Assembly: GCA_029263195.1 (NCBI GenBank)
Contig: JAJCXX010000068.1
Coordinates: 40,939 to 104,938 of the forward strand
From: Acidimicrobiales bacterium
GTDB lineage: Bacteria; Actinomycetota; Acidimicrobiia; Acidimicrobiales; Aldehydirespiratoraceae
Direction of reading: 5' to 3'
DNA: 64,000 bases
Positions 1-64,000 of the stretch are shown one piece after another. The position numbers and the translations under genes are program-made. Positions within the stretch are counted from its first letter, which is position 1, and each line of letters opens with the position of its first letter. Below the pieces are notes generated by a model. It searched no databases. It was not told the DNA's origin and saw only the letters and a program-made list of their open reading frames with translations.

Positions 1-1
1 G

Positions 2-1543
2 CCCACCAACCGTGCGCTGGTTCGCGCCGACCAGGCCGACCTGATCTACAAGACCGAGCATGCCAAGTTCAAAGCGTGCCTGGAGGACATCTCCGAGCGA
101 CACGAGAGAGGTCAGCCGGTGCTGGTTGGCACGATCTCGGTCGAGAAGTCCGAGCTGCTCTCGCGGATGATGGAGGTGCGCGGCATTCCTCACGAGGTCC
201 TCAACGCCAAGCAGCATCATCGTGAGGCCGACATCGTGGTCCAGGCCGGCCGGCTCAACAAGATCACGGTCGCCACAAACATGGCCGGTCGTGGTGTCGA
301 CATCCTTCTCGGCGGAAATCCCGAGGGGCTTGCTCAGCGCGATTTGGGCGCTGAGGGTCTGTCGACCGACGTCGAGGAAGGAGCGGCCCGCTACAAGGAA
401 CTCCTGGAAAAGTACACCGAGATCACCGTGGCCGAAAAGGAGAAGGTTCTCGAACTCGGCGGCCTGTATGTTCTCGCCACCGAACGGCACGAGAGCCGTC
501 GTATCGACAATCAGCTACGTGGCCGGTCGGGCCGTCAGGGTGATCCGGGGGAAAGTCGCTTCTATCTTTCTCTCGAAGACGAGCTCATGCGCCTGTTTGC
601 CACGGGTGCCATGAACTGGGTGATGGACCGTGCTCTCGAGGAGGATGTCCCGATCGAGGCCAAGATGGTCAGCAAGGCCATCGAGAGAGCTCAGAACACC
701 GTCGAGCAGCGCAACGCCGAGACCCGCAAGAACGTTCTCGAATACGACGAGGTGATGAACGAGCAGCGCAAGGTCATCTACATGCGCCGGTCGCAGATCC
801 TCGACGGGAGCGACCTGAGGTCCGAAGTTCTCGAAAACATCGACGATGCGGTGAGCAACGTCTCATCCGTCTACGCCGCGTCCGAGGCGTTCGAGGAGTG
901 GGACGTCGACGGTTTGCTCACCGAGATCACCACACTGTGGCCCACGGAGCTCACCGCCGACGACCTCCGCGAGACCACGACCACCGAGGCGTTGGAGGAT
1001 CTGCTCTACGAAGACGGTGTTGTGGCCTACGAGGCGCGTGAAGGAGAACTCGGAGAGGAGATACTCCGTCAGGTGGAGCGTCAGGTGATGCTGCGTCTCA
1101 TCGACCAGCGTTGGCGCGAACACCTCCGTGAGATGGATCTCCTGCGTGAGGGCATCCATCTGAGGGCCATGGGTCAGAAGGATCCTGTCACCGAGTGGCA
1201 GCGCGAAGGTTTCGAGATGTTCGGTCTGATGATGACGGGCATCGCCCTCGACTTCATCAAATACATCATGCACGTGCAGGTGGCGATCAATCAGCAGCCC
1301 GAAGCAGCGCAGGGACAGCAACTCACCGGCGTCACCGAGCAGAAGAGCGACGCCTCACCCGGCACGGCTTCCAAGGCCATTCCTGATGCCGGCGCCCCCA
1401 AGCCGGTCGAGCCGAATATTCCCAAGTCGAGAGTCCCGATCGTGAAGTCCGACCTCGAAAAGGTCGGCCGCAACGATCCGTGCCCATGTGGCAGCGGCAA
1501 GAAGTACAAACACTGTCACGGCAGTTCTGGTGGGGCCGGGTAG
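2..1543 (+). CDS. secA: Preprotein translocase ATPase SecA, C-terminal part (5' end lies outside the window)
   Basis: Frame is open from base 2 ([19 protein letters not shown]...). SecA motifs [10 protein letters not shown] and [28 protein letters not shown]-terminal zinc motif [14 protein letters not shown]. Confidence 0.95.
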
Positions 1544-1579
1544 CGTCGTCACGCACCCTTCCCAGAATTCCCGGTACTC

Positions 1580-2689
1580 ATGCAGGACTTCACCGAGCAG
1601 ATCTCAGCGGTTCGTTCGCGCCTCGAAGAGGCGGAGGTCTATTTGCGTATCTCCGAACTCGAGGCCCGACGTCCGCAGTTGGAGGTCGAAGCCTCCCGCC
1701 CCGACCTCTGGAATGATCCCGACAAGGCTCGATCGGTTACTTCTGAGCTCGCGGCGGTCAACGAGGACCTGGAGGCCTTCGGTCGGTTGAGGGGCGGGGT
1801 CGATGACGTCGAGGTCCTTCATGAACTCGCTCGTGAAGAAGGGGACGAGTCGCTCGAGGGTGAGATCACCGAGTCCGTCGCTGATCTCGTATCGGCGCTC
1901 GACGATCTCGAGCTCCGATCACTGTTCACGGGCGAATTCGATGAGCGAGACGCCGTTTGCCAGGTGAAGTCGGGCGAGGGCGGAACCGACGCCCAGGACT
2001 GGGCCGAGATGCTCATGCGCATGTACAACCGTTGGGCCGACGGTCGCGGGTTGGAGATCGAGATCACCGCTGTATCCGAAGGCACTGAGGCCGGGCTGAG
2101 CTCCGTGGAGTTCATCGTGAAGGGGCGCCATGCCTACGGGCTGATGCAGTCCGAGCACGGAGTCCACCGACTGGTCCGGATCTCGCCGTTCAACAATGAG
2201 GGCAAGCGCCAGACGGCATTCAGTGCCGTGCAGGTGGCGCCGTTCTTCGAGGCAGTTGCTGACGAGATCGAGATCGATGAAAAGGACCTGCGTATCGACA
2301 CCTACCGTTCGTCGGGTGCCGGCGGCCAGCATGTCAACGTCACCGACTCGGCGGTGCGAATCACCCATCTTCCCACCGGCACGGTCACCAGTTGTCAGAA
2401 CGAACGAAGCCAGCATCAAAACAAGGACCGCGCCATGCAGATGATGGCGGGCAAGCTGTTGGTTCTTGAGCGCAAGAAGCGCGACGACGAGATCGCCGGA
2501 ATCACCGGCGAACAGCAAAACGTCGGCTTCGGTAGTCAGATTCGCAGCTACGTGATGCAGCCGTATCAAATGGTCAAGGACCTGAGAACGTCTCACGAGA
2601 CCGCTCAGGTCGAATCGGTTCTCAACGGCAACATCGACCAGTTCATGGAGGCTTGGCTTCAGTGGAGCCGAGCCAAGAACGAGGAGTGA
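1580..2689 (+). CDS. prfB: Peptide chain release factor 2
   Basis: 369 aa with GGQ motif (SGAGGQHVN) and RF2-type SPF region (RISPFN). Single uninterrupted ORF. Confidence 0.93.
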
Positions 2690-2768
2690 GCGTGATGGCA
2701 TTGACAAGGAATCCGTTCAGCGCACTGCTACCGTCTGTGCGCCGGGCGGCAGGTTCACCAGGAACGGC

Positions 2769-3446
2769 ATGATCAAGCTCGAAAACGTCACAAAGGTATA
2801 CAAGGGCGACGTAGTCGCCCTGCGAGATGCCACAGTCGACATAGCGAAGGGCGAGTTCGTCTTTCTCGTTGGCGCGTCCGGGTCAGGGAAGTCGACTTTC
2901 ATCAGACTTCTCAACCGTGAGGAAGTGCCGGAGAGCGGCACGATCTACATGGCCGGCAAAGACATCGGCGCTCTCGGATCCTGGAAGGTTCCGTACCTGC
3001 GGCGAAACATCGGATACATCTTCCAGGACTTCAAGCTTCTGCGGAAGAAGACCGTCTACGAAAACGTGGCGTTTGCTCTCGAGGTGATCGGCAAGCCCCG
3101 ACACGTGGTTCGCAAGCAAGTGCCGGCGATTCTGGAATTGGTCGGGCTTTCGAGCAAGATTGAGAACTTCCCCGATCAGCTCTCCGGCGGCGAGCAGCAA
3201 CGGGTTTCGATCGCTCGTGCTTTCGTCAACCGGCCGCTGATCCTGCTGGCCGACGAACCAACCGGCAACCTCGATCCTCAAACGTCGGTGGGCATCATGC
3301 GATTGCTCGATCGAATCAATCGCACCGGCACCACCGTTGTGATGGCCACTCACGACCGGGGCATCGTCGACACGATGCGCCGGCGCGTGATCGAACTCGA
3401 CGGGGGTTCGATCGTCCGCGATCAGGCCCGCGGCGTCTACGAGTAG
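2769..3446 (+). CDS. ftsE: Cell-division ABC transporter ATP-binding protein FtsE
   Basis: Walker [10 protein letters not shown], signature LSGGEQQR, Walker B ILLADEPT. Directly followed by ftsX. Confidence 0.92.
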
Positions 3447-3454
3447 GAGCAGCA

Positions 3455-4351
3455 GTGGCCATAAGCCCCGTATACGCCATTCGGGAGACCGCCCAGAATC
3501 TCTGGCGCAACATTCTCCTGACCTCCGCCACCATCATCACCATCGGCGTTTCGTTGTGGTTGTTCGGTGGGTTCTTCCTCTTCAACTACGCGGTCGGCAA
3601 CGCCACGGCGCGATGGGAGGGCGGCATCGAGTTCGTGGTCTGGATGAACGCCGACGGCACTCCGGAGCAGGATGCCGCTATTCGCACCGCGCTCGACGAG
3701 AGTCCGGAGATCAAGGACTGGGACTATGTCGACCAGGACGGGGCGTTCGAGGAGTTCAAGGACCTCTTTGCCGACACCCCGGAGCTGATTGCTACGGTCT
3801 CACCCGAGATTCTTCCGCCTTCTTATCGCGTGGTTCCGGCTGATCCCGACGCCGACGTCGTGAGGGAGTTGGCCGACCAGTTCAAGGGAAGACCCGGGGT
3901 GAGAAGTGTCGTCTCGGCCGATGAGACCATTCGCGCCATTCAGAAACAGGCCGACAAGATCGGAATCGTTTTCTTCATCGGTTCAGTCATTCTCCTGGGC
4001 GCGGCCACATTGTTGATTCTCACCAACATCGTGAGCGCCATCAAGAGTCGTGGTGAAGAGATCGAGATCATGAAGGTGGTCGGCGCCACCAACTGGTTCA
4101 TTCGAATACCGTTCATGATCGAGGGTCTAGCTCAGGCCGTTTTTGGCGCATTGGGTGCTTGGGGCGGCTTGTGGGCGCTCGACAAATGGGTGATCTCAGG
4201 TTTCAACGACACCGACAGTCTGGCTCTGCTCGACGGGTTCAAGGTCTCGGATTCGGAGTTCACCCAGACCTCGCTGATGATTCTCGGCATCGCTGTTTTG
4301 GTGTCGGTGATCGGCTCGGCGGTGGCTGTGACCAGATATCTCGACGCCTGA
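3455..4351 (+). CDS. ftsX: Cell-division permease-like protein FtsX
   Basis: 298 aa: N-terminal TM, periplasmic domain, three C-terminal TM helices. 8 bp after ftsE; GTG start. Confidence 0.88.
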   Translation: MAISPVYAIRETAQNLWRNILLTSATIITIGVSLWLFGGFFLFNYAVGNATARWEGGIEFVVWMNADGTPEQDAAIRTALDESPEIKDWDYVDQDGAFEEFKDLFADTPELIATVSPEILPPSYRVVPADPDADVVRELADQFKGRPGVRSVVSADETIRAIQKQADKIGIVFFIGSVILLGAATLLILTNIVSAIKSRGEEIEIMKVVGATNWFIRIPFMIEGLAQAVFGALGAWGGLWALDKWVISGFNDTDSLALLDGFKVSDSEFTQTSLMILGIAVLVSVIGSAVAVTRYLDA

Positions 4352-4405
4352 ATCTGCGGGTCCGGTTCGTCGCACGGGTATCGGCCGGGTGAGTAGCATC
4401 GTCGA

Positions 4406-5251
4406 ATGACCGAACTGCAGCCCTTTCATGCCGGGATCGACTTCGGCGAGGGGCCACGTTGGCACAACGGACGTCTCTGGTTCTCCGACTTCTACCGACA
4501 CGGGGTGTTCACGGTCGACCTCGATGGCAATGAGACCCTGATCGTCACCGTCGAGGGGCAGCCATCCGGGTTGGGGTGGATGCCCGACGGCACGCTGCTC
4601 ATCGTCTCGATGCGAGACCAGAGATTGCTGCGCTTGGATGGCGACGGATCGTTGTCCGAGCACGCCGACTTGAGTGGGTTGGCCACAGGCCACTGCAACG
4701 ACATGGTGGTCGCGGCCGACGGAACGGCCTATGTGGGGTACTTCGGATTCGATCTGGAGAGCGGTGAGACCCCGGCCCCAGCCCGACTCATCGCTGTCTC
4801 GAGCGATGGCTCGCCTCGGGCGGTCGACGGAGAGTTGTTGTTCCCCAACGGCGTGGTGATCACCCCCGACGACAAGACCCTCATCGTGGCGGAGACCTTC
4901 GGGAGTCGGTTCGGGGCTTTCACCATCACCGACGACGGCGATCTGGTCGATCAGCGGATCTGGGCCGAGACACCGGGGCTGGTGCCGGATGGATGCTGCC
5001 TCGATGCCGACGGCGGAATCTGGTTTGCCGATCCGGTCGGGGCCGGCGTTTACAGAGTGATCGAAGGGGGAGAGATCACTCGATCGATCCCGACCAGTCA
5101 GCCGGCTATCGCCTGCATGCTCGGAGGAGACGATCTTCGGACGCTGTTCGTGCTCAGCTCACCCGGCACTCATCCCGACGATGTTGCCGGCAAGGGTGGG
5201 TCGCTCATCGAAACCGTCATCGTGGACTCTCCGGCCGCCGGCCGGCCCTGA
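4406..5251 (+). CDS. SMP-30/gluconolactonase/LRE-like beta-propeller protein
   Basis: 281 aa with repeated propeller-like strands (EGPRWHNGRLWFSD, PDGCCLDADGGIWFAD), typical of the SGL family. Confidence 0.7.
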   Translation: MTELQPFHAGIDFGEGPRWHNGRLWFSDFYRHGVFTVDLDGNETLIVTVEGQPSGLGWMPDGTLLIVSMRDQRLLRLDGDGSLSEHADLSGLATGHCNDMVVAADGTAYVGYFGFDLESGETPAPARLIAVSSDGSPRAVDGELLFPNGVVITPDDKTLIVAETFGSRFGAFTITDDGDLVDQRIWAETPGLVPDGCCLDADGGIWFADPVGAGVYRVIEGGEITRSIPTSQPAIACMLGGDDLRTLFVLSSPGTHPDDVAGKGGSLIETVIVDSPAAGRP

Positions 5252-5255
5252 TCCG

Positions 5256-6296
5256 GTGACGGTCGACCCCTCGATTGTCGATCTCGAGGCGCTGAGGGTG
5301 TGGATGGACGAACGCGGGCTCGGTGAGGGCGAACTGATCGGCGTTGTGGCCCTCACGGGAGGTACTCAGAACCTGTTGCTTCGCTTTCGTCGCGGTGACC
5401 GTGACTACGTGTTGAGACGTCCGCCCGTTCACAAGCGGGCCAACAGCGACGAAACCATGCGACGCGAGTCGAGAATTCTGGGAGCACTCAAAGGGACCGA
5501 CGTTCCGCATCCCGATCTCATTGCGGCCGAGCCCGACGAGTCGGTGTTGGGGGCCAGTTTCTATCTGATGGAAGCAGTCGAGGGTTTCATCCCAGGAGCC
5601 GGCTTGCCCTCGCTTCACGCCGATGATCCAGACGTGCGGCGGGCCATGGGGATCTCGTTCGTCGACGCCGCCGCGACTCTCGGAGCTATCGACCACAAGG
5701 AAATCGGTTTGGAGGACTTCGGCCGACCCGACGGCTATCTCGAGCGGCAGGTGCCGCGATGGCTCGCCCAACTCGACTCGTTCTCCGAGCTCGACGGGTA
5801 TCCCGGCCCCGACATCCCTCATCTGGCTGAGATCGGCCGCTGGCTCGACGAAAACAGGCCAAGAAGCTTCGAGCCCGGGATCCTGCACGGTGATTTCCAC
5901 CTTGGCAACGTCATGTTCCGCAACGATGCTCCTGATGTGGCTGCGGTCGTCGACTGGGAGTTGGCGACGGTGGGCGATCCGCTGGTCGATCTGGGGCTGA
6001 TAATCGCGATGTGGCCCGAAGACGACGGACAATCGGCATTGTCATCGATCCAACCCTGGGAGGGATTTCCCACCGCCGACGAACTCGTGGACCGATACCG
6101 AGTCAACACCACTCGCGACATGTCGATGATCGAGTGGTACGGCGTATTGGCTTGTTTCAAGACCGGCATCATTCTCGAGGGCACCAACGCACGAGCCAAG
6201 GCCGGTCAGGCCTCAACGGAGATCGGCGACATGCTCCACGCCGTTACGGTGAGCCTCTTCGAACGTGGCTGGTCGATCGTGACCCGGCTCGGCTGA
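5256..6296 (+). CDS. Phosphotransferase-family (APH-like) kinase
   Basis: Kinase motifs ILHGDFHLGNVMF and VVDWELATVGDP. In-frame GTG at 5256 just after the upstream stop is preferred over the 5181 ORF start, which overlaps the upstream gene by 71 bp. Confidence 0.8.
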   Translation: MTVDPSIVDLEALRVWMDERGLGEGELIGVVALTGGTQNLLLRFRRGDRDYVLRRPPVHKRANSDETMRRESRILGALKGTDVPHPDLIAAEPDESVLGASFYLMEAVEGFIPGAGLPSLHADDPDVRRAMGISFVDAAATLGAIDHKEIGLEDFGRPDGYLERQVPRWLAQLDSFSELDGYPGPDIPHLAEIGRWLDENRPRSFEPGILHGDFHLGNVMFRNDAPDVAAVVDWELATVGDPLVDLGLIIAMWPEDDGQSALSSIQPWEGFPTADELVDRYRVNTTRDMSMIEWYGVLACFKTGIILEGTNARAKAGQASTEIGDMLHAVTVSLFERGWSIVTRLG

Positions 6297-6297
6297 G

Positions 6298-7344
6298 TCA
6301 GGTTTCCGAGGCGTTGGTGGTGAGCAGAGAGTGGACCTTCACGGGTAGGTCGAAGCCTTTGAGCATGCGTCGACCAGCGGGCTCGCTGACAACGGAATCG
6401 GTCATGGCAATCGAGTCGTCGACCAGAACCTCGCCGGGTACGGCTGCGGCGACAAGTCGGGCAGCAAGGTTCACCACCGGGCCGAAGTAGTCGCCGTGAA
6501 GGTTGACGAGATCACCCTTGGCGATCCCGCCCCGTGGCACGACATGTTGATCGGAGTAGCTGTGCATCATCCCGAGGGCGAAAGCGGCTGCATCCGCGGA
6601 GTGCTCGGCTACGAACATGACTTCGTCACCGACCAGTTTCACGACTCGAGCATCGAGGTCGTGTGCGAGTTCGTGGGCTTGAGACTCGAATCGCTTGATC
6701 AGGTCGACCAATTGGCCGGGTGCCAGTTCGTGCGATAGCGACGTGAAACCGACGAGATCGACGAAACCGACCACCATCTGGACCACCTCGCGGTACTGGT
6801 CGCTCTGGGTGCGGCGCTGGCGTAGTGTCGCCTGTCTGAGATGGTGCCGGAAGGCGGTGGGGAGATGCTCGCCGAGTTCCAGACCAATGTCCGACATCGC
6901 CAAGTTGAGTTCGAGATGTTCGACCGGATTGCGTGTGCGGGTCTCGGGCCCCTGGACATGGCTCGCCACTCCGGCCTCGGCGGTGGCCGCAAGGGCCGTG
7001 CCGGCGACGTGCAGTATCTCGATGCCTTCTGACTCCATGAGTGAGTCGTTGGCGGCTGACTCGAGAAAGTCGACCAGTTCGATGTCGCGCTCATTGAACA
7101 GAATCTCACGTGGGGTGGGCGAGGCGATGCCGAGATGGTGAAGGTTGTCGATCACCCGTTCTTCGGGGAGTCCGGTCACTTCGGCCAGATCTTCGATGCT
7201 GAGGGTATCGCCACGGGAGAACGCGAAATCAGCGATGAGGCTTACCGCCTCCTCCAGATCGTCGGGAATGTCGTCGGCACACGCTCCCTCCTCGAGAAGG
7301 ATCTCTCTCACTCGCTGGCGCTGCCACTCCACGTCGGAGGTCAT
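6298..7344 (-). CDS. Class III adenylate/guanylate cyclase with an N-terminal domain of unknown function
   Basis: C-terminal cyclase homology domain (VGFVDLVGFTSLS ... KLVGDEVMFV ... GPVVNLAARL). Confidence 0.82.
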   Translation of the reverse strand: MTSDVEWQRQRVREILLEEGACADDIPDDLEEAVSLIADFAFSRGDTLSIEDLAEVTGLPEERVIDNLHHLGIASPTPREILFNERDIELVDFLESAANDSLMESEGIEILHVAGTALAATAEAGVASHVQGPETRTRNPVEHLELNLAMSDIGLELGEHLPTAFRHHLRQATLRQRRTQSDQYREVVQMVVGFVDLVGFTSLSHELAPGQLVDLIKRFESQAHELAHDLDARVVKLVGDEVMFVAEHSADAAAFALGMMHSYSDQHVVPRGGIAKGDLVNLHGDYFGPVVNLAARLVAAAVPGEVLVDDSIAMTDSVVSEPAGRRMLKGFDLPVKVHSLLTTNASET

Positions 7345-7398
7345 GTGTTCGACGGTACAACTTGAAGTGATCGCGGGCCTTGTCGCCCGATCAGATGC

Positions 7399-8367
7399 TC
7401 AGGCGACCGCGGAATCGATTCGGGACATGACCTCGTCGTCGAGCGCCGGTAGTACATCGAGCGCTCCCATGTTGGCGACAACCTGCTCGACTCGTGACGC
7501 ACCGGTTATCACACTCGACACATTGGGATTCTTGAGGCACCATGCGAGCGAAAGTTGAGCTAGTGAGCATCCGAGCTCATCGGCGATGGGCACGAGCTTG
7601 CGCACCTTGGCGTTGCTGCCTTCGTCGGTGATGATGTCGGCGAGCCATTCGTAGCCACCGACTGTGGCCCGTGACCCCTCGGGGACTCCGTCGAGATATT
7701 TGCCGGTGAGAACTCCCGAAGCCAGGGGACTCCAGGTGGTGAGTCCCAGGCCGAGGTCGTCGTAGAGCCGGGCGAACTTCCTCTCGACGCGAGACCGTTC
7801 GAGGATGTTGTATTGCGGCTGCTCGACGACAGGCTTGTGTAGATGATGGCGCTCGGCGATCTCCCAGGCGGCGCGAATCTCGTCGGCTTCCCATTCCGAT
7901 GTTCCCCAGTACAACGCCTTGCCCGACGCGATCATGTCGTGCATGGCCCAAACGGTCTCCTCGATCGGTGTTTCGCGATCGGAGCGGTGACAGTAGACGA
8001 GATCGACGAAGTCGAGTCCGAGTCGTTCGAGCGAAGCGTCGATCCCCTGCATGAGGTACTTGCGGTTGAGCGTGAACTTCATGTTGATGTCGTCGTGGAG
8101 GCCCCAGTAGAGCTTTGTCGACACGACATAGGACCATCTCGGCCAGTTCTGTTCGGCGAAGACCTTGCCCATGATCGTCTCGGAGGCCCCACCGGCGTAG
8201 GCCTCGGCGTTGTCAAAGAAGTTGACGCCTGCGTCGCGCGCCGCCGACATGCAGTCGGTGGCGAGTCCGGTGTCGAGCTGGTCCCCGAACGTGACCCACG
8301 ATCCGAACGAGAGAGCGGAGACCTTGAGACCCGATCCCCCGAGCCGTCGGTATGGCATCTCGGTCAT
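7399..8367 (-). CDS. Aldo/keto reductase (Kv-beta-like)
   Basis: [37 protein letters not shown] and GTSEW motifs. Internal ATG at 8367 is preferred over the ORF start at 8403. Confidence 0.85.
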
Positions 8368-8461
8368 TGTTGGGCCTCCATGGAGTCGACTGTGGAGCCG
8401 CATCCTGCCGCGGTTTCGGTGCTTCTGCTACCCGGCTTCGGTGTGAGTTGCCGGAGCGAGA

Positions 8462-10096
8462 TCAGCTGGAGGTTCGCTGGGCCCTGAGTTGGCGCATGGC
8501 TTCCCCCCGGCTGGCCTCCATCGGGTCCCAGTCATCGGGGTCGGGAGGAAAGATGGAGGCGTCCACCAATGGGACGGCATCGGGAGCGAGGACCCTCATG
8601 AGATCGCGTCCGGTGACCGCCGAAGCACAACCGATCCCTCCAACCATCGTGCCGAGGATCCCGTGCCCTGATTGTGTACTGGCGCCCACCAGGTAGAGAT
8701 TCTCGATCTCGGTGGCGTAGCCGGGGCGGAACGGCCCGGTCTGGTCGGGGCTGGCCATCAGTCCGTAGGAGGTGCCGGAGGTGGATCGGGTGTAACGCTC
8801 CTGGGTGAGCGGCGTAGCGGTCTCGATGTGAACGATTCGGTCACGGAATGGTCCGATGGCCTTCTCGGCCTGGTCGATCAGCGACTCGGTGATCTGTGAC
8901 TTCCGCTCTCGGTAGGTGTCGTTACGTCGGTAGAGGGTGCCGTCGGTGGGCCCCGATTCGACTCCCCATGTGTGATAGTCGCGGGGTGCGAGGGTCATGA
9001 TCTGGAAGTTGGTGTGACCAGGCGGGCAGAGCCTCTTGTTGTCGGGGTCCTTGAGCGACGCGAAAGCCATGTAGGCGAACGGTTCGTCGGGAAATTCTCC
9101 CTTCCTCAGGGCTTCGTAGGGGGCCTCCGCATCGAACGACGGGAAGACGAAGAAGTTGGTGTTGGGGATTCGAGCGGAGAGGTCGGTGTCGACGACGACG
9201 TAGACGCAAAGCAGCGGATATGTCATCACCGCGTCGGTGACGGTGGCCGCGGTCTCTTCGGTGAGGTGATCAGCGCCGACGAGGTCGAGCATGGTGCGTT
9301 TGTAGTCGGCGTTGGAGATCACCACGTCTGCGGCGATGATCTCGCCTGATTCGAGTTCGACTCCCGTGGCCCTGCCGTCCTCGACCACGATGCGGCGGGC
9401 TGTGGTGTTCACCCGGACTTCGCCGCCACAGGCTTCGATCACCTCGACCAGACGTGCGGGAAGCATCTGGCCCCCACCTTCGGGATAGCTCGCGCCGGTC
9501 ATGTAGTGGTCGGTGATCACTGCATGGATTGCCACGGCGCTTTCGTGTGGCGCGGAGCCGTAGAGCCCACTCCAGTGACTGACCACGCCTCGGCATTCCG
9601 GGGACAGCCCGCAGTGGTCGTAGAGGCTGCTGAGCGAGGCAAGTCCCCACTGGAACAGATGGTCGCCGCTGCCGGCGCGGGCCTGGATCGCGACCGCCCG
9701 AAGGATCTCGATGTAGTCGGCGATCGCCTGCTCATCGTGGGGGAAGTGGTCGGTGAGTCGCTGGGTGTATTCATCCCATCCAGAGGGAACTCGGAAGGTG
9801 AAATCCGGGAATATCAAGGTGTCGAACTCATGGTCGAGAGGTCGAAAAGTGATTCGGTCGGCGATTCCCAAGGCCCGGAGCAGTGAGTGCATGAAGCTGC
9901 CCGGTGAGGTGTTGCCGAGGTAGTGGAGGCCGACGTCGAATTCGTAGTCACCGTGACGAAACACTGTGCAATTGCCGCCGGCGATGGTGTGGTGCTCGAT
10001 CACAGTGACGCTGTGGCCGACGGCGGCGAGCGTGGCGGCAGCGGTTAGTCCTCCCGGACCTGATCCGATCACGACTACACGACTTGATTCAGACAC
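8462..10096 (-). CDS. FAD/NAD(P)-dependent oxidoreductase, phytoene-desaturase (CrtI) family
   Basis: N-terminal dinucleotide fold VVVIGSGPGGLTAAATLA; 544 aa, the usual CrtI-like length. Overlaps the upstream WS/DGAT gene by 8 bp. Confidence 0.78.
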   Translation of the reverse strand: MSESSRVVVIGSGPGGLTAAATLAAVGHSVTVIEHHTIAGGNCTVFRHGDYEFDVGLHYLGNTSPGSFMHSLLRALGIADRITFRPLDHEFDTLIFPDFTFRVPSGWDEYTQRLTDHFPHDEQAIADYIEILRAVAIQARAGSGDHLFQWGLASLSSLYDHCGLSPECRGVVSHWSGLYGSAPHESAVAIHAVITDHYMTGASYPEGGGQMLPARLVEVIEACGGEVRVNTTARRIVVEDGRATGVELESGEIIAADVVISNADYKRTMLDLVGADHLTEETAATVTDAVMTYPLLCVYVVVDTDLSARIPNTNFFVFPSFDAEAPYEALRKGEFPDEPFAYMAFASLKDPDNKRLCPPGHTNFQIMTLAPRDYHTWGVESGPTDGTLYRRNDTYRERKSQITESLIDQAEKAIGPFRDRIVHIETATPLTQERYTRSTSGTSYGLMASPDQTGPFRPGYATEIENLYLVGASTQSGHGILGTMVGGIGCASAVTGRDLMRVLAPDAVPLVDASIFPPDPDDWDPMEASRGEAMRQLRAQRTSS

Positions 10097-11477
10097 CAGT
10101 GGCCTCCGCTAGCTCGTCTACGGCGGGCGCGATCCGCTCCGCAATGTTCCAAACATCGTCGACTATGTCAGGGCATGAGATGAATCCAAAATCGACCCGA
10201 TCTCCCTGCGACACCACTGAGATGTTGACTCCGGATCCGTAGAGCAGCGGACCCAGTGGATACATCGCCTTCACTCTCGCACCCCGCACGAACAGATCGA
10301 AGGCGGGGCCCGCCACGTTGGACACGATCAGGTTGAACACGGGCGGCAGCCGCTGCTCGAGACCAGCACGTGTCACCGCCCGAGCCGCCAAATTGATGAA
10401 CAGCGGTGGCGTGGCATCGGTGAGGTTGATGTTGTGAAGATCGGTGAGTTCGGTTCGCATCTCCTTGGCGCTGATAGTGCTGTCCTGAATAGTCGTCAGA
10501 CGCTCGAGGGGATCGTCGATCTCGGTCGCCAACGAAGCGAACATCGCCGCGACCTTGGTGCCAACCTCGGTGTCTCCCGGCGATCGGACAGAGACCGGCA
10601 CTTGGGCGATCAGGGGCGTGTCGGGCAGCTCGCCCTTGTCGAGAAGATAGGAACGCAATGCCCCGCCACAGGTGGCGAGGACCACGTCGTTGACGGTGGT
10701 TTCGGAGGCGTTCTTGATGGCCTTGAGGGTCTTCAGATCGGTGACGGCATGGGCGAACTCCCTGAGGCCGGTGAGTCTGCCGTTGATGCTGGTGCGAGGG
10801 GCCTGGAACGGCTGCTTCGGGGTGATGTCGTGAAAGGCATGGCGCACCACTGCGGCGGTCTGACGAATCGTCTGATCGGCTACCTGAGCGGTGCGTATCG
10901 GCCATGTGGCCAGAGAGCCGGCGAGTTCGGCGGCCATTCTGAGGTTGGTCGGGGCCAGCTCGGGCCGATAGGCGGGTGGGGCCGGGTCGGGTGTCGCGTC
11001 GGCTTCGGTGTCGTAGAGGGTGGTGAGCAGGTCCGTGCCGGTCGTGCCGTCGATGATGGAGTGGTGGATCTTGGTCAGAAGGGCGATGTCGCCGGATTCG
11101 AGTCCTTCGATGTACCACATCTCCCAGAGGGGATGTGACCGGTCGATCTTGAAGCTCACGAGTTGACCAATGAGGGTGCCGAGGGCGCGATCGTCGCCCG
11201 GTGCGGGTAGAGCGACGTGACGCAGGTGGCGCCGAACTGCGAAGTCCGGATCGTCGACGAATATGGGCCGATCGAGACCGGCCGGTTGTGTCATCAACTT
11301 CCAGCGGAGCTGTGGGACGAGGTGAACTCGGTTCTCGATGTGTTCGGCGAGGCCGGCGAACTCCGGTGTTCGCGGCGCGGTCGATGGGTCGAGGATGGTC
11401 ACCGCCGAGACGTGGAAGTGCCATTCGGGTCGCTCACCGTAGAGGAACGCAGTGTCGGGGCCGGCGAGCTTGCGCAT
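10089..11477 (-). CDS. Wax ester synthase / diacylglycerol acyltransferase (WS/DGAT)
   Basis: 462 aa with the catalytic HHxxxDG motif (HHSIIDGTTG) and a family-typical C-terminal region. Confidence 0.9.
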   Translation of the reverse strand: MRKLAGPDTAFLYGERPEWHFHVSAVTILDPSTAPRTPEFAGLAEHIENRVHLVPQLRWKLMTQPAGLDRPIFVDDPDFAVRRHLRHVALPAPGDDRALGTLIGQLVSFKIDRSHPLWEMWYIEGLESGDIALLTKIHHSIIDGTTGTDLLTTLYDTEADATPDPAPPAYRPELAPTNLRMAAELAGSLATWPIRTAQVADQTIRQTAAVVRHAFHDITPKQPFQAPRTSINGRLTGLREFAHAVTDLKTLKAIKNASETTVNDVVLATCGGALRSYLLDKGELPDTPLIAQVPVSVRSPGDTEVGTKVAAMFASLATEIDDPLERLTTIQDSTISAKEMRTELTDLHNINLTDATPPLFINLAARAVTRAGLEQRLPPVFNLIVSNVAGPAFDLFVRGARVKAMYPLGPLLYGSGVNISVVSQGDRVDFGFISCPDIVDDVWNIAERIAPAVDELAEATGV

Positions 11478-11480
11478 GGG

Positions 11481-12722
11481 TCAGTCTCCTCGTCTCGTCG
11501 TGATGAGTGCCAGGAATCGTTCGATGGCGTCGACGGCTGCGCGTGTGCGGTGCGACGGGAAGGTGTCGAAGGCGTGTTGGGCGCCTGGGACTTCCCAGTA
11601 GACGACGGGCTCTCTCGACACCTGCCGCAACTGGTCGACGAAGTCGCGGGCCTCCTCCCTCCACACCAGCACGTCGTGGTGACCCTGGACGACAAAAAAC
11701 GGGGGAGCGTCGGCGTTGATCTGGCTGAGTGGGGAGACGAGATCCCAGAATGCGGGATCGTCGGCCAGCTTCGACGGCATGATCATCCGGTTCAGGAAGG
11801 GCTTCATGGATGTGAGGGGGCCCCGGATCTTGTTGCGGTTGGTGAAGTCGGGCGGCCCGTAGAAGGGAACGCAGGCAGCGACTGAGGTGTCGTCATCTTC
11901 GAATCCGGGCTGGAAGTCCGGAAGATTGGCGGTGAGAGCGGCAAGGGAGGTCAGATGGCCGCCGGCGGATCCTCCGGTGAGCACGATCGTGGATGGGTCC
12001 CCTCCGTGCTCGGCGATGTTGGCCCGGACCCAGGCGATGGCACGCTTCACGTCGACGATCTGGTCGGGGAACCTGTGCTTGGGAGCCAACCTGTAGTTGA
12101 TCGACACGCAGACCCATCCGCGGTGTGCCATTCGAAGCATCAAGGGGAAGGCCTGCTGTTGCTTGTGGCCGATGATCCAACCGCCACCGTGAACCTGGAG
12201 AAGCACCTGGGCGTTTTCGGCTCCGGACATCGGGCGATAGATGTCGAGGAGGTTTCGCTTTGGATGTTCGCCGTAGGGGATGTCGAATTCAGCATCGAGT
12301 CCGGTGAGCCGAAATCGGGCGTTGAGTCTCATCACCGGCCGAGGAACGGGGGATTCCATGAGAGCGAGTCGGTCTGCGTCGATGTCGGAGCGGTAGTCGG
12401 CCCCGAGTGAGTCCCCGAGAGCGGCTTCGGCAGTCGATGCGGCTTGGCGGGAGGTTCGGCGCACCGCCGCCAGTCCGATCCACGAGACCGCCGCCAGACC
12501 CAGTGCCGCCAACCCCAGAGAGTCATCGAGCGCGCCCCCAGCCGCGAGCGCGGCAGCCGTCACGACCTGGGCCAGGAAGTTTCCCGACGGGTGATCCCCG
12601 ACCATCCAGCCGATCAACATGATCGGGAAGCTGAAAGGTCCGCTCCGGTGGAGTCTCACGAGAGCGAACAGCGAGGCCAAGACCCATGAGATGGACAGGA
12701 AGAACAGGATGTCGGTTGTCAT
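11481..12722 (-). CDS. Membrane-anchored alpha/beta-hydrolase (esterase/lipase, HGGG type)
   Basis: N-terminal TM helices, oxyanion motif HGGGW, nucleophile elbow GGSAGG. Confidence 0.8.
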   Translation of the reverse strand: MTTDILFFLSISWVLASLFALVRLHRSGPFSFPIMLIGWMVGDHPSGNFLAQVVTAAALAAGGALDDSLGLAALGLAAVSWIGLAAVRRTSRQAASTAEAALGDSLGADYRSDIDADRLALMESPVPRPVMRLNARFRLTGLDAEFDIPYGEHPKRNLLDIYRPMSGAENAQVLLQVHGGGWIIGHKQQQAFPLMLRMAHRGWVCVSINYRLAPKHRFPDQIVDVKRAIAWVRANIAEHGGDPSTIVLTGGSAGGHLTSLAALTANLPDFQPGFEDDDTSVAACVPFYGPPDFTNRNKIRGPLTSMKPFLNRMIMPSKLADDPAFWDLVSPLSQINADAPPFFVVQGHHDVLVWREEARDFVDQLRQVSREPVVYWEVPGAQHAFDTFPSHRTRAAVDAIERFLALITTRRGD

Positions 12723-13645
12723 CTCGCCAACCCGATTCTCGTGGCCACGTCGGTACAGGCGTTGGTGATCTTGCGTCCAAAGTCGGGGTTGATGCAGGCG
12801 GTGTGTCCGTCGTCTATGCGATTGATGTGAGCATCGGGAATCGACATGGCCAGCCGAAGCTGGGCTTCAGGTGAGACCGCTCGGTCGGTCTCGGTGATGA
12901 TGACCGACGTGGGCACATTCACTGTCGAGATCCAGTGCTTCGAGCTGTAGGTGGCTAGGGCGTGGATGGCTTCGAAGATCACCTTCACCGAGTGGTGGCT
13001 CATCTCCTCGCGGGCCCACTTGCCAACGGCGCCGGGATTGACCCGAGACAACTCCATGCCGAACAGCCGACGGGTGATGAACGCCGGGGCCCATGAAGCG
13101 ACAGCTCCCATTTGGGTGGTTCCGGCAGCAACTGAGGCGACCGCGGCCAAGGCGTAACGCTCGCGATTGCCGGCGACGAACTCACATCCGGTTGCGATCA
13201 GGACCATCCCGTCGACGAGGTCGGGGTGGCGTCGCCACAGGAGTTGAGCAACCGGCCCGCCCATCGAGTAGCCGACGACGATCACCGGGCCGGTGTCGAG
13301 TCGCTTGAGCATCGCGGCGGTGTCGTCGGCGCAGTCGGCCAGGCGGAACCTTCGACGCGATCGAATCCCTCGTCCATGACCTCGAAGATCAGGGGCGATG
13401 ACGTTGAACTGGCCCTTGAGCGGTTCGAAGCAGCGCACCCAGTTGAGGGCCCCCGAGGCCAACCATCCGTGGAGCAACAACACCGTCGGGGCTCCCGGTG
13501 GCCCCTCGGCGGAGCGGACGTAGGTCGTGCCTCGGCCCGGCAGGCGGAGGTGTCGTCCTTCTGGCAGGCGCATCCCGAGATCGTGGATGTCGAGGTGCTG
13601 GGGTGCGGGGTCAGCCATTCCCATGGGGTTCGACCGTAGTGGCAC
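12719..13645 (-). CDS. Alpha/beta hydrolase
   Basis: HGW...GYSMGG nucleophile elbow. 4-bp overlap with the downstream esterase gene. Exact start uncertain (several in-frame Met). Confidence 0.75.
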   Translation of the reverse strand: MPLRSNPMGMADPAPQHLDIHDLGMRLPEGRHLRLPGRGTTYVRSAEGPPGAPTVLLLHGWLASGALNWVRCFEPLKGQFNVIAPDLRGHGRGIRSRRRFRLADCADDTAAMLKRLDTGPVIVVGYSMGGPVAQLLWRRHPDLVDGMVLIATGCEFVAGNRERYALAAVASVAAGTTQMGAVASWAPAFITRRLFGMELSRVNPGAVGKWAREEMSHHSVKVIFEAIHALATYSSKHWISTVNVPTSVIITETDRAVSPEAQLRLAMSIPDAHINRIDDGHTACINPDFGRKITNACTDVATRIGLAR

Positions 13646-13786
13646 GGGAGTTCATGACAAGAATCAATGTTCGTGTGGTGATCTGATTTTCGAATGGGTG
13701 CCATCTCTGACAATGGGACCTAAGTCCCTTCGATTCGAGGCGGTGTCCAACTTACTGTGTAATCGTCGCCGCTAGAAGGGAACTCA

Positions 13787-14677
13787 ATGGCCGACTTTTT
13801 GTCCCAGTATTCGATCCAGAGATGGCTCGAGATGTGTCCGCAGGGCTATCTCGAAAACACTGTCTACGGGCATTCTCCCGAGTTGAGGGAGCCCGAACTC
13901 GTCGTCGAGAACGAGACGTTGCGCGAGGAGTCGATTCGCACGACGGTTCAGTTGGTGGTCGGCGAGCGTTGCGCGCTCGCCGCATCGTCGGGTCTCGTCA
14001 ATGCTGCTCCCGACTTCCCGAGCAAGCGTTTCCTCGCCACCCAGACCCTCGACGAGGCCCGCCACGTTGAGATCTTCACCCGGCGACTGTTCGATCTCGG
14101 GGTCACCGAGGACAACCTCGAATCCACGATCGACAATTACGCGAATCCTCATCTTGTGAAGTTCGCCGAGGTTCTCTTGGAGAAGGTCGATTCAGGCGAC
14201 TTCATCGCCGGCGTGGTCGGCCAGAACATCGTGCTCGAGGGCATGGCGTTCAGCGTGTTCGAGATGCTCGAGGCCGTGTCCAAGCAGGTCAACCCGAAGT
14301 TCGCCGAGACGTTGAGCGGCACTATCGCCGACGAGCGTCGCCATGTCGGTTTCGGTGAGAACAGGATCGGCAGCCTGATCCGGGAGCATCCCGAGCGCAA
14401 GGCCGACGTGGAGAGAATGCAGGCCGAGATGACGTATCACATGCTCGCTACGTTCAGTGAGGCCTTCCAGGGCAATGCTGCTGCCACCGAAGAGGCCCGA
14501 TCGATCGCTGCAGCGGAAGGTGCCGGCCCGGAGACGGCCGTCTGGCATGGCACCGACCTCGCGGCGGCTTCGCCCGAGGACATGGAAGCAGTGCTTGCCG
14601 ACACCGTGCTGGGTGAGTTCAAGACCCGACTCGGCCGGATCGGTCTCGAGTACCAGTCACCTCCAGTACCAGCGTGA
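13787..14677 (+). CDS. Ferritin-like diiron-carboxylate protein (paralogue 1)
   Basis: E...ExxH duplicated: GERCA, DEARHVEIF, LEGMAFS, DERRHVGFGE. Confidence 0.7.
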   Translation: MADFLSQYSIQRWLEMCPQGYLENTVYGHSPELREPELVVENETLREESIRTTVQLVVGERCALAASSGLVNAAPDFPSKRFLATQTLDEARHVEIFTRRLFDLGVTEDNLESTIDNYANPHLVKFAEVLLEKVDSGDFIAGVVGQNIVLEGMAFSVFEMLEAVSKQVNPKFAETLSGTIADERRHVGFGENRIGSLIREHPERKADVERMQAEMTYHMLATFSEAFQGNAAATEEARSIAAAEGAGPETAVWHGTDLAAASPEDMEAVLADTVLGEFKTRLGRIGLEYQSPPVPA

Positions 14678-14755
14678 TCATCTGAGCGGCGACCGGCCCG
14701 GAATTCGGGCCGGTCGTTTCGCGTTCCGTCCCCGAACGTAGGAAGGTTCAAACGA

Positions 14756-15526
14756 ATGGCTGACTTCGATCCTCACGCGATGGCCGAGGAAGAGTTCCTG
14801 GAAGAGGTGCACAGTTTCGACTTCTGGTTTCAGGCGGTCGACGGTTATCTGAGGGACCGTTCCTACGGACAGGTCGAAGGGACCCCGGACCCGCTGATGG
14901 AGGACGGTGAGCGCGAGGTTCTGATCACCACCCTCTGCAACTACTGCGTGGCTGAGACGGCTGCGCTCGACGCGTCAAGCGGGCTGGTTCGGCTCGCTCC
15001 CAACCGGCACGCCAAGATCTTTCTCGCCACCCAGGTTGTCGACGAGGCCCGCCACCTCGAGGTGTTCCTCCACAGGATGAAGGAGCTCGGTGTTGTCGAC
15101 CCCGAAGGCGAGATCGAACGAAGGGCCAACCCGAATTTGCTTCGGTTCAAGAAAAGACTGCTCGAATTGGTCGACGACCGCGACTGGGACTCGGCGGTGT
15201 TTGCCCAGAATGTGATCTTGGAGACCATGGAGTTCACCGCGTTCAAGGCCCACCTCGAGGGAGCAGATCCCGTCACCGGTGAGGTCCTCGACGGGGTTAT
15301 CAAGGACGAACGTCGCCATCTGGGATTCGGTGAGAACGATCTGGGACGCCGCCTCGTGACCATGCCGGAGAACCGGTCACGTTTGGCGGAGGTCCGTGCG
15401 GAGCTCGATGAGCTGGTTCTTCGCACATTCGAAGAGGTCCAGCAATCGGCTGGCGTCGAACCTTCACAGAGGCTGACGCTCGGCCGTGAGTACATAGAAG
15501 CGGTCGAGCGACTGGGCCTGACCTGA
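14756..15526 (+). CDS. Ferritin-like diiron-carboxylate protein (paralogue 2)
   Basis: Same ligand pattern as paralogue 1: AETAA, DEARHLEVF, LETMEFT, DERRHLGFGE. Confidence 0.7.
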   Translation: MADFDPHAMAEEEFLEEVHSFDFWFQAVDGYLRDRSYGQVEGTPDPLMEDGEREVLITTLCNYCVAETAALDASSGLVRLAPNRHAKIFLATQVVDEARHLEVFLHRMKELGVVDPEGEIERRANPNLLRFKKRLLELVDDRDWDSAVFAQNVILETMEFTAFKAHLEGADPVTGEVLDGVIKDERRHLGFGENDLGRRLVTMPENRSRLAEVRAELDELVLRTFEEVQQSAGVEPSQRLTLGREYIEAVERLGLT

Positions 15527-15819
15527 TGAACGATCAGTCCGAAGCTTCCGACGAGCCGGAACCGTCGAGGAAGCGCTACGAACTCGAGGAGACGGGCTTC
15601 AACGAGGTCCCCAAGAAGTGGCGCAAGTTCTACCGAATTTGGGAGGGGGCGCTCGACACGCTCGCCCCCAACGAGATCCTCTGTCCGGTGTGCAAGGTGG
15701 TGATCCGGTCGGTGAAGGAGATCCGGGTGGGCGACCGGCTCTACTGCATGCCCTGCATGTCGCGGCTCTTGGTGGTCGAGGCCGAAGACGGCACTCTCAC
15801 CACCGACGTTCTCTACTGA
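15526..15819 (+). CDS. Small Zn-ribbon / rubredoxin-like protein
   Basis: 97 aa with two CxxC pairs (CPVC ... CMPC). Start ATG overlaps the stop of the upstream ferritin-like gene (TGATG), suggesting translational coupling. Confidence 0.55.
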   Translation: MNDQSEASDEPEPSRKRYELEETGFNEVPKKWRKFYRIWEGALDTLAPNEILCPVCKVVIRSVKEIRVGDRLYCMPCMSRLLVVEAEDGTLTTDVLY

Positions 15820-17051
15820 CTCCCAAAGTCCGTCTGGGTCCCGACCTTGAGGTCGGCGAACGCGACTCCTCGATCGACGCTGATATCGCGAGGTAGACCG
15901 AGGACCCGGTCGCCGATGATGTTCTTCTGGATCTCGTTGGTGCCGCCCGCAATGCCGCTTTGTAGTCCGGTCAGCGCGGCTCGTGCCCAACCACCTCCGG
16001 CGTCGGCTTCCCACGCCACGCTGTCGGCGCCCACGAGCTCCATCGACACGTCGCGGGCATACGACATGATGTTGCTGCCGGCCAGCTTGCCGATCGATCC
16101 GCCGGGTCCTGGCGTCTTGCCGGCCTGCATTTCGGCTCGGGTGCGCATCGAGACGAGCGACTGCACGGTCTCCATGGCGTAGAGCTTCATGAGCTTCTGG
16201 CGCAGGACCGACTGATCGATGACGCCGCGCTTGGTGGCCTCCTCGATCAGTTGATCGGCACGTTCGTGTTGGACGCCGCTGGTTGCGCCGGATCCGATCG
16301 CCACCCGCTCGTACATGAGCATCGACGTCGCCATGCTCCATCCGTTGTTGATCTCGCCGAGGATGTTTTCGAGCGGAATGGAGACATCGGTGAAGAACAC
16401 CTCGTTGAAGTGCATCCCGCCGTCGATCTGATGGATGGCCCGAACCTCGATACCGGGGGTGTCCATGGGGACGATGAACATGGAGATGCCGGCGTGCTTG
16501 ACCACGCTGGGGTCGGTGCGGGCGATGACCACGCCGTAGTCGCTTACATGGGCGAGTGTGGTCCAGACCTTCTGTCCGTTGAGGACCCAGGTGTCGCCGT
16601 CGCGTACGGCCTTGGTTTGAAGGCTCGCCACATCTGAGCCCGCACCCGGTTCGGAGAACATCTGGCACCAGACCGTGGCGGCCGAGATGATGTCGGCCAG
16701 GAAGGCGGTCTTCTGCTCGTGGGTGCCGAATTCGGAGAGCATCGGCAGACACATCCCATGGGATATGACGAGCTCGAAGGTCATGTTGGGGAAATTGGCG
16801 TATTCCTCGCGCCAGATCCGCTCGTGTTCCTTGGTGAGGCCTTGGCCGCCGTATTCCTTGGGATAGGTGAGTCCGGCCAGTCCTGCATCGGTCAGCGCTT
16901 GCTGAAACTTCTTTCCGGATAGCAACCGCCGCTCACCACGCTGATCGGGATCGCCGTCAAGATGCATTCCGATGGCGTGCTCCTCAAGGAAGGCGTGGCA
17001 TCGAGAGCGGAACTGGTCGAGGTCGTCGGGTGACATCGTGGCCTCGGTCAT
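15813..17051 (-). CDS. Acyl-CoA dehydrogenase
   Basis: ACAD-typical segments throughout (GQKVWTT, GGTNEIQKNIIGDRVLGLP). ATG at 17051 with a GAGG 5 nt upstream is preferred over the ORF start at 17105. Confidence 0.88.
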   Translation of the reverse strand: MTEATMSPDDLDQFRSRCHAFLEEHAIGMHLDGDPDQRGERRLLSGKKFQQALTDAGLAGLTYPKEYGGQGLTKEHERIWREEYANFPNMTFELVISHGMCLPMLSEFGTHEQKTAFLADIISAATVWCQMFSEPGAGSDVASLQTKAVRDGDTWVLNGQKVWTTLAHVSDYGVVIARTDPSVVKHAGISMFIVPMDTPGIEVRAIHQIDGGMHFNEVFFTDVSIPLENILGEINNGWSMATSMLMYERVAIGSGATSGVQHERADQLIEEATKRGVIDQSVLRQKLMKLYAMETVQSLVSMRTRAEMQAGKTPGPGGSIGKLAGSNIMSYARDVSMELVGADSVAWEADAGGGWARAALTGLQSGIAGGTNEIQKNIIGDRVLGLPRDISVDRGVAFADLKVGTQTDFGSQ

Positions 17052-17169
17052 GGGTACCTCGTGGTGGGGGAGCCGGCGCGAGGCCAGACGTGAACGATCG
17101 TTCACATGCTACGACCCCCGCCCGCCAGAGGCGAGTCGAGCCGAGCCGAGCCCCAACCCCACATCCAAT

Positions 17170-17224
17170 CCGAAATCTGTGGCTGGGAGCCACACTCAGT
17201 GTGGCTCCCAGCCACAGATTTCGG
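17170..17224. terminator. Near-perfect 27-bp-stem palindrome downstream of ssrA and upstream of the acyl-CoA dehydrogenase gene
   Basis: CCGAAATCTGTGGCTGGGAGCCACACT (17170-17196), then c, then AGTGTGGCTCCCAGCCACAGATTTCGG (17198-17224). No U-tract on either strand. Confidence 0.5.
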
Positions 17225-17306
17225 AAAGGCGGTCGGAAAGGGGAGGGGAGGCTTGACGCGACGGAGCCTCGACCGGATGGTCGAGGCTCTCGATTACGGG
17301 GTCTGC

Positions 17307-17697
17307 TGGTGGAGCTGGAGGGAATCGAACCCTCGTCCGTCAGGTGGCAACCCGACGCGATACGACCGTTCCCGTGGTTGTGGCTTGCGGCTGCCACCTC
17401 GCCGGGTCGAGCGGGCACGAAGCCCATCCGCCGGATCTTTCTCCGATGTCAGCGGTCTTTGCCGGCTGTCAGTGGTCTTTCCCGACTGTCCACCACCGCT
17501 TCTGGTGCCAGGCTGCGGTGGTCAGGCCCCGCGTGCCATTGCTGGTCGCGATGACTCTCTACTTACTGACCTAAATCAGGCAGCGAGAGCGAGATCGTCC
17601 GTATTGGCGTCTCTGTTGGTGCCCTGTTTTGGGAGTCTGAGCAACTCCGGTCGCACGCCGTAGCTTCCTGGTCCCAACGTCGAAACCGATCAGCCCC
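17307..17697 (-). ncRNA. ssrA: tmRNA (SsrA), 391 nt
   Basis: Minus strand begins GGGGCTGATCGGTTTCGACG and ends GGACGAGGGTTCGATTCCCTCCAGCTCCACCA (tRNA-Ala-like acceptor/T-arm plus CCA). Internal tag frame GCC AAT ACG GAC GAT CTC GCT CTC GCT GCC TGA at 17576-17608 encodes ANTDDLALAA. Confidence 0.93.
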
Positions 17698-17796
17698 GTG
17701 TGCCGTCGCATGTCAAGTAACGGGCCCGCTAGGGGCACTGCCACTCTACAGCTCCGATGTGTCACGCGGCAGGGCACCGACGGCGGGGCCCTGCCC

Positions 17797-18294
17797 TCAT
17801 CCGCTTCGTCGGGCCTTGGCGATCGCTTTCTGTGTTTCCAGATTGGAGTCGCGCTTGGCAATTTCCTGGCGTCGGTCGGCTCGGCTCTTGCCGCGTGCCA
17901 ACGCCAACTTGAGCTTGGCGCGACCGCCCACGAAATAGAGCGCCAGTGGTATGACCGCGAGATGGTCGCGGTCGACCCTGGATGACCATCGTTCGATCTC
18001 GTCGCGATGGGCGAGCAGCTTGCGGCGGCGCTCGGGGTCGTGGGCGAAGGCCGAACCGGAATGTGAGTAGGCCCCGATGCGAAGCCCTACCAGCCAGAGC
18101 TCACGCTGATAGAAGATCCCGTACGCCTCGCCCAGTTGAACCTTGCTCTCGCGCAGTGACTTGACCTCGCTACCCCGCAGCACTATTCCGACTTCGACCG
18201 TGTCGACGATCTCGTAGTCGCGGTGGGCCACACGGTTGGTGGCAACCGTGGTAGCGCCCTCGGGCACATCGCGTCTCTTCTGCGACTTGGCCAT
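17797..18294 (-). CDS. smpB: SsrA-binding protein SmpB
   Basis: 165 aa with ATNRVAHRDYEIVDTVEVGIVLRGSEVKSLR. Lies immediately upstream of ssrA on the same strand. Confidence 0.93.
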   Translation of the reverse strand: MAKSQKRRDVPEGATTVATNRVAHRDYEIVDTVEVGIVLRGSEVKSLRESKVQLGEAYGIFYQRELWLVGLRIGAYSHSGSAFAHDPERRRKLLAHRDEIERWSSRVDRDHLAVIPLALYFVGGRAKLKLALARGKSRADRRQEIAKRDSNLETQKAIAKARRSG

Positions 18295-18371
18295 TGCGAG
18301 TCACCGTATCGACTGAGGTGGCCGCACGGCCCCGATATTTCACGTCGCACAGAGATGGCTAGGTTGTTGCG

Positions 18372-18797
18372 GTGTTGGAACTGCCACGGGCTTTGCACGA
18401 AGAGATGATCGGCCATGCCGTTCGTGGTCTTCCCAATGAGGCGTGTGGGCTGATCGTCGGAATGTTCGGTTCGGATCGGGTCGAGCGCTTCTTTCCGATG
18501 CGGAACGCCGCGGAGTCGAGTCGGATCTACGAACTCGACAGCCACGAGATGATGGCTGTCGAACGCGAAGTCGACGAAGGTGGCCTGGCGATCATCGGAG
18601 TGATGCACTCCCACACTCACACCATCAACTACCCGTCGCCCACCGATGTGGCCGACGCTGCACGGTTCGATCCATTCGGATCGTGGCAGTTCGTGATCGT
18701 GTCGCTGAAGGATCCCGACCCGTCGCTGCGCTCCTACCGGATCCTCGATGGAGAGATCACCGAGCAGTCTGTGCGGGTGGTCGGGACCGGCTCGTGA
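18372..18797 (+). CDS. mec: JAMM/MPN+ metalloprotease, Mec-like (CysO-cysteine peptidase family)
   Basis: NEACGLIVG and the JAMM motif HSHTHTINYPSPTD. 141 aa, GTG start, adjacent to cysM as in the mycobacterial mec-cysO-cysM arrangement. Confidence 0.8.
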   Translation: MLELPRALHEEMIGHAVRGLPNEACGLIVGMFGSDRVERFFPMRNAAESSRIYELDSHEMMAVEREVDEGGLAIIGVMHSHTHTINYPSPTDVADAARFDPFGSWQFVIVSLKDPDPSLRSYRILDGEITEQSVRVVGTGS

Positions 18798-18841
18798 CAC
18801 GGGGCCCCGGGCCCTTTGTGGAAGATTCGGAAGCTAATGGT

Positions 18842-18847
18842 TATAAT
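18842..18847 (+). promoter_or_regulatory. Candidate -10 hexamer (TATAAT) in the AT-richer mec-cysM spacer
   Basis: Perfect TATAAT about 40-50 nt upstream of the cysM start, in an otherwise GC-rich genome. No convincing -35 element. Confidence 0.3.
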
Positions 18848-18887
18848 CCTGATCAAGAAAGTCGGAATTAGTTGAGACGTCGAGAGG

Positions 18888-19847
18888 TTGGGTCAGAACA
18901 TGAGCGTTCTCCAATCAGCACTCGACCTCATCGGCAACACCCCAATGGTCGATGTGAGCGAGCTGAGCCCCAACCCGGCAGTGCGAATCATTGCCAAGAT
19001 CGAAGGGCAGAATCCGGCCGGATCGGTCAAGGACCGCGTGGCGCGGGCGATGATCGAGGACGCCGAGTCCGACGGCACACTTCGTCCCGGCAAGACCATC
19101 ATCGAGCCATCCTCGGGCAACACGGGTATTGCTCTGGCGATGATCGCGCAGATGAAGGGCTATCCGATCAAGGTGGTGCTGCCCACCAACGTCTCCCCCG
19201 AGCGCCGGCAGATGCTCGAGGTGTTCGGCGCTGAGATCATCGACTCGCCCGGCGCTGAGGGATCCAACGGAGCGGTGCGCATGGCTCAGGCTCTCGCCGC
19301 CGAGCATCCAGAGTGGGTGTTTCTCTACCAGTACGCCAACTTGGCCAATCCTCAGGCCCACTACGACACCACGGGCCCTGAAATCTGGGCCGACGTTCCC
19401 GAGATAACCCATTTCGTGGCGGGCCTGGGCACCAGCGGCACCTTGATGGGTGTTGGCACGTTTCTGAAGGAACAGAACCCCGATGTGTTGGTCCTGGCGG
19501 TGGAGCCTCCGGCTGGAGAACTGGTCGAGGGGTTGAGGAATCTCGACGATGGCTTCATCCCGCCGATCTACGACAAGTGGGGCGGGCCGGAATTGCTCGA
19601 CGGCAAGCGCATTGTGCGGCCTCGCGAGTCGCTCGAGTTCACCAGGAGACTGGCTGAGGTTGGAATCTTCAGTGGGATCTCGGCCGGAGCCGCGCTGGCC
19701 GGTGCGGTGCGAACGGCCGAGAGGATCGAATCGGGCACAATCGTGTTCGTCGTGTCCGACGGCGGCTGGAAGTATCTCTCCACCGGTTTGTGGACCGGAG
19801 ATCTCGATGAGGTCACCGAGAGAGCCAAGGAAATCATCTACTTCTGA
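18888..19847 (+). CDS. cysM: Cysteine synthase, CysM type (O-phosphoserine sulfhydrylase-like)
   Basis: PLP-enzyme motifs NPAGSVKDR and SSGNTGIALA. Remembered M. tuberculosis CysM-like blocks LYQYANLANPQAHYDTTGPEI, PEITHFVAGLGTSGTLMG, DGGWKYLSTG. Start may instead be the ATG at 18900. Confidence 0.88.
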   Translation: MGQNMSVLQSALDLIGNTPMVDVSELSPNPAVRIIAKIEGQNPAGSVKDRVARAMIEDAESDGTLRPGKTIIEPSSGNTGIALAMIAQMKGYPIKVVLPTNVSPERRQMLEVFGAEIIDSPGAEGSNGAVRMAQALAAEHPEWVFLYQYANLANPQAHYDTTGPEIWADVPEITHFVAGLGTSGTLMGVGTFLKEQNPDVLVLAVEPPAGELVEGLRNLDDGFIPPIYDKWGGPELLDGKRIVRPRESLEFTRRLAEVGIFSGISAGAALAGAVRTAERIESGTIVFVVSDGGWKYLSTGLWTGDLDEVTERAKEIIYF

Positions 19848-19929
19848 GCGTTCCCGAGCGGTAGAGATCCATTCTCGGTCCGGCGACCAGCGACTATGGT
19901 CCGCTTGAGGCTGGGGACAGAGGGGAACG

Positions 19930-21267
19930 ATGGGCCAACCGGTGAAGGTTGCGGCCGGCTTCGCGTGGTCGCGGGTCGTCTTCTCGGTCTTGGCGGGCAG
20001 CGTTGCAGTCGTGCCGCTGGTCGTGGCTCGGTGGCGTCCCGATCCCTTCTCATTACCCAAGCTGACGGTGTTGTGGGTCATTCTCGTGATCTGTGTCGTC
20101 GTAGCGGCTGTCGGGGTGTTCGTTGGCGGCGCCGACGAGATTCGTTTCACCTTCCATCGACATGTCGATGTTCCGTTGGCGGCCTTCGCCCTCTTCAATG
20201 TCGCAGCCACGGTCTTCTCCAGCGACCCTGGGCAGAGTCTGATCGGTGAGCGTCGCCAGTACCAAGGATTGTTGACGACCCTTCTGTATTTGTCGTTCTT
20301 CCTGTTGGCCCGACTGCTCGTGAACTCGACGTTCCGATTGAAGATCCTGTTCTCGGCGGTGTCTGTGGGTGCGGCTGTCGTGGCGACATACGGCATTCTC
20401 CAGCGTCAGGGGATCGACCCTGTATGGCGCGGGGCTTCGGAGGTGCAGCGGGTGTTTGCTTCGATTGGTCAGTCGAACGCGCTCGCCGCCTATCTGGTTC
20501 TGGCGGTTCCCTTGTCGTTGGTTATGGCACGAAGAGCCCGGGTCTCGGGTGTGGTGATAGCGGTGATCGCCGCGTCGGTCATGACGATCGCTGTGTTGAT
20601 GACCGAGAGCCGGGGCGGAATGCTCGGCTTGTCGGTGTCCGTCGCTCTTCTGGGACTCACGTGGAGGCGTTGGACCGTTGCGGGCATTTCGAGGAACCTC
20701 GTAAGTGGATTCATCCTCTTGTTGGTGGTCTCTCCGGTGTTTCTCGTGCCGCCGGTCAGGTCGCTCCTGTCGGATTCCTGGGATCGATCGGCCTCCGTTG
20801 CCGACCTGACCAGCGACATCTCGGGGAAGGACCACTGGGATGTATGGGTGGTGTCGACCCATGTCGCGCTCGACAACCCCCTGCTAGGAACCGGACCCGA
20901 GACCTTCCCTGATGTCTTCGCCGAGCACAGCCGCGAGGCTCTTTCGGTCGATCGGGCGATCTATTTCGACGCATTCAGAGTCGAGAGCCCCCACAACTTC
21001 CTGCTGGTGATTGCTGCCGGTTCGGGTATTCCTGCGCTGGTCGCCTTCTTGTGGTTTCTCACGGCTGTCGTTCTCACTCTCACCTTCAGTCGCCGAGTCG
21101 AACCGGTGTCGGCCCCTTATCTACGGGCCGTGGTTGTGGTAATCGTCGGCTTCATGGTGACGAACTCGTTCATAACTCCCGACTTTTCGAGCACGTGGCT
21201 GCTCTGGGTGCTCATGGGTGCCGCATTTGGAGTTGTCGACGGTTCGCCCAATTGTCATGGAAAGTGA
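19930..21267 (+). CDS. O-antigen ligase (Wzy_C)-like polytopic membrane protein
   Basis: About 10-12 hydrophobic helices and a central TESRGGMLGL motif typical of the O-antigen ligase/Wzy_C domain. Confidence 0.7.
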   Translation: MGQPVKVAAGFAWSRVVFSVLAGSVAVVPLVVARWRPDPFSLPKLTVLWVILVICVVVAAVGVFVGGADEIRFTFHRHVDVPLAAFALFNVAATVFSSDPGQSLIGERRQYQGLLTTLLYLSFFLLARLLVNSTFRLKILFSAVSVGAAVVATYGILQRQGIDPVWRGASEVQRVFASIGQSNALAAYLVLAVPLSLVMARRARVSGVVIAVIAASVMTIAVLMTESRGGMLGLSVSVALLGLTWRRWTVAGISRNLVSGFILLLVVSPVFLVPPVRSLLSDSWDRSASVADLTSDISGKDHWDVWVVSTHVALDNPLLGTGPETFPDVFAEHSREALSVDRAIYFDAFRVESPHNFLLVIAAGSGIPALVAFLWFLTAVVLTLTFSRRVEPVSAPYLRAVVVVIVGFMVTNSFITPDFSSTWLLWVLMGAAFGVVDGSPNCHGK

Positions 21268-21291
21268 GATTGGGATACGGTTCGCCACTGG

Positions 21292-23640
21292 TTGCGAGCG
21301 TTGGTTGGGGGAAATGCGGAGAATAGGAACACGGCGGAGGGTGATGTCTTGAGGAACGGCAGTCGAAGCGGCTTGGCGCGCACTCTCCTGGCGATATTGG
21401 TGCTGGCGACAGCCACTGGCTCGGTTATGGCTGTTGGCGGAGCGCTCGCTGCGGAGAGCGCGCAGGCAGATTGTGGCTACGAGATTCCGGTGGTGGGTCC
21501 GGCAATGTACCCCACAACTCCGACCACACTTCCCAGCATGAGTCCGGGGCAGCCCCCGGCGCCGTGTCCACCCTCGATGTCGCCGCCGATGTCTCCGCCC
21601 GCCGGGGGACCATCGCATGGCGTGTACGCGACCGTCTGCACCAACAACTTAACTCCAGATCAGAGCACCATCGACTTCGCGATTACCGCGAACATTCCCT
21701 CCAACGTCAATCCGGGCGGAACCATACCGGTCACCAATCAGCGCTGGAGCGTCACCATCCTGGGAGCCACGTTTGATACGGGCATCAATCTCAACCTGAT
21801 CTCACCCGGTGACGTCATATGGAGTTCGGTCGATGTCACTCTTCGGGCGACCAACACCGTCGAGGGATTGGTCACGGCGATCAATCATCCTCTCGAGACG
21901 ACGGTCGTGGTTGACGAGTTCGGTCTCGCCTTGGATCAGACGGTCGAGTTTGTCGTGTCGGACATGTTCGTCACCGCGGCCGGCGGACCCGTCGAGTTCT
22001 CTCTCGATAGTGCCGTCTTGTCGGTCCTGATCCCGACCCTGCCTGGGCCCTTGCTGTTCGCCTGCAATGCCGTAGCCGGTCAGTCCCCGTTCCACACGAC
22101 CGGCGCGGGCTCATCGACCACAACGACACTGCCTGCTGGAGGATCCACTACGACGTCGCTGCCGACGGGTGGACCATCGCATGGTGTCTACACGACGGCC
22201 TGCACCAACTCTGCTACTCCAGATCAAAGCAGCTTCGAGTTCGCTGTAGCCGCCGCCATTCCCTCCAACGCCAACCCGGGTGGATCCATACCGGTCACCA
22301 GTCAGAGCTGGAGCGTAGTCGTCCCGGGAAGCATCTTCGATACGGGTTTAAACCTCAACCTGATCGCGCCTGGTGATGTCGTCTCGACTTCGGTCGAAGC
22401 AACTCTGCGGGCAACCAATACCTCGGAGGGGTCGCTCACTGCGACAAGTAGTCCGCTTGACTTGACGGTCGTGGTTGACGGGTTCGGTCGGGCCGTGGAT
22501 CAGATGGCCGAGTTTCTCGTACCGGACATGTTCTTCACCGCGGCCGGGGGACCTGCAGCGTTCTCTCTCGATGGTGCCGTCTTGGCGGTCCTAATCCCGA
22601 TCCTGCCAGCGCCGTTGGAGTACACCTGCATTGCCGCAGTCGGTCAGCCCCCGTTCCACACGACCGAGGTGGGCTCATCGACAACGACCACAACGACACT
22701 GCCTCCTGGTGGCTCCACTACGACGACAGTGGCACCGGTGGGTGTACCGACAAACGGGGTCTACACGACGGTCTGTACCAACACCGCTACACCAAATGAA
22801 AACAATGTTGAGTTCGCGATAGCTGCGAACATTCCCTCCATTGTCAGCCCAGGTGGGACCATACCGGTCACCGGTCAGCGCTGGAGTGTCACCATCCCAG
22901 GCAGCATTCTCGACACGGCCATCAATCTCATCCTCGTCGAGCCTGGTGATGTCCTATCCAACTTTGTCGACGTCACGCTTCGAGGAACCAACACCGTCGA
23001 GGGTTCGGTGTCTGCCTTTGATCGTCCGTTCGAGATGACGGTCACGGTCGACGAGTTCGGTCGTGGCCTGGATCAGACGATTGAATTTTCCGTGCCGGAC
23101 ATGTTCTTCACCACGGGCGGGCTCCCCGTGAACTTCTCAATCGAAGGTGCCGTGGTTTCGATAGTGTTCCCGATCCTGCCGGTTCCGTTGTCGTTGTTCT
23201 GCATCACCCCAGCCGGTCTGCAGGCCCCGTTCCACACAACCGACGTGGGATCGACGACGACGACCACGACGACCTCGACGACTTCGACGACTCTGCCTCC
23301 GGATTCGACCTCTTCGACCACTTCGTCCACGACCACTTCGTCCACGACCTCCACGACGACTTCGTCCACGACCTCTTCGACCACCTCGTCCACGACCTCC
23401 ACGACGACTTCCTCCACGACCACTTCAACCACTTCGTCCACGACCACGTCGACGGTGCCTTCGAGTTCGTCCTCCACGACGTCGACCACTGTGGCGACAG
23501 AGGTAGGAGGCGCTCAGCAGTTGGCTGTCACCGGCAATGGCACGCTCTTGTTCCTGGCTGCGATCGCCTTGATCCTGCTCGATATCGGGTATCTGGCCGC
23601 CAGCTCTACTTGGCCCAACCGTCGTAGGCGGTCTGCCTAA
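21292..23640 (+). CDS. Cell-wall-anchored surface protein: three ~190-aa tandem domains, a Ser/Thr-rich stalk and a LAXTG sorting signal
   Basis: Signal-peptide-like LAILVLATATGSVMAVGGALAAESAQA; three repeats; long S/T stalk. C-terminal LAVTG + hydrophobic helix + RRRRSA matches the class E sortase signal. Start uncertain (TTG at 21292 or TTG at 21349). Confidence 0.8.
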   Translation: MRALVGGNAENRNTAEGDVLRNGSRSGLARTLLAILVLATATGSVMAVGGALAAESAQADCGYEIPVVGPAMYPTTPTTLPSMSPGQPPAPCPPSMSPPMSPPAGGPSHGVYATVCTNNLTPDQSTIDFAITANIPSNVNPGGTIPVTNQRWSVTILGATFDTGINLNLISPGDVIWSSVDVTLRATNTVEGLVTAINHPLETTVVVDEFGLALDQTVEFVVSDMFVTAAGGPVEFSLDSAVLSVLIPTLPGPLLFACNAVAGQSPFHTTGAGSSTTTTLPAGGSTTTSLPTGGPSHGVYTTACTNSATPDQSSFEFAVAAAIPSNANPGGSIPVTSQSWSVVVPGSIFDTGLNLNLIAPGDVVSTSVEATLRATNTSEGSLTATSSPLDLTVVVDGFGRAVDQMAEFLVPDMFFTAAGGPAAFSLDGAVLAVLIPILPAPLEYTCIAAVGQPPFHTTEVGSSTTTTTTLPPGGSTTTTVAPVGVPTNGVYTTVCTNTATPNENNVEFAIAANIPSIVSPGGTIPVTGQRWSVTIPGSILDTAINLILVEPGDVLSNFVDVTLRGTNTVEGSVSAFDRPFEMTVTVDEFGRGLDQTIEFSVPDMFFTTGGLPVNFSIEGAVVSIVFPILPVPLSLFCITPAGLQAPFHTTDVGSTTTTTTTSTTSTTLPPDSTSSTTSSTTTSSTTSTTTSSTTSSTTSSTTSTTTSSTTTSTTSSTTTSTVPSSSSSTTSTTVATEVGGAQQLAVTGNGTLLFLAAIALILLDIGYLAASSTWPNRRRRSA
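21604..23255 (+). repeat. Three tandem coding repeats (periods 564 and 573 bp) inside the surface-protein gene
   Basis: Units start at 21604 (GGPSHGVYATVCTN), 22168 (GGPSHGVYTTACTN) and 22741 (GVPTNGVYTTVCTN). Each has 2 Cys and ends PFHTT..GSSTTTT. Confidence 0.9.
23256..23490 (+). repeat. Low-complexity Ser/Thr-coding microrepeats (ACG/ACC/TCG/TCC)
   Basis: Encodes TTTTTTSTTSTT...SSTTTSSTTSTTTSSTTSSTT...; probable O-glycosylated stalk. Confidence 0.85.
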
Positions 23641-24092
23641 GCCAGCACGACCACGCGGCCGGTCTTGGTGATGGTGGTGCTTCGAAGGTTCCCGGGAAGA
23701 GCCGGCGCGATCATCAGGTCGACCCGGAGGCTGAGTTGCACGGTGACGGTGATGCGCCCGGCGTTGTCGGTGCCGATGTCGACGGCCAGGATCGTGGCGT
23801 TGGGTAGGGGTCCGGCCGCAACCGCCTGAGCGACGATCACTCTTGCCCGGGTAGGGTCGAGGCTGGGAGACTCACCGCCTCGCAGTGCTGGAATGTCGAG
23901 AGCAGCGAGAGAGTCGTTGGCTGCGGAGTCGGCCACGGCCTGGAGTTCGCGCCCTCTCACTTGAGAGAGTCCGACGTCGAGCACGATTGCTCCGAGCACC
24001 AACATGATCATCACCGCCGCCGGGAACATGAGCAGAACCGTGCCGCGCTCAGATCTGGTGTGTGATGGTCCCGGCCCGGAGCGAGTCTTCAT
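23637..24092 (-). CDS. TadG/TadE-like pseudopilin (Flp pilus assembly)
   Basis: ERGTVLLMFPAAVMIMLVLGAIVLDVGL N-terminal TadE/G-type helix. ATG at 24092 overlaps the upstream stop (ATGA). The longer ORF extension is Arg-rich and overlaps the upstream gene. Confidence 0.7.
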   Translation of the reverse strand: MKTRSGPGPSHTRSERGTVLLMFPAAVMIMLVLGAIVLDVGLSQVRGRELQAVADSAANDSLAALDIPALRGGESPSLDPTRARVIVAQAVAAGPLPNATILAVDIGTDNAGRITVTVQLSLRVDLMIAPALPGNLRSTTITKTGRVVVLA

Positions 24093-24553
24093 GGACAGGC
24101 GGCGGTGCCGGCGAGCCCGTCGCGGAAGGGATCGACTACCTCGGTGAACGTCGAGCTGACCGGTTGCAGGTTTCCGAATCCGCCGATGAACGGGATCACG
24201 AGGGTTGGTACGTCGTAGGTGACGGTGATGCTCACCCGTGCGCACCTGGCGAAGTCGCCGGTGACGACAGGCTGTTCCACCGTGGCGCGTTCGTCGTCTC
24301 GGCCGTAGGCCGACAGGGTTTCTCTCGCCCGGGCATCTGCTGCGGCCTCCGCTTCACCCTGGGTGTCGGCTTCCACATAGGCGCGCACGGCCTCCCGGGC
24401 CGAACTCGACACAGCCATCTTGGCGTCGATGACACCCCATGCGTTGGCGATCAGCAACGTGACCGCGATGAAGATCATGAAGCCGAACGGCAGGGCCTCG
24501 ATGCCGCCAACCTGACCGCGCTCGCCGCGGCATCTTCGTGTTGGTGAATTCAT
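24089..24553 (-). CDS. TadE-like protein
   Basis: RGERGQVGGIEALPFGFMIFIAVTLLIANAWGVIDAKMAV. 4-bp overlaps with both neighbouring genes. Confidence 0.7.
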   Translation of the reverse strand: MNSPTRRCRGERGQVGGIEALPFGFMIFIAVTLLIANAWGVIDAKMAVSSSAREAVRAYVEADTQGEAEAAADARARETLSAYGRDDERATVEQPVVTGDFARCARVSITVTYDVPTLVIPFIGGFGNLQPVSSTFTEVVDPFRDGLAGTAACP

Positions 24554-24960
24554 CGTTTCTGTTCCGTCCGGACCTCGATCGTCTTGCGGAGATGCGACAA
24601 TCCGAAGATGCCGGCGACGGCGTTGGGCAAGATGGTCGGGTGATCCGCGGTGATGGTCACGATCACACGATTGGGGTTGGTGCAATCCCAGCCGAGCGAA
24701 GCATTGCCATTGCGGCCGTACTGCCCCAGAGCATCAACAAATGCTGCCTCGGCTTCCGGCACGGCAGCGCAGCGATCGGCCGACGCGTCGAACCCGGCCA
24801 CCCGCGATGCGGCCTCATGCGCGGCGCTGGTGACCATCGTCGTTGCGTAGAGGTTGAACAGGATCTGTACGGCGGCCAGCATCAACAGCAGGAAGACCAG
24901 GAATCCGGTGCTCGTGCCGATCAAACCGGCGCCGCGATCGCCGCGGCGTCCGGGTTTCAC
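24550..24960 (-). CDS. TadE-like protein
   Basis: RGDRGAGLIGTSTGFLVFLLLMLAAVQILFNLY. GTG at 24960 would overlap the stop of the pilin-like ORF; start is tentative. Confidence 0.6.
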   Translation of the reverse strand: MKPGRRGDRGAGLIGTSTGFLVFLLLMLAAVQILFNLYATTMVTSAAHEAASRVAGFDASADRCAAVPEAEAAFVDALGQYGRNGNASLGWDCTNPNRVIVTITADHPTILPNAVAGIFGLSHLRKTIEVRTEQKR

Positions 24961-25190
24961 CCGTTTCCTGCACCAATGCTGTTGACCTGGCCCTCGATGT
25001 TGGCCTCGGCGTTGCCCCAGATTCTCTGGAACGCCACCCACATCCCCGCGCCGATGAACGCGATGATCAGCACGGCAATAGCCGTACTGATGACCCCTTC
25101 GCCACGGTCGCCCAATAGCCGTCCGCTACGTCGGTTACCGGCGCCAACCAGCATCTGGATTTCCATCCATGTGATCGCTGCAATGCTCAT
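24957..25190 (-). CDS. Small Flp-pilin-like / DUF4244-like hydrophobic protein (78 aa)
   Basis: Positioned between tadC and the tadE-like genes. Has a charged leader, then GEGVISTAIAVLIIAFIGAGMWV. AGAAGGA lies 6 nt upstream of the ATG at 25190. Confidence 0.6.
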   Translation of the reverse strand: MSIAAITWMEIQMLVGAGNRRSGRLLGDRGEGVISTAIAVLIIAFIGAGMWVAFQRIWGNAEANIEGQVNSIGAGNG

Positions 25191-25294
25191 GTCTGTCCTT
25201 CTCTTCCTGTCTCTGGGTTCTTGCTCATTGGTTCTGTGCTGAATTCGGGGAGAGATCTGTGGCTGGAGCGGGGGAGGGGATGGGCCTTGAGTGG

Positions 25295-26197
25295 TCAACC
25301 TGCGAACAGGGAAAGTGCGTCGATGAACGGGACACCCATTAGCAGGACACCGGGAATAAGAGCGGCAACCGTGACGGGCACCCAGACCTGCTGATTGCGT
25401 TTCTCGATCGACTCGATGAGTTGACGGTGGGCGTCTCGCCGGATGGCCCGCGCTTCCTCGGCGATGAGTCGACCCAGGTCGGCGGTGTCTCGGTTGAGCG
25501 ACAGCACCGACACGAGTCGGTCGAGCGCATCGACGTCGACGAGATCACTCCACTCGCGAAGCGCGTCCTCCTCCGATAGTCCGTGCCGGATCCTTTGCAG
25601 GACCCGCTCGAGACCTTTGGAGCAGGCTCCTTCTCCTCGTTCAGCGGTGCGCGCCAGAGCCGCTCCGAGTGACCAGCCGGCGGAGATCAGCATTCCGAGT
25701 TGCTCGGCAATCACCGGTAGTTCGAGAAACACGTCGCGCTGCCAGCGCTTCGACGCGGCGGCAGCCTGCTGCTCCACCAACAAAAAGGCGAGAAGGGGGA
25801 GGCCAACCACGATCGGCATGGCCAGTACCGCGGACGAGACAAACGCGATCGAGCCGACAGCTCCGAGTCCGAAGGCGGCGGCCGACCACCCCATCTGACG
25901 GACCCGAAACGTGGTCACGTCGAGCGGCGACTGGAATCTTCGGAGCCTCATTTCGAGGTCCTCGCTCACGCCGAACAAGGTCGAGAGCTTCTCGCCGAAG
26001 GACCGGGCGAGCGGAGCGATCACTTCGTGGAATGACTCGACCGAGAGAACTCCGCCACGCGTGGGGACTCCCATCGAGGGCGAGTACGGCCCAAGGCGCT
26101 CGGTGAGTTGGGGTCGTTTGATCCAGCGGACCTCCGACAAAATGAGTGTGAGGCCGGCCATCAGGGCCAGCGCCGACAAGGTCAGAATCGCGGTCAC
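25295..26197 (-). CDS. tadC: Tad secretion inner-membrane protein TadC (T2SS-F domain)
   Basis: GTG at 26197 overlaps the tadB stop (GTGA). TM helices and a T2SSF-like cytoplasmic domain. The N-terminal 134 aa of the longer ORF are Arg-rich and overlap tadB, so they are taken as non-coding shadow. Confidence 0.75.
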   Translation of the reverse strand: MTAILTLSALALMAGLTLILSEVRWIKRPQLTERLGPYSPSMGVPTRGGVLSVESFHEVIAPLARSFGEKLSTLFGVSEDLEMRLRRFQSPLDVTTFRVRQMGWSAAAFGLGAVGSIAFVSSAVLAMPIVVGLPLLAFLLVEQQAAAASKRWQRDVFLELPVIAEQLGMLISAGWSLGAALARTAERGEGACSKGLERVLQRIRHGLSEEDALREWSDLVDVDALDRLVSVLSLNRDTADLGRLIAEEARAIRRDAHRQLIESIEKRNQQVWVPVTVAALIPGVLLMGVPFIDALSLFAG

Positions 26198-27081
26198 TTG
26201 TCGAACACCCTTTCGGGTTCGGGCAAGCGCATGATGGCGCCGGCCCAGAGCCAACAGACAACGACCAGTGCGAGCGCCATCATCACGACTGCCTGTCCGG
26301 TTGACGTTCGGTAGGCGTCTCGGCCGTTGCCGATGGACATGCCCGCCATCGCCATTCCGGCCGGCACTATCAGCACGAACATTCGAGCGAATCGAGCCCC
26401 GGCCTGTCTCGATCGTGCGTCCTTGCGCCCTTGGACGTCTTGTCGGCGATCCTGAGCGAGAGCGTCGAGGCGACGGTCGAGGTCGCTGCCGCCGAGTTCG
26501 TGGGCGATCAGCAACGTCTCGCAGGTCATGTCGGCCGTGGGGTCGGCGAGTTGGTCCTTCAGCACCTGGAGCGAGCGGCTGAGGTCGGTGGTGAGCAGCC
26601 ATTCACGTTGGGCCGCCTCGAACGCCGGCCGAAGTTCCTCGGGCCCGCGACTGCCAACCTCGAAGAGCGATCGCGGAATCGATCGGCCCAGCGAACTGGT
26701 CTGGACTCGAATCTCTTCGATCATCCGAGGCCATGCTTCCTGCGCTCGGCGGCGACGCTCGTGTCGGCGTCGGCGGTAGGAGTCGACAGGAAATGTGGCT
26801 GCGAACACGCCGGCTGCCAGCGCGGGCACCAGTCCGCCGAACGCTGCGTATGTGACGATGGCAGCAAGAGCAAACAGGATCGCCACGACGGCGGCGAATT
26901 CGCGGGGGTCGACATCGCCGAGTCCGGCCTGGGTGAGCCACGATTCGAGGTCGACTCGGGGCCGCGGTCGCCTCTCGGCGAGGGCAGGTCCCAGCCCGGG
27001 TCCCCGCCACCCCAGCATGATCGATGTGTATGCGTACCATGCGCCGATCGCGGCGAGCAGGGCCAGCAATACCGGTGTCAT
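26194..27081 (-). CDS. tadB: Tad secretion inner-membrane protein TadB (T2SS-F domain)
   Basis: The ATG at 27081 overlaps the stop codon of the tadA fragment (ATGA). Protein starts MTPVLLALLAAIGAWYAY and has the topology typical of TadB. Confidence 0.75.
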   Translation of the reverse strand: MTPVLLALLAAIGAWYAYTSIMLGWRGPGLGPALAERRPRPRVDLESWLTQAGLGDVDPREFAAVVAILFALAAIVTYAAFGGLVPALAAGVFAATFPVDSYRRRRHERRRRAQEAWPRMIEEIRVQTSSLGRSIPRSLFEVGSRGPEELRPAFEAAQREWLLTTDLSRSLQVLKDQLADPTADMTCETLLIAHELGGSDLDRRLDALAQDRRQDVQGRKDARSRQAGARFARMFVLIVPAGMAMAGMSIGNGRDAYRTSTGQAVVMMALALVVVCWLWAGAIMRLPEPERVFDK

Positions 27082-28114
27082 CGGACGCGATCCATGGCGA
27101 GAATGTCGCGAATGTCGAGGCCGAATTCCTCGAAGGCCCGGGCCGTGCGCTGCGGGATGCTGCCGGTGGAGGTCAGCGGTGCATCGCGTCCCGGTCTGGT
27201 GAAGACGTTGGTCATGGTGAACTGGGCACTTTCGAGAGAGGCGCTGAGCTCCTCCACACACGCGATGGTGTTGACACGCGGGCCTTCGGGTGTGCGAATG
27301 CAGTGGACTACTACATCGATTGCTTCGGAGACGAGATTGTTGAGTGCAGACATGGGCAGTTCGTTGCCGGTGTCGGCCAATTGGCTGATGAACCGGAGAC
27401 GGGTGAGTGCCTGGCGGGCTGATCCGGCGTGGATCGTCGTGAAGCCCTTCACTCCGGACGACAAGGTAAGCAGTAGAGGTAGTGCCTCGCGATCGCGAAC
27501 CTCGCCGACGATTGCGATGTCGGGGGCCATGCGGAGGAAGCCGGCGACAAGATGGCGAAGGCTGATCTCAGGTCGGTCGGAGCGGCTCGCACGTGTCTGC
27601 ATGCTTGCGACGTTGGGTAGCGGAATGTCGGCCTCGAAGACCTCTTCGGCGACAACAACTCGCAGAGCCGGATCGAGCTCGGCGGCACAGCAGTTGAGCA
27701 TCGTTGTCTTGCCCGATCCTGGCGCGCCCGCGAAGAGGATTGTTTGGCGTGCCTCTACGCATGACCGCAGGAACGTGGCCGCCTGATCGGTGAGAGTTCC
27801 GATATCGACGAGTTCGTCGAGGCTGCGAAAGGCGACGCCGGTGAACTTCCGAATGTTGACCATCAGGTGCCCGCCGCGGGCGATATCGCCGTGAACTATG
27901 TGGATCCTGGCGCCATCGTCGAGCTGGGCATCCTGCAAACCTTCGCTGGGGTCAAGCTTGCGGTGAGCGCTCGCGGCATCGTCGAGAATCTTGGTGAGAA
28001 TCCGGAAGACGTGTTCGTCGTCGTGGAACACCTCGTCGTGGTAGCCGCTCGTCCCCTTGTGGCGTTTGACGAACACGGCATCCGGAGCGTTGATCATGAT
28101 CTCCCAGACGTCGT
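27078..28114 (-). pseudogene. tadA: tadA/cpaF secretion ATPase, C-terminal fragment (about 345 codons; N-terminus displaced 27 kb away)
   Basis: Homology begins abruptly at DVWEIMINAPDAVFVKRHKG. Walker A GAPGSGKTT and Walker B-like VVAEEVF present. An in-frame TGA lies 9 codons upstream of DVWE; the only start is the internal ATG at 28097. Confidence 0.85.
28100..28114. repeat. 15-bp direct repeat, left copy (putative att core)
   Basis: TCTCCCAGACGTCGT, identical to 55057-55071 and in the same orientation. Encodes the DVWE of tadA on the minus strand. Confidence 0.9.
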
Positions 28115-28529
28115 AGTTCTGAGCTATTTGCGCTGGTCAGAGGGCTGGGTTTCCGTTTCGTGCCACTTGCGTGCCAGTAGCAGAGGGGAGTGACGGGGTG
28201 CAGCGGGCAGCACCGAGTTGGGTGTGGCCGTTTTGGGCAGTGGGGGAGCTGAGTACGCTTTGTCCCGGGTGGTCATGTTCGACGGTGCTTGCGGTATCTC
28301 GGTTAAGCGCAGCCCGGGAGATAGATAGAGAGATCTGGCGGATATTGCGGAGCGATCCAGCATCGCCAATATCGAGCAATGCAATTGGGCCGGAGTCGAG
28401 TGGCGGATGTGTCTCGGCGGTCGAAATTCTGGGCGGCGAAATGCTGCGGTCTCGGCCAAGCTTCGGGCGGCTGCTTGAGAAGCGCGGTAACTCAGCGAGC
28501 CGACGTCGCGTTAGGTCCCCTCGGTGGCC

Positions 28530-29207
28530 TCAGGCTAGAACGGCTTGGACCGCGGCGAGGACGTTGTGGTGATCGCCGTCAGGGTGTCGCACGAGCACTC
28601 CGTGCATGCCTGCGTCTTCGGCTCCGCGCTTGTCGGCGGTCGGATTGTCTCCAATCATCCAAGCCGTGCTGGGCTCGAAGCCACGGCAAGCGATGCCGAA
28701 CGCTTCGGCGTGTGGCTTTTCGTAGCCGATCAGCGCAGATGTGAACACCTTGTCCACGTAGCCATCAAGTCCGAGCTCGGAGGTGATCGCCACAAGCTCC
28801 GGGACGTGGTTGGACAAGATCACGACAGGAACCCCCGCGGTCCGTAGTTCCTGCATTGCCTCTACGACGTCGGGATACAGATGGAACCGCGACGCGTCGC
28901 AAAAGTGGGAGCGGACGCCATCGCGAAGACTCTCGAGCTCCTCGATCTCGGCCCCGACTGCCAAATAGGAGCGGTCGATGAGCTCACCGAACATGCGCCA
29001 CCAATCATTGGCGCTACGAATCTGCGTGTGCGGAGTTTCGGGCTGATGCCAAGGGAAGCCGTCTCGCAGCTGCGAGCGGAGATCGCCGATCGTGACACCA
29101 TGACGTGGTCGTTGCGAGTCGAAGACATCGAGCAGGCACTGGGACCACATTCCCGGGCGATAAGCAAGGGTTCCATCGAAGTCAAAGACCACCAATTCCA
29201 CACTCAT
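28530..29207 (-). CDS. HAD-superfamily hydrolase
   Basis: Motif I VVFDFDGTLA, motif II ILSN, C-terminal GDNPTAD. Confidence 0.8.
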   Translation of the reverse strand: MSVELVVFDFDGTLAYRPGMWSQCLLDVFDSQRPRHGVTIGDLRSQLRDGFPWHQPETPHTQIRSANDWWRMFGELIDRSYLAVGAEIEELESLRDGVRSHFCDASRFHLYPDVVEAMQELRTAGVPVVILSNHVPELVAITSELGLDGYVDKVFTSALIGYEKPHAEAFGIACRGFEPSTAWMIGDNPTADKRGAEDAGMHGVLVRHPDGDHHNVLAAVQAVLA

Positions 29208-29448
29208 GGCCAGCTTGGCCCGTCAGTCACGAGTGCTCTCCCGGCTTATTCGCATCTGCCCAAGAGTAGTCAGCAACGCGACCCCTTCATGGAGAGTTGT
29301 GCCGCCACCGAACTCGCCCATCGCTTTGGGCCCGAGTACCGACGACAACCAACCGAGGGGTTCGCGGCGGAGGCGAGCCGCACCATAGAAGCCGCTCGGA
29401 AGTCACGAGCCCAATGGTGAGATCAGATGCCGCAGAACCGGCGAAGTA

Positions 29449-29737
29449 GGTCGGGTCGGGACGGGGCGAACCCGCTCGATAATCACGCAGGTCTCGGTCC
29501 CGACCGTTCGACGGACGTGCCTCCCGCCGCTCATCCGTGCATCGACCGAACGTCTACAACCTTGGCCTTGGGTAGCCGAGGGAACCTTCCCTCGACCGAA
29601 CACCTATTCGAGTGTCGGAGGGGCGTTTGCGACCCTAAACCATCACCCCACGCGCTCCGAATGGATGGATCTCACAGCGGCCTGAGAAGTCCATTTCCCC
29701 TGGTCAAGACACCACGACCGAGTTTCCGGCCCCCACA
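29449..29737 (+). mobile_element. MITE-like derivative (~290 bp) of the IS481-like element; right IR intact, left end degenerate
   Basis: The reverse complement of 29698-29737 reads TGTGGGGGCCGGAAACTCGGTCGTGGTGTCTTGACCAGGG. 29629-29729 is about 70% identical by eye to 41897-41996. The left end near 29475 (CTCGATAATCACGCAGGTCT) resembles CTCGAAATCAGCATGTCT at 40488. Confidence 0.45.
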
Positions 29738-29762
29738 GCCAACACCGCGGCGATCAACATGC

Positions 29763-31562
29763 CTACATCGACTCGACTGAGAAGCCAGCCACGCCTGCCG
29801 CGTTGATGACTAGGTCAGACAGCTTGACCTGTCTCTGCTGGATCTTGTTCCCGAATGCAGTGCCCTGAACGAATCGTGGTGCTGAGATTGCCAACTCCTC
29901 GGATGCTCGCGTAACGCCGACGAACAATTGGCGGATGCCGTCGCCCGGGTTGGTCCGTCCAGTGAATGCCTCTGTGATGGCTCCGACGAGGAAGACAATC
30001 GGCGCTTCCAGCCCTTTCGAGCTGTGGATGGTGTGCACCTCAATGACCGGCACGGCCGCGTCCGGCTCTGCGACTTCCTCGTGTGCCTCATCTTCCTCGT
30101 CGGGGAGAGCGAGAAGTAGGCGTGCGATGTTGATTTCGTAGCCGAGAGTATTGGCGACGTCAACACAGAGTTCGCGAAGCTCAGTCGGAGTCCATCTCGA
30201 GTCAACTGGCGTAGCCGCTTCGATCAAGTCGGCTGATCTAACTACGCGGGCGACAGTTGTGTCGTTGGGGGCTACCGACCGGAGGCGCGCAGCGAAGTCG
30301 ACACCGGCCGCTGCAAGCACTTTCTCCTTCCGTCCATCGGCGAATCCAGGGCACGCCTCGACGAGGCTGCGCCACGCCATCTGATGAGCTATGTCACGAG
30401 TCAGCCGGACGACGGATTCGACAAGAATCTCCTCCACGGCGGGATCAGGAGCGCCGGGGCGGCCGCTGATGAAGGGCACATCGGTCAGCGGCTCCGCGTA
30501 CGTCTTCAGTCCATCGAGGACCGCGTCACGGTTTGTCGCTGCGACAACCATGATCTCGCTTGGGCTACGTCCCCTAGAAAACAACGCAGCAATGCGTCGT
30601 CCGACCCACTCGTGTTCAGCCTTGAGCGACTTTGCGGACACGATGGTCACTATTCCTGGCGGACGGTCATCATCCCACGGATGAAGCTCTGGACGGCCGA
30701 GCCCGGGAATCGCTGGAAGTGCTGACGCGATGGCGTTGGCTAACGTGCACATCGCGGCAGGCAAACGGCGCGACCGGAAGAGAGAGTCGATGTCGTCGAT
30801 ATCGTAGGCGGCTGCAAACCGGTGCAAGGCGAGTGGGTCGGCTGCGCGGAATCCGTAGATCGACTGCCGGTCATCGCCGCAGGCGTTGATCCGGGTGCCG
30901 TGGGTTTCCGCCAGCATCTGAAGAAGCCGCAGCTCGCCTGCAGTCAGGTCTTGGTACTCGTCAACCAACATCACTGCCGGAGCGTCGTTCAGCTGTTCGC
31001 CAATCGCGATGAGCTGCGAAAGGTCGTAGACCAACTCATCGAACAAGGCGTAGCCGAAGATTTGCCGGTGTCCGTGGAGAACCTGCAGCAGCCGTTGCTC
31101 CTTCGAAGACAGGTCAGGTGGCTCCGCCTGGTTGCGAGAGAAGTTCTCGCCCATCCGGCGCAGAAAATCGCGCACCTCCTTCAGTGTGCACGTCTCTTCG
31201 GGAAAGGCGGTCCCGTATCCCAGCTTCAGGTCATCCGGAATGATCCGACGCTGTTCCCAGGGCGAAGCCACGTTCTTCCCCCAGGCGTCTCCTAGTCGGT
31301 TGAGATGCTTCAGGGAAAACGAGTGGAAGGTTGAGGCCTCGCCGTGAGCGATGCGTTCCCGGAGACTTGCTGCCATCGCGTTGGTGAGCGTTACCAGTGC
31401 GATACTCGCGGGATCGACACCGTGTTCGACTAGGTATTCGCTCCGTCGCTCCAGTACCCAGGTCTTCCCGGTTCCCGGCCCAGCAGCGAGAAGAGCGTGC
31501 TCGTCTGGGCCACGCCGGATGAAATTGTCTTGTTCGGGCAGCGGGCTGATCTCGTCGGTCAT
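29763..31562 (-). CDS. UvrD/Rep-like superfamily 1 helicase
   Basis: Walker A GPGTGKTW, motif II DEYQDL, motif III GDDRQSIYGFR, C-terminal motifs TIHSSKGLE and VGVTRA. Confidence 0.85.
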   Translation of the reverse strand: MTDEISPLPEQDNFIRRGPDEHALLAAGPGTGKTWVLERRSEYLVEHGVDPASIALVTLTNAMAASLRERIAHGEASTFHSFSLKHLNRLGDAWGKNVASPWEQRRIIPDDLKLGYGTAFPEETCTLKEVRDFLRRMGENFSRNQAEPPDLSSKEQRLLQVLHGHRQIFGYALFDELVYDLSQLIAIGEQLNDAPAVMLVDEYQDLTAGELRLLQMLAETHGTRINACGDDRQSIYGFRAADPLALHRFAAAYDIDDIDSLFRSRRLPAAMCTLANAIASALPAIPGLGRPELHPWDDDRPPGIVTIVSAKSLKAEHEWVGRRIAALFSRGRSPSEIMVVAATNRDAVLDGLKTYAEPLTDVPFISGRPGAPDPAVEEILVESVVRLTRDIAHQMAWRSLVEACPGFADGRKEKVLAAAGVDFAARLRSVAPNDTTVARVVRSADLIEAATPVDSRWTPTELRELCVDVANTLGYEINIARLLLALPDEEDEAHEEVAEPDAAVPVIEVHTIHSSKGLEAPIVFLVGAITEAFTGRTNPGDGIRQLFVGVTRASEELAISAPRFVQGTAFGNKIQQRQVKLSDLVINAAGVAGFSVESM

Positions 31563-31898
31563 TATGTGGCCATTCTCGCATCAACTGGCATCAGCCCGGA
31601 GAGGAAGCGCGATGGGTCGGTAGTCTTCACAGCGACAAGCTCAAGGTTTGGTGGCTGTTCCCGTTGTCAGAGGCGGCCCGCGGCGGCGTTCCTTCCCTTG
31701 GCCGAGCGCTGGAGCTGAGGCGTTCCATTGTCCGGAGTGCATGGTCGAGCTCGCCTGGGAGCGGCGGTTCCATACCCAGTGGCGCAGTCAGCGTTGTGCG
31801 GGTGACGACGAGGCGACTGCCGAGCTGAGTGGTTGCGAGTTCGCCTTGGCGCCGATTGAGCTTGACCCGGCTAACGTTTCGGGCTCGGGAGGCGGGAT

Positions 31899-34800
31899 GT
31901 GACAGAGAAGCTGGCATACGAGAAGTTCGAAGACCGGGTGGCTGCCGCCTATCGGCGGATGGGGTACCGGGTGACCCAAGATGAGCTTGTCTCGGGCAAC
32001 CAGATTGACGTCGTGGCGCGGCGCTCCGATCGTGAGTTGGCGACAACCGTGATCGTCGAAGCCAAGTCTCATGAGAGTGCTCGGTCCAAGACGGGGAAGG
32101 GACAGGTGCTCGACTTTCTGAAGGTCGCAGAGGCCCTGCTTCGAAGTGGTGCCTGCAGTCACGCATCGATGGTCACCAACACCGGGTACACGCGGCTCTG
32201 CAAGCAAGTCGTAGAACACGACGCCCGAATCAACCTCCTCTCGATTGATCAGATAGAGGCGCAAGAGCAGGCAAACACCTCCTACCTCGCCCGTCAGCTG
32301 TCCAACTACCGAACGAGTCAGATAGCGAATGTCTTCGTCGACCTCGAGGTTTCTCCTGAGGCTGACTACCCGGCATCTGTAGGGGCGCCTGGTCTTGTAT
32401 CAGACTTGATGACAGCGGCCATCAGAGCTGGGCGTTCACCAATAGTCATCACTGCCGACTTCGGCGGAGGTAAGTCGACAATTGTCGACCACCTCTTCTT
32501 TGAGACCCTGTCAACGTACCTGGACAATGAGTCCGGCTACTTGCCGCTCAGATTTCCCCTCAAGGATTTACCGAAGTTCCAGAGCCTTGGTGCGTTTGTG
32601 AGCGACAGCGCCAAGAATGAGTTGGGTATCCCATTTGACCTCGGTGACGTCCTCGAACTCGCGAAGGCTGGCGACTTGGCAGTGTTTCTCGACGGATTCG
32701 ACGAGATCTCGTCGACCGCAACAGCCAAGGAGCGCGGCCAATTCCTACTTCGGTTGGCGCCGCTGCTGTACACCGACAGCCCTACCTTCTTGACGACTCG
32801 GCCCTCCTATTTCGAGAGCGGGAGGGAAATGGAACGCCTGCTCCGGCGAGTTCGACAGGGACGAAGCTCGCGGACCAAGACGGCATTGAAGGACTCCGAT
32901 CGTGTTCTTGGAGACGACGGCTCGCTGATCGTCGCTCAGCTCCGTTCGAGTCGATCACATGAGGTAGATGCCGCGTTTGCTGAGGCCCCGCTCGCCCGGG
33001 TCCGGATAGAGCCGATGCGGCCTTCTGACATTACGCGGTACGTGGAAAAGTTCGAAAGTACCTGGTCAAGCCTTGGGTTCTCGTCCGAGGACGTAGATAG
33101 GTTCCTGGACGAGACCTACGACTTGTCCGACCTGACGACACGGCCGCTGCTCCTCTCGATGATTGTGGAGATCCTCCGAGACGGTTGGGTGAACCCGACG
33201 AACGCAGACGCAACTCTTGGTCCCGCAAAGCTGTATGCGATCTATGTTCGAGCCCGCCTCGGTATCGAGGATGACAAGCGGGGAGATCCGGATTCTCTGG
33301 ACGAGGCCGCCCGCCACAAGTTCGCCGAGTTGAGCGCGATGAGAATGCTCCACGACAACCGTCTGTCGATCGCGCCCAAGCTCGCTCGGGAGTTTGCGTT
33401 GGCGGTCGCGGCGCCGCGAACCGATCTGTCTCCGGATCAGCGGAAGCTCCGGCTCGAAGGCCACCTCACCGACCTGCGCACCTGTTCCTTCCTGACGACC
33501 GGGCCCGACGGCGACCTCCTGTTCGTCCATCGATCCTTTCAGGAGTACTTTGCCGCGAGACACCTTGCGGGGTGTCTACTGGAGGACGATCTGTCGGAGT
33601 TTGGTGCTCTACTCCCAGAGCAGGTTGCCTACTTCCTCGGCGCCATCGCGTTTGAGGATTTGGAGTGTCGTACCGCCATCGAGCGGGCCCTCCGTCGCCA
33701 GGGCGGCCGGGGTGCCTCGAGGGCCGCGGAACGGTCGTCTCAGAACGGAAACTTGCTCGCCGCTATGGCATATGCCGGCCTCGTTGCCGAGAAACTCGAA
33801 ATCGTCGATTCGCTGCTACCGCCGATCCGGAAACGGGATGTCAGGTTTCTTAGCTGCCAGATCGGGACTATTGAGCTCACGTCCGTGACCGACGCTGCTA
33901 TGGAGCTCCACGACTCTCGTCTCGAAGGCGTGATCCGCGTGATCGGTGGCACACTCCGCAGTATCGACGCCGACAGCCTGGTCGGCGGCGGGATCGTAGA
34001 CTTGGGCTGTGAACTCGAAGAGGTTCTCAGATCGACTAACTCTGATTTCAACCTTCAGCTTCGAGTTGGCGGCAAAGGCGAGCCAATCGAACTCCTGCAC
34101 GCCCGATCGTCGGGCCTCACGGTGTCATCGCCAGGTGGCCGAGGCATCGTCGCCATTGTGGCTGAGGATGAGAGCTGCTGCTCGCTAGCCGACCTCAGGG
34201 TCGAGAGGGTTGAGGTCTGCGACTCGTACGTGGCTGTCGATCGAACCGTCGAGGTCACGGAGGTTTCGGCCAAGCGCTCGACCATCGATCTGGCCAGCTC
34301 CTCAGCCAAAGGCCGCACTGTCGTTGATATTGAGAACTCATTGGTCCTCCTGGGCTGGGGCTGGCTCTCTCCTGACGAGATGCGACTCCGAGGCGTGGAT
34401 CGGTCGCTGTCGGAGCCGAGTCGCCTCGCTCTGTCGGGGGACATCCGGAACTGTGTTGTTCTGGTTAACCCCCTCGCGAACCTCAAGGACCTGGCGGGGC
34501 TGGAGCTCACGGAGAGTCAAGTCTTCTGGGGCTCGCTGAGCGCGCCCCAGCCGAAATCTCGAGCGGAGGCCCGCAAGCGGTTCGCCTCGCAGTTGGAACG
34601 TTGGGGCTCAACCACTAGTGGCATCTTCGTGAAGGTTGAGTCGGCCGTTCACCCAGCCGTCAAAGAAGCGCTCGAATTGGCGGAGCCAGGGACGCTAATG
34701 GAGGTGTATGACGGGACTGCACTTGCGGACGGGCGGCTCGCCAGTGACTGGCAGGCGCTCACCGCAACCCACGGGATTGATCAACTCCTTAAGTTCGCCG

Positions 34801-34925
34801 CAGAGGATCTCCACTCGCGGGGTGAACCTACAACGGCGATGCTTGTTGAGGCAGCCAGGAGCCGTCGAGGGCTAGCGCGGCGACTGAGAACTGCGACCGC
34901 GGGTCGGCGGGGCCGCGAACGGTAG
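31899..34925 (+). CDS. STAND NTPase: N-terminal Mrr-like PD-(D/E)xK nuclease domain + NACHT-like P-loop + C-terminal repeat/sensor region
   Basis: Nuclease motif IDVVARR...VIVEAKSHE. Walker A ITADFGGGKST, Walker B LAVFLDGFDE. About 500 aa of C-terminal beta-strand-rich repeats. 1008 aa in total. Confidence 0.75.
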   Translation: MTEKLAYEKFEDRVAAAYRRMGYRVTQDELVSGNQIDVVARRSDRELATTVIVEAKSHESARSKTGKGQVLDFLKVAEALLRSGACSHASMVTNTGYTRLCKQVVEHDARINLLSIDQIEAQEQANTSYLARQLSNYRTSQIANVFVDLEVSPEADYPASVGAPGLVSDLMTAAIRAGRSPIVITADFGGGKSTIVDHLFFETLSTYLDNESGYLPLRFPLKDLPKFQSLGAFVSDSAKNELGIPFDLGDVLELAKAGDLAVFLDGFDEISSTATAKERGQFLLRLAPLLYTDSPTFLTTRPSYFESGREMERLLRRVRQGRSSRTKTALKDSDRVLGDDGSLIVAQLRSSRSHEVDAAFAEAPLARVRIEPMRPSDITRYVEKFESTWSSLGFSSEDVDRFLDETYDLSDLTTRPLLLSMIVEILRDGWVNPTNADATLGPAKLYAIYVRARLGIEDDKRGDPDSLDEAARHKFAELSAMRMLHDNRLSIAPKLAREFALAVAAPRTDLSPDQRKLRLEGHLTDLRTCSFLTTGPDGDLLFVHRSFQEYFAARHLAGCLLEDDLSEFGALLPEQVAYFLGAIAFEDLECRTAIERALRRQGGRGASRAAERSSQNGNLLAAMAYAGLVAEKLEIVDSLLPPIRKRDVRFLSCQIGTIELTSVTDAAMELHDSRLEGVIRVIGGTLRSIDADSLVGGGIVDLGCELEEVLRSTNSDFNLQLRVGGKGEPIELLHARSSGLTVSSPGGRGIVAIVAEDESCCSLADLRVERVEVCDSYVAVDRTVEVTEVSAKRSTIDLASSSAKGRTVVDIENSLVLLGWGWLSPDEMRLRGVDRSLSEPSRLALSGDIRNCVVLVNPLANLKDLAGLELTESQVFWGSLSAPQPKSRAEARKRFASQLERWGSTTSGIFVKVESAVHPAVKEALELAEPGTLMEVYDGTALADGRLASDWQALTATHGIDQLLKFAAEDLHSRGEPTTAMLVEAARSRRGLARRLRTATAGRRGRER

Positions 34926-34944
34926 AAAATATGAGCGGCCGGCA

Positions 34945-35114
34945 GTGGAGGTGGTGGAACCCCTCGCGTCGCACGGCAGCCGCGAGTGCGTTAGCGGTAC
35001 TTCCCGGACTTTCGCTCCCCATAGATAGAGAGGCGAACTGAGCATGGTGAACACCCTTCAGCAGCACCTCTCGGAACCACACATCAGGGTGTCAACCAAA
35101 CCGGGTCAGCTTCA
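34945..35114 (+). mobile_element. IS3-family right-end scar
   Basis: 35089-35114 GTGTCAACCAAACCGGGTCAGCTTCA matches 22 of 26 bp of the right IR of the intact IS3 copy (41741-41766). It is preceded by a WWNPSRR...LSLPIDRE stretch resembling the YNxxR...SP tail of OrfB. Confidence 0.55.
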
Positions 35115-35699
35115 CTAGGCCGCTGGCTCTTGACGTAGTCGCCGCCTAGTTTCGACCCAATCCGAGCCCTAGCCGTGTCGAAACGGGGACACGCTCATGC
35201 GCCGCAAACCGAGGTCGGCGAGGGTGAACCCTCCGTGTGCCTCTCCGCGCCAGATGGAAACCAACCTGTAGGGCAGGTCAACCTGTCACCTAATCGTGCA
35301 GCAGACCCCATTCAAGATGACAGGTGAACAGCATCGTGAAAGACTTCGTTCGTGAATTCTTATGCGGCGGTGGACTGGTCGGACTCCTTGCTGGCACTTT
35401 TGGTTCGGCAGTCAGATCCGCTACTGGGCGCGGTGCAGAGTCGGGGAGGGGTCTTGGAGAGGGAGCGTTCTTCCTCACTGCCCCGACGAGCTTCGCCTCA
35501 CGCCCTCCAGCAGATGATCCACCTCTCCGTTCCAGTCGAACGGCTGTTGTCTCACTCGCCGACTCCATATGCCCCCCCGCTCGGGGTCGACTCAAGGTGA
35601 GCAAGAATATGGGGACTCTGACTAGAGTCCAGCACCCCCCCATATATGGTCGGCGACACTACTCTCCTGGCACTAAGCATCAGCCCAACAAGGTCAAAG

Positions 35700-36265
35700 C
35701 ACTGAGCGGAATGCGGTCTGGATGTCTCGCGTGCACGGTCATCGGAGCGGCGGCGTTGATTCTCGAACGCTTCGCCGATGATGCTGCTGTTCGCGGAACG
35801 ATCCTCGGAACCGGAGCAGCATGGGATGCGGTGCGTATCGCGGCGCCCGATGACACTGGCCGCGGAATGGCAACAGCCATGCGAGTAGCGCTCGCGTCGG
35901 CGGGGGTTGATGCGATCGGTAGCGTGAACTGTCATGGGACGTCCACACCGTTGAATGACAAGATCGAAGCCCAGATCGTTGCCTCTGTGATCGGGCCAAC
36001 CACCGTGATGACGTCCAACAAGGGAACGACTGGTCACATGGTTGGTGCTTCTGGTGTCGCTGAAGTGATCGTGGCGGCGCATACGGCCCGAACCGGTCTC
36101 GTGCCACCCACCGCGTCAACGACCGCTGCGATCTCAGGCGCAGTGGTTATCGGCACCCCGGCCCAATCCGAGCCTGGGGCTGTGATCAGCAATTCGTTCG
36201 GGTTCGGTGGACAGAACGCGTGCATCGTGGTCGGCTCCGACTCGACACAGGGCAACGCCAAGTGA
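35700..36265 (+). pseudogene. Beta-ketoacyl synthase, C-terminal domain only (5'-truncated)
   Basis: AAALILE..., NCHGTSTPLNDKIE, KGTTGHMVGASG, SNSFGFGGQNACIVV. The N-terminal Cys-bearing domain is absent, and the upstream part of the ORF has no KS similarity. Confidence 0.7.
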
Positions 36266-36990
36266 CTGACGCCGACCGGTTCCAAGAGATCCGCGCCACG
36301 GTCGCTGGTGCTAGATCATCGGGTCCAGATCTCGTTGTCGAACTCAGATGTGACGCCCTCGACCCGCCGGTCACCTGGCAGGTCTACCGCAGCGACACAA
36401 TTGTTGGCTGGGTCACAGAGTCACCGGGTGAGGTCGATCTGTTGGTCGAACACGACAATCCTCGCAGTCTGTTTGGTTTCCCCCGTGCTCACGACGGCAC
36501 CGACGAACATCACCCAGTTCGGCTTGGGGTCAACGCCGAAACGCTCGGGCCGATCCCGCCGTTTGACACACCGACCAGAGGCGAACCCATCGCTCACGCG
36601 ACAATCACGATCGACTTGCAGATGAGGTTCAGCCCGGCAGGACACGTGGTCGCTCGACACCGATTCCGTGACGGCGAACCATACGGCCGACTCGACGAAA
36701 TCGACGACGCACCAGCCGACCTGACCATCCGCGGCAGCTACCATCACCTGATCGGCTACAGCGGCGGTCGGTGCGATCTCTATGACGTGATCGAAGCCGT
36801 TGATATCGACGGAACTCTGGCTCACACAGCGCTGAGTGCCGGGCTCCTCTCAACCCATGTGAACGCGATGACCGCTGAAGAGACCTTCCGTGCCGGTCGA
36901 GCCGCCGACCTGGCCGCGCATCTTCGAAGCACCGACCATCAACTCGACGTCGTACGCCGCACACTCACCATGATCAGCGCTGATCGATGA
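36262..36990 (+). CDS. Hypothetical protein (243 aa)
   Basis: GTG at 36262 overlaps the stop of the KS fragment (GTGA), and its own stop overlaps the next gene's start. No motif I can name. Confidence 0.5.
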   Translation: MTDADRFQEIRATVAGARSSGPDLVVELRCDALDPPVTWQVYRSDTIVGWVTESPGEVDLLVEHDNPRSLFGFPRAHDGTDEHHPVRLGVNAETLGPIPPFDTPTRGEPIAHATITIDLQMRFSPAGHVVARHRFRDGEPYGRLDEIDDAPADLTIRGSYHHLIGYSGGRCDLYDVIEAVDIDGTLAHTALSAGLLSTHVNAMTAEETFRAGRAADLAAHLRSTDHQLDVVRRTLTMISADR

Positions 36991-38069
36991 GTACTCTTGC
37001 AGACTTCGAGGAGCTGCTCCGCCAGGACGCCGACGAAGGCTTCTTCGCTACCGGTATACAGATCTTCGCCGCCGTGAACGGAACGCCGTTGATCAGCGCC
37101 GCGTTCGGCGTTGACGGTCTGGGCCGCGAGATTACAACGGACAGGGTTCACCGGATCCACTGCGCCGGCAAACCACTCACTGCTCTCGCGATCGGCGCGC
37201 TCGTCGACGACGGCGAGCTGTCCTTTCACGATCAGATCGGCAACGTCCTCGAAATCGGTCTCAGCGTCGAATTATTTGACATTACGATCGATGAGCTGCT
37301 CTGCCATCGGGCCGGGCTATCTCACCTCTCAGCACGCGACACCGACATGATGCGGCCACACCGCCGTCGGCAGCTGCTTCTCGACCTCACGCCGCTGAAG
37401 CGCGGAAAACCGGTCTACTCCAACTTTTCAGGCTGGCATCTGTTGGGCATGGCAATCGAAACGCTGACCGGCATGACAGCCCGCGACTACATCCACCAAC
37501 GCGTTCTCGACCCGATCGGCGTGTCGAAGGAGATCTATATCGGGCTCACACAAGCGGACCGCGCCGAACTCGGATACGAACCCGCACCTTCGGTGAGTCT
37601 GGAGGGACAGTCACCAGTCCCGATACTGATCGAAGTCCTCGACGAAATCGTTGCTACTTGCGAGGTCGCCAACATGACATTCGCGACCATGCGCGGCTGC
37701 GCCGCCGTTTACACCCATCTCCTCGGAATCGTTGACGGCGAGACGACCGGCGTGATCTCGAACGACTCACTCACCCACCTGATCACGCCAACCGGACCCG
37801 CGGCGTATGACCCGAAGATGGGCAGGACATGCAGGTACGGCCACGGCTTCATGGTCGACCTCGCAGGCCATGATTTCGGCCAACTCTGCTCCCCAGCATC
37901 GTTTGGCCACTCCGGCTACCGCGGCACCACAGCGGCATTCGCCGACCCGGCTTCCGGGTTGGTCGTCGCGATGTACTACAACGGCGCGACCGACGCCGAG
38001 AGCACTATCGGATACCTGCGAAACGCCAGATTCGATCAACTCCAACGAATCGTAGGGGAAATCGCGTGA
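36987..38069 (+). CDS. Beta-lactamase-fold (class C/esterase-like) hydrolase with CxxK in place of SxxK
   Basis: Motifs HCAGKPLTA (expected SxxK position), YSN and HSG. 360 aa. Confidence 0.7.
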   Translation: MSTLADFEELLRQDADEGFFATGIQIFAAVNGTPLISAAFGVDGLGREITTDRVHRIHCAGKPLTALAIGALVDDGELSFHDQIGNVLEIGLSVELFDITIDELLCHRAGLSHLSARDTDMMRPHRRRQLLLDLTPLKRGKPVYSNFSGWHLLGMAIETLTGMTARDYIHQRVLDPIGVSKEIYIGLTQADRAELGYEPAPSVSLEGQSPVPILIEVLDEIVATCEVANMTFATMRGCAAVYTHLLGIVDGETTGVISNDSLTHLITPTGPAAYDPKMGRTCRYGHGFMVDLAGHDFGQLCSPASFGHSGYRGTTAAFADPASGLVVAMYYNGATDAESTIGYLRNARFDQLQRIVGEIA

Positions 38070-38821
38070 CCTCGCACGACGTGTGCCGCCGGGTGCTGGT
38101 CACCGGTGTTTCTGGTGGCATCGGCCGCGCTGTCGCACTTGACCACGCCGCACGAGGCCACCAAGTTGTCGGCACGTTCCTGTCCCACGAATCGGCCGCA
38201 CAAGCCGTCCAGGCAGATGCTGAGTCACTAGATGGGGCGATCGACGTAACCCGCCTCGACATCACCGACGCCGACGACGTAGCGGCGTTCTTCTCCCGTC
38301 GCAAAGAGGCCAACACGCTGCCTGAGATCGTTGTGTGCAACGCAGGTACGGCAAGAGATGGACTCTCGATTCTGTTGAGCGATGATTCCTTCAACGACGC
38401 ACTCGCGCTCAATCTCGTCGGAGCGTTCCGTGTTGTGCGCCATGCCATGCGGCCGATGATACGGGCCCGCTGGGGCCGAATAGTCTTTGTCTCCAGCGTC
38501 GCGGCCCACGCCGGATCGGCAGGCCAAGCGGCCTACGCCGCGAGCAAGGCCGGACTCGTTGGACTGGCACGATCGATCGCCCGAGAGGTCGGCCAACGCG
38601 GCATCACCGTCAACATTGTTGCCCCTGGCCCAATAGACACCGACCTACTGCGCCAGCAACCCGATTCACGAATCGAATTCCTTGCACAAGCAACGCCAGT
38701 GGGCCGTATCGGCACACCCGAGGAAGTTGCCGCCGCAGTCTGTGCGCTAACCAACGAACAAGCGAGCTACATCACTGGAGTCGTGCTCCCTGTTGACGGC
38801 GGCCTCGGAATGGGTCACTAA
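38066..38821 (+). CDS. Short-chain dehydrogenase/reductase, 3-oxoacyl-ACP reductase (FabG)-like
   Basis: TGVSGGIGRAVA, NAG, and the SSVAAHAGSAGQAAYAASKAG catalytic S...YxxxK. Confidence 0.85.
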   Translation: MTSHDVCRRVLVTGVSGGIGRAVALDHAARGHQVVGTFLSHESAAQAVQADAESLDGAIDVTRLDITDADDVAAFFSRRKEANTLPEIVVCNAGTARDGLSILLSDDSFNDALALNLVGAFRVVRHAMRPMIRARWGRIVFVSSVAAHAGSAGQAAYAASKAGLVGLARSIAREVGQRGITVNIVAPGPIDTDLLRQQPDSRIEFLAQATPVGRIGTPEEVAAAVCALTNEQASYITGVVLPVDGGLGMGH

Positions 38822-38889
38822 CCCAATCCGGAACGCTTCGCGCCGCAGGCGAAACCAGATCAAACCAGATCGGCGGCTATGGTCTAGCA

Positions 38890-39156
38890 ATGAACACGCA
38901 ACCGGACCGAACGGCAAGAATCATGGCGACATTCCGTGTTGCGGTCGAGGAGATCCTTGGCGAAGCACCCGAATTCGACGAGTCCACCGTGATTGAAATG
39001 GTCGGTATCGACAGCCTCGACCTCATCGAAGTCGGCATGATCATGGAAGACGAATACGGCGTCGAAATGACCGAGTCAGACTTTGAAGGTGTCGCCGTGG
39101 TCGGCGACGTCCTCGCCGTCTTCGCCACACTCGTGGACAAGCTTGCAAACAAATGA
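38890..39156 (+). CDS. Acyl carrier protein
   Basis: 88 aa, acidic, with the phosphopantetheine-attachment motif GIDSLDLIE. Confidence 0.85.
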   Translation: MNTQPDRTARIMATFRVAVEEILGEAPEFDESTVIEMVGIDSLDLIEVGMIMEDEYGVEMTESDFEGVAVVGDVLAVFATLVDKLANK

Positions 39157-40364
39157 CAGAACCGATAGCGCTCACATGCCCCGGACTACTAACCCCCGGA
39201 GGCAACAGCCTCGATGAACTCATCGCAGCCATGGACAACCGGCAGTCTCCTATCAAGCCAGAGCAGTTCACCCTCAACGACCACACCCTCGAAGTACCCA
39301 CAGCCCGGGTCGACCTCATCCCCGAAGACCACTTCGAACGGGCACGCCTCCGCAGGCTCGACCGTCTCCATCAACTCGGTCTCGTCGCAGCTCGAGATAC
39401 CGCTGCCGCCTTCGGCGCAGGCCTCGCAGGCGACCGAACTGGCATCATCGTCGGCTCTGTCAACCGATCAGCCGCCTACCTCGAAGACCAATACCGGGTC
39501 GCGCTCACAAACCCAGCACGTGTCAATCCGCTTACAATCGCAATCATCATGGGCTCCTCACTCACCGGCCACGTCGCACAAGAACTCGCTATCACCGGAC
39601 CATCCATGACCGCGACAGCTGAATGCGCCACGGGACTCGCCGTCCTCGCAACAGCGTGCGACTGGATCCGCCTCGGCCACGCTGATCAAGTCCTCATCGG
39701 CGGAGCCGACGCGACCATCACGTTCGGCGCCGTCGCCATGTTTCGACGCATGAACGCCCTGACGCCGATCCCAACGGACGGTGGCGCCGCATCGCGGCCG
39801 TTTGATCGCGACCGAGCTGGCTTCGTCATGGGAGAAGGAGCGTGCTTCGCGATCATCGAACGGCTCAGCCAGGCCGAACGGGCAGGCCGCGAAGTCACAG
39901 GAATCGTGGAAGGCTGCGCCCTTCGCACAGACACCTCACACCTCATCGCCCCCGACGCCACTGGAGCCGCACAGAGAGCAGTCATTGCAGCCGCACTCGA
40001 AGCCGCAGGGCTAGAAGCATCCGACGTTGTGTCGGTCAACGCCCACGCAACTTCCACCCCGGCGAACGACGTAGTGGAAGCCAACGCGATCGCCAACACC
40101 ATCGGACCATCGGTCCCAGTGACAGCCGTGAAGGGCGTCACCGGCCACATGTTCGCCGCCAGTGGACTCACAGAAGCGCTGCTGGCCGGGCGATCAGCAA
40201 CGACCGGACACGTCCCACACGTCGTTGGGCTAGAAAACGTCGCATCAGATATCACCGCCACGATCTGCACGAGGCCGATCGAAACAGCCTCCGGCCCAGT
40301 TCTCACCACATCATTCGGGTTCGGTGGCCACGACGCATGCGCCGTCTTGTGTCCAGCCCCGTAG
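39153..40364 (+). CDS. Beta-ketoacyl-ACP synthase (KAS I/II-like)
   Basis: Cys-His-His triad contexts TAECATGLA, NAHATSTPANDVVE and GVTGHMFAASG; tail SFGFGGHDACAVL. Confidence 0.85.
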   Translation: MTEPIALTCPGLLTPGGNSLDELIAAMDNRQSPIKPEQFTLNDHTLEVPTARVDLIPEDHFERARLRRLDRLHQLGLVAARDTAAAFGAGLAGDRTGIIVGSVNRSAAYLEDQYRVALTNPARVNPLTIAIIMGSSLTGHVAQELAITGPSMTATAECATGLAVLATACDWIRLGHADQVLIGGADATITFGAVAMFRRMNALTPIPTDGGAASRPFDRDRAGFVMGEGACFAIIERLSQAERAGREVTGIVEGCALRTDTSHLIAPDATGAAQRAVIAAALEAAGLEASDVVSVNAHATSTPANDVVEANAIANTIGPSVPVTAVKGVTGHMFAASGLTEALLAGRSATTGHVPHVVGLENVASDITATICTRPIETASGPVLTTSFGFGGHDACAVLCPAP

Positions 40365-40572
40365 CGCGGGCCAATTGACCTGAGCTGAGACCGGGGGGGT
40401 CTGCCGCGGGTAGCGGTGAGGCTCCTATTGCGTGTCAAGGGGATCTTGGAGTTGTCGGTAGTGTGGGGGCCGAATACCCCGTCGTGCCTCGAAATCAGCA
40501 TGTCTGATATGGAGTTGACCCGGTTCGGTGGACACCCGATCCTGGATGTTTGTCCAGGGGAAGGAGGCCCGG

Positions 40573-40857
40573 ATGGGTCGTCCATCGAAGCATCCCGAGG
40601 AGTTCCGTCGTGAAGCGGTCGAGTTGTATCGATCGTCGGATCGGCCTCGGTGCAAAATCGCCGAGTCGTTAGGCATCTCGGATGGTTCGCTCGCTGCGTG
40701 GGCGAAGCAAGCTGAGGCGGCGAACGAGCCCGGCGCGCTCGATCCGGGTGATCGGGCCGAGCTGGCCCGTTTGCGTAAGGAGAATCGGGATCTGCGGATG
40801 GACCGTGAGATTCTGCGAAAGGCAGCCGCCTATTTCGCGAGGGAGACGATCCGGTGA
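40573..40857 (+). CDS. IS3-family transposase OrfA (HTH)
   Basis: MGRPSKHPEEFRREAVELYRSS... with a leucine-zipper-like tail. GGAAGGAGG lies 5 nt upstream of the ATG. Confidence 0.88.
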   Translation: MGRPSKHPEEFRREAVELYRSSDRPRCKIAESLGISDGSLAAWAKQAEAANEPGALDPGDRAELARLRKENRDLRMDREILRKAAAYFARETIR

Positions 40858-41726
40858 CCCGCTTCCGGTTCGTCCAAGACCATCAGGCCGGCTATCCGGT
40901 GAAGCGGTTGTGCGAGCTCGTCGAATGCTCGAGGTCGGGGTTCTATGCGTGGGTCAACCGGCCGTTGTCGGATCATTACTTGACCGATGTTGATCTCGCA
41001 GCGGAGATTTTCGAGATCCATGAAGCATCGCAGCGCACCTATGGGGCACCGCGAGTGTTGGGCCAGTTGCAGCATCGGAATTGTCGTGTCGGGCGTAAAC
41101 GGGTCGCCAGGATCATGGTCGAGTGCGGCCTGGTTGGTTCCCATGGCCGCAAGAAGTGGCGCCGCGGGAAACGCACGAACAAGGCGCCTGGGCCGGATCT
41201 GATCGGCCGCGATTTCACTGCTGCGGCATCGGATCAGCGATGGCTCGCGGACATCACTGAGTTCAAGTGCCGTGATGGCAAGCTCTTCCTTGCCGGCATT
41301 CTCGATCTTCACGATCGTGGCCTGCCCGGCTGGTCGATGGCGAACCGCCAGACCGCTGACATCGTCGTCAACGCGTTGGTGATGGCGCTCGCCCGCCGGC
41401 ACCCCGACGGCGACGTGATCCACCATGGCGATCGCGGATCGCAATACGTCTCCGGCGATCTGGCTCTGACGATGGCCGATCACAACGTGACCGCGTCCTT
41501 CGGCCGAACGGGGGTGTGCTGGGACAACGCCGCGATGGAATCGACCTGGGCGACCATCAAACGCGAGATCCGCCACATCCACGGCGACTGGGAAACCATG
41601 ACCCGCAGCCAGCTCCGAACCGTGCTCTTCGACTACATCGAGACCTTCTACAACCGACGCCGCCACCAAGCCCGCCTCGGCCACCGAACACCAGCCGAAA
41701 CCTACGCCGCATCCAAAGCGGCATAA
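40854..41726 (+). CDS. IS3-family transposase OrfB (DDE/rve domain)
   Basis: WLADITEF..., HHGDRGSQY, CWDNAAMESTWATIKRE, YNRRRHQARLGHRTPAE. Overlaps orfA in the -1 frame. I could not identify a slippery heptamer. Confidence 0.88.
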   Translation: MTRFRFVQDHQAGYPVKRLCELVECSRSGFYAWVNRPLSDHYLTDVDLAAEIFEIHEASQRTYGAPRVLGQLQHRNCRVGRKRVARIMVECGLVGSHGRKKWRRGKRTNKAPGPDLIGRDFTAAASDQRWLADITEFKCRDGKLFLAGILDLHDRGLPGWSMANRQTADIVVNALVMALARRHPDGDVIHHGDRGSQYVSGDLALTMADHNVTASFGRTGVCWDNAAMESTWATIKREIRHIHGDWETMTRSQLRTVLFDYIETFYNRRRHQARLGHRTPAETYAASKAA

Positions 41727-41996
41727 TCTGACAACAACCCGTGTCCACCGAACCGGGTCAACTCCAATATCAACGGATCAGACTTCTAGAGCTCTTCTGA
41801 CGCCACCGTTTCCCGACCCGTATCCCGCGAAACGCCAGGCCAAAACACACGACGAATTTCTGGCACCCCCAGGGTTCAACTCGGTAGGGAGACACTGCAA
41901 CCCCTAACCCTCACCGCACCCGATCCGAGTGGGTGGAACTCGCATCGGCCCAATGAGCCCGTCTGCCCTGGTCAAGACGCCACGGCTGATTTCCGA

Positions 41997-43446
41997 TGCC
42001 TCTTTGTGTCGAGGAGAAGTTTTCGGGTGTGTCGGGACGCGTGTGGATGAACTCTCTGGCGTTGAGGGGCCGAGGGTTCTAGCGTTGGTTGTTGGGTCCG
42101 GGAAGTGACTTGTCCGAAGAGCCGGTGTTCAGGATGTTGAGCCGGTCACGCTGGACTACAGAGTCGTTCCTGGGTGTCCTCCCGGACCCACCCACATCAG
42201 GTTGTGGTTGCGGCGCGAGCGTCGGCGACGAGGTGGCGAAACACCCGGTCTGAGATCTGTCGTTTGAGTGCCCGGATGGCTTCTTTGTGGGTTTTGCCTT
42301 CGCCGATTTTGCGGTCGTAGAAGATTCGGCCTTCGCTTTGGTTGCGGAACTGGACCACTGCGGCGATGTGGATCGCAAAGTTCAGGGTCCGGTTTCCTCG
42401 CGGGTTCAAACGGTGACGAACCCGCGCACCTGAGGAAGCCTCGAGCGGCGCGGTTCCGTTGCAGGACGCGAACTGGGCTTTGGTGTCGAACCGGTTGACG
42501 TCGCCGACATATCCAATGATTGTCGCGGCGCAGATCGGGCCGATGCCATAGATGTCACACAGGCTGGTTCGCGACGCGGTCACCGCTGAGGTGATCCGTT
42601 TCTTCGACGCGGCCAGGGTGGTGTCCAAAGCAGCAATGTCGGCGATGAGTTCTCGAGCGACGAGCACCCGACACCGGGTTACTTCACCGAATGGTTCCAC
42701 CTCGTTGAGCAGCCTGTTTGCCTTGGCGACAGTGATCGTGGTTCCGATGCCGCCCGCTGCGAGTTCAGCCAACATGGCATGAAGACGAACACAATGGGTC
42801 GAACGTAACTGGGCCATGTCGCGGTGACGTTTCACCAACAACCGCAAGATTCGGGCATGGTCATCGTCACCGACCAGCGCCGGCCGGTCCGATCGCATCG
42901 CCGCGATCGCCACCGACCGGGCGTCGTTGGGGTCGTTCTTGTTTGACCGGCCCGATCCAAACACCCGGACCCGACAAGCCAGCATCGGGGAAACATCGAG
43001 GACGGTCTCACCGGCGGCGACAAGCTGGCGTGCAACCAGGCAGCCGAGCCCGTTCGCTGATTCGACCGCCCATTGCCGTTTCTCGAACCCGTCCGCCCAC
43101 TCGCACAACAGCCCGACCTGAGCCTTCGATGCCGAGACTTTGAACTCGCCGAGTACTACCTCGTGTTCGTCAACAGCAACCGCAGTGTGGGTTGCCTTAT
43201 GTGGATCGATACCGATCATGACTTTCATAGAAATGCCTCCGGTTTGGTGGCTGACCGTGGCGGACACTCCTGATTCGGGTCGATGTGCTCTCGCCTCTTT
43301 CGAGCCACACCACGGCAGAAAGACCCGACCGGCAGACAACTCGAAAACAAGCCAACCCAAAGGCGACAGGCACCCACAGAGCCAACCGACCGGACCCTTC
43401 CAGACGCTACGAAACCACCGCAACGCCCACCAGAATCATCAATCAG
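41997..43446 (-). mobile_element. IS110-family element a (~1.45 kb), inserted in the right IR of the MITE
   Basis: Boundaries are inferred from the interrupted IR (TTTCCG | ... | GCCCCACA). 218 bp of non-coding sequence lies 5' of the transposase and 200 bp lies 3' of it. Confidence 0.5.
42197..43228 (-). CDS. IS110-family transposase (DEDD + C-terminal Ser domain)
   Basis: MKVMIGIDPHKATHTAVAVD start and a typical IS110 C-terminal domain (ICAATIIGYVGDVNRF, LNPRGNRTLN). The internal ATG at 43228 is preferred over the ORF start. Confidence 0.88.
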   Translation of the reverse strand: MKVMIGIDPHKATHTAVAVDEHEVVLGEFKVSASKAQVGLLCEWADGFEKRQWAVESANGLGCLVARQLVAAGETVLDVSPMLACRVRVFGSGRSNKNDPNDARSVAIAAMRSDRPALVGDDDHARILRLLVKRHRDMAQLRSTHCVRLHAMLAELAAGGIGTTITVAKANRLLNEVEPFGEVTRCRVLVARELIADIAALDTTLAASKKRITSAVTASRTSLCDIYGIGPICAATIIGYVGDVNRFDTKAQFASCNGTAPLEASSGARVRHRLNPRGNRTLNFAIHIAAVVQFRNQSEGRIFYDRKIGEGKTHKEAIRALKRQISDRVFRHLVADARAATTT

Positions 43447-43533
43447 GCCCCACAGGGTGTGTCCGGTTCGCGGCTCAGGCGGCTGGTCGGTACTCGTTGA
43501 TGAATCCCGCGGGAGAGTTCACCGGGCGGTTCG

Positions 43534-45120
43534 GTGTGCTACGATTCGATCCGTTCGGAGACGGATCTGGTGGATCCGAGGGGGCAGATCGTGAGCGGAA
43601 CGTCTGAGACTCCAGCCAAGTGGCTGCAATGGCGAGGGCACAGGAAGTACAAACAACGCATCGGTCTTTTCAAGTCAGTACTCCTGCTGTGTGTAGCGGC
43701 GGTAGTCACGGTCTCGCCTGCGGCAGCAAGAGTTGGTGCAACTCAGCAGCGTCCAGAGCAAACGGTTTTCGATCAGTTGCGCGAGGAACTCGACAACGGG
43801 TTGCAGATCGAGTCACTGGTGAGCATTTTGCTTCTTGACGAGAGCACCCTTCGAAAGACCTATCCTGAGGCGGCCCGCCGCTACGACTTCACGATCAGCC
43901 GAGGCCGTCGTGCTCAGCTCGGGTTGGAATTCTTGCTGACAGTGCCTGATCGATACTTCGATGAGTCACTCATGGCGACTACTATGGCTCGAGCGTTTGG
44001 CCCTGATGCGGATGTCCAGCGCCACGTTAGGTTGCAGTTATTTCACTCGCTCCTCAAGCCCAACCTAGAGGACGCATTGGGCGAAGACTTCGGCGGGACA
44101 TGGATAGATCACGAGACCTTCACAATCAACATTGGAGTCCGAGACGACGTCGGTCAGGCGCATCCACGAGCTCTCGAATCCGTGTCCTTGACGGTCCCGC
44201 TCGTCGAACTAGCAGACGCCGGCATTCGCCTCGAGGGGCATTCACGTGCTTCATCCTGGGCCGAGTTGAGCAATCTCGCCGACACAGTGGCGGCTTCGAT
44301 TCCAGGTCAGTCGATTCAGGTTACGCCTAGGGTGAAGACAGGCGGAATTCGCGTAATCGCTATGGGTGCCTCGACTGCTGAGCTCGGTTCACTTCGCAGT
44401 TCGGCAGTATCGAGCACGGTCGAGTTTCTACGACGGAGCGTCACTGCCAACGATGAGGCTGCGCAACGGCTCGCTGTCGACATGGTGGAGGTAGTGGCTC
44501 ACTCTGGATCCGAGGCGACAGTGACACTTCGCGGAGGAGTGCCCCTTAGCGGCTGTACCTCAGGATTCACGGCTCAGAATGGAAGCTGGCGCGGAATCGT
44601 CATAGCAGACCACTGCCATCTGGCGGGAACAGGGAATGGCTGGTGGTCGGGCGGGGGCGAATCTCTGTATTCTCTGAATGACTATTACAGCGGAGGAAAC
44701 GGAGAATTCGAATTCTTGGGCGTCGACTCATCCGTTACAGTTCCGAATGAGATTTCGTATGCCTCGGAGATCAGCATTATACAGTCGATCCGTTACTGGG
44801 ATCAGGTTGCGGTTGGCGAGATCTATTGCCGCGAGGGGAAGACCACCGGGTTTAATTGTGGCACAGTCGATGAGACTCACTTCCTTTCCTTCTTTCCGGT
44901 GCCTGGCTGCACCGGCACGTGTCCGCGCTTCATCGCATCTATCCCGAGGCCAGGCTCGGTGATCACCCAACCCGGGGATAGCGGCGGGCCTTGGTTCGTG
45001 GGATCAGTGGCAGTCGGGATTCAATCAGGCAGGTATGTTGGTCTCAACTACGATGTTTGGGGAGTTGCTGGATTCGCGCAATTCGAACTTGATGCGAGCA
45101 TTCTTACATCATCGAAGTAG
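43534..45120 (+). CDS. Secreted S1-family (chymotrypsin/streptogrisin-like) serine protease with a long pro-region
   Basis: Signal-like LLLCVAAVVTVSPAAA, His context IADHC, and the Ser motif GDSGGPWF in the C-terminal ~190 aa. Start uncertain. Confidence 0.75.
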   Translation: MCYDSIRSETDLVDPRGQIVSGTSETPAKWLQWRGHRKYKQRIGLFKSVLLLCVAAVVTVSPAAARVGATQQRPEQTVFDQLREELDNGLQIESLVSILLLDESTLRKTYPEAARRYDFTISRGRRAQLGLEFLLTVPDRYFDESLMATTMARAFGPDADVQRHVRLQLFHSLLKPNLEDALGEDFGGTWIDHETFTINIGVRDDVGQAHPRALESVSLTVPLVELADAGIRLEGHSRASSWAELSNLADTVAASIPGQSIQVTPRVKTGGIRVIAMGASTAELGSLRSSAVSSTVEFLRRSVTANDEAAQRLAVDMVEVVAHSGSEATVTLRGGVPLSGCTSGFTAQNGSWRGIVIADHCHLAGTGNGWWSGGGESLYSLNDYYSGGNGEFEFLGVDSSVTVPNEISYASEISIIQSIRYWDQVAVGEIYCREGKTTGFNCGTVDETHFLSFFPVPGCTGTCPRFIASIPRPGSVITQPGDSGGPWFVGSVAVGIQSGRYVGLNYDVWGVAGFAQFELDASILTSSK

Positions 45121-45127
45121 GCGCCGC

Positions 45128-46318
45128 ATGGCACGACAGGCAGGTTTCGCCGCCATAGTGTTCGGGCTCACCGCTGTGGGATGTTCAAGTGGTGGTGACG
45201 GTGGCGGTGCTGCGCAGGAGCGGTTGCCAATTCCGAGCGTCACTCCCAGTTCCTCGGCGCCGGGTGATGGCCCCAACGACGTTCGCGCTGTTGGTTGGCT
45301 TCACGAAACGGCGGGCGGCGCTATCAAGCTTTGCTCTGAGATGTTCGTGCCGTGTTCTGGGATTGAGGTCTTGTTCGCTGACGATTCGGTCGAGCACATC
45401 ACGGAAGGGCCTGTCCTGCTTGATGCTGAGATGGTCGGTGGCGTGCTTCGGGCTGCGGTCCCATCAGCATCGGGGCCATCGCCGTTTCTTGTGCCACCGA
45501 AACGAGTCCTCGACGAACGGTGCGAAAGACAAGACAGCCCTGGTCCGGTTTCGCAGGTTCCCGAGGACGTCACAGCGGGTTTGCTCAGCTACGTGGACCA
45601 ACACGCCGATCTCTACGCAGGGCGATGGCTGCTTGGGGAGGACGCTGTGCTGGTGGTCAGCTTCGTGGGAGACGCCACCGTTCATCGCGCGGCACTTGAA
45701 GAATTGTCTTCGGACTCGTTGCAAGTGTGTGTGCTCGGCGGGGCCCGGCTGGCGCTTCGAGACCTTGTCACACGACAAGATCGACTGTCTGAGGCGGCCT
45801 CGTCTCTCGGGTTTGGCGGCAGCGGAATCTACCAACACCTCAACGTGGTGTGGATCAGGGTGTCAGTTCTCGACCCCAACTCAAGACGCCATCTCGAGGA
45901 CGTCGGTGGCGATTCGTTTGTGGTCGTCCCGTTTGTCGAGTTTCTCTCTGATGACTGGCGCGGGGACGAATCGGTTGGGTGGCCACGAGACGAGAGCTCA
46001 CCTCTCATTACAGTTCCAATTGCGTCCGGTGGCTCGATGACCGCACTTGGGATTCTCTCATTTGATTGGGACGCGGAGGCGGGCTGTCTCTACGCGTTCG
46101 GACCTCAAACCGAGGGGCGAAGAATACTTCCCGTGTGGCCTGCGGGATACACGCTTGATACCGACGTCGGGGTCTTCGATTCCGACGACGAGTTGGTCGC
46201 TCCGCTGGGCGAGGAACTCATGTTGGGCGGCGGATTCGTCGCGCTCGACAAAGAGCTATACGACGAAACCTGCAGCGCATTCGGAGTCTTCATCATCGGG
46301 TCCGTCGAACAGGAGTAG
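45128..46318 (+). CDS. Lipoprotein of unknown function
   Basis: MARQAGFAAIVFGLTAVGCSSGG lipobox. ATG at 45128 lies 8 bp after the protease stop. Confidence 0.6.
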   Translation: MARQAGFAAIVFGLTAVGCSSGGDGGGAAQERLPIPSVTPSSSAPGDGPNDVRAVGWLHETAGGAIKLCSEMFVPCSGIEVLFADDSVEHITEGPVLLDAEMVGGVLRAAVPSASGPSPFLVPPKRVLDERCERQDSPGPVSQVPEDVTAGLLSYVDQHADLYAGRWLLGEDAVLVVSFVGDATVHRAALEELSSDSLQVCVLGGARLALRDLVTRQDRLSEAASSLGFGGSGIYQHLNVVWIRVSVLDPNSRRHLEDVGGDSFVVVPFVEFLSDDWRGDESVGWPRDESSPLITVPIASGGSMTALGILSFDWDAEAGCLYAFGPQTEGRRILPVWPAGYTLDTDVGVFDSDDELVAPLGEELMLGGGFVALDKELYDETCSAFGVFIIGSVEQE

Positions 46319-46514
46319 ACGGCATCGCAACGATTTCGGTTCCAGGCCTTACGTCGCTGTGGTGGTGCAGTATTGGTCCACAGCACGGAGGATGGCATTG
46401 ATTCGTGCGTCTCGACGGTAGACGATGCCGCTTTCTCCATCGATCGCACAGTTGTAGAACAGTGCGACGGAGGTGTTGCGGTCGTGTGGGGGCCGAATAT
46501 TGTGTCGTGGCTGG

Positions 46515-46658
46515 TCATGCTGCGTTTTGGTGTTCGTTGATGAGGCCGTGGCAGCGGGTTGATTTCACGACCCGAAGATGGCGCCCCTGCACTGGCGGCG
46601 GCGCCTCGGGAGCCTCAGGTGGTTGTTGGTCGAGTGAGCGGTGGGGTCGGTGCTGGTT
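46515..46658 (-). pseudogene. IS481-like transposase, C-terminal 47 codons (continuation across the nested IS110)
   Basis: NQHRPHRSLDQQPPEAPEA...VVKSTRCHGLINEHQNAA*. Joins in frame to ...FDFLWRY at 48101. Confidence 0.65.
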
Positions 46659-46861
46659 GTAGGGCCATGAGAATGGTGGCGGGCGCCTCGGTGCTCGGGC
46701 GGTTACGTTCGTAGTCACCGGGTTCGGGGCTTCCTGGGAGGACAATGGTTGGGCAGGCCGAGACTTTCACTATGGGCTTCGAGCCCGTTGTTGTAGCTGG
46801 CCGCCCCTGCGACTGGCCCGGTTGTGCTGCGAGCACGTATCCGTAGTTGTCGTTCGCCCGG

Positions 46862-46888
46862 CTTCTCCCTCACTGATGAAGGGAGAAG
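46862..46888 (+). promoter_or_regulatory. Hairpin sequestering the Shine-Dalgarno sequence of the IS110b transposase
   Basis: CTTCTCCCT (46862-46870), a 9-nt loop, then AGGGAGAAG (46880-46888). The ATG is at 46892. Confidence 0.5.
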
Positions 46889-46891
46889 GCA

Positions 46892-48091
46892 ATGCGTTCG
46901 ATAGGTCTTGATGTCCATCGCGACTTCTGTGAGGTGGCGATCTTCGAAGACGGTGAGGTGACCAAGCATCCGCGGGTCCCGGCTCGTCGAGCAGAGCTGG
47001 CAGCATTCGCGGCATCGTTGCGGCCGACTGATCAGGTCGGTCTTGAGGCGACCGGGAACGCTTTGGCGATCGCCCGGATCATTGAGCCTCATGTGGCCCG
47101 GGTTGCGGTGGCCAACGCGGCCGTCACGAATCTGATCGGGACGGCTCGAGCAAAGACCGACCAGCTCGACGCCCGCACTCTTGCTCAGCTTCTTGGTACG
47201 GGGTTCTTCCCTGAGGTGTGGCTGGGTTCGGAGCAGACGCGTTTGGCGCGCCGGCGGATGAGTCGGCGTGCGCAGCTCGTGCGTGAGCGGACAGGTCTGA
47301 AGAATCAGATCCATGCTGTGCTGCACCGGAACCTGGTTGAGCGGCCGCCGGCATCGGACTTGTTTGGGGTGAAAGGCCTGCGGTGGCTTGGAGGTGTCGA
47401 TCTGGTCGATGACGAGCGGGAGACGGTGTCGTCGTGTCTTCGCCAGCTCCAGTTATTGGGTGAAGAGCTCGAGCGTCTTGACCAGGCCATCGCGAGCGCG
47501 GCTCTGGAGGATCGCGCGGTCCATCTGCTGCTCACCGTGCCGGGGGTCAACCTCACGACCGCGTCGGCGTTTATGGCTGCTGTTGGGAACATCGGCCGTT
47601 TTGATAGTCCGAGCCAGCTCGTGAGCTACCTGGGCCTGGATCCCAAGGTCCACCAGTCCGGGATCGCTCCTGCTCGCCATGGTTCCATCTCCAAACAGGG
47701 GTGTGCTGGAGCACGCTCTGCTCTGGTCGAGTCGGCCTGGGTGGTTGCTCGAGCCCCTGGCCCGATGCACGCCTTTGCTGAGCGCATCCGGGCTCGGCGC
47801 GGCGCCAACGTGGCGACCGTCGCGGTAGCGAGAAAGCTCGCGGTGCTGTTCTGGCACATGCTCACGAAGGACGAGGAGTACGCCTATGGCAGGCCTTCGC
47901 TGACTGCGGAGAAGCGCCGTAGGGTGGAACTCACCGCCGGCGCACCCAGCGTTCGCGGAAAGCGCAGCGGTGGACGCGTCTACGCTTCAACAGAGCAGCG
48001 TGTCCGAGAGCAGCAAGTGGCCATCAACGCCGAAAGGGCCTACCGCGAGTTCGTCTCCCAACGCAGCCGCGCTGTCCCTAGAACCACTTGA
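46892..48091 (+). CDS. IS110-family transposase
   Basis: MRSIGLDVHRDFCEVAI..., GLEATGNALAIARII, and a C-terminal transposase_20-like region (VPGVNLTTASAFMAAVGNIGRF, SISKQGCAGARSAL). Confidence 0.88.
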   Translation: MRSIGLDVHRDFCEVAIFEDGEVTKHPRVPARRAELAAFAASLRPTDQVGLEATGNALAIARIIEPHVARVAVANAAVTNLIGTARAKTDQLDARTLAQLLGTGFFPEVWLGSEQTRLARRRMSRRAQLVRERTGLKNQIHAVLHRNLVERPPASDLFGVKGLRWLGGVDLVDDERETVSSCLRQLQLLGEELERLDQAIASAALEDRAVHLLLTVPGVNLTTASAFMAAVGNIGRFDSPSQLVSYLGLDPKVHQSGIAPARHGSISKQGCAGARSALVESAWVVARAPGPMHAFAERIRARRGANVATVAVARKLAVLFWHMLTKDEEYAYGRPSLTAEKRRRVELTAGAPSVRGKRSGGRVYASTEQRVREQQVAINAERAYREFVSQRSRAVPRTT

Positions 48092-48100
48092 CTTTCATCC

Positions 48101-48967
48101 GTAGCGCCAGAGGAAGTCGAACAGCCGACGGAGTTGGCGTTGATTCCAGATCAGCGTGCGGTCGTGCAGTTCGTGGCGGACGGTGCGGATCCATCGCTCA
48201 GCGAACGCGTTTGCTCAAGGAGCGCCAGGTGGGACGGTGATGACCGAGCCGCCGATGCCGGCGAGGACATCATCGAATGATCGGGCGTATTTGCCGGCGC
48301 CGTCGCGGATCACGAACCTGATGGCTTTGTCGTGGCCTATAAGCAGGTTCCGGGCAGCTTGGGTGGTCCGGTTGCCGGTGGGGTTGGTGGTGATCCTGGC
48401 GAGGTGCACGCGTCGAGTCTCGATCTCGATGAGGAACAGCACATGGGAGCGATGCAGAGCAACGGCGTTAGCGCAGAAGAAGTCGGTCGCGACCAAGGCA
48501 TGGGAATGGCTGGCAATGAACTCGCTCCACGAGGGTCCGCCGCTGCGGTTTGGGGTGGGTTCACGTCCGGCCTCTCGCAGGATCTTCCACACTGACGACG
48601 CGGCGATGCGGTGTCCGAGACGGCACATCTCACCGTGCATACGCCGGTACCCCAAGTTTGGGTTCTCAGTATCGGGCCGCAGCACTAGCCGGCGGAGCTC
48701 GGCTGATTTGGGTGGCCGTCCCGTTCTGGGCACAGGTGGTTGGGTCCGGTGGCGCGCGACGTGACGTCGATGCCAGCCGATCACCGTCGCCGGCTTCATG
48801 ATCAACATGGCCTGGCTCAGTCGTCGGGGATCGAATGCCCGCGAGAGCACGGCCAGGATCGTCCGATCCGTCGGTGTGAATCTAGGGCGGTCAATCTGGC
48901 GCTGCACCACCAGGACCTGATGGCGAATAGCGAGGATCTCCGCGTCGCGCTTGTCGCCGGACACCAA
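48101..48967 (-). pseudogene. IS481-like transposase, N-terminal and catalytic part, with an in-frame TGA
   Basis: DKRDAEILAIRHQ, GYRRMHGEM, rve core. TGA at 48215-48217 falls inside ...PPGAP*ANAFAERWIRTVRHELHDRTLIWNQRQLRRLFDFLWRY. The frame is then cut by the IS110 insertion. Confidence 0.75.
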
Positions 48968-49323
48968 GAGCAGCCTGAGGGTGCCGGAAACTCATCCGTG
49001 TACTCTGGCCTGGCGTTTCGCGGGATGCGAGTCGGGAAACGGCGGTGTCGGAAGAGTTCTAGATATCTGATCCACTGACATAAGACATGCTGAATTCGAG
49101 GCACGACGGGGTATTCGGCCCCCACACCCCACACCCCACATCCCCGGCCCAACTTCGTGATCGGCGTCGATGGGTCATCGTCGTACGAGAGAGCAAGTGA
49201 CCCACAGCGTGCTATGGTCGAACGTACGTACGCTTGATAGTGGCCTGATCCAACGCCTCGGTGTCGCACCTCGGTGTCAGACTCAGAGCCTCCGAGCGAT
49301 TCTCTAGCCGTAGGAGCAGGAAC

Positions 49324-49461
49324 ATGCCTAACGATCCGAATCCCCCGAATCGACCAGTCGATCCACCTCAAGGGCCTCCGGCTGATCCGCCGGATCCTCC
49401 CGGGCCTCCTCCAGGCCCGCCGGGTCCGCCGAAGCCGCCTCCGGGCCGCAAGGTCGGCTGA
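49324..49461 (+). CDS. 45-aa proline-rich small ORF ending in Gly (MPNDPNPPNRPVDPPQGPPADPPDPPGPPPGPPGPPKPPPGRKVG)
   Basis: AGGAG lies 8 nt upstream of the ATG. The stop is 6 nt before the TTG start of the E2-E1 gene. No homology can be inferred by eye. Confidence 0.45.
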   Translation: MPNDPNPPNRPVDPPQGPPADPPDPPGPPPGPPGPPKPPPGRKVG

Positions 49462-49467
49462 TCTATC

Positions 49468-51276
49468 TTGCAAGCTTGGTGGGATAGGTGGCCGGGGCGG
49501 CGGGAAGCGGAGCTGGATTCGTTCCGGCGTAACGGTCTCGCTTTCGCGGAGGACGCGGACGCGATAGCCGCCGGACGGCTCGTGTTGCAGGGTGCGGTCG
49601 TGGTCGGGGGTGAGGCCGAGCCCGTCAAGCTTGTGGTCCACTACCCCTACCACTATCCATGGACGAGGTTCGAAGTTGCAGCGCCAGAGCTCGACCTGCC
49701 GCGCCATCAGCACCCGTTTGGGAAGAATCTCTGCGTCTTCCCTCGCGGAAGTGAGCATTGGCGCAGAGACTGGCTTGCCGGAGACGTGATTGCCGCGCGA
49801 GTGCCGGAGTTGATTCGTGCTGTTCGCGAGGGAGGCGAAACACTTCTCGCCGTTGAAGAGCCTCAGGGGGAGCCGTACACGGACTACTACGATTTCCGTC
49901 CGCTCGGCGGGATCCTCGTTCCGGCTGAAATCCTTCACGCTGCGTCTGGTATCGACGGCGGTGAATGCACCGTCCGCCTGGCCGACTCTGTCGAGTGGCT
50001 CGGGCTTCTCTCTGGAGCAAGCATCAGCGATCTAGATCTGCCACCGATAGGCACCGGGGCTGTCACAGTCCTTCGCCGCGACAACCAGACGCTCGCCACT
50101 GCACCCGATGAGCTTGTCGCCGGCCTGGCAGGACCTAGCCTGTCCTGCGTCTGGAAGCGCCTTGCCGCACCTCCGGTGGCGAAAGATGCGGCCGAGTTCT
50201 TGGACGCTTTCGTGGCCCAAGGCGGGCGGACGCCGCACACGATGTCCTGGCATGGGCGAGGCCCGGCAATCGCACTGGTTGGCCTGGTCTTCCCTGAAGA
50301 AGTCCGTCAGGGTGAGTATGCGGACGCGTGGGTCTTTGTCGTGCTGGGCAAGCGAGCCAAGGGACGACCGCCGAAACCGAAGGCCGGCGAAGAGGAGCGA
50401 CCCGGTCACCGCATCTCAGCGGGGTTGGTGCGTGGCATGCGCTGTGGTGTTGCCGACCTGTTGGAGCGAATTCCCGAGCTCGCGGCGCTGCGGGACAAGC
50501 GTGTTCTCGTTGCCGGACTGGGGAGCCTCGGAGCGCCACTTGCTAAGGAACTTGCGCGCAACCTCGTGCAAGAGCTGAGAATCATCGATCATGACTTTGT
50601 CGATGCTGGAACGGTCGTGCGATGGGAGACGGGTCTGCGCGCCGCCGGCGTGTCGAAGGCGCTGTTCCTCGCGCTCGAGTTCCAGCTGAACTACCCGTAC
50701 ACGAGGGTAGTTCCCTCGGGCGCAGTTATCGGAGCGGCGGCCCAAGGAACTTCCGACGATGATCTGGACGTTCTCACCGAATTCCTTGCTGATGTTGATC
50801 TGGTCATCGACGCAACGGCAGAGGACAATGTGACTGCCGCGCTGGCGGACTGCGCCCAGATGGTCGGGGTGCCGATGCTTGCCATCTGGAGCATTGAAGG
50901 CGTCGGCGGAGTCGTTGGCCGCATCGTGCCGGGAGAGACCGGATGCTTCCACTGCTTGGAGCTGCACTTGAGCCCAGACCACGGGGGGAGTATTCCTGTG
51001 CCCGCACCGCCGACCGACCAGCGTCGCGTGCAGGCCCGCGGTTGTGCAGACCCGACTTTCACCGCGTCAGCTGTGGATCTACTGCCCCTGGTACACCATG
51101 GAGCGCGGCTCGCCTTCGGTGAGCTATGCCGCGGGACTCGTGATGGCTACCCGAGGTATGAGCGCGATGTCCACGTGCTGTCGTTGCGACGTCCGGACGG
51201 TGCCTTGTTCGAGCCGCCTGAGTGGGGATCTTTCGAACTCTCTGTTCATCCGGACTGTCCGTGCCACGACGACTGA
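49468..51276 (+). CDS. E2(UBC-like)-E1(ThiF/MoeB-like) fusion protein, Cap2-like
   Basis: N-terminal HQHPFGKNLCVF resembles the E2 HPN...Cys loop. C-terminal half has the Rossmann motif VLVAGLGSLGAPLAKEL...IIDHDFVD and Cys pairs CFHC ... CPC. The 602-aa size and domain order match CBASS Cap2. Confidence 0.7.
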   Translation: MQAWWDRWPGRREAELDSFRRNGLAFAEDADAIAAGRLVLQGAVVVGGEAEPVKLVVHYPYHYPWTRFEVAAPELDLPRHQHPFGKNLCVFPRGSEHWRRDWLAGDVIAARVPELIRAVREGGETLLAVEEPQGEPYTDYYDFRPLGGILVPAEILHAASGIDGGECTVRLADSVEWLGLLSGASISDLDLPPIGTGAVTVLRRDNQTLATAPDELVAGLAGPSLSCVWKRLAAPPVAKDAAEFLDAFVAQGGRTPHTMSWHGRGPAIALVGLVFPEEVRQGEYADAWVFVVLGKRAKGRPPKPKAGEEERPGHRISAGLVRGMRCGVADLLERIPELAALRDKRVLVAGLGSLGAPLAKELARNLVQELRIIDHDFVDAGTVVRWETGLRAAGVSKALFLALEFQLNYPYTRVVPSGAVIGAAAQGTSDDDLDVLTEFLADVDLVIDATAEDNVTAALADCAQMVGVPMLAIWSIEGVGGVVGRIVPGETGCFHCLELHLSPDHGGSIPVPAPPTDQRRVQARGCADPTFTASAVDLLPLVHHGARLAFGELCRGTRDGYPRYERDVHVLSLRRPDGALFEPPEWGSFELSVHPDCPCHDD

Positions 51277-51734
51277 CCGTCTACATCGAGCGAGTCGATT
51301 GGGCAACGCTGGTCGGCGAAGCTGTGCGGACGCTGCCGCTGGAGACCGGTGGCATCGTCATGGGTCGATGGCTCGACTCCACTGCGGCGCGGATCACCGA
51401 TGTCATAGGACCGGGGCCAGACGCAAAGCACGAACCGAGATCGTTCGATCCCGATCAGGACTGGCAGGAGAGCGAGGTCGCCCGGATTTGGACGTCGAGG
51501 GCTGGGGACGTCGAGTATCTGGGCGACTGGCACACACATCCAGATGGACGGGCGTACCCAAGCCGTGGAGACTCCAAGGCGGCAGAGTTGATCGCTTCCT
51601 CTTCCGAGGCGGGAGCGGAGCGACCAATCATCATGATCGTTGCTGTCTCCCCGAAAGGGTCGATGAAGGCACGGGTGCACGTGTGGATTGGCAAGCGTTT
51701 CAGCCGGGCGAGGCTCGTTGTCCGTTGGACATGA
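51261..51734 (+). CDS. JAB/JAMM (MPN+) isopeptidase, Cap3-like
   Basis: LETGGIVMG (Glu) and GDWHTHPDGRAYPSRGDS (HxH...SxxD). GTG at 51261 overlaps the end of the E2-E1 gene by 16 nt. Confidence 0.78.
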   Translation: MPRRLTVYIERVDWATLVGEAVRTLPLETGGIVMGRWLDSTAARITDVIGPGPDAKHEPRSFDPDQDWQESEVARIWTSRAGDVEYLGDWHTHPDGRAYPSRGDSKAAELIASSSEAGAERPIIMIVAVSPKGSMKARVHVWIGKRFSRARLVVRWT

Positions 51735-51802
51735 TCGAGAGGCTGAAGGCACCTTTTCGTTGATCGATCGACTGGCGCAGCTTGCTGGGTTGGGGTCGAG
51801 GT

Positions 51803-52614
51803 GGCACCGTTGTGTTGGTCAATCGGTTGGCGCGGCTCACGTGGCTGGTGTCGGTGTCCGGTCGGATCACCTCGGCAAGTTCGTCGAAGGCTGCCGCGAC
51901 GCGTAGACGGTCGTGGCGGGCTTCGGCGCCGAGTTCGTAGCGACCGCGTCGAACGTTCTGCATGAACGCGTGGCCACGAATCGCGACCGACGCGGTCCGG
52001 TCGGTTCGCAGACCTTGCATCGGCCGGAGTCTTGCTTTGGTCTGCCGTGGTCGTTGCCGATCCGGTTGTCGAATACTGCTCGGTGTCGTGCACTACGTCA
52101 GGGATCATCTCATCGATCACCCGAAGCAAGGGTGCAGCCAGATCGGTGGTGGCCTCAATCGGCCGCCCGTGGTTGCTCATGGCGTTCGCAAAGAATCTCC
52201 TGGCGGCAGCGATGTGACGCTTCTTCGACACGTACACGTCGATGACCTGGCCGTGCCGGTCAACAGCCCGGTACACACGTAACGCCAAACGCCGTTGACC
52301 TCGGCGAAAGTCTCGTCCACGAATCACCGGTCACCCACCACGTGACGGCACGGCCGGGCCGCGTCGATCAGAAGCGGTGTAAACCTGCCCTTCGACTTGC
52401 ACTACGGCTGGTTCGTCGCACCGATAGACCTCCGGCGAGGGCACATCGTGGAGTTCGGGCGACAGGCTGCAAGCGTATTCGGCTGGGCGGCTAAGGCGAG
52501 CCTGAGCTGGATGCTGGATGTGGCCCGCTATACGCAGATTGCGCTCGGTAGGAGATCTATGGCTAGTGTCTCCCACAGTCCGAGACAGGATTGGCGGGCG
52601 AGCAAGCGCGTGCC
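51803..52614 (-). pseudogene. IS6-family element (812 bp) with a decayed transposase
   Basis: Terminus GGCACCGTTGTGTTGG at 51803 and an imperfect inverted match ending at 52614. Transposase pieces lie in three frames: GDR*FVDETFAEVNGVWRYV (TGA where Trp is expected), YRAVDRHGQVIDVYVSKKRHIAAARRFF...HDTEQY, and MQGLRT...AIRGHAFMQNVRRGRYELG. Confidence 0.7.
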
Positions 52615-52637
52615 AGATCGACCTAGACACGAGAACC

Positions 52638-53975
52638 ATGGCACTGGCGGAACATATTGCGAATCTGCTTGAGTATCGGCGGACCCTCTTGGAGGAGGAG
52701 TTCGAGATCCGTCAAGGCCTCAATCGCGCACTTGAAGTAGTCGTGCTCGGCACTGGCGACTGGGTCGCGAGATACCGCGAGAACTTCGGCGATTATGCCG
52801 CAACATTCGGGAACCTGATAGTCACGTACGTTGACACAGCTCCCAGCATGCCGGATGACCAATATCGAAAACCATGGGCCAAGCGATTGCACGATCACGA
52901 CGACGATGTCAACGAAGTTGACCAGACGCCCGGCCTGATCGAGGTTGTGATGGCGGATTGGTGTGTCTCATGCATGGACGACATCGCAACGCTGAACCCC
53001 GATGTCGTGCTAGTTGCCACCCCCGACAAGACCCATACAGTCCAGGCCGCTAGGTGGATCGGGAGCGATGTCGCTCCTGCGCCGACACCGCTGGTGATCA
53101 TCGAGAAACCGTTGGCGACCGAAGTGGCGCAGATCGACGAGCTTGAGTCGGCACTAGCGATGTCGCCTACGCCCGTTGCCGTTCGTGGGATGGACCACTA
53201 CCTAGCACGAGCCCATGGGATTCTGGGGATCACGGACACTTTGTCCGGACATATCCAGGAAGTGGCTGAAATCCACTTCCATATGTGGGAGGATGACCCC
53301 ATCGAGCCCGAGCGGCTCCCGAGCCTCCAGACCGGCATCACCTATGATATGGCGTCACACTTCTTTGGTATCCTCACTCTGGTTGCAGGCGACGACTTGC
53401 CTGGAGGCATCGTTGTGAAGGCGGCCGGACAGCACGTGCCGCTCGTTTCAGACAGCACCTTTGGAGTCCCCGAGGACTTCGACGCCGAAACCTACTCGGA
53501 CATAGGTTTCGACATGGTAGTGCCCTTCCAGGGCCGAACAATTTGGTGCGAGTCGCATGTCGGGAAGGGTCAGCCGCGAGAGGTTAAGTGTCTCGACATC
53601 GTGGATCCTGAGGGAAGTCTTGTTCGTTTGGACTACACGCGGGGAGTCTCGTACCGCGTCGAGGCAGTCGATACGACGTTCGACGACGGCTGTCTCGTCA
53701 TGTGTCGCGAAGCTCACACTGATGGCGGGACTCCGTGTCCTCATCACCTACGTCATCTACAAGAACTGCCTGACGTCGACGTGTTCGAGCGCCTTGCACC
53801 CTTTGAGTACGCCGATGTGTTGCGGGCGGCGGCAGGGGGCGAGAATGAGGTACTTGGTACGTTGATACCGACGTCTGATTCGAAGTGGGTCGTGGGCTCA
53901 CTTGAATCGATGCGGACGGCGCTAGCAGACGCACGCGCCAATTGGACGAATCACCCTGTGGGAGAGTTGCCATGA
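52638..53975 (+). CDS. Gfo/Idh/MocA-like Rossmann-fold oxidoreductase homologue
   Basis: VVVLGTGDWVA, VLVATPDKTHTVQAARWI and VIIEKPLA (the family's EKP motif). ATG at 52638 is preferred because the longer ORF would overlap the IS6 end. Confidence 0.55.
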   Translation: MALAEHIANLLEYRRTLLEEEFEIRQGLNRALEVVVLGTGDWVARYRENFGDYAATFGNLIVTYVDTAPSMPDDQYRKPWAKRLHDHDDDVNEVDQTPGLIEVVMADWCVSCMDDIATLNPDVVLVATPDKTHTVQAARWIGSDVAPAPTPLVIIEKPLATEVAQIDELESALAMSPTPVAVRGMDHYLARAHGILGITDTLSGHIQEVAEIHFHMWEDDPIEPERLPSLQTGITYDMASHFFGILTLVAGDDLPGGIVVKAAGQHVPLVSDSTFGVPEDFDAETYSDIGFDMVVPFQGRTIWCESHVGKGQPREVKCLDIVDPEGSLVRLDYTRGVSYRVEAVDTTFDDGCLVMCREAHTDGGTPCPHHLRHLQELPDVDVFERLAPFEYADVLRAAAGGENEVLGTLIPTSDSKWVVGSLESMRTALADARANWTNHPVGELP

Positions 53976-54838
53976 CTGTCATTGACATCACGGAAGATAA
54001 CTCAATTTCGAAGGGTTCTGGCCGACAGGCGGTAAGTGCGCCCAGACACAACCGAGGCAATAACATGCCGGCGAGAGTAAACCGCGGTCTAGCGTGGTCC
54101 GACGGGAGCTTCCCTCTCCCTCCCGACGAGTCGCCGACGTTACGCGAACTCTTCCATCTCCTTCGGCGCGAGGTCGGCTTCACGAGACTCACGATTCTCG
54201 TTGATTCGTGGGATACGGAGCGGTCGATCGATCTTATAGACCGGATTCTTGAGTACGAAGAGCCAAGCGGGGGCGAGTTCGTGTTCTTGCTCCGATCGCA
54301 GGGTGGGCCTTCCGGCAGCCTGCCCGCCGGTCTGGCCTCACGAGAGGGCGTCCTTGTTCTCGACGAGAAGCGACGCTCTCACCAGATCCGGCTTGAGCAT
54401 TCATCAGTCAACGTACTCCTGTTCGACGGCAGCCGGAGCGTGCCGACCGAGGAACTTAAGGGGTTCGCTGATCGGACCAATGTTGTGCTTGTAGAGGGCG
54501 CCGGCCCAAGCTCCAAAGATCTTGTCCATGCGCTCGATGGGCTCTCGCTCACTACTCTCCTCTGCAGCCGCTACTCAGGAAAGACCTGGCGGTGTTTTGT
54601 GAATGAGGAGCGGGGAGAAGATCTCGTTCCATGCCTGACGCGTCATGTTCAGCGAATGGATCGGAGCCTCATGGAAGACGGAGAGCACGAGCAGATCGCA
54701 GTCGACTACCAGAACTGGCTACGCGCAGCGGTAGCTGGTGGCCTCGAGACAGAGACTGCAGCCACAGCCAAGTCCGCTGTGCAGAGATTTCTCTCAGCGC
54801 GCATCGGTGACGAGCGTACGGAGAGACTTCTTACCTAA
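53972..54838 (+). CDS. Hypothetical protein (288 aa)
   Basis: ATG overlaps the upstream stop (ATGA), suggesting coupling. No motif I can name. Confidence 0.45.
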   Translation: MTVIDITEDNSISKGSGRQAVSAPRHNRGNNMPARVNRGLAWSDGSFPLPPDESPTLRELFHLLRREVGFTRLTILVDSWDTERSIDLIDRILEYEEPSGGEFVFLLRSQGGPSGSLPAGLASREGVLVLDEKRRSHQIRLEHSSVNVLLFDGSRSVPTEELKGFADRTNVVLVEGAGPSSKDLVHALDGLSLTTLLCSRYSGKTWRCFVNEERGEDLVPCLTRHVQRMDRSLMEDGEHEQIAVDYQNWLRAAVAGGLETETAATAKSAVQRFLSARIGDERTERLLT

Positions 54839-54878
54839 GGGGGGACTATTGCCCGCAGGAAGTGTCCGTGAGGTGACC

Positions 54879-55056
54879 TGTGGGGGCCGGAAACTCGGCC
54901 GTGCTCTTGACCAGAACGTTCGCGATGGTGCGATCGGCTCCGTGGGCGGGTTCGGGTCGTGCCACAGCCGTGCCACTCAGGCGCCCCGAATTCATCGAAA
55001 GGCTGTCTCAAGATCTCAGTTTCCGTGTCATCTCGCGGCACTGAACGTGACGAGGC
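54879..55056 (-). mobile_element. IS481-like terminal remnant abutting the right island junction
   Basis: TGTGGGGGCCGGAAACTCGGCCGTGCTCTTGACCAG at 54879 (+), closest to the IR at 29737. The minus strand shows weak transposase-tail similarity (ANVLVKST versus RVVKST in copy B). Confidence 0.45.
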
Positions 55057-55071
55057 TCTCCCAGACGTCGT
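55057..55071. repeat. 15-bp direct repeat, right copy (putative att core)
   Basis: TCTCCCAGACGTCGT, identical to 28100-28114. Confidence 0.9.
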
Positions 55072-55333
55072 CGTCTTCGAGGAGTGGGGCCAGTGGCCCG
55101 TAGCCGGTGAGGTTGCGCATGGCCCGCTCGGCGACCGTGTCGGGGTCGTCGATCGGATACGGCCTCAGTCCCCGCATGTGATCGTTGTTCCAGCTCGATA
55201 TCTCGACGGCCACCAAGTTGGTCAACGCGTCGAGAGCGCCGCCGTCGTCGAGGTCGAGTGAGCTGGCCTTGGCGCGTTCCTGCACCACACGCTCGATGTG
55301 CTCGAGAGGGGTGAGGAGGGCGGCCGAGGTCAT
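55057..55333 (-). pseudogene. tadA: tadA/cpaF secretion ATPase, N-terminal fragment (87 native codons, then a 9-codon island-derived tail ending at 55028)
   Basis: MTSAALLTPLEHIERVV...RNLTGYGPLAPLLEDDDVWE, followed by non-homologous SLVTFSAAR*. The start overlaps the tadZ stop (ATGA). Confidence 0.85.
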
Positions 55334-56628
55334 CCGGCCTCCTCGGTCCAGCTTCCGAGTGAGCCAGGCGCCACGAGTTCGGGTTGGCTCCCGAAGGGCT
55401 CGCCGGAGCGGGACGCCGCCTGGTTGAGTCGGCGGCTGATCTCGTTGCCGATGGGCTTGGTGAGGGCCGGCGGTAGCCGCACTCCGTCTCGGAGAGCTGA
55501 TTCGAGATCCTTGCGGTCGGTGAGAAACAGCGGGCTGGAGATCTCGTGGGCACCGGTGGCCGATTGCACGAGTGCGGCCAAGGCCTTGGTGTCGTCGGAG
55601 CGCCGGGCCGGATTCCGCGGAGCCCGATTGATCACAGTCACCATCCGGGCCGGTTCGATCTCGTGGCTGAGCAGCTCGCGAAGCGTCAGAGCCAACGAGT
55701 GGATCCCCTTCATCCCGTGGGCACCCACGGCGATGATGATGTCGGCGCGATCGAGCGTGGAGCGGGCCATGAGGTTGCGCTCAGCAATATCGAGGGACCC
55801 GGTCTCGCGCTCGCCTTCGAAGTCGGGCGACACATCGGCGACCACCGTTCGATATGACCGCAACAGGGTGTCGAGAGCGGCCTCGAACGAGCGCCTCCGC
55901 AACACTGTCCAGTCTCGATGACGGCGGAGCCCGAGCAGTAGGTGATAGCCGCGGTTGCCGGTGTCGAATACCATCGATCTGGTGCGATCGACTGTCATTC
56001 GTCCGGTGCGGTGGGCGTCGACCAACTCTTGAACGCCGGGTATGACATCGCGGGCGTCGTGGAGCATGGCTTGCTCGCCGTTGAGATCGAAGTCGGCCAG
56101 CAGGACCATGTCGTGATTGGCCCGCTCGGATCCGAGCGCCTGGGCTGCGGCCATTGCCGTAGTCGACTTTCCGGCACCGCCTGGTCCGGTGACGGCGATG
56201 AGTCGTCCCCGCCAGGATCCCTCGGGGACGCCAGGGTCGGGGTGGGTGGTGGTGGTGACGACCTCGACCGGAGTTGCATGCTGTTCGAGCGTGGAGAGGA
56301 GTTCCTCGCGGCTGAGCGGGGACTGGACCACGCCGGCCACTCCGAGTTCGGACCAGTCGTGGCCGGGTACTGGGTCGACCACGATGACGGTTGTGCCTGC
56401 GGTTGTCGCGGCGTCGACGAGATCGCGGTCGAACCCGCTGACTCTGTCGCCGACGAGGAGAGCGGAGTACGCCCTACCTGCCGACAGGCGGGCCCGAAGT
56501 TCGTTGGCCGACATGCACTTCACGAACTCGACGGGAATGGTGGCTGAGGTGGCCCAGCGGGCGAGTTCGCTGAACCACGCTGCTCGAGGGTGGGCAAGGC
56601 CGAGAACGACCCAGCGCTGGCGGTTCAC
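55330..56628 (-). CDS. tadZ: TadZ/CpaE-like (Ssd-like) ParA/MinD-family ATPase with an N-terminal receiver-like domain
   Basis: P-loop VTGPGGAGKSTTAMAAA. Position between cpaB and tadA. GTG at 56628 overlaps the cpaB stop. Confidence 0.7.
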   Translation of the reverse strand: MNRQRWVVLGLAHPRAAWFSELARWATSATIPVEFVKCMSANELRARLSAGRAYSALLVGDRVSGFDRDLVDAATTAGTTVIVVDPVPGHDWSELGVAGVVQSPLSREELLSTLEQHATPVEVVTTTTHPDPGVPEGSWRGRLIAVTGPGGAGKSTTAMAAAQALGSERANHDMVLLADFDLNGEQAMLHDARDVIPGVQELVDAHRTGRMTVDRTRSMVFDTGNRGYHLLLGLRRHRDWTVLRRRSFEAALDTLLRSYRTVVADVSPDFEGERETGSLDIAERNLMARSTLDRADIIIAVGAHGMKGIHSLALTLRELLSHEIEPARMVTVINRAPRNPARRSDDTKALAALVQSATGAHEISSPLFLTDRKDLESALRDGVRLPPALTKPIGNEISRRLNQAASRSGEPFGSQPELVAPGSLGSWTEEAG

Positions 56629-57380
56629 GATCCGGCAGCCTGAGTCGTGAGCGCTACCTGATCGACGGAGTAGGCCCGCGGGTAGGAATCGGCAATGGCA
56701 CGGGTGGAGCGAACCACGGTGAGATTCCCCTGCTGGGAGAGATGGGCAGTGGAGACGACGGAGTCGGCGTCGGCTATGGCCAGGGTGAGTACACCGGATC
56801 CCGTGGATCCGATCTGACTCGACCCGGATTCGAACGAGACCACCACGGCGTCTTCGAGGGCGACGACGGTGGTGGGGGTGTCGAGGATTCGCAGTGTCGA
56901 GAGAACGGTGACCCGATCGCCACGAACCAGACCCGAGGGGGTCCGATCGAGCGGAACCGGAATCGAGACCTCGTGGACCGATCCGATCGGAGCGCCGTCG
57001 ACGAGCGGAGCAGCGAGAAGGTCGTCGACCGACAGAAGCTCACCGGCTCTCAGATCTCGCAGAGCTGTGGCTCCATCGAGCCCCACGGTCGAATTGAGCG
57101 CGGAGGCGGACATCTCGTCGGGGATGTCCATGGGTCGGAGTGCGACCGCGCTGAGAGCGACCGGTTCTCCGGCACCAATTGGTGTGGTGAGCACCAGGAA
57201 TTCTGTGGAGGGACCGTCGGATCCGCTGGTGGCACCGACATAGGCCCCGATCGCAGCCAGCGAGATCAGCAGCGCTCCGAGCAGAGCCCGGCCGTTGGGC
57301 AGCCCGCGACGGGGCGCGATGATCTTGAGTCGGCTGACTCTGGCGTCGCGGTGCTCAACCGCCGGCGATATCGCCTTCAT
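56625..57380 (-). CDS. cpaB: CpaB/RcpC-like (SAF-domain) Flp pilus assembly protein
   Basis: N-terminal TM helix LLGALLISLAAIGAYVG, then a beta-rich periplasmic region. First gene of the Tad operon. ATG at 57380 is preferred over the ORF start. Confidence 0.6.
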   Translation of the reverse strand: MKAISPAVEHRDARVSRLKIIAPRRGLPNGRALLGALLISLAAIGAYVGATSGSDGPSTEFLVLTTPIGAGEPVALSAVALRPMDIPDEMSASALNSTVGLDGATALRDLRAGELLSVDDLLAAPLVDGAPIGSVHEVSIPVPLDRTPSGLVRGDRVTVLSTLRILDTPTTVVALEDAVVVSFESGSSQIGSTGSGVLTLAIADADSVVSTAHLSQQGNLTVVRSTRAIADSYPRAYSVDQVALTTQAAGS

Positions 57381-57480
57381 ATGCTTCCCTCCGCATGAAC
57401 CAGCAGCAGAAATCCCACGCTGCGTGGCTGTCCGTGTGGAACCATACCGGAAGGATTGAAAGTGCGCTAGAAATACTTTT

Positions 57481-57708
57481 ATGAGTCTCGAACCGACCAA
57501 CTGGTTGTCCACAAAAGAGGCGGCCGCCCAGCTCGGCGTCACCTCCCGAACCGTCTACCGATTCATCGATGAGGGCGACCTGCCGGCCTACAAGTTCGGC
57601 CGGGTCATCCGGGTGAAGGAATCCGATCTCGAGGTATTCGTCGAGCAATGTCGGGTCGCGCCCGGCAGCATCGGCCACCTCTATCCCGAGGGCACGCGTC
57701 AACCCTGA
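57481..57708 (+). CDS. Excisionase-family/MerR-like helix-turn-helix DNA-binding protein
   Basis: 75 aa: LSTKEAAAQLGVTSRTVYRFIDEGDLPAYKFGRVIRVKESDLEVF. Divergent from the Tad operon. Confidence 0.75.
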   Translation: MSLEPTNWLSTKEAAAQLGVTSRTVYRFIDEGDLPAYKFGRVIRVKESDLEVFVEQCRVAPGSIGHLYPEGTRQP

Positions 57709-57732
57709 GTCGGTGAGGCCTAGTTTCTCCCG

Positions 57733-58968
57733 ATGAGGTTGCTCGCAGATATCACGCCGCTGCGGGAGTCCCGGCAATTCAGGTTGCTGTTCATCGGGCG
57801 CACCATCTCGGTGGCCGGATCGCAATTCACCGTCGTGGCCGCGCCGGTCCAGGTGTACGACATCACCGGATCCACCCTCATGGTCGGTCTGCTCGGTCTG
57901 GCGCAGCTCCCGCCGCTGCTGTTCGCCTCGTTCCTCGGTGGCACGCTCGCCGACGCCTTCGATCGACGACGGATACTTCTCGTCACCCAGGTGCTGCTGG
58001 CCCTCGCGTCGGTAGGTCTGGCCGTGAACGCGGCGTTGTCCGAACCCCATTTGTGGGTCATCTTCGTGTTGACCTCCGTGATCGCCGCGCTCTCGGGAAT
58101 CGACGCTCCGACTCGCACCGCCTCCACCCCTTCACTTGTGCCGGCGGCGCAACTCCCGGCCGCACTCGCTCTGGGGCAGATCAGCTTTCAAGTTGCCATG
58201 GTGGTCGGCCCGGCCATCGCCGGTCTGGTGATCGCGTCGAGCGTGTCGGTCGCCTACTGGGTCGACGTGGCCACGTTCGGGGCGGCGACGATCGCACTGT
58301 TGATGATGACGCCTATGATTCCGGCCGGCGGAGGGACCCCACCCGGTTGGAGGTCGGCCATGGTCGGCTGGCGATATCTGCGTTCGAAACCGGCCGTTGA
58401 GGGGGCTTTCGTGATCGACCTCGACGCCATGGTGTTTGGAATGCCTCGCACGCTCTTTCCCGAGCTCGCACTACGCGTGTTCAATCAGCCGGGGGCGGTG
58501 GGCCTTCTCTATGCCGCACCGGCCGCGGGGGCATTGATAGGCGCGGCCACATCGGGGTGGATCGGGCAGATCGACCGACAGGGAAGGGGAGTGATCCTCG
58601 CGGTGATTCTCTGGGGAGGATCGATCGCCGCCTTCGGTTTCTCGCCGTGGATGTGGATGGCGGTCGTGCTGCTCGCAGTCGCCGGATGGGCCGATGTTGT
58701 GTCGGCTGTCATGCGAAACACGATCATTCAGCTTTCCGTCCCCGACCGGTTGCGGGGTCGTCTCAGCGCCCTTCACATCGCCAACGTCACAGGAGGGCCA
58801 CGACTCGGCGACGTCGAGTCCGGAGTTGTTGCTCAGGCCACCAATGTGAGGGTGTCGGCGTGGAGCGGGGGGCTGGCGTGCATCCTCGGAGTCGGATTTG
58901 TCGCCCGGGCATATCCGGCGCTGCGGGGTTGGCGGCTATCGGAGCATTCCGAGCCCGCCGAGAGCTGA
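57733..58968 (+). CDS. MFS transporter (EntS/MFS_3-like)
   Basis: 411 aa, about 12 TM helices, and the loop motif GGTLADAFDRRRIL between TM2 and TM3. Confidence 0.8.
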   Translation: MRLLADITPLRESRQFRLLFIGRTISVAGSQFTVVAAPVQVYDITGSTLMVGLLGLAQLPPLLFASFLGGTLADAFDRRRILLVTQVLLALASVGLAVNAALSEPHLWVIFVLTSVIAALSGIDAPTRTASTPSLVPAAQLPAALALGQISFQVAMVVGPAIAGLVIASSVSVAYWVDVATFGAATIALLMMTPMIPAGGGTPPGWRSAMVGWRYLRSKPAVEGAFVIDLDAMVFGMPRTLFPELALRVFNQPGAVGLLYAAPAAGALIGAATSGWIGQIDRQGRGVILAVILWGGSIAAFGFSPWMWMAVVLLAVAGWADVVSAVMRNTIIQLSVPDRLRGRLSALHIANVTGGPRLGDVESGVVAQATNVRVSAWSGGLACILGVGFVARAYPALRGWRLSEHSEPAES

Positions 58969-59053
58969 CGCCAGGTCACCCAAGGCCATGGCTCTTACGA
59001 AAGTCTTTCCCTGAGTTCGTACAACGGTGATGTTCCTTTCCTCAGGAGTCCTC

Positions 59054-59755
59054 ATGTCCCGAACCCGTTTTCCCGTCCTCATTGCGTTACTCGCCGCCCT
59101 CAGCCTGCTTGGCGCCGCCTGCGGTAGCGATTCCGACGGTGTGTCACTTGCTATTGCCAGCCTCGAAGATGCCGCAGGCGCAAACCTCGCCGACGAACCA
59201 ACGGTCGAGGATGATCTGAGCCCCGAGGATGCCGCGCTAGCGTTCTCCGAGTGCATCCGTGGCGAGGGCATCGACTTCCCCGACATCGGGGTTGATGCCA
59301 GCGGCAATCCTGACCTTCGGAACGCGTTCCAAGACGCCGCGGTCGACCCGCGATCCCAGGAGTTCCAAGACGCGTCGGAGGTGTGCTTCCCCCTTCTCGA
59401 TGGCGTTGGGTTCGGCGGCGGTGGGCGAGCGGCTCTCGGCGACAACCCGGAGCTGCAGGACGCGTTCGTGGCATTCTCCGACTGCATCCGCTCCGAGGGC
59501 TTTGACGTCGGCGATCTGTCCCTTGGCGGCGGTCCCGGTGCGGGAGGCCAGGACGGAGACACGCCACCAGCAGACGGCGAAGGCCCGCAACGCGGCCAAG
59601 GCCAGGGTCAAGGCGGATTCGGTGACCGCAATGCTCGGTTTGCCCAGAACCTCGGTCTCGACGCGAGCGACCCGGCAGTCGCCGCAGCACTCGACGTGTG
59701 CGCGCCGATCATCGACGCCGCATTCTCCGCCGTGGGTGTCGGGCCGGGCAACTGA
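59054..59755 (+). CDS. Lipoprotein with a duplicated Cys-containing motif
   Basis: Lipobox ALSLLGAACGS. Internal duplication FSECIRGEGIDFPDIG / FSDCIRSEGFDVGDLS. Gly-rich C-terminal half. Confidence 0.6.
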   Translation: MSRTRFPVLIALLAALSLLGAACGSDSDGVSLAIASLEDAAGANLADEPTVEDDLSPEDAALAFSECIRGEGIDFPDIGVDASGNPDLRNAFQDAAVDPRSQEFQDASEVCFPLLDGVGFGGGGRAALGDNPELQDAFVAFSDCIRSEGFDVGDLSLGGGPGAGGQDGDTPPADGEGPQRGQGQGQGGFGDRNARFAQNLGLDASDPAVAAALDVCAPIIDAAFSAVGVGPGN

Positions 59756-61119
59756 TGACCCAGCCAAACGAACCGATCATCCTTCCGTCGACTCGGCGTT
59801 GGCCCTACCTCCTGGCGGGACTCGTGCTCGGCGTCGGCGGCTCGATCGCGACCAACGTCGCGCTGGACTCAGCAGACGACGGTGAGTCGGCGGATTCAGC
59901 CGTAGAGCTTCAACTGGCAACCGCGCCTGTCGAGATACGGGATCTGATTGAGGAGGTCGATTGGGTCGGCGACCTCGGCTACGGAAATGCCGTCGATGTC
60001 GCAGGACCTGTCGACGGGACTGTGACCTCGACCGTAGAGCCCGGGACCGTCCTCCGTCGCGGCGATGTCGTGGTCGAGATCGATGAGATCCCCGTGGTCG
60101 TGTTCTACGGAACTGTCCCCGCTTGGCGCGATCTTGCCGATGACGACGACGGTCCGGATGTGCTGCAACTCGAGACCAATCTCGTTGCCCTTGGCTACGA
60201 CTCCGATGGGCTCGTGACGATCGACGAGACATACACCGCCTCGACCGCGGACATGGTCGAGCGCTGGCAAGACGACATGGGGCTCGAGGTCACCGGCATC
60301 TTCGACGCCCAGACCGCGATCGTGGTCGACGGACCGGTGTCGGTCACCACAGCTCCCCAGATCGGCGACCCCGCACGCAGCGGCGTCACCCTCGCGAGCG
60401 TGTCGGCACGAGCGATCACCACCACGGTTGTCGCCGACCAAATCGGCCAGCTCAGCAACCTCGCCGACCTCGGCACTCCGATCGAGCACGGGTCCGTCCT
60501 CTACCTCGTCGGTGACACCGAAGTTCGAGCACTCACCAGTGTCACGGAGGTCGACGGACTCGCCGAAGACGGCATCGAACGGGCCTACGTGCTCGTTCCC
60601 GAAGGTCGGCAGGTCTCCGCTTGGCTCGTCGATCCCAATTCGGTGCTCACGATCGGACGCCCGGTCCTCGAACTGTCGACCCAGACGCTTTCCGTGGTGA
60701 TTCCCGTCGGGCTCGCCGAACAGGGTGATTGGAGCGTCGGCCAAGTCGTCGACATCGAACTTCCCGACGAGTCCGTCGTCAGTGGCGTGGTAACCGAGGT
60801 CGGCACGACGCCCCAGGGAGGCGGGCAGGGGGCCGACCCGACAATCGACGTCATTGTCGAGATCACAGAGTTGGTTGACGCCGACCTCCCGGCCTCCGAG
60901 GTGACCGTCACGGTTGCCGGCGACTCCGTCTTCGGGGCGACCGTGGTGCCGACCCGGGCGCTGATCACTCTCGCCGAGGGTGGATTCGCAGTCGAGAAAG
61001 TGCTGGAAGGCGACACCTCGGTTCTCGTCGCCGTCGAGACAGGAGCGTTTGACGACGGCGTCGTGGAGATCACCTCCTCATCGCTGCAGCCGGGCGACCA
61101 ACTCGTGGTGCCCCAGTGA
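59755..61119 (+). CDS. Membrane-anchored periplasmic adaptor-like protein with a peptidoglycan-binding domain
   Basis: N-terminal TM helix, PG_binding_1-like segment GPDVLQLETNLVALGYDSDG...MVERWQDDMGLEVTG, and a beta-rich HlyD-like remainder. Precedes the MacB-type ABC genes. Confidence 0.65.
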   Translation: MTQPNEPIILPSTRRWPYLLAGLVLGVGGSIATNVALDSADDGESADSAVELQLATAPVEIRDLIEEVDWVGDLGYGNAVDVAGPVDGTVTSTVEPGTVLRRGDVVVEIDEIPVVVFYGTVPAWRDLADDDDGPDVLQLETNLVALGYDSDGLVTIDETYTASTADMVERWQDDMGLEVTGIFDAQTAIVVDGPVSVTTAPQIGDPARSGVTLASVSARAITTTVVADQIGQLSNLADLGTPIEHGSVLYLVGDTEVRALTSVTEVDGLAEDGIERAYVLVPEGRQVSAWLVDPNSVLTIGRPVLELSTQTLSVVIPVGLAEQGDWSVGQVVDIELPDESVVSGVVTEVGTTPQGGGQGADPTIDVIVEITELVDADLPASEVTVTVAGDSVFGATVVPTRALITLAEGGFAVEKVLEGDTSVLVAVETGAFDDGVVEITSSSLQPGDQLVVPQ

Positions 61120-61865
61120 GCGCGACACCCCCAGCCGCCGCTCTCGAGCTGCGCGGCATCGTCAAGAAATACCCCGGTACGCCACCCGTCCATGCGCTCG
61201 CCGGAGTTGATCTGAGAATCGAGGATGGCGAGTTGGCGGCAATTGTCGGGCCGTCAGGTTCCGGCAAGTCGACCATGCTTCACGTAATGGGCACTCTGGA
61301 TCGGCCGACCGAGGGCACGGTCCTGGTCGACGGACGTGACCTCTCCCGCATGGGCGACCGTCGTCTGTCGGCCGTGCGGTCGCAGCTGATCGGCTTCGTC
61401 TTCCAACAGTTCTTCCTGATCGACGGAATGAGCGCCCTCGACAATGTCGGCAACGGGCTCCTCTACTCCGGGACCAAACCACGGCAGAGGCGCCAGCGCG
61501 CCGCGCAGGCGTTGATCCGGGTGGGGCTCGGAGAGCGGCTGTCTCACTTCCCCAACCAGCTTTCGGGCGGCGAACGCCAACGGGTCGCCATCGCTCGGGC
61601 GGTGGTGCACCGCCCCGCGATCGTCCTTGCCGACGAACCCACCGGCAACCTCGACAGTCGCTCGAGCGAGTCGATCATGGAGCTGATCCACGAGCTCAAC
61701 GCCGAAGGCACGACAATCGTGGTGATCACCCACGACCACGACGTGGCGGCGGGTCTTCCCCGCCAGATCTCGGTGCGCGACGGCCGCATCGAACACGACT
61801 CACTCTCGCACTTGTCTCGGCGCGCTTCCCTTCCCGAAATCTCACATAGCGGAGCCGTGAAATGA
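61116..61865 (+). CDS. ABC transporter ATP-binding protein (MacB/LolD type)
   Basis: Walker A GPSGSGKST, signature LSGGERQR, Walker B VLADEPT. Confidence 0.9.
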   Translation: MSATPPAAALELRGIVKKYPGTPPVHALAGVDLRIEDGELAAIVGPSGSGKSTMLHVMGTLDRPTEGTVLVDGRDLSRMGDRRLSAVRSQLIGFVFQQFFLIDGMSALDNVGNGLLYSGTKPRQRRQRAAQALIRVGLGERLSHFPNQLSGGERQRVAIARAVVHRPAIVLADEPTGNLDSRSSESIMELIHELNAEGTTIVVITHDHDVAAGLPRQISVRDGRIEHDSLSHLSRRASLPEISHSGAVK

Positions 61866-63070
61866 GACCGACAGACGGTCGCGTACAGAAGAGTCGACTT
61901 CGGATCGGCGACGTCCTCGGCGTCGGCAGTACCGGCCTTCGAACCCGAAAGATGCGCACGGCCCTGTCGGCCCTCGGCGTCACCATCGGGATCGCCGCGA
62001 TGGTCGGCGTACTCGGTCTGTCGGAAAGCAGCCGAGCCGATCTGAGCAACAAGATCGAGGCGCTTGGCACCAACTTGTTGACGGTTTCTCCCGGCGGAGG
62101 CTTCGGCGGCGGCGACGGAGTTCTTCCCGAGGACGCCGTCGCCAAGATCCGACGAATTGGACCGGTGGACGAAGTCGCAGACGTGGTCGAACTCGACGTG
62201 TCGGTGCTCCGCAACGACTACGTCAACGAGAACCGGACCGGTGGCCTCACCGTCGTCGCGGCCGATCTCGGCTTGCTCGGCACGCTGAACGGCGAGGTTG
62301 ACGAGGGCGTTTGGCTCAACAGTGCGTCAGCGTCGTATACCAACGTCGTCCTCGGTTCGGAATCAGCGAATCGGCTCGGCATCGAATCGGTCGACGCGGG
62401 GATGCAGGTGTTCATCGGAGGTGAGTGGTTCACGGTTGTGGGCATTCTCGACCCGTTTCCTCTCGCCGCCGATCTCGACCGCTCGGTTCTCATCGGGATG
62501 GACGTGGCGACCGCGCTGTTCGACAGCGAGTTGAACCCCAGCATCGTCTATCTACGGACACCATCGGAATCGCTCGACGCGGTCCGCGGAGTTCTCGCCG
62601 CCACGGTCGATCCCGCCGAGCCGGACGAGGTCTCGGTATCCCGCCCATCCGATGTGCTGGAAGCCGAGGAAGCCGCTGACAGCGCGTTCACGAGCTTGTT
62701 CCTCGGCCTCGGCGCCGTGGCTCTTCTGGTCGGCGGCATCGGCATCGCCAACGTGATGGTCATCGCCGTTATCGAACGGCGCAACGAGATCGGTCTGCGC
62801 CGGGCTCTCGGTGCCACCCGTGCTCACATCCGCCGGCAATTCCTCACCGAGGCCCTGCTGCTCTCGACCCTTGGTGGTCTCGCCGGTGTTGGTCTCGGCG
62901 CCACCGTTACCGCCGTCTACGCCAGCACCCAGGAGTGGGAGGTCGTGATCCCGCCCGAGGCCGCGGTCGGCGGTTTCGTGGCCGCCGTAGCCATCGGCGC
63001 GATCGCTGGTCTTTATCCGGCGATGCGGGCCGCCCGCCTCGCCCCGACCGAAGCATTGAGAGCCGCATGA
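61862..63070 (+). CDS. ABC transporter permease (MacB/FtsX-like)
   Basis: N-terminal TM helix, a large extracytoplasmic domain, and a C-terminal FtsX-type three-TM bundle (EIGLRRALGATRAHI). Confidence 0.85.
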   Translation: MRPTDGRVQKSRLRIGDVLGVGSTGLRTRKMRTALSALGVTIGIAAMVGVLGLSESSRADLSNKIEALGTNLLTVSPGGGFGGGDGVLPEDAVAKIRRIGPVDEVADVVELDVSVLRNDYVNENRTGGLTVVAADLGLLGTLNGEVDEGVWLNSASASYTNVVLGSESANRLGIESVDAGMQVFIGGEWFTVVGILDPFPLAADLDRSVLIGMDVATALFDSELNPSIVYLRTPSESLDAVRGVLAATVDPAEPDEVSVSRPSDVLEAEEAADSAFTSLFLGLGAVALLVGGIGIANVMVIAVIERRNEIGLRRALGATRAHIRRQFLTEALLLSTLGGLAGVGLGATVTAVYASTQEWEVVIPPEAAVGGFVAAVAIGAIAGLYPAMRAARLAPTEALRAA

Positions 63071-64000
63071 GGAATCTCCGCCGGATCGCGCCATTCGTGC
63101 TCGTAGGGATTGCGATCGCCTTGATTGCGTTCATCTACGAGCCGCGAAACCTTTTCGACAACAATTCAGTGCCGGTCGCAGAGGAGCGCGACACCTCGAC
63201 CGTCGTGACACGTTCGCTCGGCCAGTCCTTCACTGCCGACGGCATGGTCGTCTACACCAATGCGACGACTGCGTTCGTCCGACTGGAGACCCAGAGCAGC
63301 GCCGCTTCCGCCACACCCGGCTCAGGGTCCTTACCCAGCGTCGTCACGCAGATTGTCTCCGAGGGTGCCACGGTTGATCGGGGTGACGTGCTCTGGCGTC
63401 TAGGCAACGAGCCGACGGTGGCGTTGTTCGGCGAACTTCCCAACTATCGCGATCTTGGTCGAGGTGATGAAGGCGCCGATGTCCTTCAGCTCGAGACGAA
63501 CCTCGTAGCCCTCGGATTCGACCCCGACGACACCATCACGGTCGACGAGACGTTCACCACCAACACCGAGGCCATGGTTGAGCGCTGGCAGGATTCGATC
63601 GGCGCCGAACCAACCGGACGCGTCGACGCCGGAGCCGTCGTCTACATCGCCGATACTCGCCGGGTCGGACCGGTCTCTGTCGCGGTGGGCGATTCCGTCG
63701 CGGCCGCTGACGCAATGATGACGCTGACGGCGAATGACCGGGAGGTCACGTTCTCGGTACTGGCTGCGGAGCGTGGGACCGTGACGGACGGCGACCGAGT
63801 CGACATACGGCTTCCGGATCGGACCACGCTCACGGCGGTCGTCCACTCGATCGTCATCGACGACACGGGCGGCGCATCGGTGACCGCCCAGACGGAGGAC
63901 GTCATCCAAGCGGTGGCCGACCAGATCCCCGTCACGATTGCGTGGTCACGAGAGTTGGCGTCCGATGTCGTGACCGTCCCGGAGAGTGCGTTGATTCGCA
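63067..64000 (+). CDS. Second peptidoglycan-binding adaptor-like protein (3' end outside the window)
   Basis: Not in the ORF track because no stop falls inside the window. ATG at 63067 overlaps the permease stop. MRNLRRIAPFVLVGIAIALIAF..., GADVLQLETNLVALGFDPDD...MVERWQDSIGAEPTG; paralogous to 59755-61119. Confidence 0.7.
   Translation, partial: MRNLRRIAPFVLVGIAIALIAFIYEPRNLFDNNSVPVAEERDTSTVVTRSLGQSFTADGMVVYTNATTAFVRLETQSSAASATPGSGSLPSVVTQIVSEGATVDRGDVLWRLGNEPTVALFGELPNYRDLGRGDEGADVLQLETNLVALGFDPDDTITVDETFTTNTEAMVERWQDSIGAEPTGRVDAGAVVYIADTRRVGPVSVAVGDSVAAADAMMTLTANDREVTFSVLAAERGTVTDGDRVDIRLPDRTTLTAVVHSIVIDDTGGASVTAQTEDVIQAVADQIPVTIAWSRELASDVVTVPESALIR

What the first reader, a model, noticed from the sequence alone, without database searches (positions are those of the whole stretch)
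27078..55333. The Tad pilus ATPase gene tadA/cpaF is split by a 26.9-kb island flanked by a perfect 15-bp direct repeat
The 101-aa minus-strand ORF at 55028-55333 ends its homologous part with ...GYGPLAPLLEDDDVWE. The 339-aa minus-strand ORF at 27078-28097 is preceded in frame by ...DVWE and continues IMINAPDAVFVKR. Joined, they give GPLAPLLEDDDVWEIMINAPDAVFV, the canonical CpaF/TadA N-domain junction (GPLxPLLxDxxVxEIxxNxP). TCTCCCAGACGTCGT occurs at 28100-28114 and 55057-55071 in direct orientation, with the copies 26,957 bp apart. So a mobile island appears to have integrated inside tadA and probably inactivated an otherwise complete cpaB-tadZ-tadA-tadB-tadC-pilin-tadE/G operon. I can recognise no tyrosine or serine recombinase in the island, so the integration mechanism is open. 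The only start available to the C-terminal fragment is the internal ATG at 28097.
Basis: partly seen in the sequence, partly recalled or inferred. Interest (0 to 1): 0.8.

Follow-up and report, generated by a model that had tools for sequence, protein, structure and literature searches.

The report
Integrase-less island splits tadA pilus gene
A 26.9-kb genomic island carrying defence and lipid-synthesis genes sits precisely inside the Tad-pilus ATPase gene of an Acidimicrobiales bacterium; related genomes show that tyrosine-integrase elements target this exact spot, and this copy has lost its integrase, so it is a well-documented but ordinary decayed integrative island.

Summary
TCTCCCAGACGTCGT occurs only at 28100-28114 and 55057-55071. 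The two tadA pieces join into a 432-aa TadA that is 100% identical to an uninterrupted protein in a sibling metagenome. That contig (L082) carries one copy of the 15-mer and flanks that are 99.96-100% identical, so it is a precise empty site. An independent Logan assembly reproduces the left junction, and its graph break shows that occupied and empty alleles coexist in one sample.

The mechanism is no longer open. Two other Acidimicrobiia contigs (L091, L092) have tadA broken at the same codons. In both, a lambda/L5-type tyrosine integrase gene starts about 140 nt inside the junction. About 50 nt upstream of its ATG lies the module TGGCACGnnnGTGGCACG. The window carries this module in the same place, 20/20 identical to L092, and again on the other arm. 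Only 43 nt follow it before a 37-bp solo IS end and then cargo. No integrase remnant exists anywhere in the 64 kb.

The island is therefore an integrase-less, IS-riddled derivative of a family of elements that target tadA. It is a new member of a known kind and of moderate interest.

The parts
27078..28114 (-). tadA/cpaF C-terminal part. Homology to intact TadA starts at 28114. The only usable start is ATG 28097, giving 339 aa with the whole T2SSE ATPase domain.
28100..28114 (.). Left copy of the 15-bp core (attL): TCTCCCAGACGTCGT.
   Evidence: present as a single copy in the empty site L082
28115..55056 (.). The inserted island, 26,942 bp between the two core copies. It is absent from the near-identical empty-site contig L082.
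28148..28178 (+). Left-arm module GGGTTTCCGTTTCGTGCCACTTGCGTGCCAG: two CGTGCCA(C/G) boxes 11 bp apart, 35 nt from the core. Candidate integrase arm-type site.
   Evidence: no such module in 1.28 Mb of related loci
28115..28529 (.). 415-bp non-coding left arm. It shows no recombinase remnant and no unusual RNA structure.
28530..29207 (-). HAD-family hydrolase (cargo).
29628..29738 (.). 110-bp end fragment of the rve-type 'TGTGGGGGCC' IS. Its tip is at 29737 and its body is truncated.
29763..31562 (-). UvrD/GajB-like helicase (defence-type cargo).
31899..34925 (+). 1008-aa Mrr_cat nuclease plus NACHT/STAND NTPase (defence-type cargo).
35087..35114 (.). Solo IS3 inverted repeat next to the 5'-truncated ketosynthase. 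It marks an earlier IS-associated deletion.
   Evidence: (I6, D15)
35324..40364 (+). Lipid/polyketide-type gene cluster: truncated KS, a 256-aa unknown protein, a beta-lactamase-fold protein, an SDR, a small ACP-like ORF and a KS.
40461..43423 (.). IS nest: a short deletion derivative of the rve-type IS (40461 to about 42000) that carries a complete IS3 (40510-41766, perfect 26-nt IRs), followed by IS110-family gene A (42197-43423, minus strand).
43534..46318 (+). Putative secreted serine protease (GDSGGP motif) and a lipoprotein-like ORF. Neither has a Pfam match.
46485..49127 (.). Fuller copy of the rve-type IS, interrupted by IS110-family gene B (46892-48091, plus strand).
49468..51734 (+). 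Cap2-like E2/E1 protein (ThiF) and Cap3-like JAB isopeptidase. No CD-NTase is present.
51455..52327 (-). IS6/IS240-type transposase fragment.
52518..54838 (+). Gfo/Idh/MocA-like oxidoreductase (485 aa) and a 298-aa unknown protein. They are cargo, not recombinases.
54878..54914 (.). 37-bp solo end of the rve-type IS, with its tip at 54879. It occupies the place where relatives have the integrase start codon and marks the deletion that removed the integrase.
54915..55056 (-). 142-bp remnant of the right arm. In relatives this is the region between the junction and the integrase gene.
54947..54977 (+). Right-arm module CGGGTTCGGGTCGTGCCACAGCCGTGCCACT. Its reverse complement TGGCACGGCTGTGGCACGAC is 20/20 identical to L092, and the equivalent module in L091 lies about 50 nt upstream of the integrase ATG.
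55018..55055 (+). Weaker third copy of the module (GTTTCCGT..CGCGGCAC..CGTGACGA) abutting the core.
   Evidence: sequence inspection; not statistically tested
55057..55071 (.). Right copy of the 15-bp core (attR).
55057..55333 (-). tadA N-terminal part (92 aa). The ORF runs on into the island to a stop at 55028.

Best explanation
The island is a decayed, integrase-less member of a family of integrative elements that use a lambda/L5-type tyrosine integrase. These elements insert by conservative site-specific recombination into one conserved stretch of tadA, the codons for DDDVWE(IM). Recombination between an attP carrying ACGACGTCTGGGAGA and the identical tadA sequence left one core copy at each end and split the gene. 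Excision would restore the gene exactly. The paired CGTGCCAC boxes near both ends are most likely arm-type binding sites for the integrase's N-terminal domain; the right-arm pair may also act as the integrase operator. In this copy the integrase gene, which should start about 50 nt beyond the right-arm module and read away from the tadA N-fragment, has been deleted together with most of an rve-type IS. Only a 37-bp IS end remains. The island can therefore no longer move on its own. Shown: the precise insertion, the empty allele, the same target in relatives that carry an integrase, the shared module, and the absence of any integrase. Inferred: that the boxes bind integrase, that the deletion was IS-associated, and when it happened.
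For: Core and empty site. An independent assembly reproduces the left junction, and the occupied and empty alleles coexist. Contigs L081 and L090 from SRR15505515 overlap by exactly k-1 = 30 nt at the core boundary, and Logan's k = 31 is stated in PMC12424806. Truncated TadA N-fragments P0233 and P0236 end at the same codons. Their contigs L091 and L092 carry a tyrosine integrase about 140 nt past the junction: PF26003/PF00589, and PF00589 at 3e-17. The two integrases are 74% identical to each other and about 31% identical over their full length to mycobacteriophage tyrosine integrases. The module TGGCACGnnnGTGGCACG lies about 50 nt upstream of the ATG in both loci and is 20/20 identical between L092 and the window. 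It has 0 hits in 1.28 Mb of related loci but occurs at both ends of the island. In the window 43 nt follow the module, then comes the IS end 54878-54914, which matches 29700-29738 at 90%. No integrase-like sequence was found in any frame of the 64 kb. A solo IS3 IR beside a truncated KS is further evidence of IS-associated deletion inside the island.
Against: The link to L091 and L092 rests on the shared target site, the shared orientation and an 18-20-nt module. It does not rest on extended DNA homology: the 81 nt between core and module differ, and L091/L092 keep a longer tadA-like stretch after the core. The far ends of the relatives were not recovered, so arm sites on their other arm are unverified. 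No attP junction was seen: L081 runs through the core into tadA. Binding of the boxes by integrase is inferred. The right junction has no independent assembly. How near-identical strains differ in occupancy without a resident integrase is unexplained; trans-acting integrase, replacement of the allele by homologous recombination, or very recent integrase loss are all possible.
Confidence: 0.8

Rival explanations
1. The island is a non-autonomous element (CIME or satellite type). It was already integrase-less when it entered this tadA and is inserted and excised in trans by the integrase of a related resident element.
For: No integrase is present, yet occupied and empty alleles with 99.96-100% identical flanks coexist. 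The arm modules are intact on both arms. The many IS insertions suggest that decay predates such a recent insertion.
Against: No related integrase lies in the 64 kb. No attP branch appears in the Logan graph. The coexistence is equally well explained by two lineages or by allele replacement.
Confidence: 0.12
2. The island was inserted by transposition: a DDE transposase (for example the rve-type 'TGT...' IS, or a composite of its copies) or a casposase made a 15-bp target-site duplication.
For: 15 bp falls within the direct-repeat range that I recall for the IS481 family and for casposons (from memory, not checked here). Several IS copies are present.
Against: The termini are not inverted repeats. 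The IS ends lie 178 and 1,623 bp inside the island and point the wrong way. There is no Cas1. The same tadA site is used by integrase-bearing elements in other genomes.
Confidence: 0.03
3. One of the two IS110-family DEDD recombinases inserted the whole island by RNA-guided (bridge RNA) recombination.
For: Two IS110-family genes lie in the island. IS110 elements lack terminal inverted repeats.
Against: Both genes lie 14-19 kb from the ends, nested in other IS copies. Their non-coding flanks show no complementarity to attB or attP beyond shuffled controls. No Rfam family matches. IS110 insertion duplicates about 2 nt, not 15 (from established knowledge).
Confidence: 0.02
4. The split tadA is an assembly artefact: a chimeric join at a 15-bp repeat.
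For: The window probably comes from a metagenome assembly. The right junction has no independent contig.
Against: Logan contig L081 from another assembly crosses the left junction at 100% identity. The contig breaks fall exactly at the core boundary, as expected for real attL and attB alleles. The same site is interrupted in other genomes. The 15-mer is too short to mislead a k=31 or long-read assembler at both ends at once.
Confidence: 0.02

Closest known systems
Integrative elements and prophages of Actinobacteria with lambda/L5-type tyrosine integrases (arm-binding N-domain plus catalytic domain), including AICE/ICE-type genomic islands
   Same: The attB core is duplicated at both ends. Relatives have the integrase gene next to one att site. 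Short repeated boxes lie on both arms. Insertion is orientation-specific, into one conserved sequence.
   Different: The target is the interior of a protein-coding gene and is not repaired by the element. This copy has no integrase, no excisionase and no conjugation or phage genes. Its cargo is defence and lipid genes plus five IS-derived segments.
CIMEs (cis-mobilisable elements): islands flanked by att sites that have lost their recombination and transfer modules (from established knowledge of the ICESt1/ICESt3 family)
   Same: The island is bounded by intact att-type repeats, lacks an integrase, and appears to derive from an integrase-bearing family.
   Different: Mobilisation in trans has not been shown here. 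No partner element was seen.
Gene-interrupting excisable elements: B. subtilis skin in sigK, the Anabaena nifD (11-bp repeat, XisA) and hupL (16-bp repeat, XisC) elements, and the Listeria comK prophage ('active lysogeny')
   Same: A large element lies inside a functional gene and is flanked by a direct repeat of similar length. Removing it restores the reading frame exactly, and the joined protein is 100% identical to the intact allele.
   Different: Those elements keep their recombinase and excise on cue. Here the recombinase is gone, and nothing shows regulated excision.
DDE composite transposons and casposons
   Same: The direct repeat is 15 bp long, and IS copies are present.
   Different: There are no terminal inverted repeats at the junctions, no Cas1, and the site is reused across genomes.

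Membership tests
Tyrosine-integrase integrative element / genomic island | Insertion at a specific attB, with the core sequence present once in the empty site and at both ends of the element | tested here: met
Tyrosine-integrase integrative element / genomic island | The element encodes a tyrosine integrase next to an att site | tested here: not met
   None found in the window. Present at the equivalent place in relatives L091 and L092. In the window the position is occupied by a 37-bp IS end.
Tyrosine-integrase integrative element / genomic island | The same target site is used by independent family members | tested here: met
   P0233/L091 and P0236/L092 break tadA at the same codons
Tyrosine-integrase integrative element / genomic island | Arm-type binding sites on both arms of attP | tested here: inconclusive
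   The paired boxes occur on both arms in the window and upstream of the integrase gene in L091/L092, and are absent from 1.28 Mb of background. Binding was not tested, and the far arms of the relatives were not recovered.
Tyrosine-integrase integrative element / genomic island | Excision to a circular attP form with restoration of attB | tested here: inconclusive
   An attB allele coexists with attL in SRR15505515. No attP branch is present in that graph.
ICE / AICE (conjugative) | Conjugation or replication module (relaxase, T4SS or FtsK-like translocase, Rep) | tested here: not met
   None among the island ORFs. Relative L091 has ArdC-N/MPTase and SSB only.
CIME-type decayed element | Flanked by att repeats, without recombination or transfer genes, and derived from an integrase-bearing family | tested here: met
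CIME-type decayed element | Mobilised in trans by a related element | not testable with these tools
   Needs the complete genome and experiments.
DDE transposon / composite transposon | Terminal inverted repeats at the junctions and a cognate transposase | tested here: not met
   The ends are not inverted repeats. The IS ends are internal and face inward.
Casposon | Cas1 integrase, terminal inverted repeats and a 14-15-bp target-site duplication | tested here: not met
   Only the repeat length fits. There is no Cas1 and no TIR.
IS110 / bridge-RNA element | The DEDD recombinase lies at the element end with a guide RNA complementary to the target and donor | tested here: not met
   The genes are internal. 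There is no complementarity above shuffled controls and no Rfam hit. This was a simple k-mer test, not a full bridge-RNA model.
Regulatory-switch / developmentally excised element | Excision restores the interrupted gene in frame | tested here: met
   The joined fragments equal P0001 at 100%.
Regulatory-switch / developmentally excised element | Resident recombinase and regulated excision | tested here: not met
   No recombinase is present. Regulation cannot be tested here.

The most novel reading that the evidence does not exclude
In Acidimicrobiia, tadA is a dedicated landing site for a family of integrase elements, and for at least one further kind of island. These elements act as reversible on/off switches for the Tad pilus, which is an adhesin and a likely phage receptor, while delivering defence genes. 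In this population the integrase-less island would still be flipped in and out by an integrase supplied in trans. That would explain why occupied and empty alleles with virtually identical flanks coexist in one sample.
Probability: 0.15. Interest if true: 0.6.

Novelty: new member of a known kind. Interest (0 to 1): 0.38.

Why it matters
The finding turns a puzzle (a large island inside an essential pilus gene with no recombinase) into a documented case of a known process, followed by decay of the element. It also identifies a conserved stretch of tadA/cpaF as a recurrent integration site in uncultured Acidimicrobiia. I found no literature on this. It provides a candidate integrase, its probable arm-site motif and a natural pair of occupied and empty alleles. 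These would let someone test whether insertion into tadA is used to switch off Tad pili, for adhesion or phage-receptor loss, while importing defence genes. For annotation, it shows that the 101-aa and 339-aa ORFs are halves of one gene and should be marked as disrupted.

Tried and rejected
(1) Integrase remnant at the left end. The 111-aa ORF 28124-28459 ends in LLARKWH, which resembles the tail LLARLWH of a truncated integrase in metagenome hit L084. The resemblance is confined to the motif. Acidobacterial integrases encode LARIWH as protein. A family HMM finds nothing in the window. Pfam finds nothing even at E<=10. Rejected as coincidence.

(2) IS110 bridge-RNA guidance. There is no complementarity between the IS110 flanks and attB/attP above shuffled controls.

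(3) Structured RNA in the 415-bp left arm. The z-scores are +0.86 and +0.38, and Rfam finds only the tmRNA.

(4) Terminal inverted repeats or extended similarity between the two ends. Nothing was found beyond the core and the module.

(5) A composite transposon bounded by the 'TGTGGGGGCC' IS ends. The tips face inward and lie 178 and 1,623 bp from the junctions.

(6) The right-end ORFs as novel recombinases. The 485-aa protein has the Gfo/Idh/MocA Rossmann and EKP signature. The 298-aa protein has no hits. Neither resembles a recombinase. No structure was predicted.

(7) att-motif and integrase scans of viral contigs gave no hits.

(8) Exact-protein look-ups for the window's own fragment ORFs and right-end genes were not on record, so the source record could not be named.
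Full report
1. Observation

The 15-mer TCTCCCAGACGTCGT occurs exactly twice in the 64-kb window, at 28100-28114 and 55057-55071. Both copies are on the same strand, and none is expected in shuffled sequence (sequence). On the minus strand the ORF 55028-55333 encodes the TadA N-terminus up to ...GPLAPLLEDDDVWE and then runs into SLVTFSAAR*. The frame leading into ORF 27078-28097 reads ..NYDVWEIMINAPDAVFVKR.., with ATG 28097 as the first available start. The window has about 62% G+C and contains one tmRNA. The genes around the two fragments are a Tad operon: SAF/CpaB-like, TadZ-like ATPase, two T2SSF proteins, and TadE/Tad-like pseudopilins.

2. The empty site exists

The joined 432-aa protein matched uninterrupted TadA in 474 loci of Acidimicrobiales genomes. 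The best, L001, is 95% identical. A reconstructed empty site aligns to L001 without gaps across the junction. The exact 15-mer is present once in 18 other loci.

A protein search then returned P0001, a 432-aa TadA that is 100% identical to the joined fragments. Its contig L082 comes from Logan sample SRR15505514 and is 6,008 bp long. It matches window 55779-55057 at 100% and 28114-22815 at 99.96%. The two SNPs lie 4.2 kb from the junction. The 15-mer is the only overlap between the two matches. This is a precise attB in a virtually identical strain, so removing the island would restore tadA exactly.

3. The junction is not an assembly artefact, and both alleles coexist

Logan contig L081 from SRR15505515 is 100% identical to window 29498-28085 and therefore crosses the left junction. 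Contig L090 from the same sample starts exactly at the first base of the core, 28114. L081 and L090 overlap by exactly 30 nt.

Logan contigs are built on 31-mers (PMC12424806). The break is therefore a graph node whose second incoming path must share the core plus tadA-C sequence but differ just upstream. The intact allele fits this. Had a circular attP junction been present at appreciable coverage, L081 would have stopped at the end of the core. It does not. The graph reasoning is my inference. The right junction has no independent contig.

4. Contents of the island (28115-55056)

Pfam, NCBIfam and PADLOC scans gave the following:
- a HAD hydrolase;
- a GajB-like UvrD helicase;
- a 1008-aa Mrr_cat plus NACHT protein;
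- a lipid-type cluster: a 5'-truncated KS, a beta-lactamase-fold protein, an SDR, an ACP-like ORF and a KS;
- a secreted protease-like protein and a lipoprotein-like protein;
- a Cap2-like E2/E1 protein and a Cap3-like JAB, without a CD-NTase;
- a Gfo/Idh/MocA-like oxidoreductase and a 298-aa unknown protein.

Five IS-derived segments are interspersed:
- a complete IS3, 40510-41766, with perfect 26-nt IRs;
- two IS110-family genes;
- an IS6 fragment;
- several copies and fragments of an rve-type IS with 'TGTGGGGGCC' ends;
- a solo IS3 IR beside the truncated KS.

No tyrosine or serine recombinase was found.

5. The ends

The ends are not inverted repeats and share nothing except the core. Both carry the module GGGTT(n4-7)CGTGCCACnnnCGTGCCA, in the same orientation, at 28148-28178 and 54947-54977. 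These are the only exact matches in the window. The module is two 8-bp boxes spaced one helical turn apart. A weaker third copy abuts the right core.

A metagenome scan with the module gave seven short contigs against about four expected by chance (my estimate). Two have the module 60-80 nt from tRNA genes. One, L084, looked like an integrase 3' end, and this suggested an integrase remnant at the window's left end. That lead failed for four reasons. The resemblance is limited to the motif. The Acidobacterial family encodes it as protein. Its HMM finds nothing in the window. Pfam finds nothing in the left-end ORF even at E<=10.

6. The decisive comparison

A search with the 92-aa N-fragment returned other short TadA N-fragments. 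Two of them end at the same place as in the window: P0233 (..DDDVWEVIIKSFATCNY) and P0236 (..DDDVWDVIIKYLLTCSH). They lie on contigs L091 and L092, from two JGI metagenomes. On both contigs the order is cpaB, tadZ, tadA N-fragment, then about 140 nt, then a tyrosine integrase on the same strand.
- The L091 integrase is 377 aa, with PF26003 plus PF00589.
- The L092 integrase is 412 aa, with PF00589 at 3e-17.
- The two are 74% identical to each other.
- They are about 31% identical over their full length to mycobacteriophage tyrosine integrases.

Homology of these contigs to intact tadA ends 0-12 nt beyond the window's core. The same 15-25-bp stretch of tadA is therefore the target in all three cases.

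Between the junction and the integrase gene, both contigs carry TGGCACGnnnGTGGCACG, the reverse complement of the window's module, with an extra inverted box in front. It ends about 50 nt before the ATG. The L092 version is 20/20 identical to the window's. The module has no hit in 1.28 Mb of related loci with intact tadA.

In the window the module sits in the corresponding place, 81 nt inside the N-fragment junction. Only 43 nt follow it. Then comes a 37-bp end of the rve-type IS (54878-54914, 90% identical to the copy at 29700-29738). After a further 39 nt comes the stop codon of the convergent 298-aa cargo gene. tblastn and an HMM built from the two integrases find nothing in any frame of the window.

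7. Interpretation

Shown:
- a precise, site-specific insertion with a 15-bp core;
- an empty allele;
- the same target used by integrase-bearing relatives;
- a shared module next to the integrase gene that also occurs on the island's other arm;
- complete absence of an integrase from the island.

Inferred:
- the island entered tadA by tyrosine-integrase recombination between attP and attB;
- the boxes are arm-type sites (and possibly an operator) for the integrase's arm-binding N-domain;
- the integrase gene was lost in a deletion that also removed most of an IS copy.

The island is therefore best described as a decayed, CIME-like derivative of an integrative element.

I cannot say when the integrase was lost. 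I also cannot say how two lineages with 99.96-100% identical flanks come to differ in occupancy. Recent integration followed by loss, trans-mobilisation, and replacement of the allele by homologous recombination all fit the data.

Inactivation of the Tad system is likely. The 92-aa N-domain is separated from the ATPase domain, which has only an internal start. This was not tested.

8. Rivals

- DDE transposition or a casposon-type event fits only the repeat length.
- IS110/bridge-RNA guidance has no support.
- An assembly chimera is contradicted.
- A genuinely new recombinase among the unknown ORFs cannot be formally excluded. It is unnecessary, and the ORFs nearest the ends look like metabolic or defence cargo.

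9. Comparison and novelty

In mechanism this is a lambda/L5-type integrative island. In its current state it resembles CIMEs. In topology it resembles gene-interrupting elements such as skin in sigK, the nifD and hupL elements, and the comK prophage. That last comparison is from my own knowledge. Unlike those elements it has no resident recombinase and no evidence of regulated excision.

Using tadA as an attB appears to be undescribed: a full-text search for attB plus cpaF gave nothing relevant. A second, different insertion lies 18 nt upstream in L093 and L094 and carries a restriction-modification-type methylase. This suggests that tadA is a hotspot in this clade.

Overall this is a new member of a known kind. 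The open mechanism is largely resolved, and the interest is moderate.

Noticed in passing
L093:10001-10551 and L094:10001-13277: A second, different insertion in tadA lies 18 nt upstream of the window's core; the protein ends ..GPLAPLLG*. It occurs in two other Acidimicrobiia contigs, and in L094 an 892-aa N6_Mtase/Eco57I-like gene follows it. L094 comes from the same JGI sample as L091. tadA may be an insertion hotspot.
   Followed up: partly
window 57481-57708 (+): A 75-aa HTH_17 (excisionase/MerR-like) gene lies upstream of cpaB. It is a conserved host gene, with tblastn hits in 68 loci that have intact tadA. It is not part of the island and is possibly a Tad regulator.
   Followed up: partly
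L087:779-806 and L089:175-204: The same GGGTT..CGTGCCACnnnCGTGCCA module lies 60-80 nt from tRNA-Phe and tRNA-Met genes in unrelated short metagenome contigs. L089 has five phased boxes. These may be att arms of related elements at tRNA sites, but the contigs are too short to decide.
   Followed up: partly
window 49468-51734: A Cap2-like E2/E1 protein and a Cap3-like JAB gene pair have no CD-NTase. An IS remnant (48997-49127) lies directly upstream and an IS6 fragment downstream. This may be a truncated CBASS-type or other ubiquitin-like defence module.
   Followed up: no
window 40461-42000 and 46485-49127: Nested IS copies: a complete IS3 sits inside a roughly 290-bp deletion derivative of the rve-type 'TGTGGGGGCC' element, and an IS110-family gene sits inside a fuller copy of the same element.
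   Followed up: partly
window 21292-23640 (+): A 782-aa ORF next to the Tad genes contains internal tandem repeats of about 560 bp (21587-23302, 72-75% identity). It may be a repetitive surface protein.
   Followed up: no
window 17132-17697: A tmRNA gene (17307-17697, minus strand, tag ANTDDLALAA) has a 129-nt imperfect palindrome (17132-17260) beside it.
   Followed up: no
L084 and proteins P0121-P0231: The Acidobacterial 'integrases' related to the L084 ORF are all short C-terminal fragments (80-237 aa) in the protein collection. In L084 the reading frame runs through a tRNA-Leu 3' end.
   Followed up: no
L091:9317-14962: The integrase-bearing relative carries different cargo: a trypsin-like peptidase, SLFN_AlbA_2 plus HATPase_c_4, ArdC-N plus MPTase-PolyVal, and SSB. 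Only the integration module and the target appear to be shared within the family.
   Followed up: partly

What the first reader, a model, noticed from the sequence alone, without database searches (positions are those of the whole stretch)
49324..51734. Orphan Cap2-like E2-E1 fusion and Cap3-like JAB protease, with no CD-NTase, preceded by a coupled 45-aa proline-rich ORF ending in Gly
The gene at 49468-51276 encodes an N-terminal UBC/E2-like domain (HQHPFGKNLCVF) fused to a ThiF/MoeB E1-like domain (VLVAGLGSLGAPLAKEL, CFHC...CPC). The gene at 51261-51734 encodes a JAMM protease (HTHPDGRAYPSRGD). This is the Cap2/Cap3 architecture of type II CBASS, and it is also related to Bil/Bub ubiquitin-like conjugation operons. 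However, no CD-NTase, cyclic-nucleotide effector or beta-grasp Ubl gene is present. The only upstream partner is a small ORF with a strong AGGAG site, 6 nt from the E2-E1 start. It encodes a peptide that is roughly half proline (expected to be disordered or PPII-like), contains Lys, and has a C-terminal ...RKVG. E1 enzymes adenylate a C-terminal Gly or Ala. My hypothesis is that this peptide is a Pup-like, non-beta-grasp modifier or substrate of the E1/E2 pair, which would be an undescribed variant. The alternative is that the pair is a CBASS remnant whose upstream genes were displaced by the IS481-like element ending at 49126, only 198 bp upstream.
Basis: partly seen in the sequence, partly recalled or inferred. 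Interest (0 to 1): 0.85.

Follow-up and report, generated by a model that had tools for sequence, protein, structure and literature searches.

The report
Proline-rich peptide partner of Cap2-like enzyme
A tiny, unannotated proline-rich peptide ending in glycine always sits in front of a bacterial ubiquitin-type E2-E1 enzyme and its protease, and it is most likely the molecule this enzyme activates, so this would be a ubiquitin-style system whose tag is an unfolded peptide rather than a folded protein.

Summary
Window 49324-51734 holds a 45-aa ORF (51% Pro, ends GRKVG), a 602-aa E2-E1 fusion and a 157-aa JAMM protease. The E2-E1 AlphaFold model (pLDDT 90) best matches full-length Cap2 (7to3).

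There is no CD-NTase here or in any homologous locus, so the "CBASS remnant" reading is rejected.

All 29 non-redundant homologous loci that could be assessed have an ORF abutting the E2-E1 start. It ends in P-x-x-P-P-K-P-P-x-[G/H/D]-R-x-[V/Y]-G, with 0-5 extra residues.
- 25 loci: a bare 36-60 aa peptide.
- 2 loci: the same tail ends a Thoeris ThsB TIR protein.
- 1 locus each: a metallo-beta-lactamase, and a ~140-aa protein.

The peptide frame is under purifying selection: window vs L004 has 25 synonymous and 6 non-synonymous codon differences. Tail type co-segregates with E2-E1 clade (bootstrap 97-100%).

The best reading is a Cap2/Cap3-type conjugation cassette whose E1 substrate is a tail-only, unfolded peptide. 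Conjugation, its targets and any defence role are inferred, not shown. I found no paper describing the peptide-only form. Thoeris operons with Cap2/Cap3 were noted in a December 2025 preprint.

Verdict: a new variant of a known kind, of high interest.

The parts
49312..49316 (+). Shine-Dalgarno-like AGGAG, 7 nt upstream of the peptide's ATG
   Evidence: Read directly from the sequence. Of the 16 peptide-only homologues examined, 14 start at an ATG and 2 at a GTG. 15 of the 16 have a purine-rich SD-like motif within 20 nt upstream (L044 only for its upstream ATG).
49324..49461 (+). Small ORF of 45 aa plus stop. It is a Pro-rich, unfolded peptide ending ...PPKPPPGRKVG and is the predicted E1 substrate or modifier.
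   Evidence: Conserved in 29/29 homologous loci, either as a peptide or as the C-terminal tail of a larger protein. Window vs L004 shows 25 synonymous and 6 non-synonymous codon differences, with nucleotide differences of 5/4/30 by codon position. The AF2 model has no helix or strand and pTM 0.25. This exact sequence is absent from a collection of about 15 billion predicted proteins, so it was never called as a gene.
49468..51276 (+). E2-E1 fusion protein (Cap2-like), 602 aa, TTG start. Approximate domains: E2 domain residues 1-130, linker ('wing') domain 131-325, E1 adenylation domain 326-602.
   Evidence: Pfam ThiF and PADLOC E1-E2 models hit it. The PDB profile search gives Cap2 7to3 at 6e-20 and UBE2L3 at 3e-4 for residues 10-110. 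The AF2 model has pLDDT 90.4 and pTM 0.88. The top Foldseek PDB match is Cap2 7to3_A, E 2e-21, TM 0.61/0.64 over the full length, followed by Atg7. The start is supported by homologues beginning MQ.WW..W.GR.E.
49732..49734 (+). Codon of Cys89, the predicted E2 catalytic cysteine. It lies in HQHPFGKNLC, which resembles the canonical HPN...C motif.
   Evidence: Cys89 and His80 are invariant in 33 homologues with 30-58% identity to the window protein.
50515..50532 (+). GLGSLG (Gly350/352/355), the nucleotide-binding loop of the E1 adenylation domain
   Evidence: G350, G352, G355, D376, R385 and K397 are invariant and D448 is at least 90% conserved. The region aligns to the Cap2 and MoeB adenylation domains.
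51043..51045 (+). Codon of Cys526 in RGCADPTF, the predicted E1 catalytic cysteine
   Evidence: Invariant in 33 homologues. It lies in a stretch without regular secondary structure and with lower model confidence (10-residue block means 75, 66 and 84 over residues 511-540), after the CxxC zinc motif at C493/C496. Its assignment as the crossover-loop cysteine is by analogy with Cap2 C548 (bioRxiv 10.1101/2022.03.31.486616) and was not tested here.
51261..51734 (+). JAB/JAMM metalloprotease (Cap3-like), 157 aa, GTG start overlapping the E2-E1 stop by 16 nt. The longest possible ORF starts at 51222.
   Evidence: Prok-JAB scores 1.8e-14 and PADLOC JAB 1.5e-26. The Glu of ETGG and the H-x-H-x7-S-x2-D motif are invariant in 8 homologues, whose N-termini align at the 51261 start.

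Best explanation
This is a complete three-gene conjugation cassette of the Cap2/Cap3 type: peptide, E2-E1, JAB. The protein substrate seen in type II CBASS (a CD-NTase) is replaced here by a free 45-aa unfolded, proline-rich peptide. That peptide consists of little more than the C-terminal recognition tail.

Proposed mechanism:
1. The three genes are translated as one closely spaced unit.
2. The E1 domain binds the peptide's conserved C-terminus (P-P-K-P-P-P-G-R-K-V-G) and adenylates Gly45.
3. The peptide passes as a thioester to Cys526 (E1) and then to Cys89 (E2).
4. It is then transferred to an amino group of a target, forming an isopeptide bond.
5. The JAB protease reverses this. In homologues whose ORF runs 2-5 residues past the Gly, it would also expose the Gly.

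Because the cassette has no signalling enzyme and no effector, peptide tagging itself is the likely output. The genomic contexts suggest anti-phage or anti-mobile-element defence.

Shown here: gene content, folds, catalytic residues, translation-level selection on the peptide, portability of the tail, and tail-enzyme co-evolution. Inferred: adenylation, thioester formation, conjugation, the targets and the biological role.
For: 1. Universal linkage. All 29 non-redundant loci carry a tail ORF ending between 4 nt inside the E2-E1 ORF and 15 nt before its start: 4-nt overlaps (TTGA, GTGA, ATGA) in L044, L046 and L047, a 7-nt overlap in L045. Hosts include Acidimicrobiia, Arthrobacter, Solirubrobacteraceae, Acidobacteriota, Hymenobacter, Sinorhizobium, a Betaproteobacteria MAG and a MAG deposited as a delta proteobacterium.
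2. Specificity. A tail regex hit 26 times in 427,566 bp read in six frames. Every hit lay directly upstream of the E2-E1 gene, with none elsewhere.
3. Coding selection. The four closest peptides show 19-25 synonymous versus 6-15 non-synonymous codon differences per pair, and differences fall mainly at third codon positions.
4. The tail is a portable C-terminal module. It ends a ThsB TIR protein in the operon ThsB-ThsA-ThsB(tail)-E2-E1-JAB (L048). Five tailed TIRs sit among more than 7000 hits, nearly all of those listed being about 147-154 aa and tail-less; the closest tail-less relative is 87% identical. The tail also ends a metallo-beta-lactamase (L027). A 2025 preprint independently reads the ThsB tail with its conserved Gly as the Cap2 conjugation tail (10.64898/2025.12.03.692087).
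5. Co-evolution. E2-E1 clades match tail types: GR.YG 100%, PGR.VG 100%, and D/H/Y at position -4 97% bootstrap.
6. The enzyme has the Cap2 fold with all catalytic residues invariant, and the JAB has an intact JAMM site.
7. Precedent. Cap2 adenylates and conjugates the C-terminal Gly or Ala of a non-beta-grasp substrate, whose extreme C-terminus sits in the E1 active site.
8. Only the E2-E1 and JAB genes, plus the tail ORF found separately, are shared between loci. There is no CD-NTase and no conserved effector.
9. Contexts are mobile or defence-rich: AbiEii, RES-Xre, HipA, type I restriction-modification, BrxR, HTH plus M78 peptidase pairs, integrases and IS elements.
Against: - No biochemical or expression data exist for any member.
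- No complex model could be run, so binding of the tail in the E1 pocket rests on analogy.
- CD-NTase binding to Cap2 also uses contacts outside the tail. A bare tail may therefore bind weakly or behave differently.
- With no target or effector gene, the output is unknown.
- Lys is not universal in the peptides (L007 has none, though that locus looks degraded), so chain formation is not general.
- The NGR234 peptide ends KHVG and lacks the otherwise constant Arg at position -3.
- The window copy is flanked by IS elements, and its promoter was not identified.
Confidence: 0.7

Rival explanations
1. The small ORF is translated, but it acts in cis or as a regulator rather than being conjugated. 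One version is a polyproline, EF-P-dependent leader whose translation sets how much E2-E1 and JAB are made through the close spacing. Another is a pseudo-substrate that occupies the E1 site.
For: - PPG and PPP runs are known strong ribosome-stalling motifs (established knowledge).
- In four homologues the stop codon overlaps the E2-E1 start by 4-7 nt, and elsewhere the gap is 0-15 nt (6 nt in the window).
- No target gene is present in the cassette.
Against: - Consecutive prolines are not conserved. L029, L035, L036 and L050 are mostly K/D-rich, and L029 and L036 have only a single PP pair.
- The C-terminal R-x-[V/Y]-G is nearly invariant and co-varies with the enzyme clade.
- The same tail ends full-size TIR and metallo-beta-lactamase proteins, which are not leader peptides.
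- Some homologues carry 2-5 residues after the Gly. This fits proteolytic maturation and does not fit a stalling role.
Confidence: 0.13
2. The cassette makes a ribosomally synthesised, modified peptide. The ThiF-like domain adenylates the peptide C-terminus as MccB does with MccA, or PaaA with PaaP, and the JAB trims it. The product would be a small molecule, not a protein tag.
For: A short precursor peptide next to a ThiF-family adenylating enzyme and a peptidase recalls microcin C and pantocin biosynthesis. MccB and PaaA appear among the PDB profile hits at 1.8e-09 and 1.3e-07.
Against: - The best structural match by far is full-length Cap2, not MccB.
- There is an E2 domain with invariant His and Cys.
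- No export, immunity or further tailoring genes are conserved.
- The same tail occurs on TIR and metallo-beta-lactamase proteins.
- The peptides are long (36-60 aa) with variable N-terminal parts and end in Gly, not Asn.
Confidence: 0.05
3. The pair is a decayed remnant: a type II CBASS, Thoeris or metallo-beta-lactamase system that lost its upstream genes, here through the IS481-like insertion. On this reading the small ORF is a leftover 3' end or a chance ORF.
For: - An IS481-like element ends 196 nt upstream at 49127, and an IS6 fragment follows the JAB gene.
- The tail also exists as the 3' end of larger genes.
Against: - 25 independent loci in several phyla have the same peptide-only layout, each with its own start codon, nearly all preceded by an SD-like motif.
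- The peptide is under purifying selection along its whole length.
- No locus has a CD-NTase.
- The TIR-tailed and MBL-tailed enzymes nest inside clades that are otherwise peptide-only.
Confidence: 0.03

Closest known systems
Type II CBASS Cap2 (E2-E1) / Cap3 (JAB) acting on a CD-NTase
   Same: - A single-chain E2-linker-E1 enzyme with the Cap2 fold.
- An adjacent, overlapping JAB gene.
- A substrate without a beta-grasp fold that ends in Gly and is encoded immediately upstream.
- The predicted chemistry.
   Different: - There is no CD-NTase, no cyclic-nucleotide effector and no signalling step.
- The substrate is a bare 45-aa unfolded peptide.
- The tail is more constrained (Pro-rich, then R-x-[V/Y]-G), whereas in CBASS only the last residue is conserved.
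- The E2 motif is closer to the canonical HPN...C.
- CBASS HMMs match only the E1 half.
Thoeris operons with Cap2 and Cap3 (bioRxiv 10.64898/2025.12.03.692087, Fig. 6F/S10A)
   Same: The enzyme clade is the same: L048 lies inside the PGR.VG clade together with the window. The Pro-rich tail ending in Gly is also the same.
   Different: In those operons the tail belongs to a ThsB TIR signalling enzyme and a ThsA effector is present. In the window the tail stands alone, with no TIR and no effector.
Iyer, Burroughs and Aravind 2006 operon type 6a (E2-E1-JAB with a metallo-beta-lactamase; PMC1779556)
   Same: L027 pairs a related E2-E1 and JAB with a metallo-beta-lactamase that ends in the same kind of tail.
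   Different: The window has no metallo-beta-lactamase. That paper does not mention a tail or a small peptide partner in the section read.
Pup (prokaryotic ubiquitin-like protein) and pupylation
   Same: Both are small, intrinsically unfolded, non-beta-grasp candidate protein tags found in bacteria, including Actinomycetota.
   Different: From established knowledge: Pup is joined through a C-terminal Glu side chain by PafA, a glutamine-synthetase-like ligase, after deamidation by Dop. Here the partner is an E1/E2 enzyme and the C-terminus is Gly. There is no sequence similarity between the two.
Bil and Bub bacterial ubiquitination-like operons
   Same: E1, E2 and a peptidase are encoded together with a small Gly-terminated substrate. 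In Bil, tagging itself appears to be the defence output.
   Different: Bil and Bub substrates are beta-grasp Ubls with one to three domains, and their E1 and E2 are separate proteins. Bub uses oxyester intermediates.
MccB/MccA (microcin C) and PaaA/PaaP
   Same: A ThiF-family adenylating enzyme acts on the C-terminus of a short ribosomal peptide encoded next to it.
   Different: Those systems have no E2 domain and no JAB. They make a small-molecule product and carry export and immunity genes. Structural similarity is limited to the adenylation core.

Membership tests
Type II CBASS | E2-E1 fusion enzyme of the Cap2 fold | tested here: met
   The top Foldseek match is 7to3_A (Cap2), E 2e-21, TM 0.61/0.64 over the full length. 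The catalytic Cys/His residues and the adenylation residues are conserved.
Type II CBASS | Cap3-type JAB/JAMM isopeptidase next to Cap2 | tested here: met
   PADLOC JAB scores 1.5e-26 and Prok-JAB 1.8e-14. The JAMM motif is intact.
Type II CBASS | CD-NTase (cGAS/DncV-like cyclase) in the operon | tested here: not met
   No such gene is found in the window flanks. None is found in any homologous locus, and only the E2-E1 and JAB genes are shared between loci.
Type II CBASS | Cyclic-oligonucleotide-activated effector gene | tested here: not met
   No conserved fourth gene exists across 16 loci. PADLOC gives no hits for the two genes downstream, window 52518-53975 and 53942-54838.
Type II CBASS | Substrate encoded in the operon ends in Gly or Ala | tested here: met
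   The peptide ends ...GRKVG. Gly is terminal or near-terminal in all 29 loci.
Thoeris with Cap2/Cap3 | ThsB TIR protein and a Thoeris effector in the operon | tested here: not met
   Both are absent from the window. They are present in homologue L048.
Ubiquitin-like (beta-grasp) modifier systems: Bil, Bub, SAMP, TtuB | Substrate has a beta-grasp fold | tested here: not met
   The peptide is 45 aa with 51% Pro and 3 hydrophobic residues. Its AF2 model has no helix or strand.
Ubiquitin-like (beta-grasp) modifier systems: Bil, Bub, SAMP, TtuB | C-terminal Gly activated by an E1-type adenylating enzyme | not testable with these tools
   A Gly-ending substrate and an intact E1 site are both present. 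Adenylation itself needs biochemistry.
Pupylation | PafA/Dop ligase and a C-terminal GGQ/GGE on the tag | tested here: not met
   The peptide ends KVG. The adjacent enzymes are ThiF/E2 and JAB, not PafA or Dop.
MccB-type RiPP biosynthesis | Adenylating enzyme without an E2 domain, C-terminal Asn on the precursor, export and immunity genes | tested here: not met
   An E2 domain is present. The C-terminus is Gly. No conserved transporter or immunity gene is found.
Iyer 2006 type 6a (E2-E1-JAB plus metallo-beta-lactamase) | Metallo-beta-lactamase gene partner | tested here: not met
   None is present in the window. One is present in the distant homologue L027.

The most novel reading that the evidence does not exclude
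The peptide is a free-standing protein modifier. On this reading, a 36-60 aa unfolded Pro/His/Lys-rich peptide is joined through its C-terminal Gly to phage or host proteins by a single E2-E1 enzyme and removed by a JAB protease. It would be the first ubiquitin-chemistry tagging system whose tag has no beta-grasp fold and no folded domain at all, and tagging itself would be the defence or regulatory output. TIR and metallo-beta-lactamase proteins would have acquired the same tail secondarily, by fusion with the peptide gene.
Probability: 0.45. Interest if true: 0.9.

Novelty: new variant of a known kind. Interest (0 to 1): 0.8.

Why it matters
[quoted passage not shown] The family found here fits that description.

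- **Size of the family.** At least 150 full-length cluster representatives score E < 1e-156, and 1,302 score E <= 1e-30.
- **A minimal substrate.** The partner is reduced to the recognition tail itself. This would define the smallest element an E1/E2 enzyme needs.
- **Evolution.** It offers a possible model for how ubiquitin-like tagging could exist without ubiquitin-like folds.
- **Practical use.** It could provide a compact, genetically encodable, reversible peptide-ligation system.
- **Annotation.** The key gene was uncalled or absent from the gene table at most loci whose gene calls I saw, and is sometimes absorbed into a falsely extended E2-E1 N-terminus.
- **Testability.** Cultured carriers make it directly testable: Sinorhizobium fredii NGR234, Arthrobacter sp. 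FB24 and Hymenobacter sp. NBH84.

Tried and rejected
- **The search for related loci with the 33-sequence alignment A1** failed, because no stretch was conserved enough. The closer set A2 worked.
- **Viral contigs:** no relatives, so there is no sign that this is a phage-borne system.
- **RNA and signals:** Rfam gave nothing meaningful on 48800-52000. The sigma-70 promoter scan found nothing, and the terminator-like hits were at background level.
- **CBASS remnant hypothesis:** rejected, see rival explanations.
- **Collagen-like triple helix:** rejected, because Gly is not held in a constant G-X-Y register in the window peptide (read from the sequence).
- **Read-through or fusion of peptide and E2-E1:** rejected. 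The two ORFs are in frame in the window, L004 and L007, but out of frame or overlapping in the other loci.
- **Long N-terminal extensions on some database E2-E1 proteins:** these look like out-of-frame readings of the peptide region, not real fusions.
- **Searching protein databases with the peptide itself:** not attempted, because low-complexity Pro-rich words would swamp the word index.
- **Ledvina et al. 2023 final paper (PMC10292035):** not held, so its list of 'four other operon families' could not be checked.
- **Literature:** ten searches found no description of a peptide-only partner. The library lacks most subscription journals.
- **My first tail regex** missed L036, because its peptide is below 25% Pro.


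Full report
**1. What is in the window**

The + strand between 49312 and 51734 carries three tightly packed ORFs.

- **Small ORF.** An AGGAG at 49312-49316 lies 7 nt before ATG 49324. The ORF runs to TGA 49459-49461 and encodes MPNDPNPPNRPVDPPQGPPADPPDPPGPPPGPPGPPKPPPGRKVG (45 aa, 23 Pro, Lys37 and Lys43).
- **E2-E1.** Six nucleotides later, TTG 49468 opens a 602-aa ORF ending at 51276. Pfam finds ThiF at residues 338-530 (1.8e-15). PADLOC's CBASS 'E1-E2' models match only the E1 half, best 1e-23.
- **JAB.** GTG 51261 overlaps the E2-E1 stop by 16 nt and opens a 157-aa protein. It matches Prok-JAB (1.8e-14) and PADLOC JAB (1.5e-26), and it has ETGG and HTHPDGRAYPSRGD, a full JAMM motif. An alignment with seven homologues supports 51261 over the longer 51222 start.

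The IS481-like element has inverted repeats at 46484-46512 and 49099-49127, with an IS110 nested inside it. It therefore ends 196 nt before the small ORF. An IS6-type transposase fragment follows the JAB gene.

**2. The enzyme is Cap2-like**

- An alignment of 33 homologues (30-58% identity to the window protein) has these invariant residues: His80 and Cys89 in HQHPFGKNLC, the GxGxxG loop (350-355), D376, R385, K397, C496, C526 and C597. D448 and C493 are conserved in at least 90%.
- A profile of this alignment hits Cap2 (7to3) at 6e-20 in the PDB. Its N-terminal 100 residues hit the canonical E2 UBE2L3 at 3e-4.
- The AlphaFold2 model is confident (pLDDT 90.4, pTM 0.88).
- Its best Foldseek match among solved structures is full-length Cap2: 7to3_A, E 2e-21, TM 0.61/0.64 over about 650 aligned columns at 16% identity. 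Atg7, ThiF, UBA5 and BubCD follow.

The exact role of Cys526 as the crossover-loop cysteine rests on analogy with Cap2 C548.

**3. The small ORF is conserved everywhere**

I collected homologous loci from four sources:
- contigs encoding database homologues;
- a scan of one genome per species;
- a metagenome scan;
- annotated plasmids.

Twenty-nine non-redundant loci include the 5' end of the E2-E1 gene and upstream DNA. All 29 have an ORF on the same strand that ends between 4 nt inside the E2-E1 ORF and 15 nt before its start. In L044, L046 and L047 the stop overlaps the start by 4 nt as TTGA, GTGA or ATGA, and in L045 by 7 nt.

- In 25 loci the ORF is a free peptide of about 36-60 aa. In the 16 peptide-only homologues examined for start sites, 14 have an ATG and 2 a GTG, and 15 have an SD-like motif upstream.
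- Aligned from the C-terminal Gly, 23 tails give P(-13), P(-10), P(-9), K/R(-8), P(-7), P(-6), [G/H/D](-4), R(-3), [V/Y](-1), G(0). Positions -3, -1 and 0 were used to anchor the alignment.
- The NGR234 peptide ends KHVG and lacks the Arg.
- Five loci run 2-5 residues past the Gly: SC, RG, QQ, QQ-like extensions and SAYVL among them. This is what one expects if the JAB matures the substrate.
- The N-terminal parts vary widely, with Pro-, His-Pro-, Lys/Asp- or Gly-rich repeats, and have at most 6 hydrophobic residues.

A regex for the tail found 26 hits in 427,566 bp read in six frames (17,845 stop-delimited segments). Every hit lay directly upstream of an E2-E1 gene, and none lay elsewhere. 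That regex missed one K/D-rich case, L036, which I found by eye.

**4. It is translated**

Between the window and L004, whose E2-E1 proteins are 50% identical, the 46 aligned codons show:
- 14 identical codons;
- 25 synonymous differences;
- 6 non-synonymous differences.

Nucleotide differences fall 5/4/30 on codon positions 1/2/3. The other five pairs among the four closest peptides behave alike. This pattern fits purifying selection on the protein in this frame. It does not fit a DNA or RNA element or an antisense ORF. No Rfam family matches the region.

Gene callers left the ORF uncalled, or it is missing from the gene table, at most loci whose annotation I saw. It was called in L050-L052 and annotated in Hymenobacter sp. 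NBH84. The window's peptide is absent from a collection of about 15 billion predicted proteins. Several database E2-E1 entries carry 27-66 residue N-terminal extensions that look like out-of-frame readings of this region.

**5. The tail is a portable substrate module**

In four loci the same tail is the C-terminus of a larger protein encoded at the same position.
- **TIR.** L013 and L048 encode a 172-aa ThsB-type TIR (Pfam 1.5e-24) ending ...DRPPDPPRPPPGRTVG. The L048 operon is ThsB - ThsA (SIR2 + SLOG-like) - ThsB(tail) - E2-E1 - JAB. The search gave more than 7000 relatives of this TIR. Of the 120 listed, nearly all are about 147-154 aa and tail-less, and five carry the tail. The closest tail-less relative is 87% identical.
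- **Metallo-beta-lactamase.** L027 encodes a metallo-beta-lactamase ending ...PRPRPKPNPDQGRTYG. Of its 120 best relatives, 16 end the same way. Most others carry different conserved C-terminal tails.
- **Unknown protein.** L034 encodes a ~140-aa protein ending ...PRPRPKPDGGRTYG.

A December 2025 preprint reports Thoeris operons with Cap2 and Cap3. It reads the ThsB C-terminal tail with its conserved Gly as the tail needed for Cap2 conjugation. That supports the same reading of the tail here.

**6. Tail and enzyme co-evolve**

I built a neighbour-joining tree of 21 E2-E1 proteins, with 60 bootstrap replicates for the clade supports. It separates:
- a GR.YG clade (100%), containing two peptide-only loci and the metallo-beta-lactamase locus;
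- a PGR.VG clade (100%), containing the window, six other peptide-only loci and the TIR locus;
- a clade with D, H or Y at position -4 (97%).

The domain-bearing substrates nest inside clades that are otherwise peptide-only. In this sample the bare peptide is therefore the usual partner of this enzyme family and possibly the ancestral one. Neighbour-joining on 21 sequences is a coarse method, so the direction of change is tentative.

**7. Nothing else is conserved**

An all-against-all comparison of ORFs within 6.5 kb of the enzyme in 16 loci finds only the E2-E1 and JAB genes shared by all, plus their antisense shadows. There is no CD-NTase, no beta-grasp gene and no common effector.

Neighbouring genes are diverse, but many are typical of defence islands or mobile elements:
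- AbiEii, RES-Xre and HipA;
- type I restriction-modification;
- BrxR, and divergent HTH plus M78-peptidase pairs;
- integrase, relaxase and IS elements.

Known carriers include plasmids of cultured Sinorhizobium fredii NGR234, S. americanum, Arthrobacter sp. FB24, Hymenobacter sp. NBH84 and Iamia sp.. No relatives were found on viral contigs.

The family is not small. A full HMMER scan of 1.84 billion cluster representatives gives 1,302 hits at E <= 1e-30. The best 150 are all essentially full-length, at E < 1e-156.

**8. Mechanism**

The precedent is Cap2. It adenylates the C-terminal Gly or Ala of a non-beta-grasp CD-NTase, whose extreme C-terminus sits in the E1 site. Cap2 forms a thioester and conjugates the CD-NTase to targets, and Cap3 reverses this.

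The most likely mechanism here has four steps.
1. The E1 domain adenylates Gly45 of the peptide.
2. The peptide passes as a thioester from Cys526 to Cys89.
3. It is transferred to an amino group on a target.
4. The JAB deconjugates it and, where needed, trims the precursor.

The folds, the catalytic residues, the coding status of the peptide, its obligatory linkage, its portability and its co-evolution with the enzyme are shown here. Every chemical step, the targets and the biological role are inferred. Because the cassette lacks any signalling enzyme or effector, I consider peptide tagging itself the likeliest output, as in Bil systems. That last step is the weakest.

**9. Rival explanations**

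- **Polyproline leader or pseudo-substrate.** This is weakened by K/D-rich peptides with at most a single PP pair (L029, L036), by the constant C-terminal motif, and by the tail's presence on full-size proteins.
- **MccB-like RiPP pathway.** This is weakened by the invariant E2 domain, the Cap2 fold and the lack of export or immunity genes.
- **CBASS, Thoeris or MBL remnant, or a chance ORF.** This is contradicted by 25 independent peptide-only loci under purifying selection.

**10. Comparison and novelty**

The enzymes belong to the known Cap2/Cap3 kind. The system fails the defining tests for type II CBASS (no CD-NTase, no effector), for beta-grasp Ubl systems, for pupylation and for MccB-type pathways.

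The peptide model has no secondary structure. With 51% Pro and 45 residues, it cannot be a beta-grasp.

[quoted passage not shown] The Thoeris-linked form was noted in late 2025, and the MBL-linked operon type in 2006 without mention of a tail. In the literature available to me, I found nothing on a peptide-only partner.

I rate this a new variant of a known kind. There is a substantial chance, about 0.45, that it is a genuinely new kind of protein tag.

Noticed in passing
L048:2921-7704 (and L049): A five-gene operon: ThsB TIR, ThsA (SIR2_2 + STALD), a second ThsB TIR carrying the Pro-rich ...PPPGRTVG tail, an E2-E1 gene and a JAB gene. It sits next to a type I restriction-modification system. 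This is a Thoeris analogue of type II CBASS. A December 2025 preprint mentions such operons.
   Followed up: partly
L027:4940-5989 and proteins P0185-P0304: A large family of metallo-beta-lactamase (ComEC-like) proteins has 887 hits. Three distinct conserved C-terminal tails were seen among the 120 best: [P/K]-rich...GR[T/R]YG; ...PPGYEKTPQRPPRRERYG plus 0-2 residues; and a hydrophobic segment followed by ...TRLDDQPAA. This suggests several tail classes for conjugating enzymes. Contexts were checked only for L027.
   Followed up: partly
L046:3252-4508 and L047:2522-3433: Divergently transcribed HTH_3 (XRE) and Peptidase_M78 gene pairs lie directly upstream of the peptide/E2-E1/JAB cassette. 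They resemble the CapH/CapP-type regulators described for CBASS and other defence operons.
   Followed up: no
Proteins P0307, P0313, P0315, P0335, P0336, P0354: Database E2-E1 entries carry 49-66 extra N-terminal residues, rich in Arg, Ala, Thr and Ser. These look like the peptide region read in another frame. It appears to be a systematic mis-annotation that hides the small ORF.
   Followed up: partly
window 46484-49127: An IS481-like element is bounded by 29-nt inverted repeats (46484-46512 and 49099-49127). Its transposase is split by a nested IS110-family element (transposase 46892-48091, + strand). A second IS110-family transposase lies at 42197-43423 (- strand).
   Followed up: partly
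window 51455-52327 (- strand): A fragment of an IS6-family transposase (DDE_Tnp_IS240, only profile positions 20-85 of 139) lies immediately downstream of the JAB gene. The cassette is therefore bracketed by IS remnants.
   Followed up: no
window 31899-34925 (+ strand): A 1008-aa protein has an N-terminal Mrr_cat restriction-endonuclease domain (2.6e-11) and a weak NACHT NTPase match. It looks like a STAND-type defence protein, about 14 kb upstream of the cassette.
   Followed up: no
window 43534-45120 and 45035-46318 (+ strand): Two large ORFs have no Pfam match. The first ends with a trypsin-like GDSGGP motif and has a hydrophobic N-terminal segment, so it may be a secreted serine protease.
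   Followed up: no
window 35324-40364 (+ strand): A cluster of ketoacyl-synthase-like genes (35324-36265 and 39153-40364) with a serine beta-lactamase/esterase-family gene (36987-38069). It may be a small lipid or polyketide locus.
   Followed up: no
L007:6001-8283: In this locus the E2-E1 ORF is truncated at 540 aa and the JAB is split into two ORFs. Its peptide is the only one without any Lys. It is probably a decaying copy.
   Followed up: no
L057:2540-2680 (Sinorhizobium fredii NGR234 pNGR234a, NC_000914.2, about 251.7 kb): An unannotated 45-aa ORF, MAGKADNPGREPGNPDHPGHPGHPPGPPNHPGPSVPPKVPPKHVG, lies directly before the ThiF-family gene WP_010875229.1 and the JAB gene WP_010875230.1 in a model rhizobium. 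Its tail lacks the usual Arg at position -3.
   Followed up: partly
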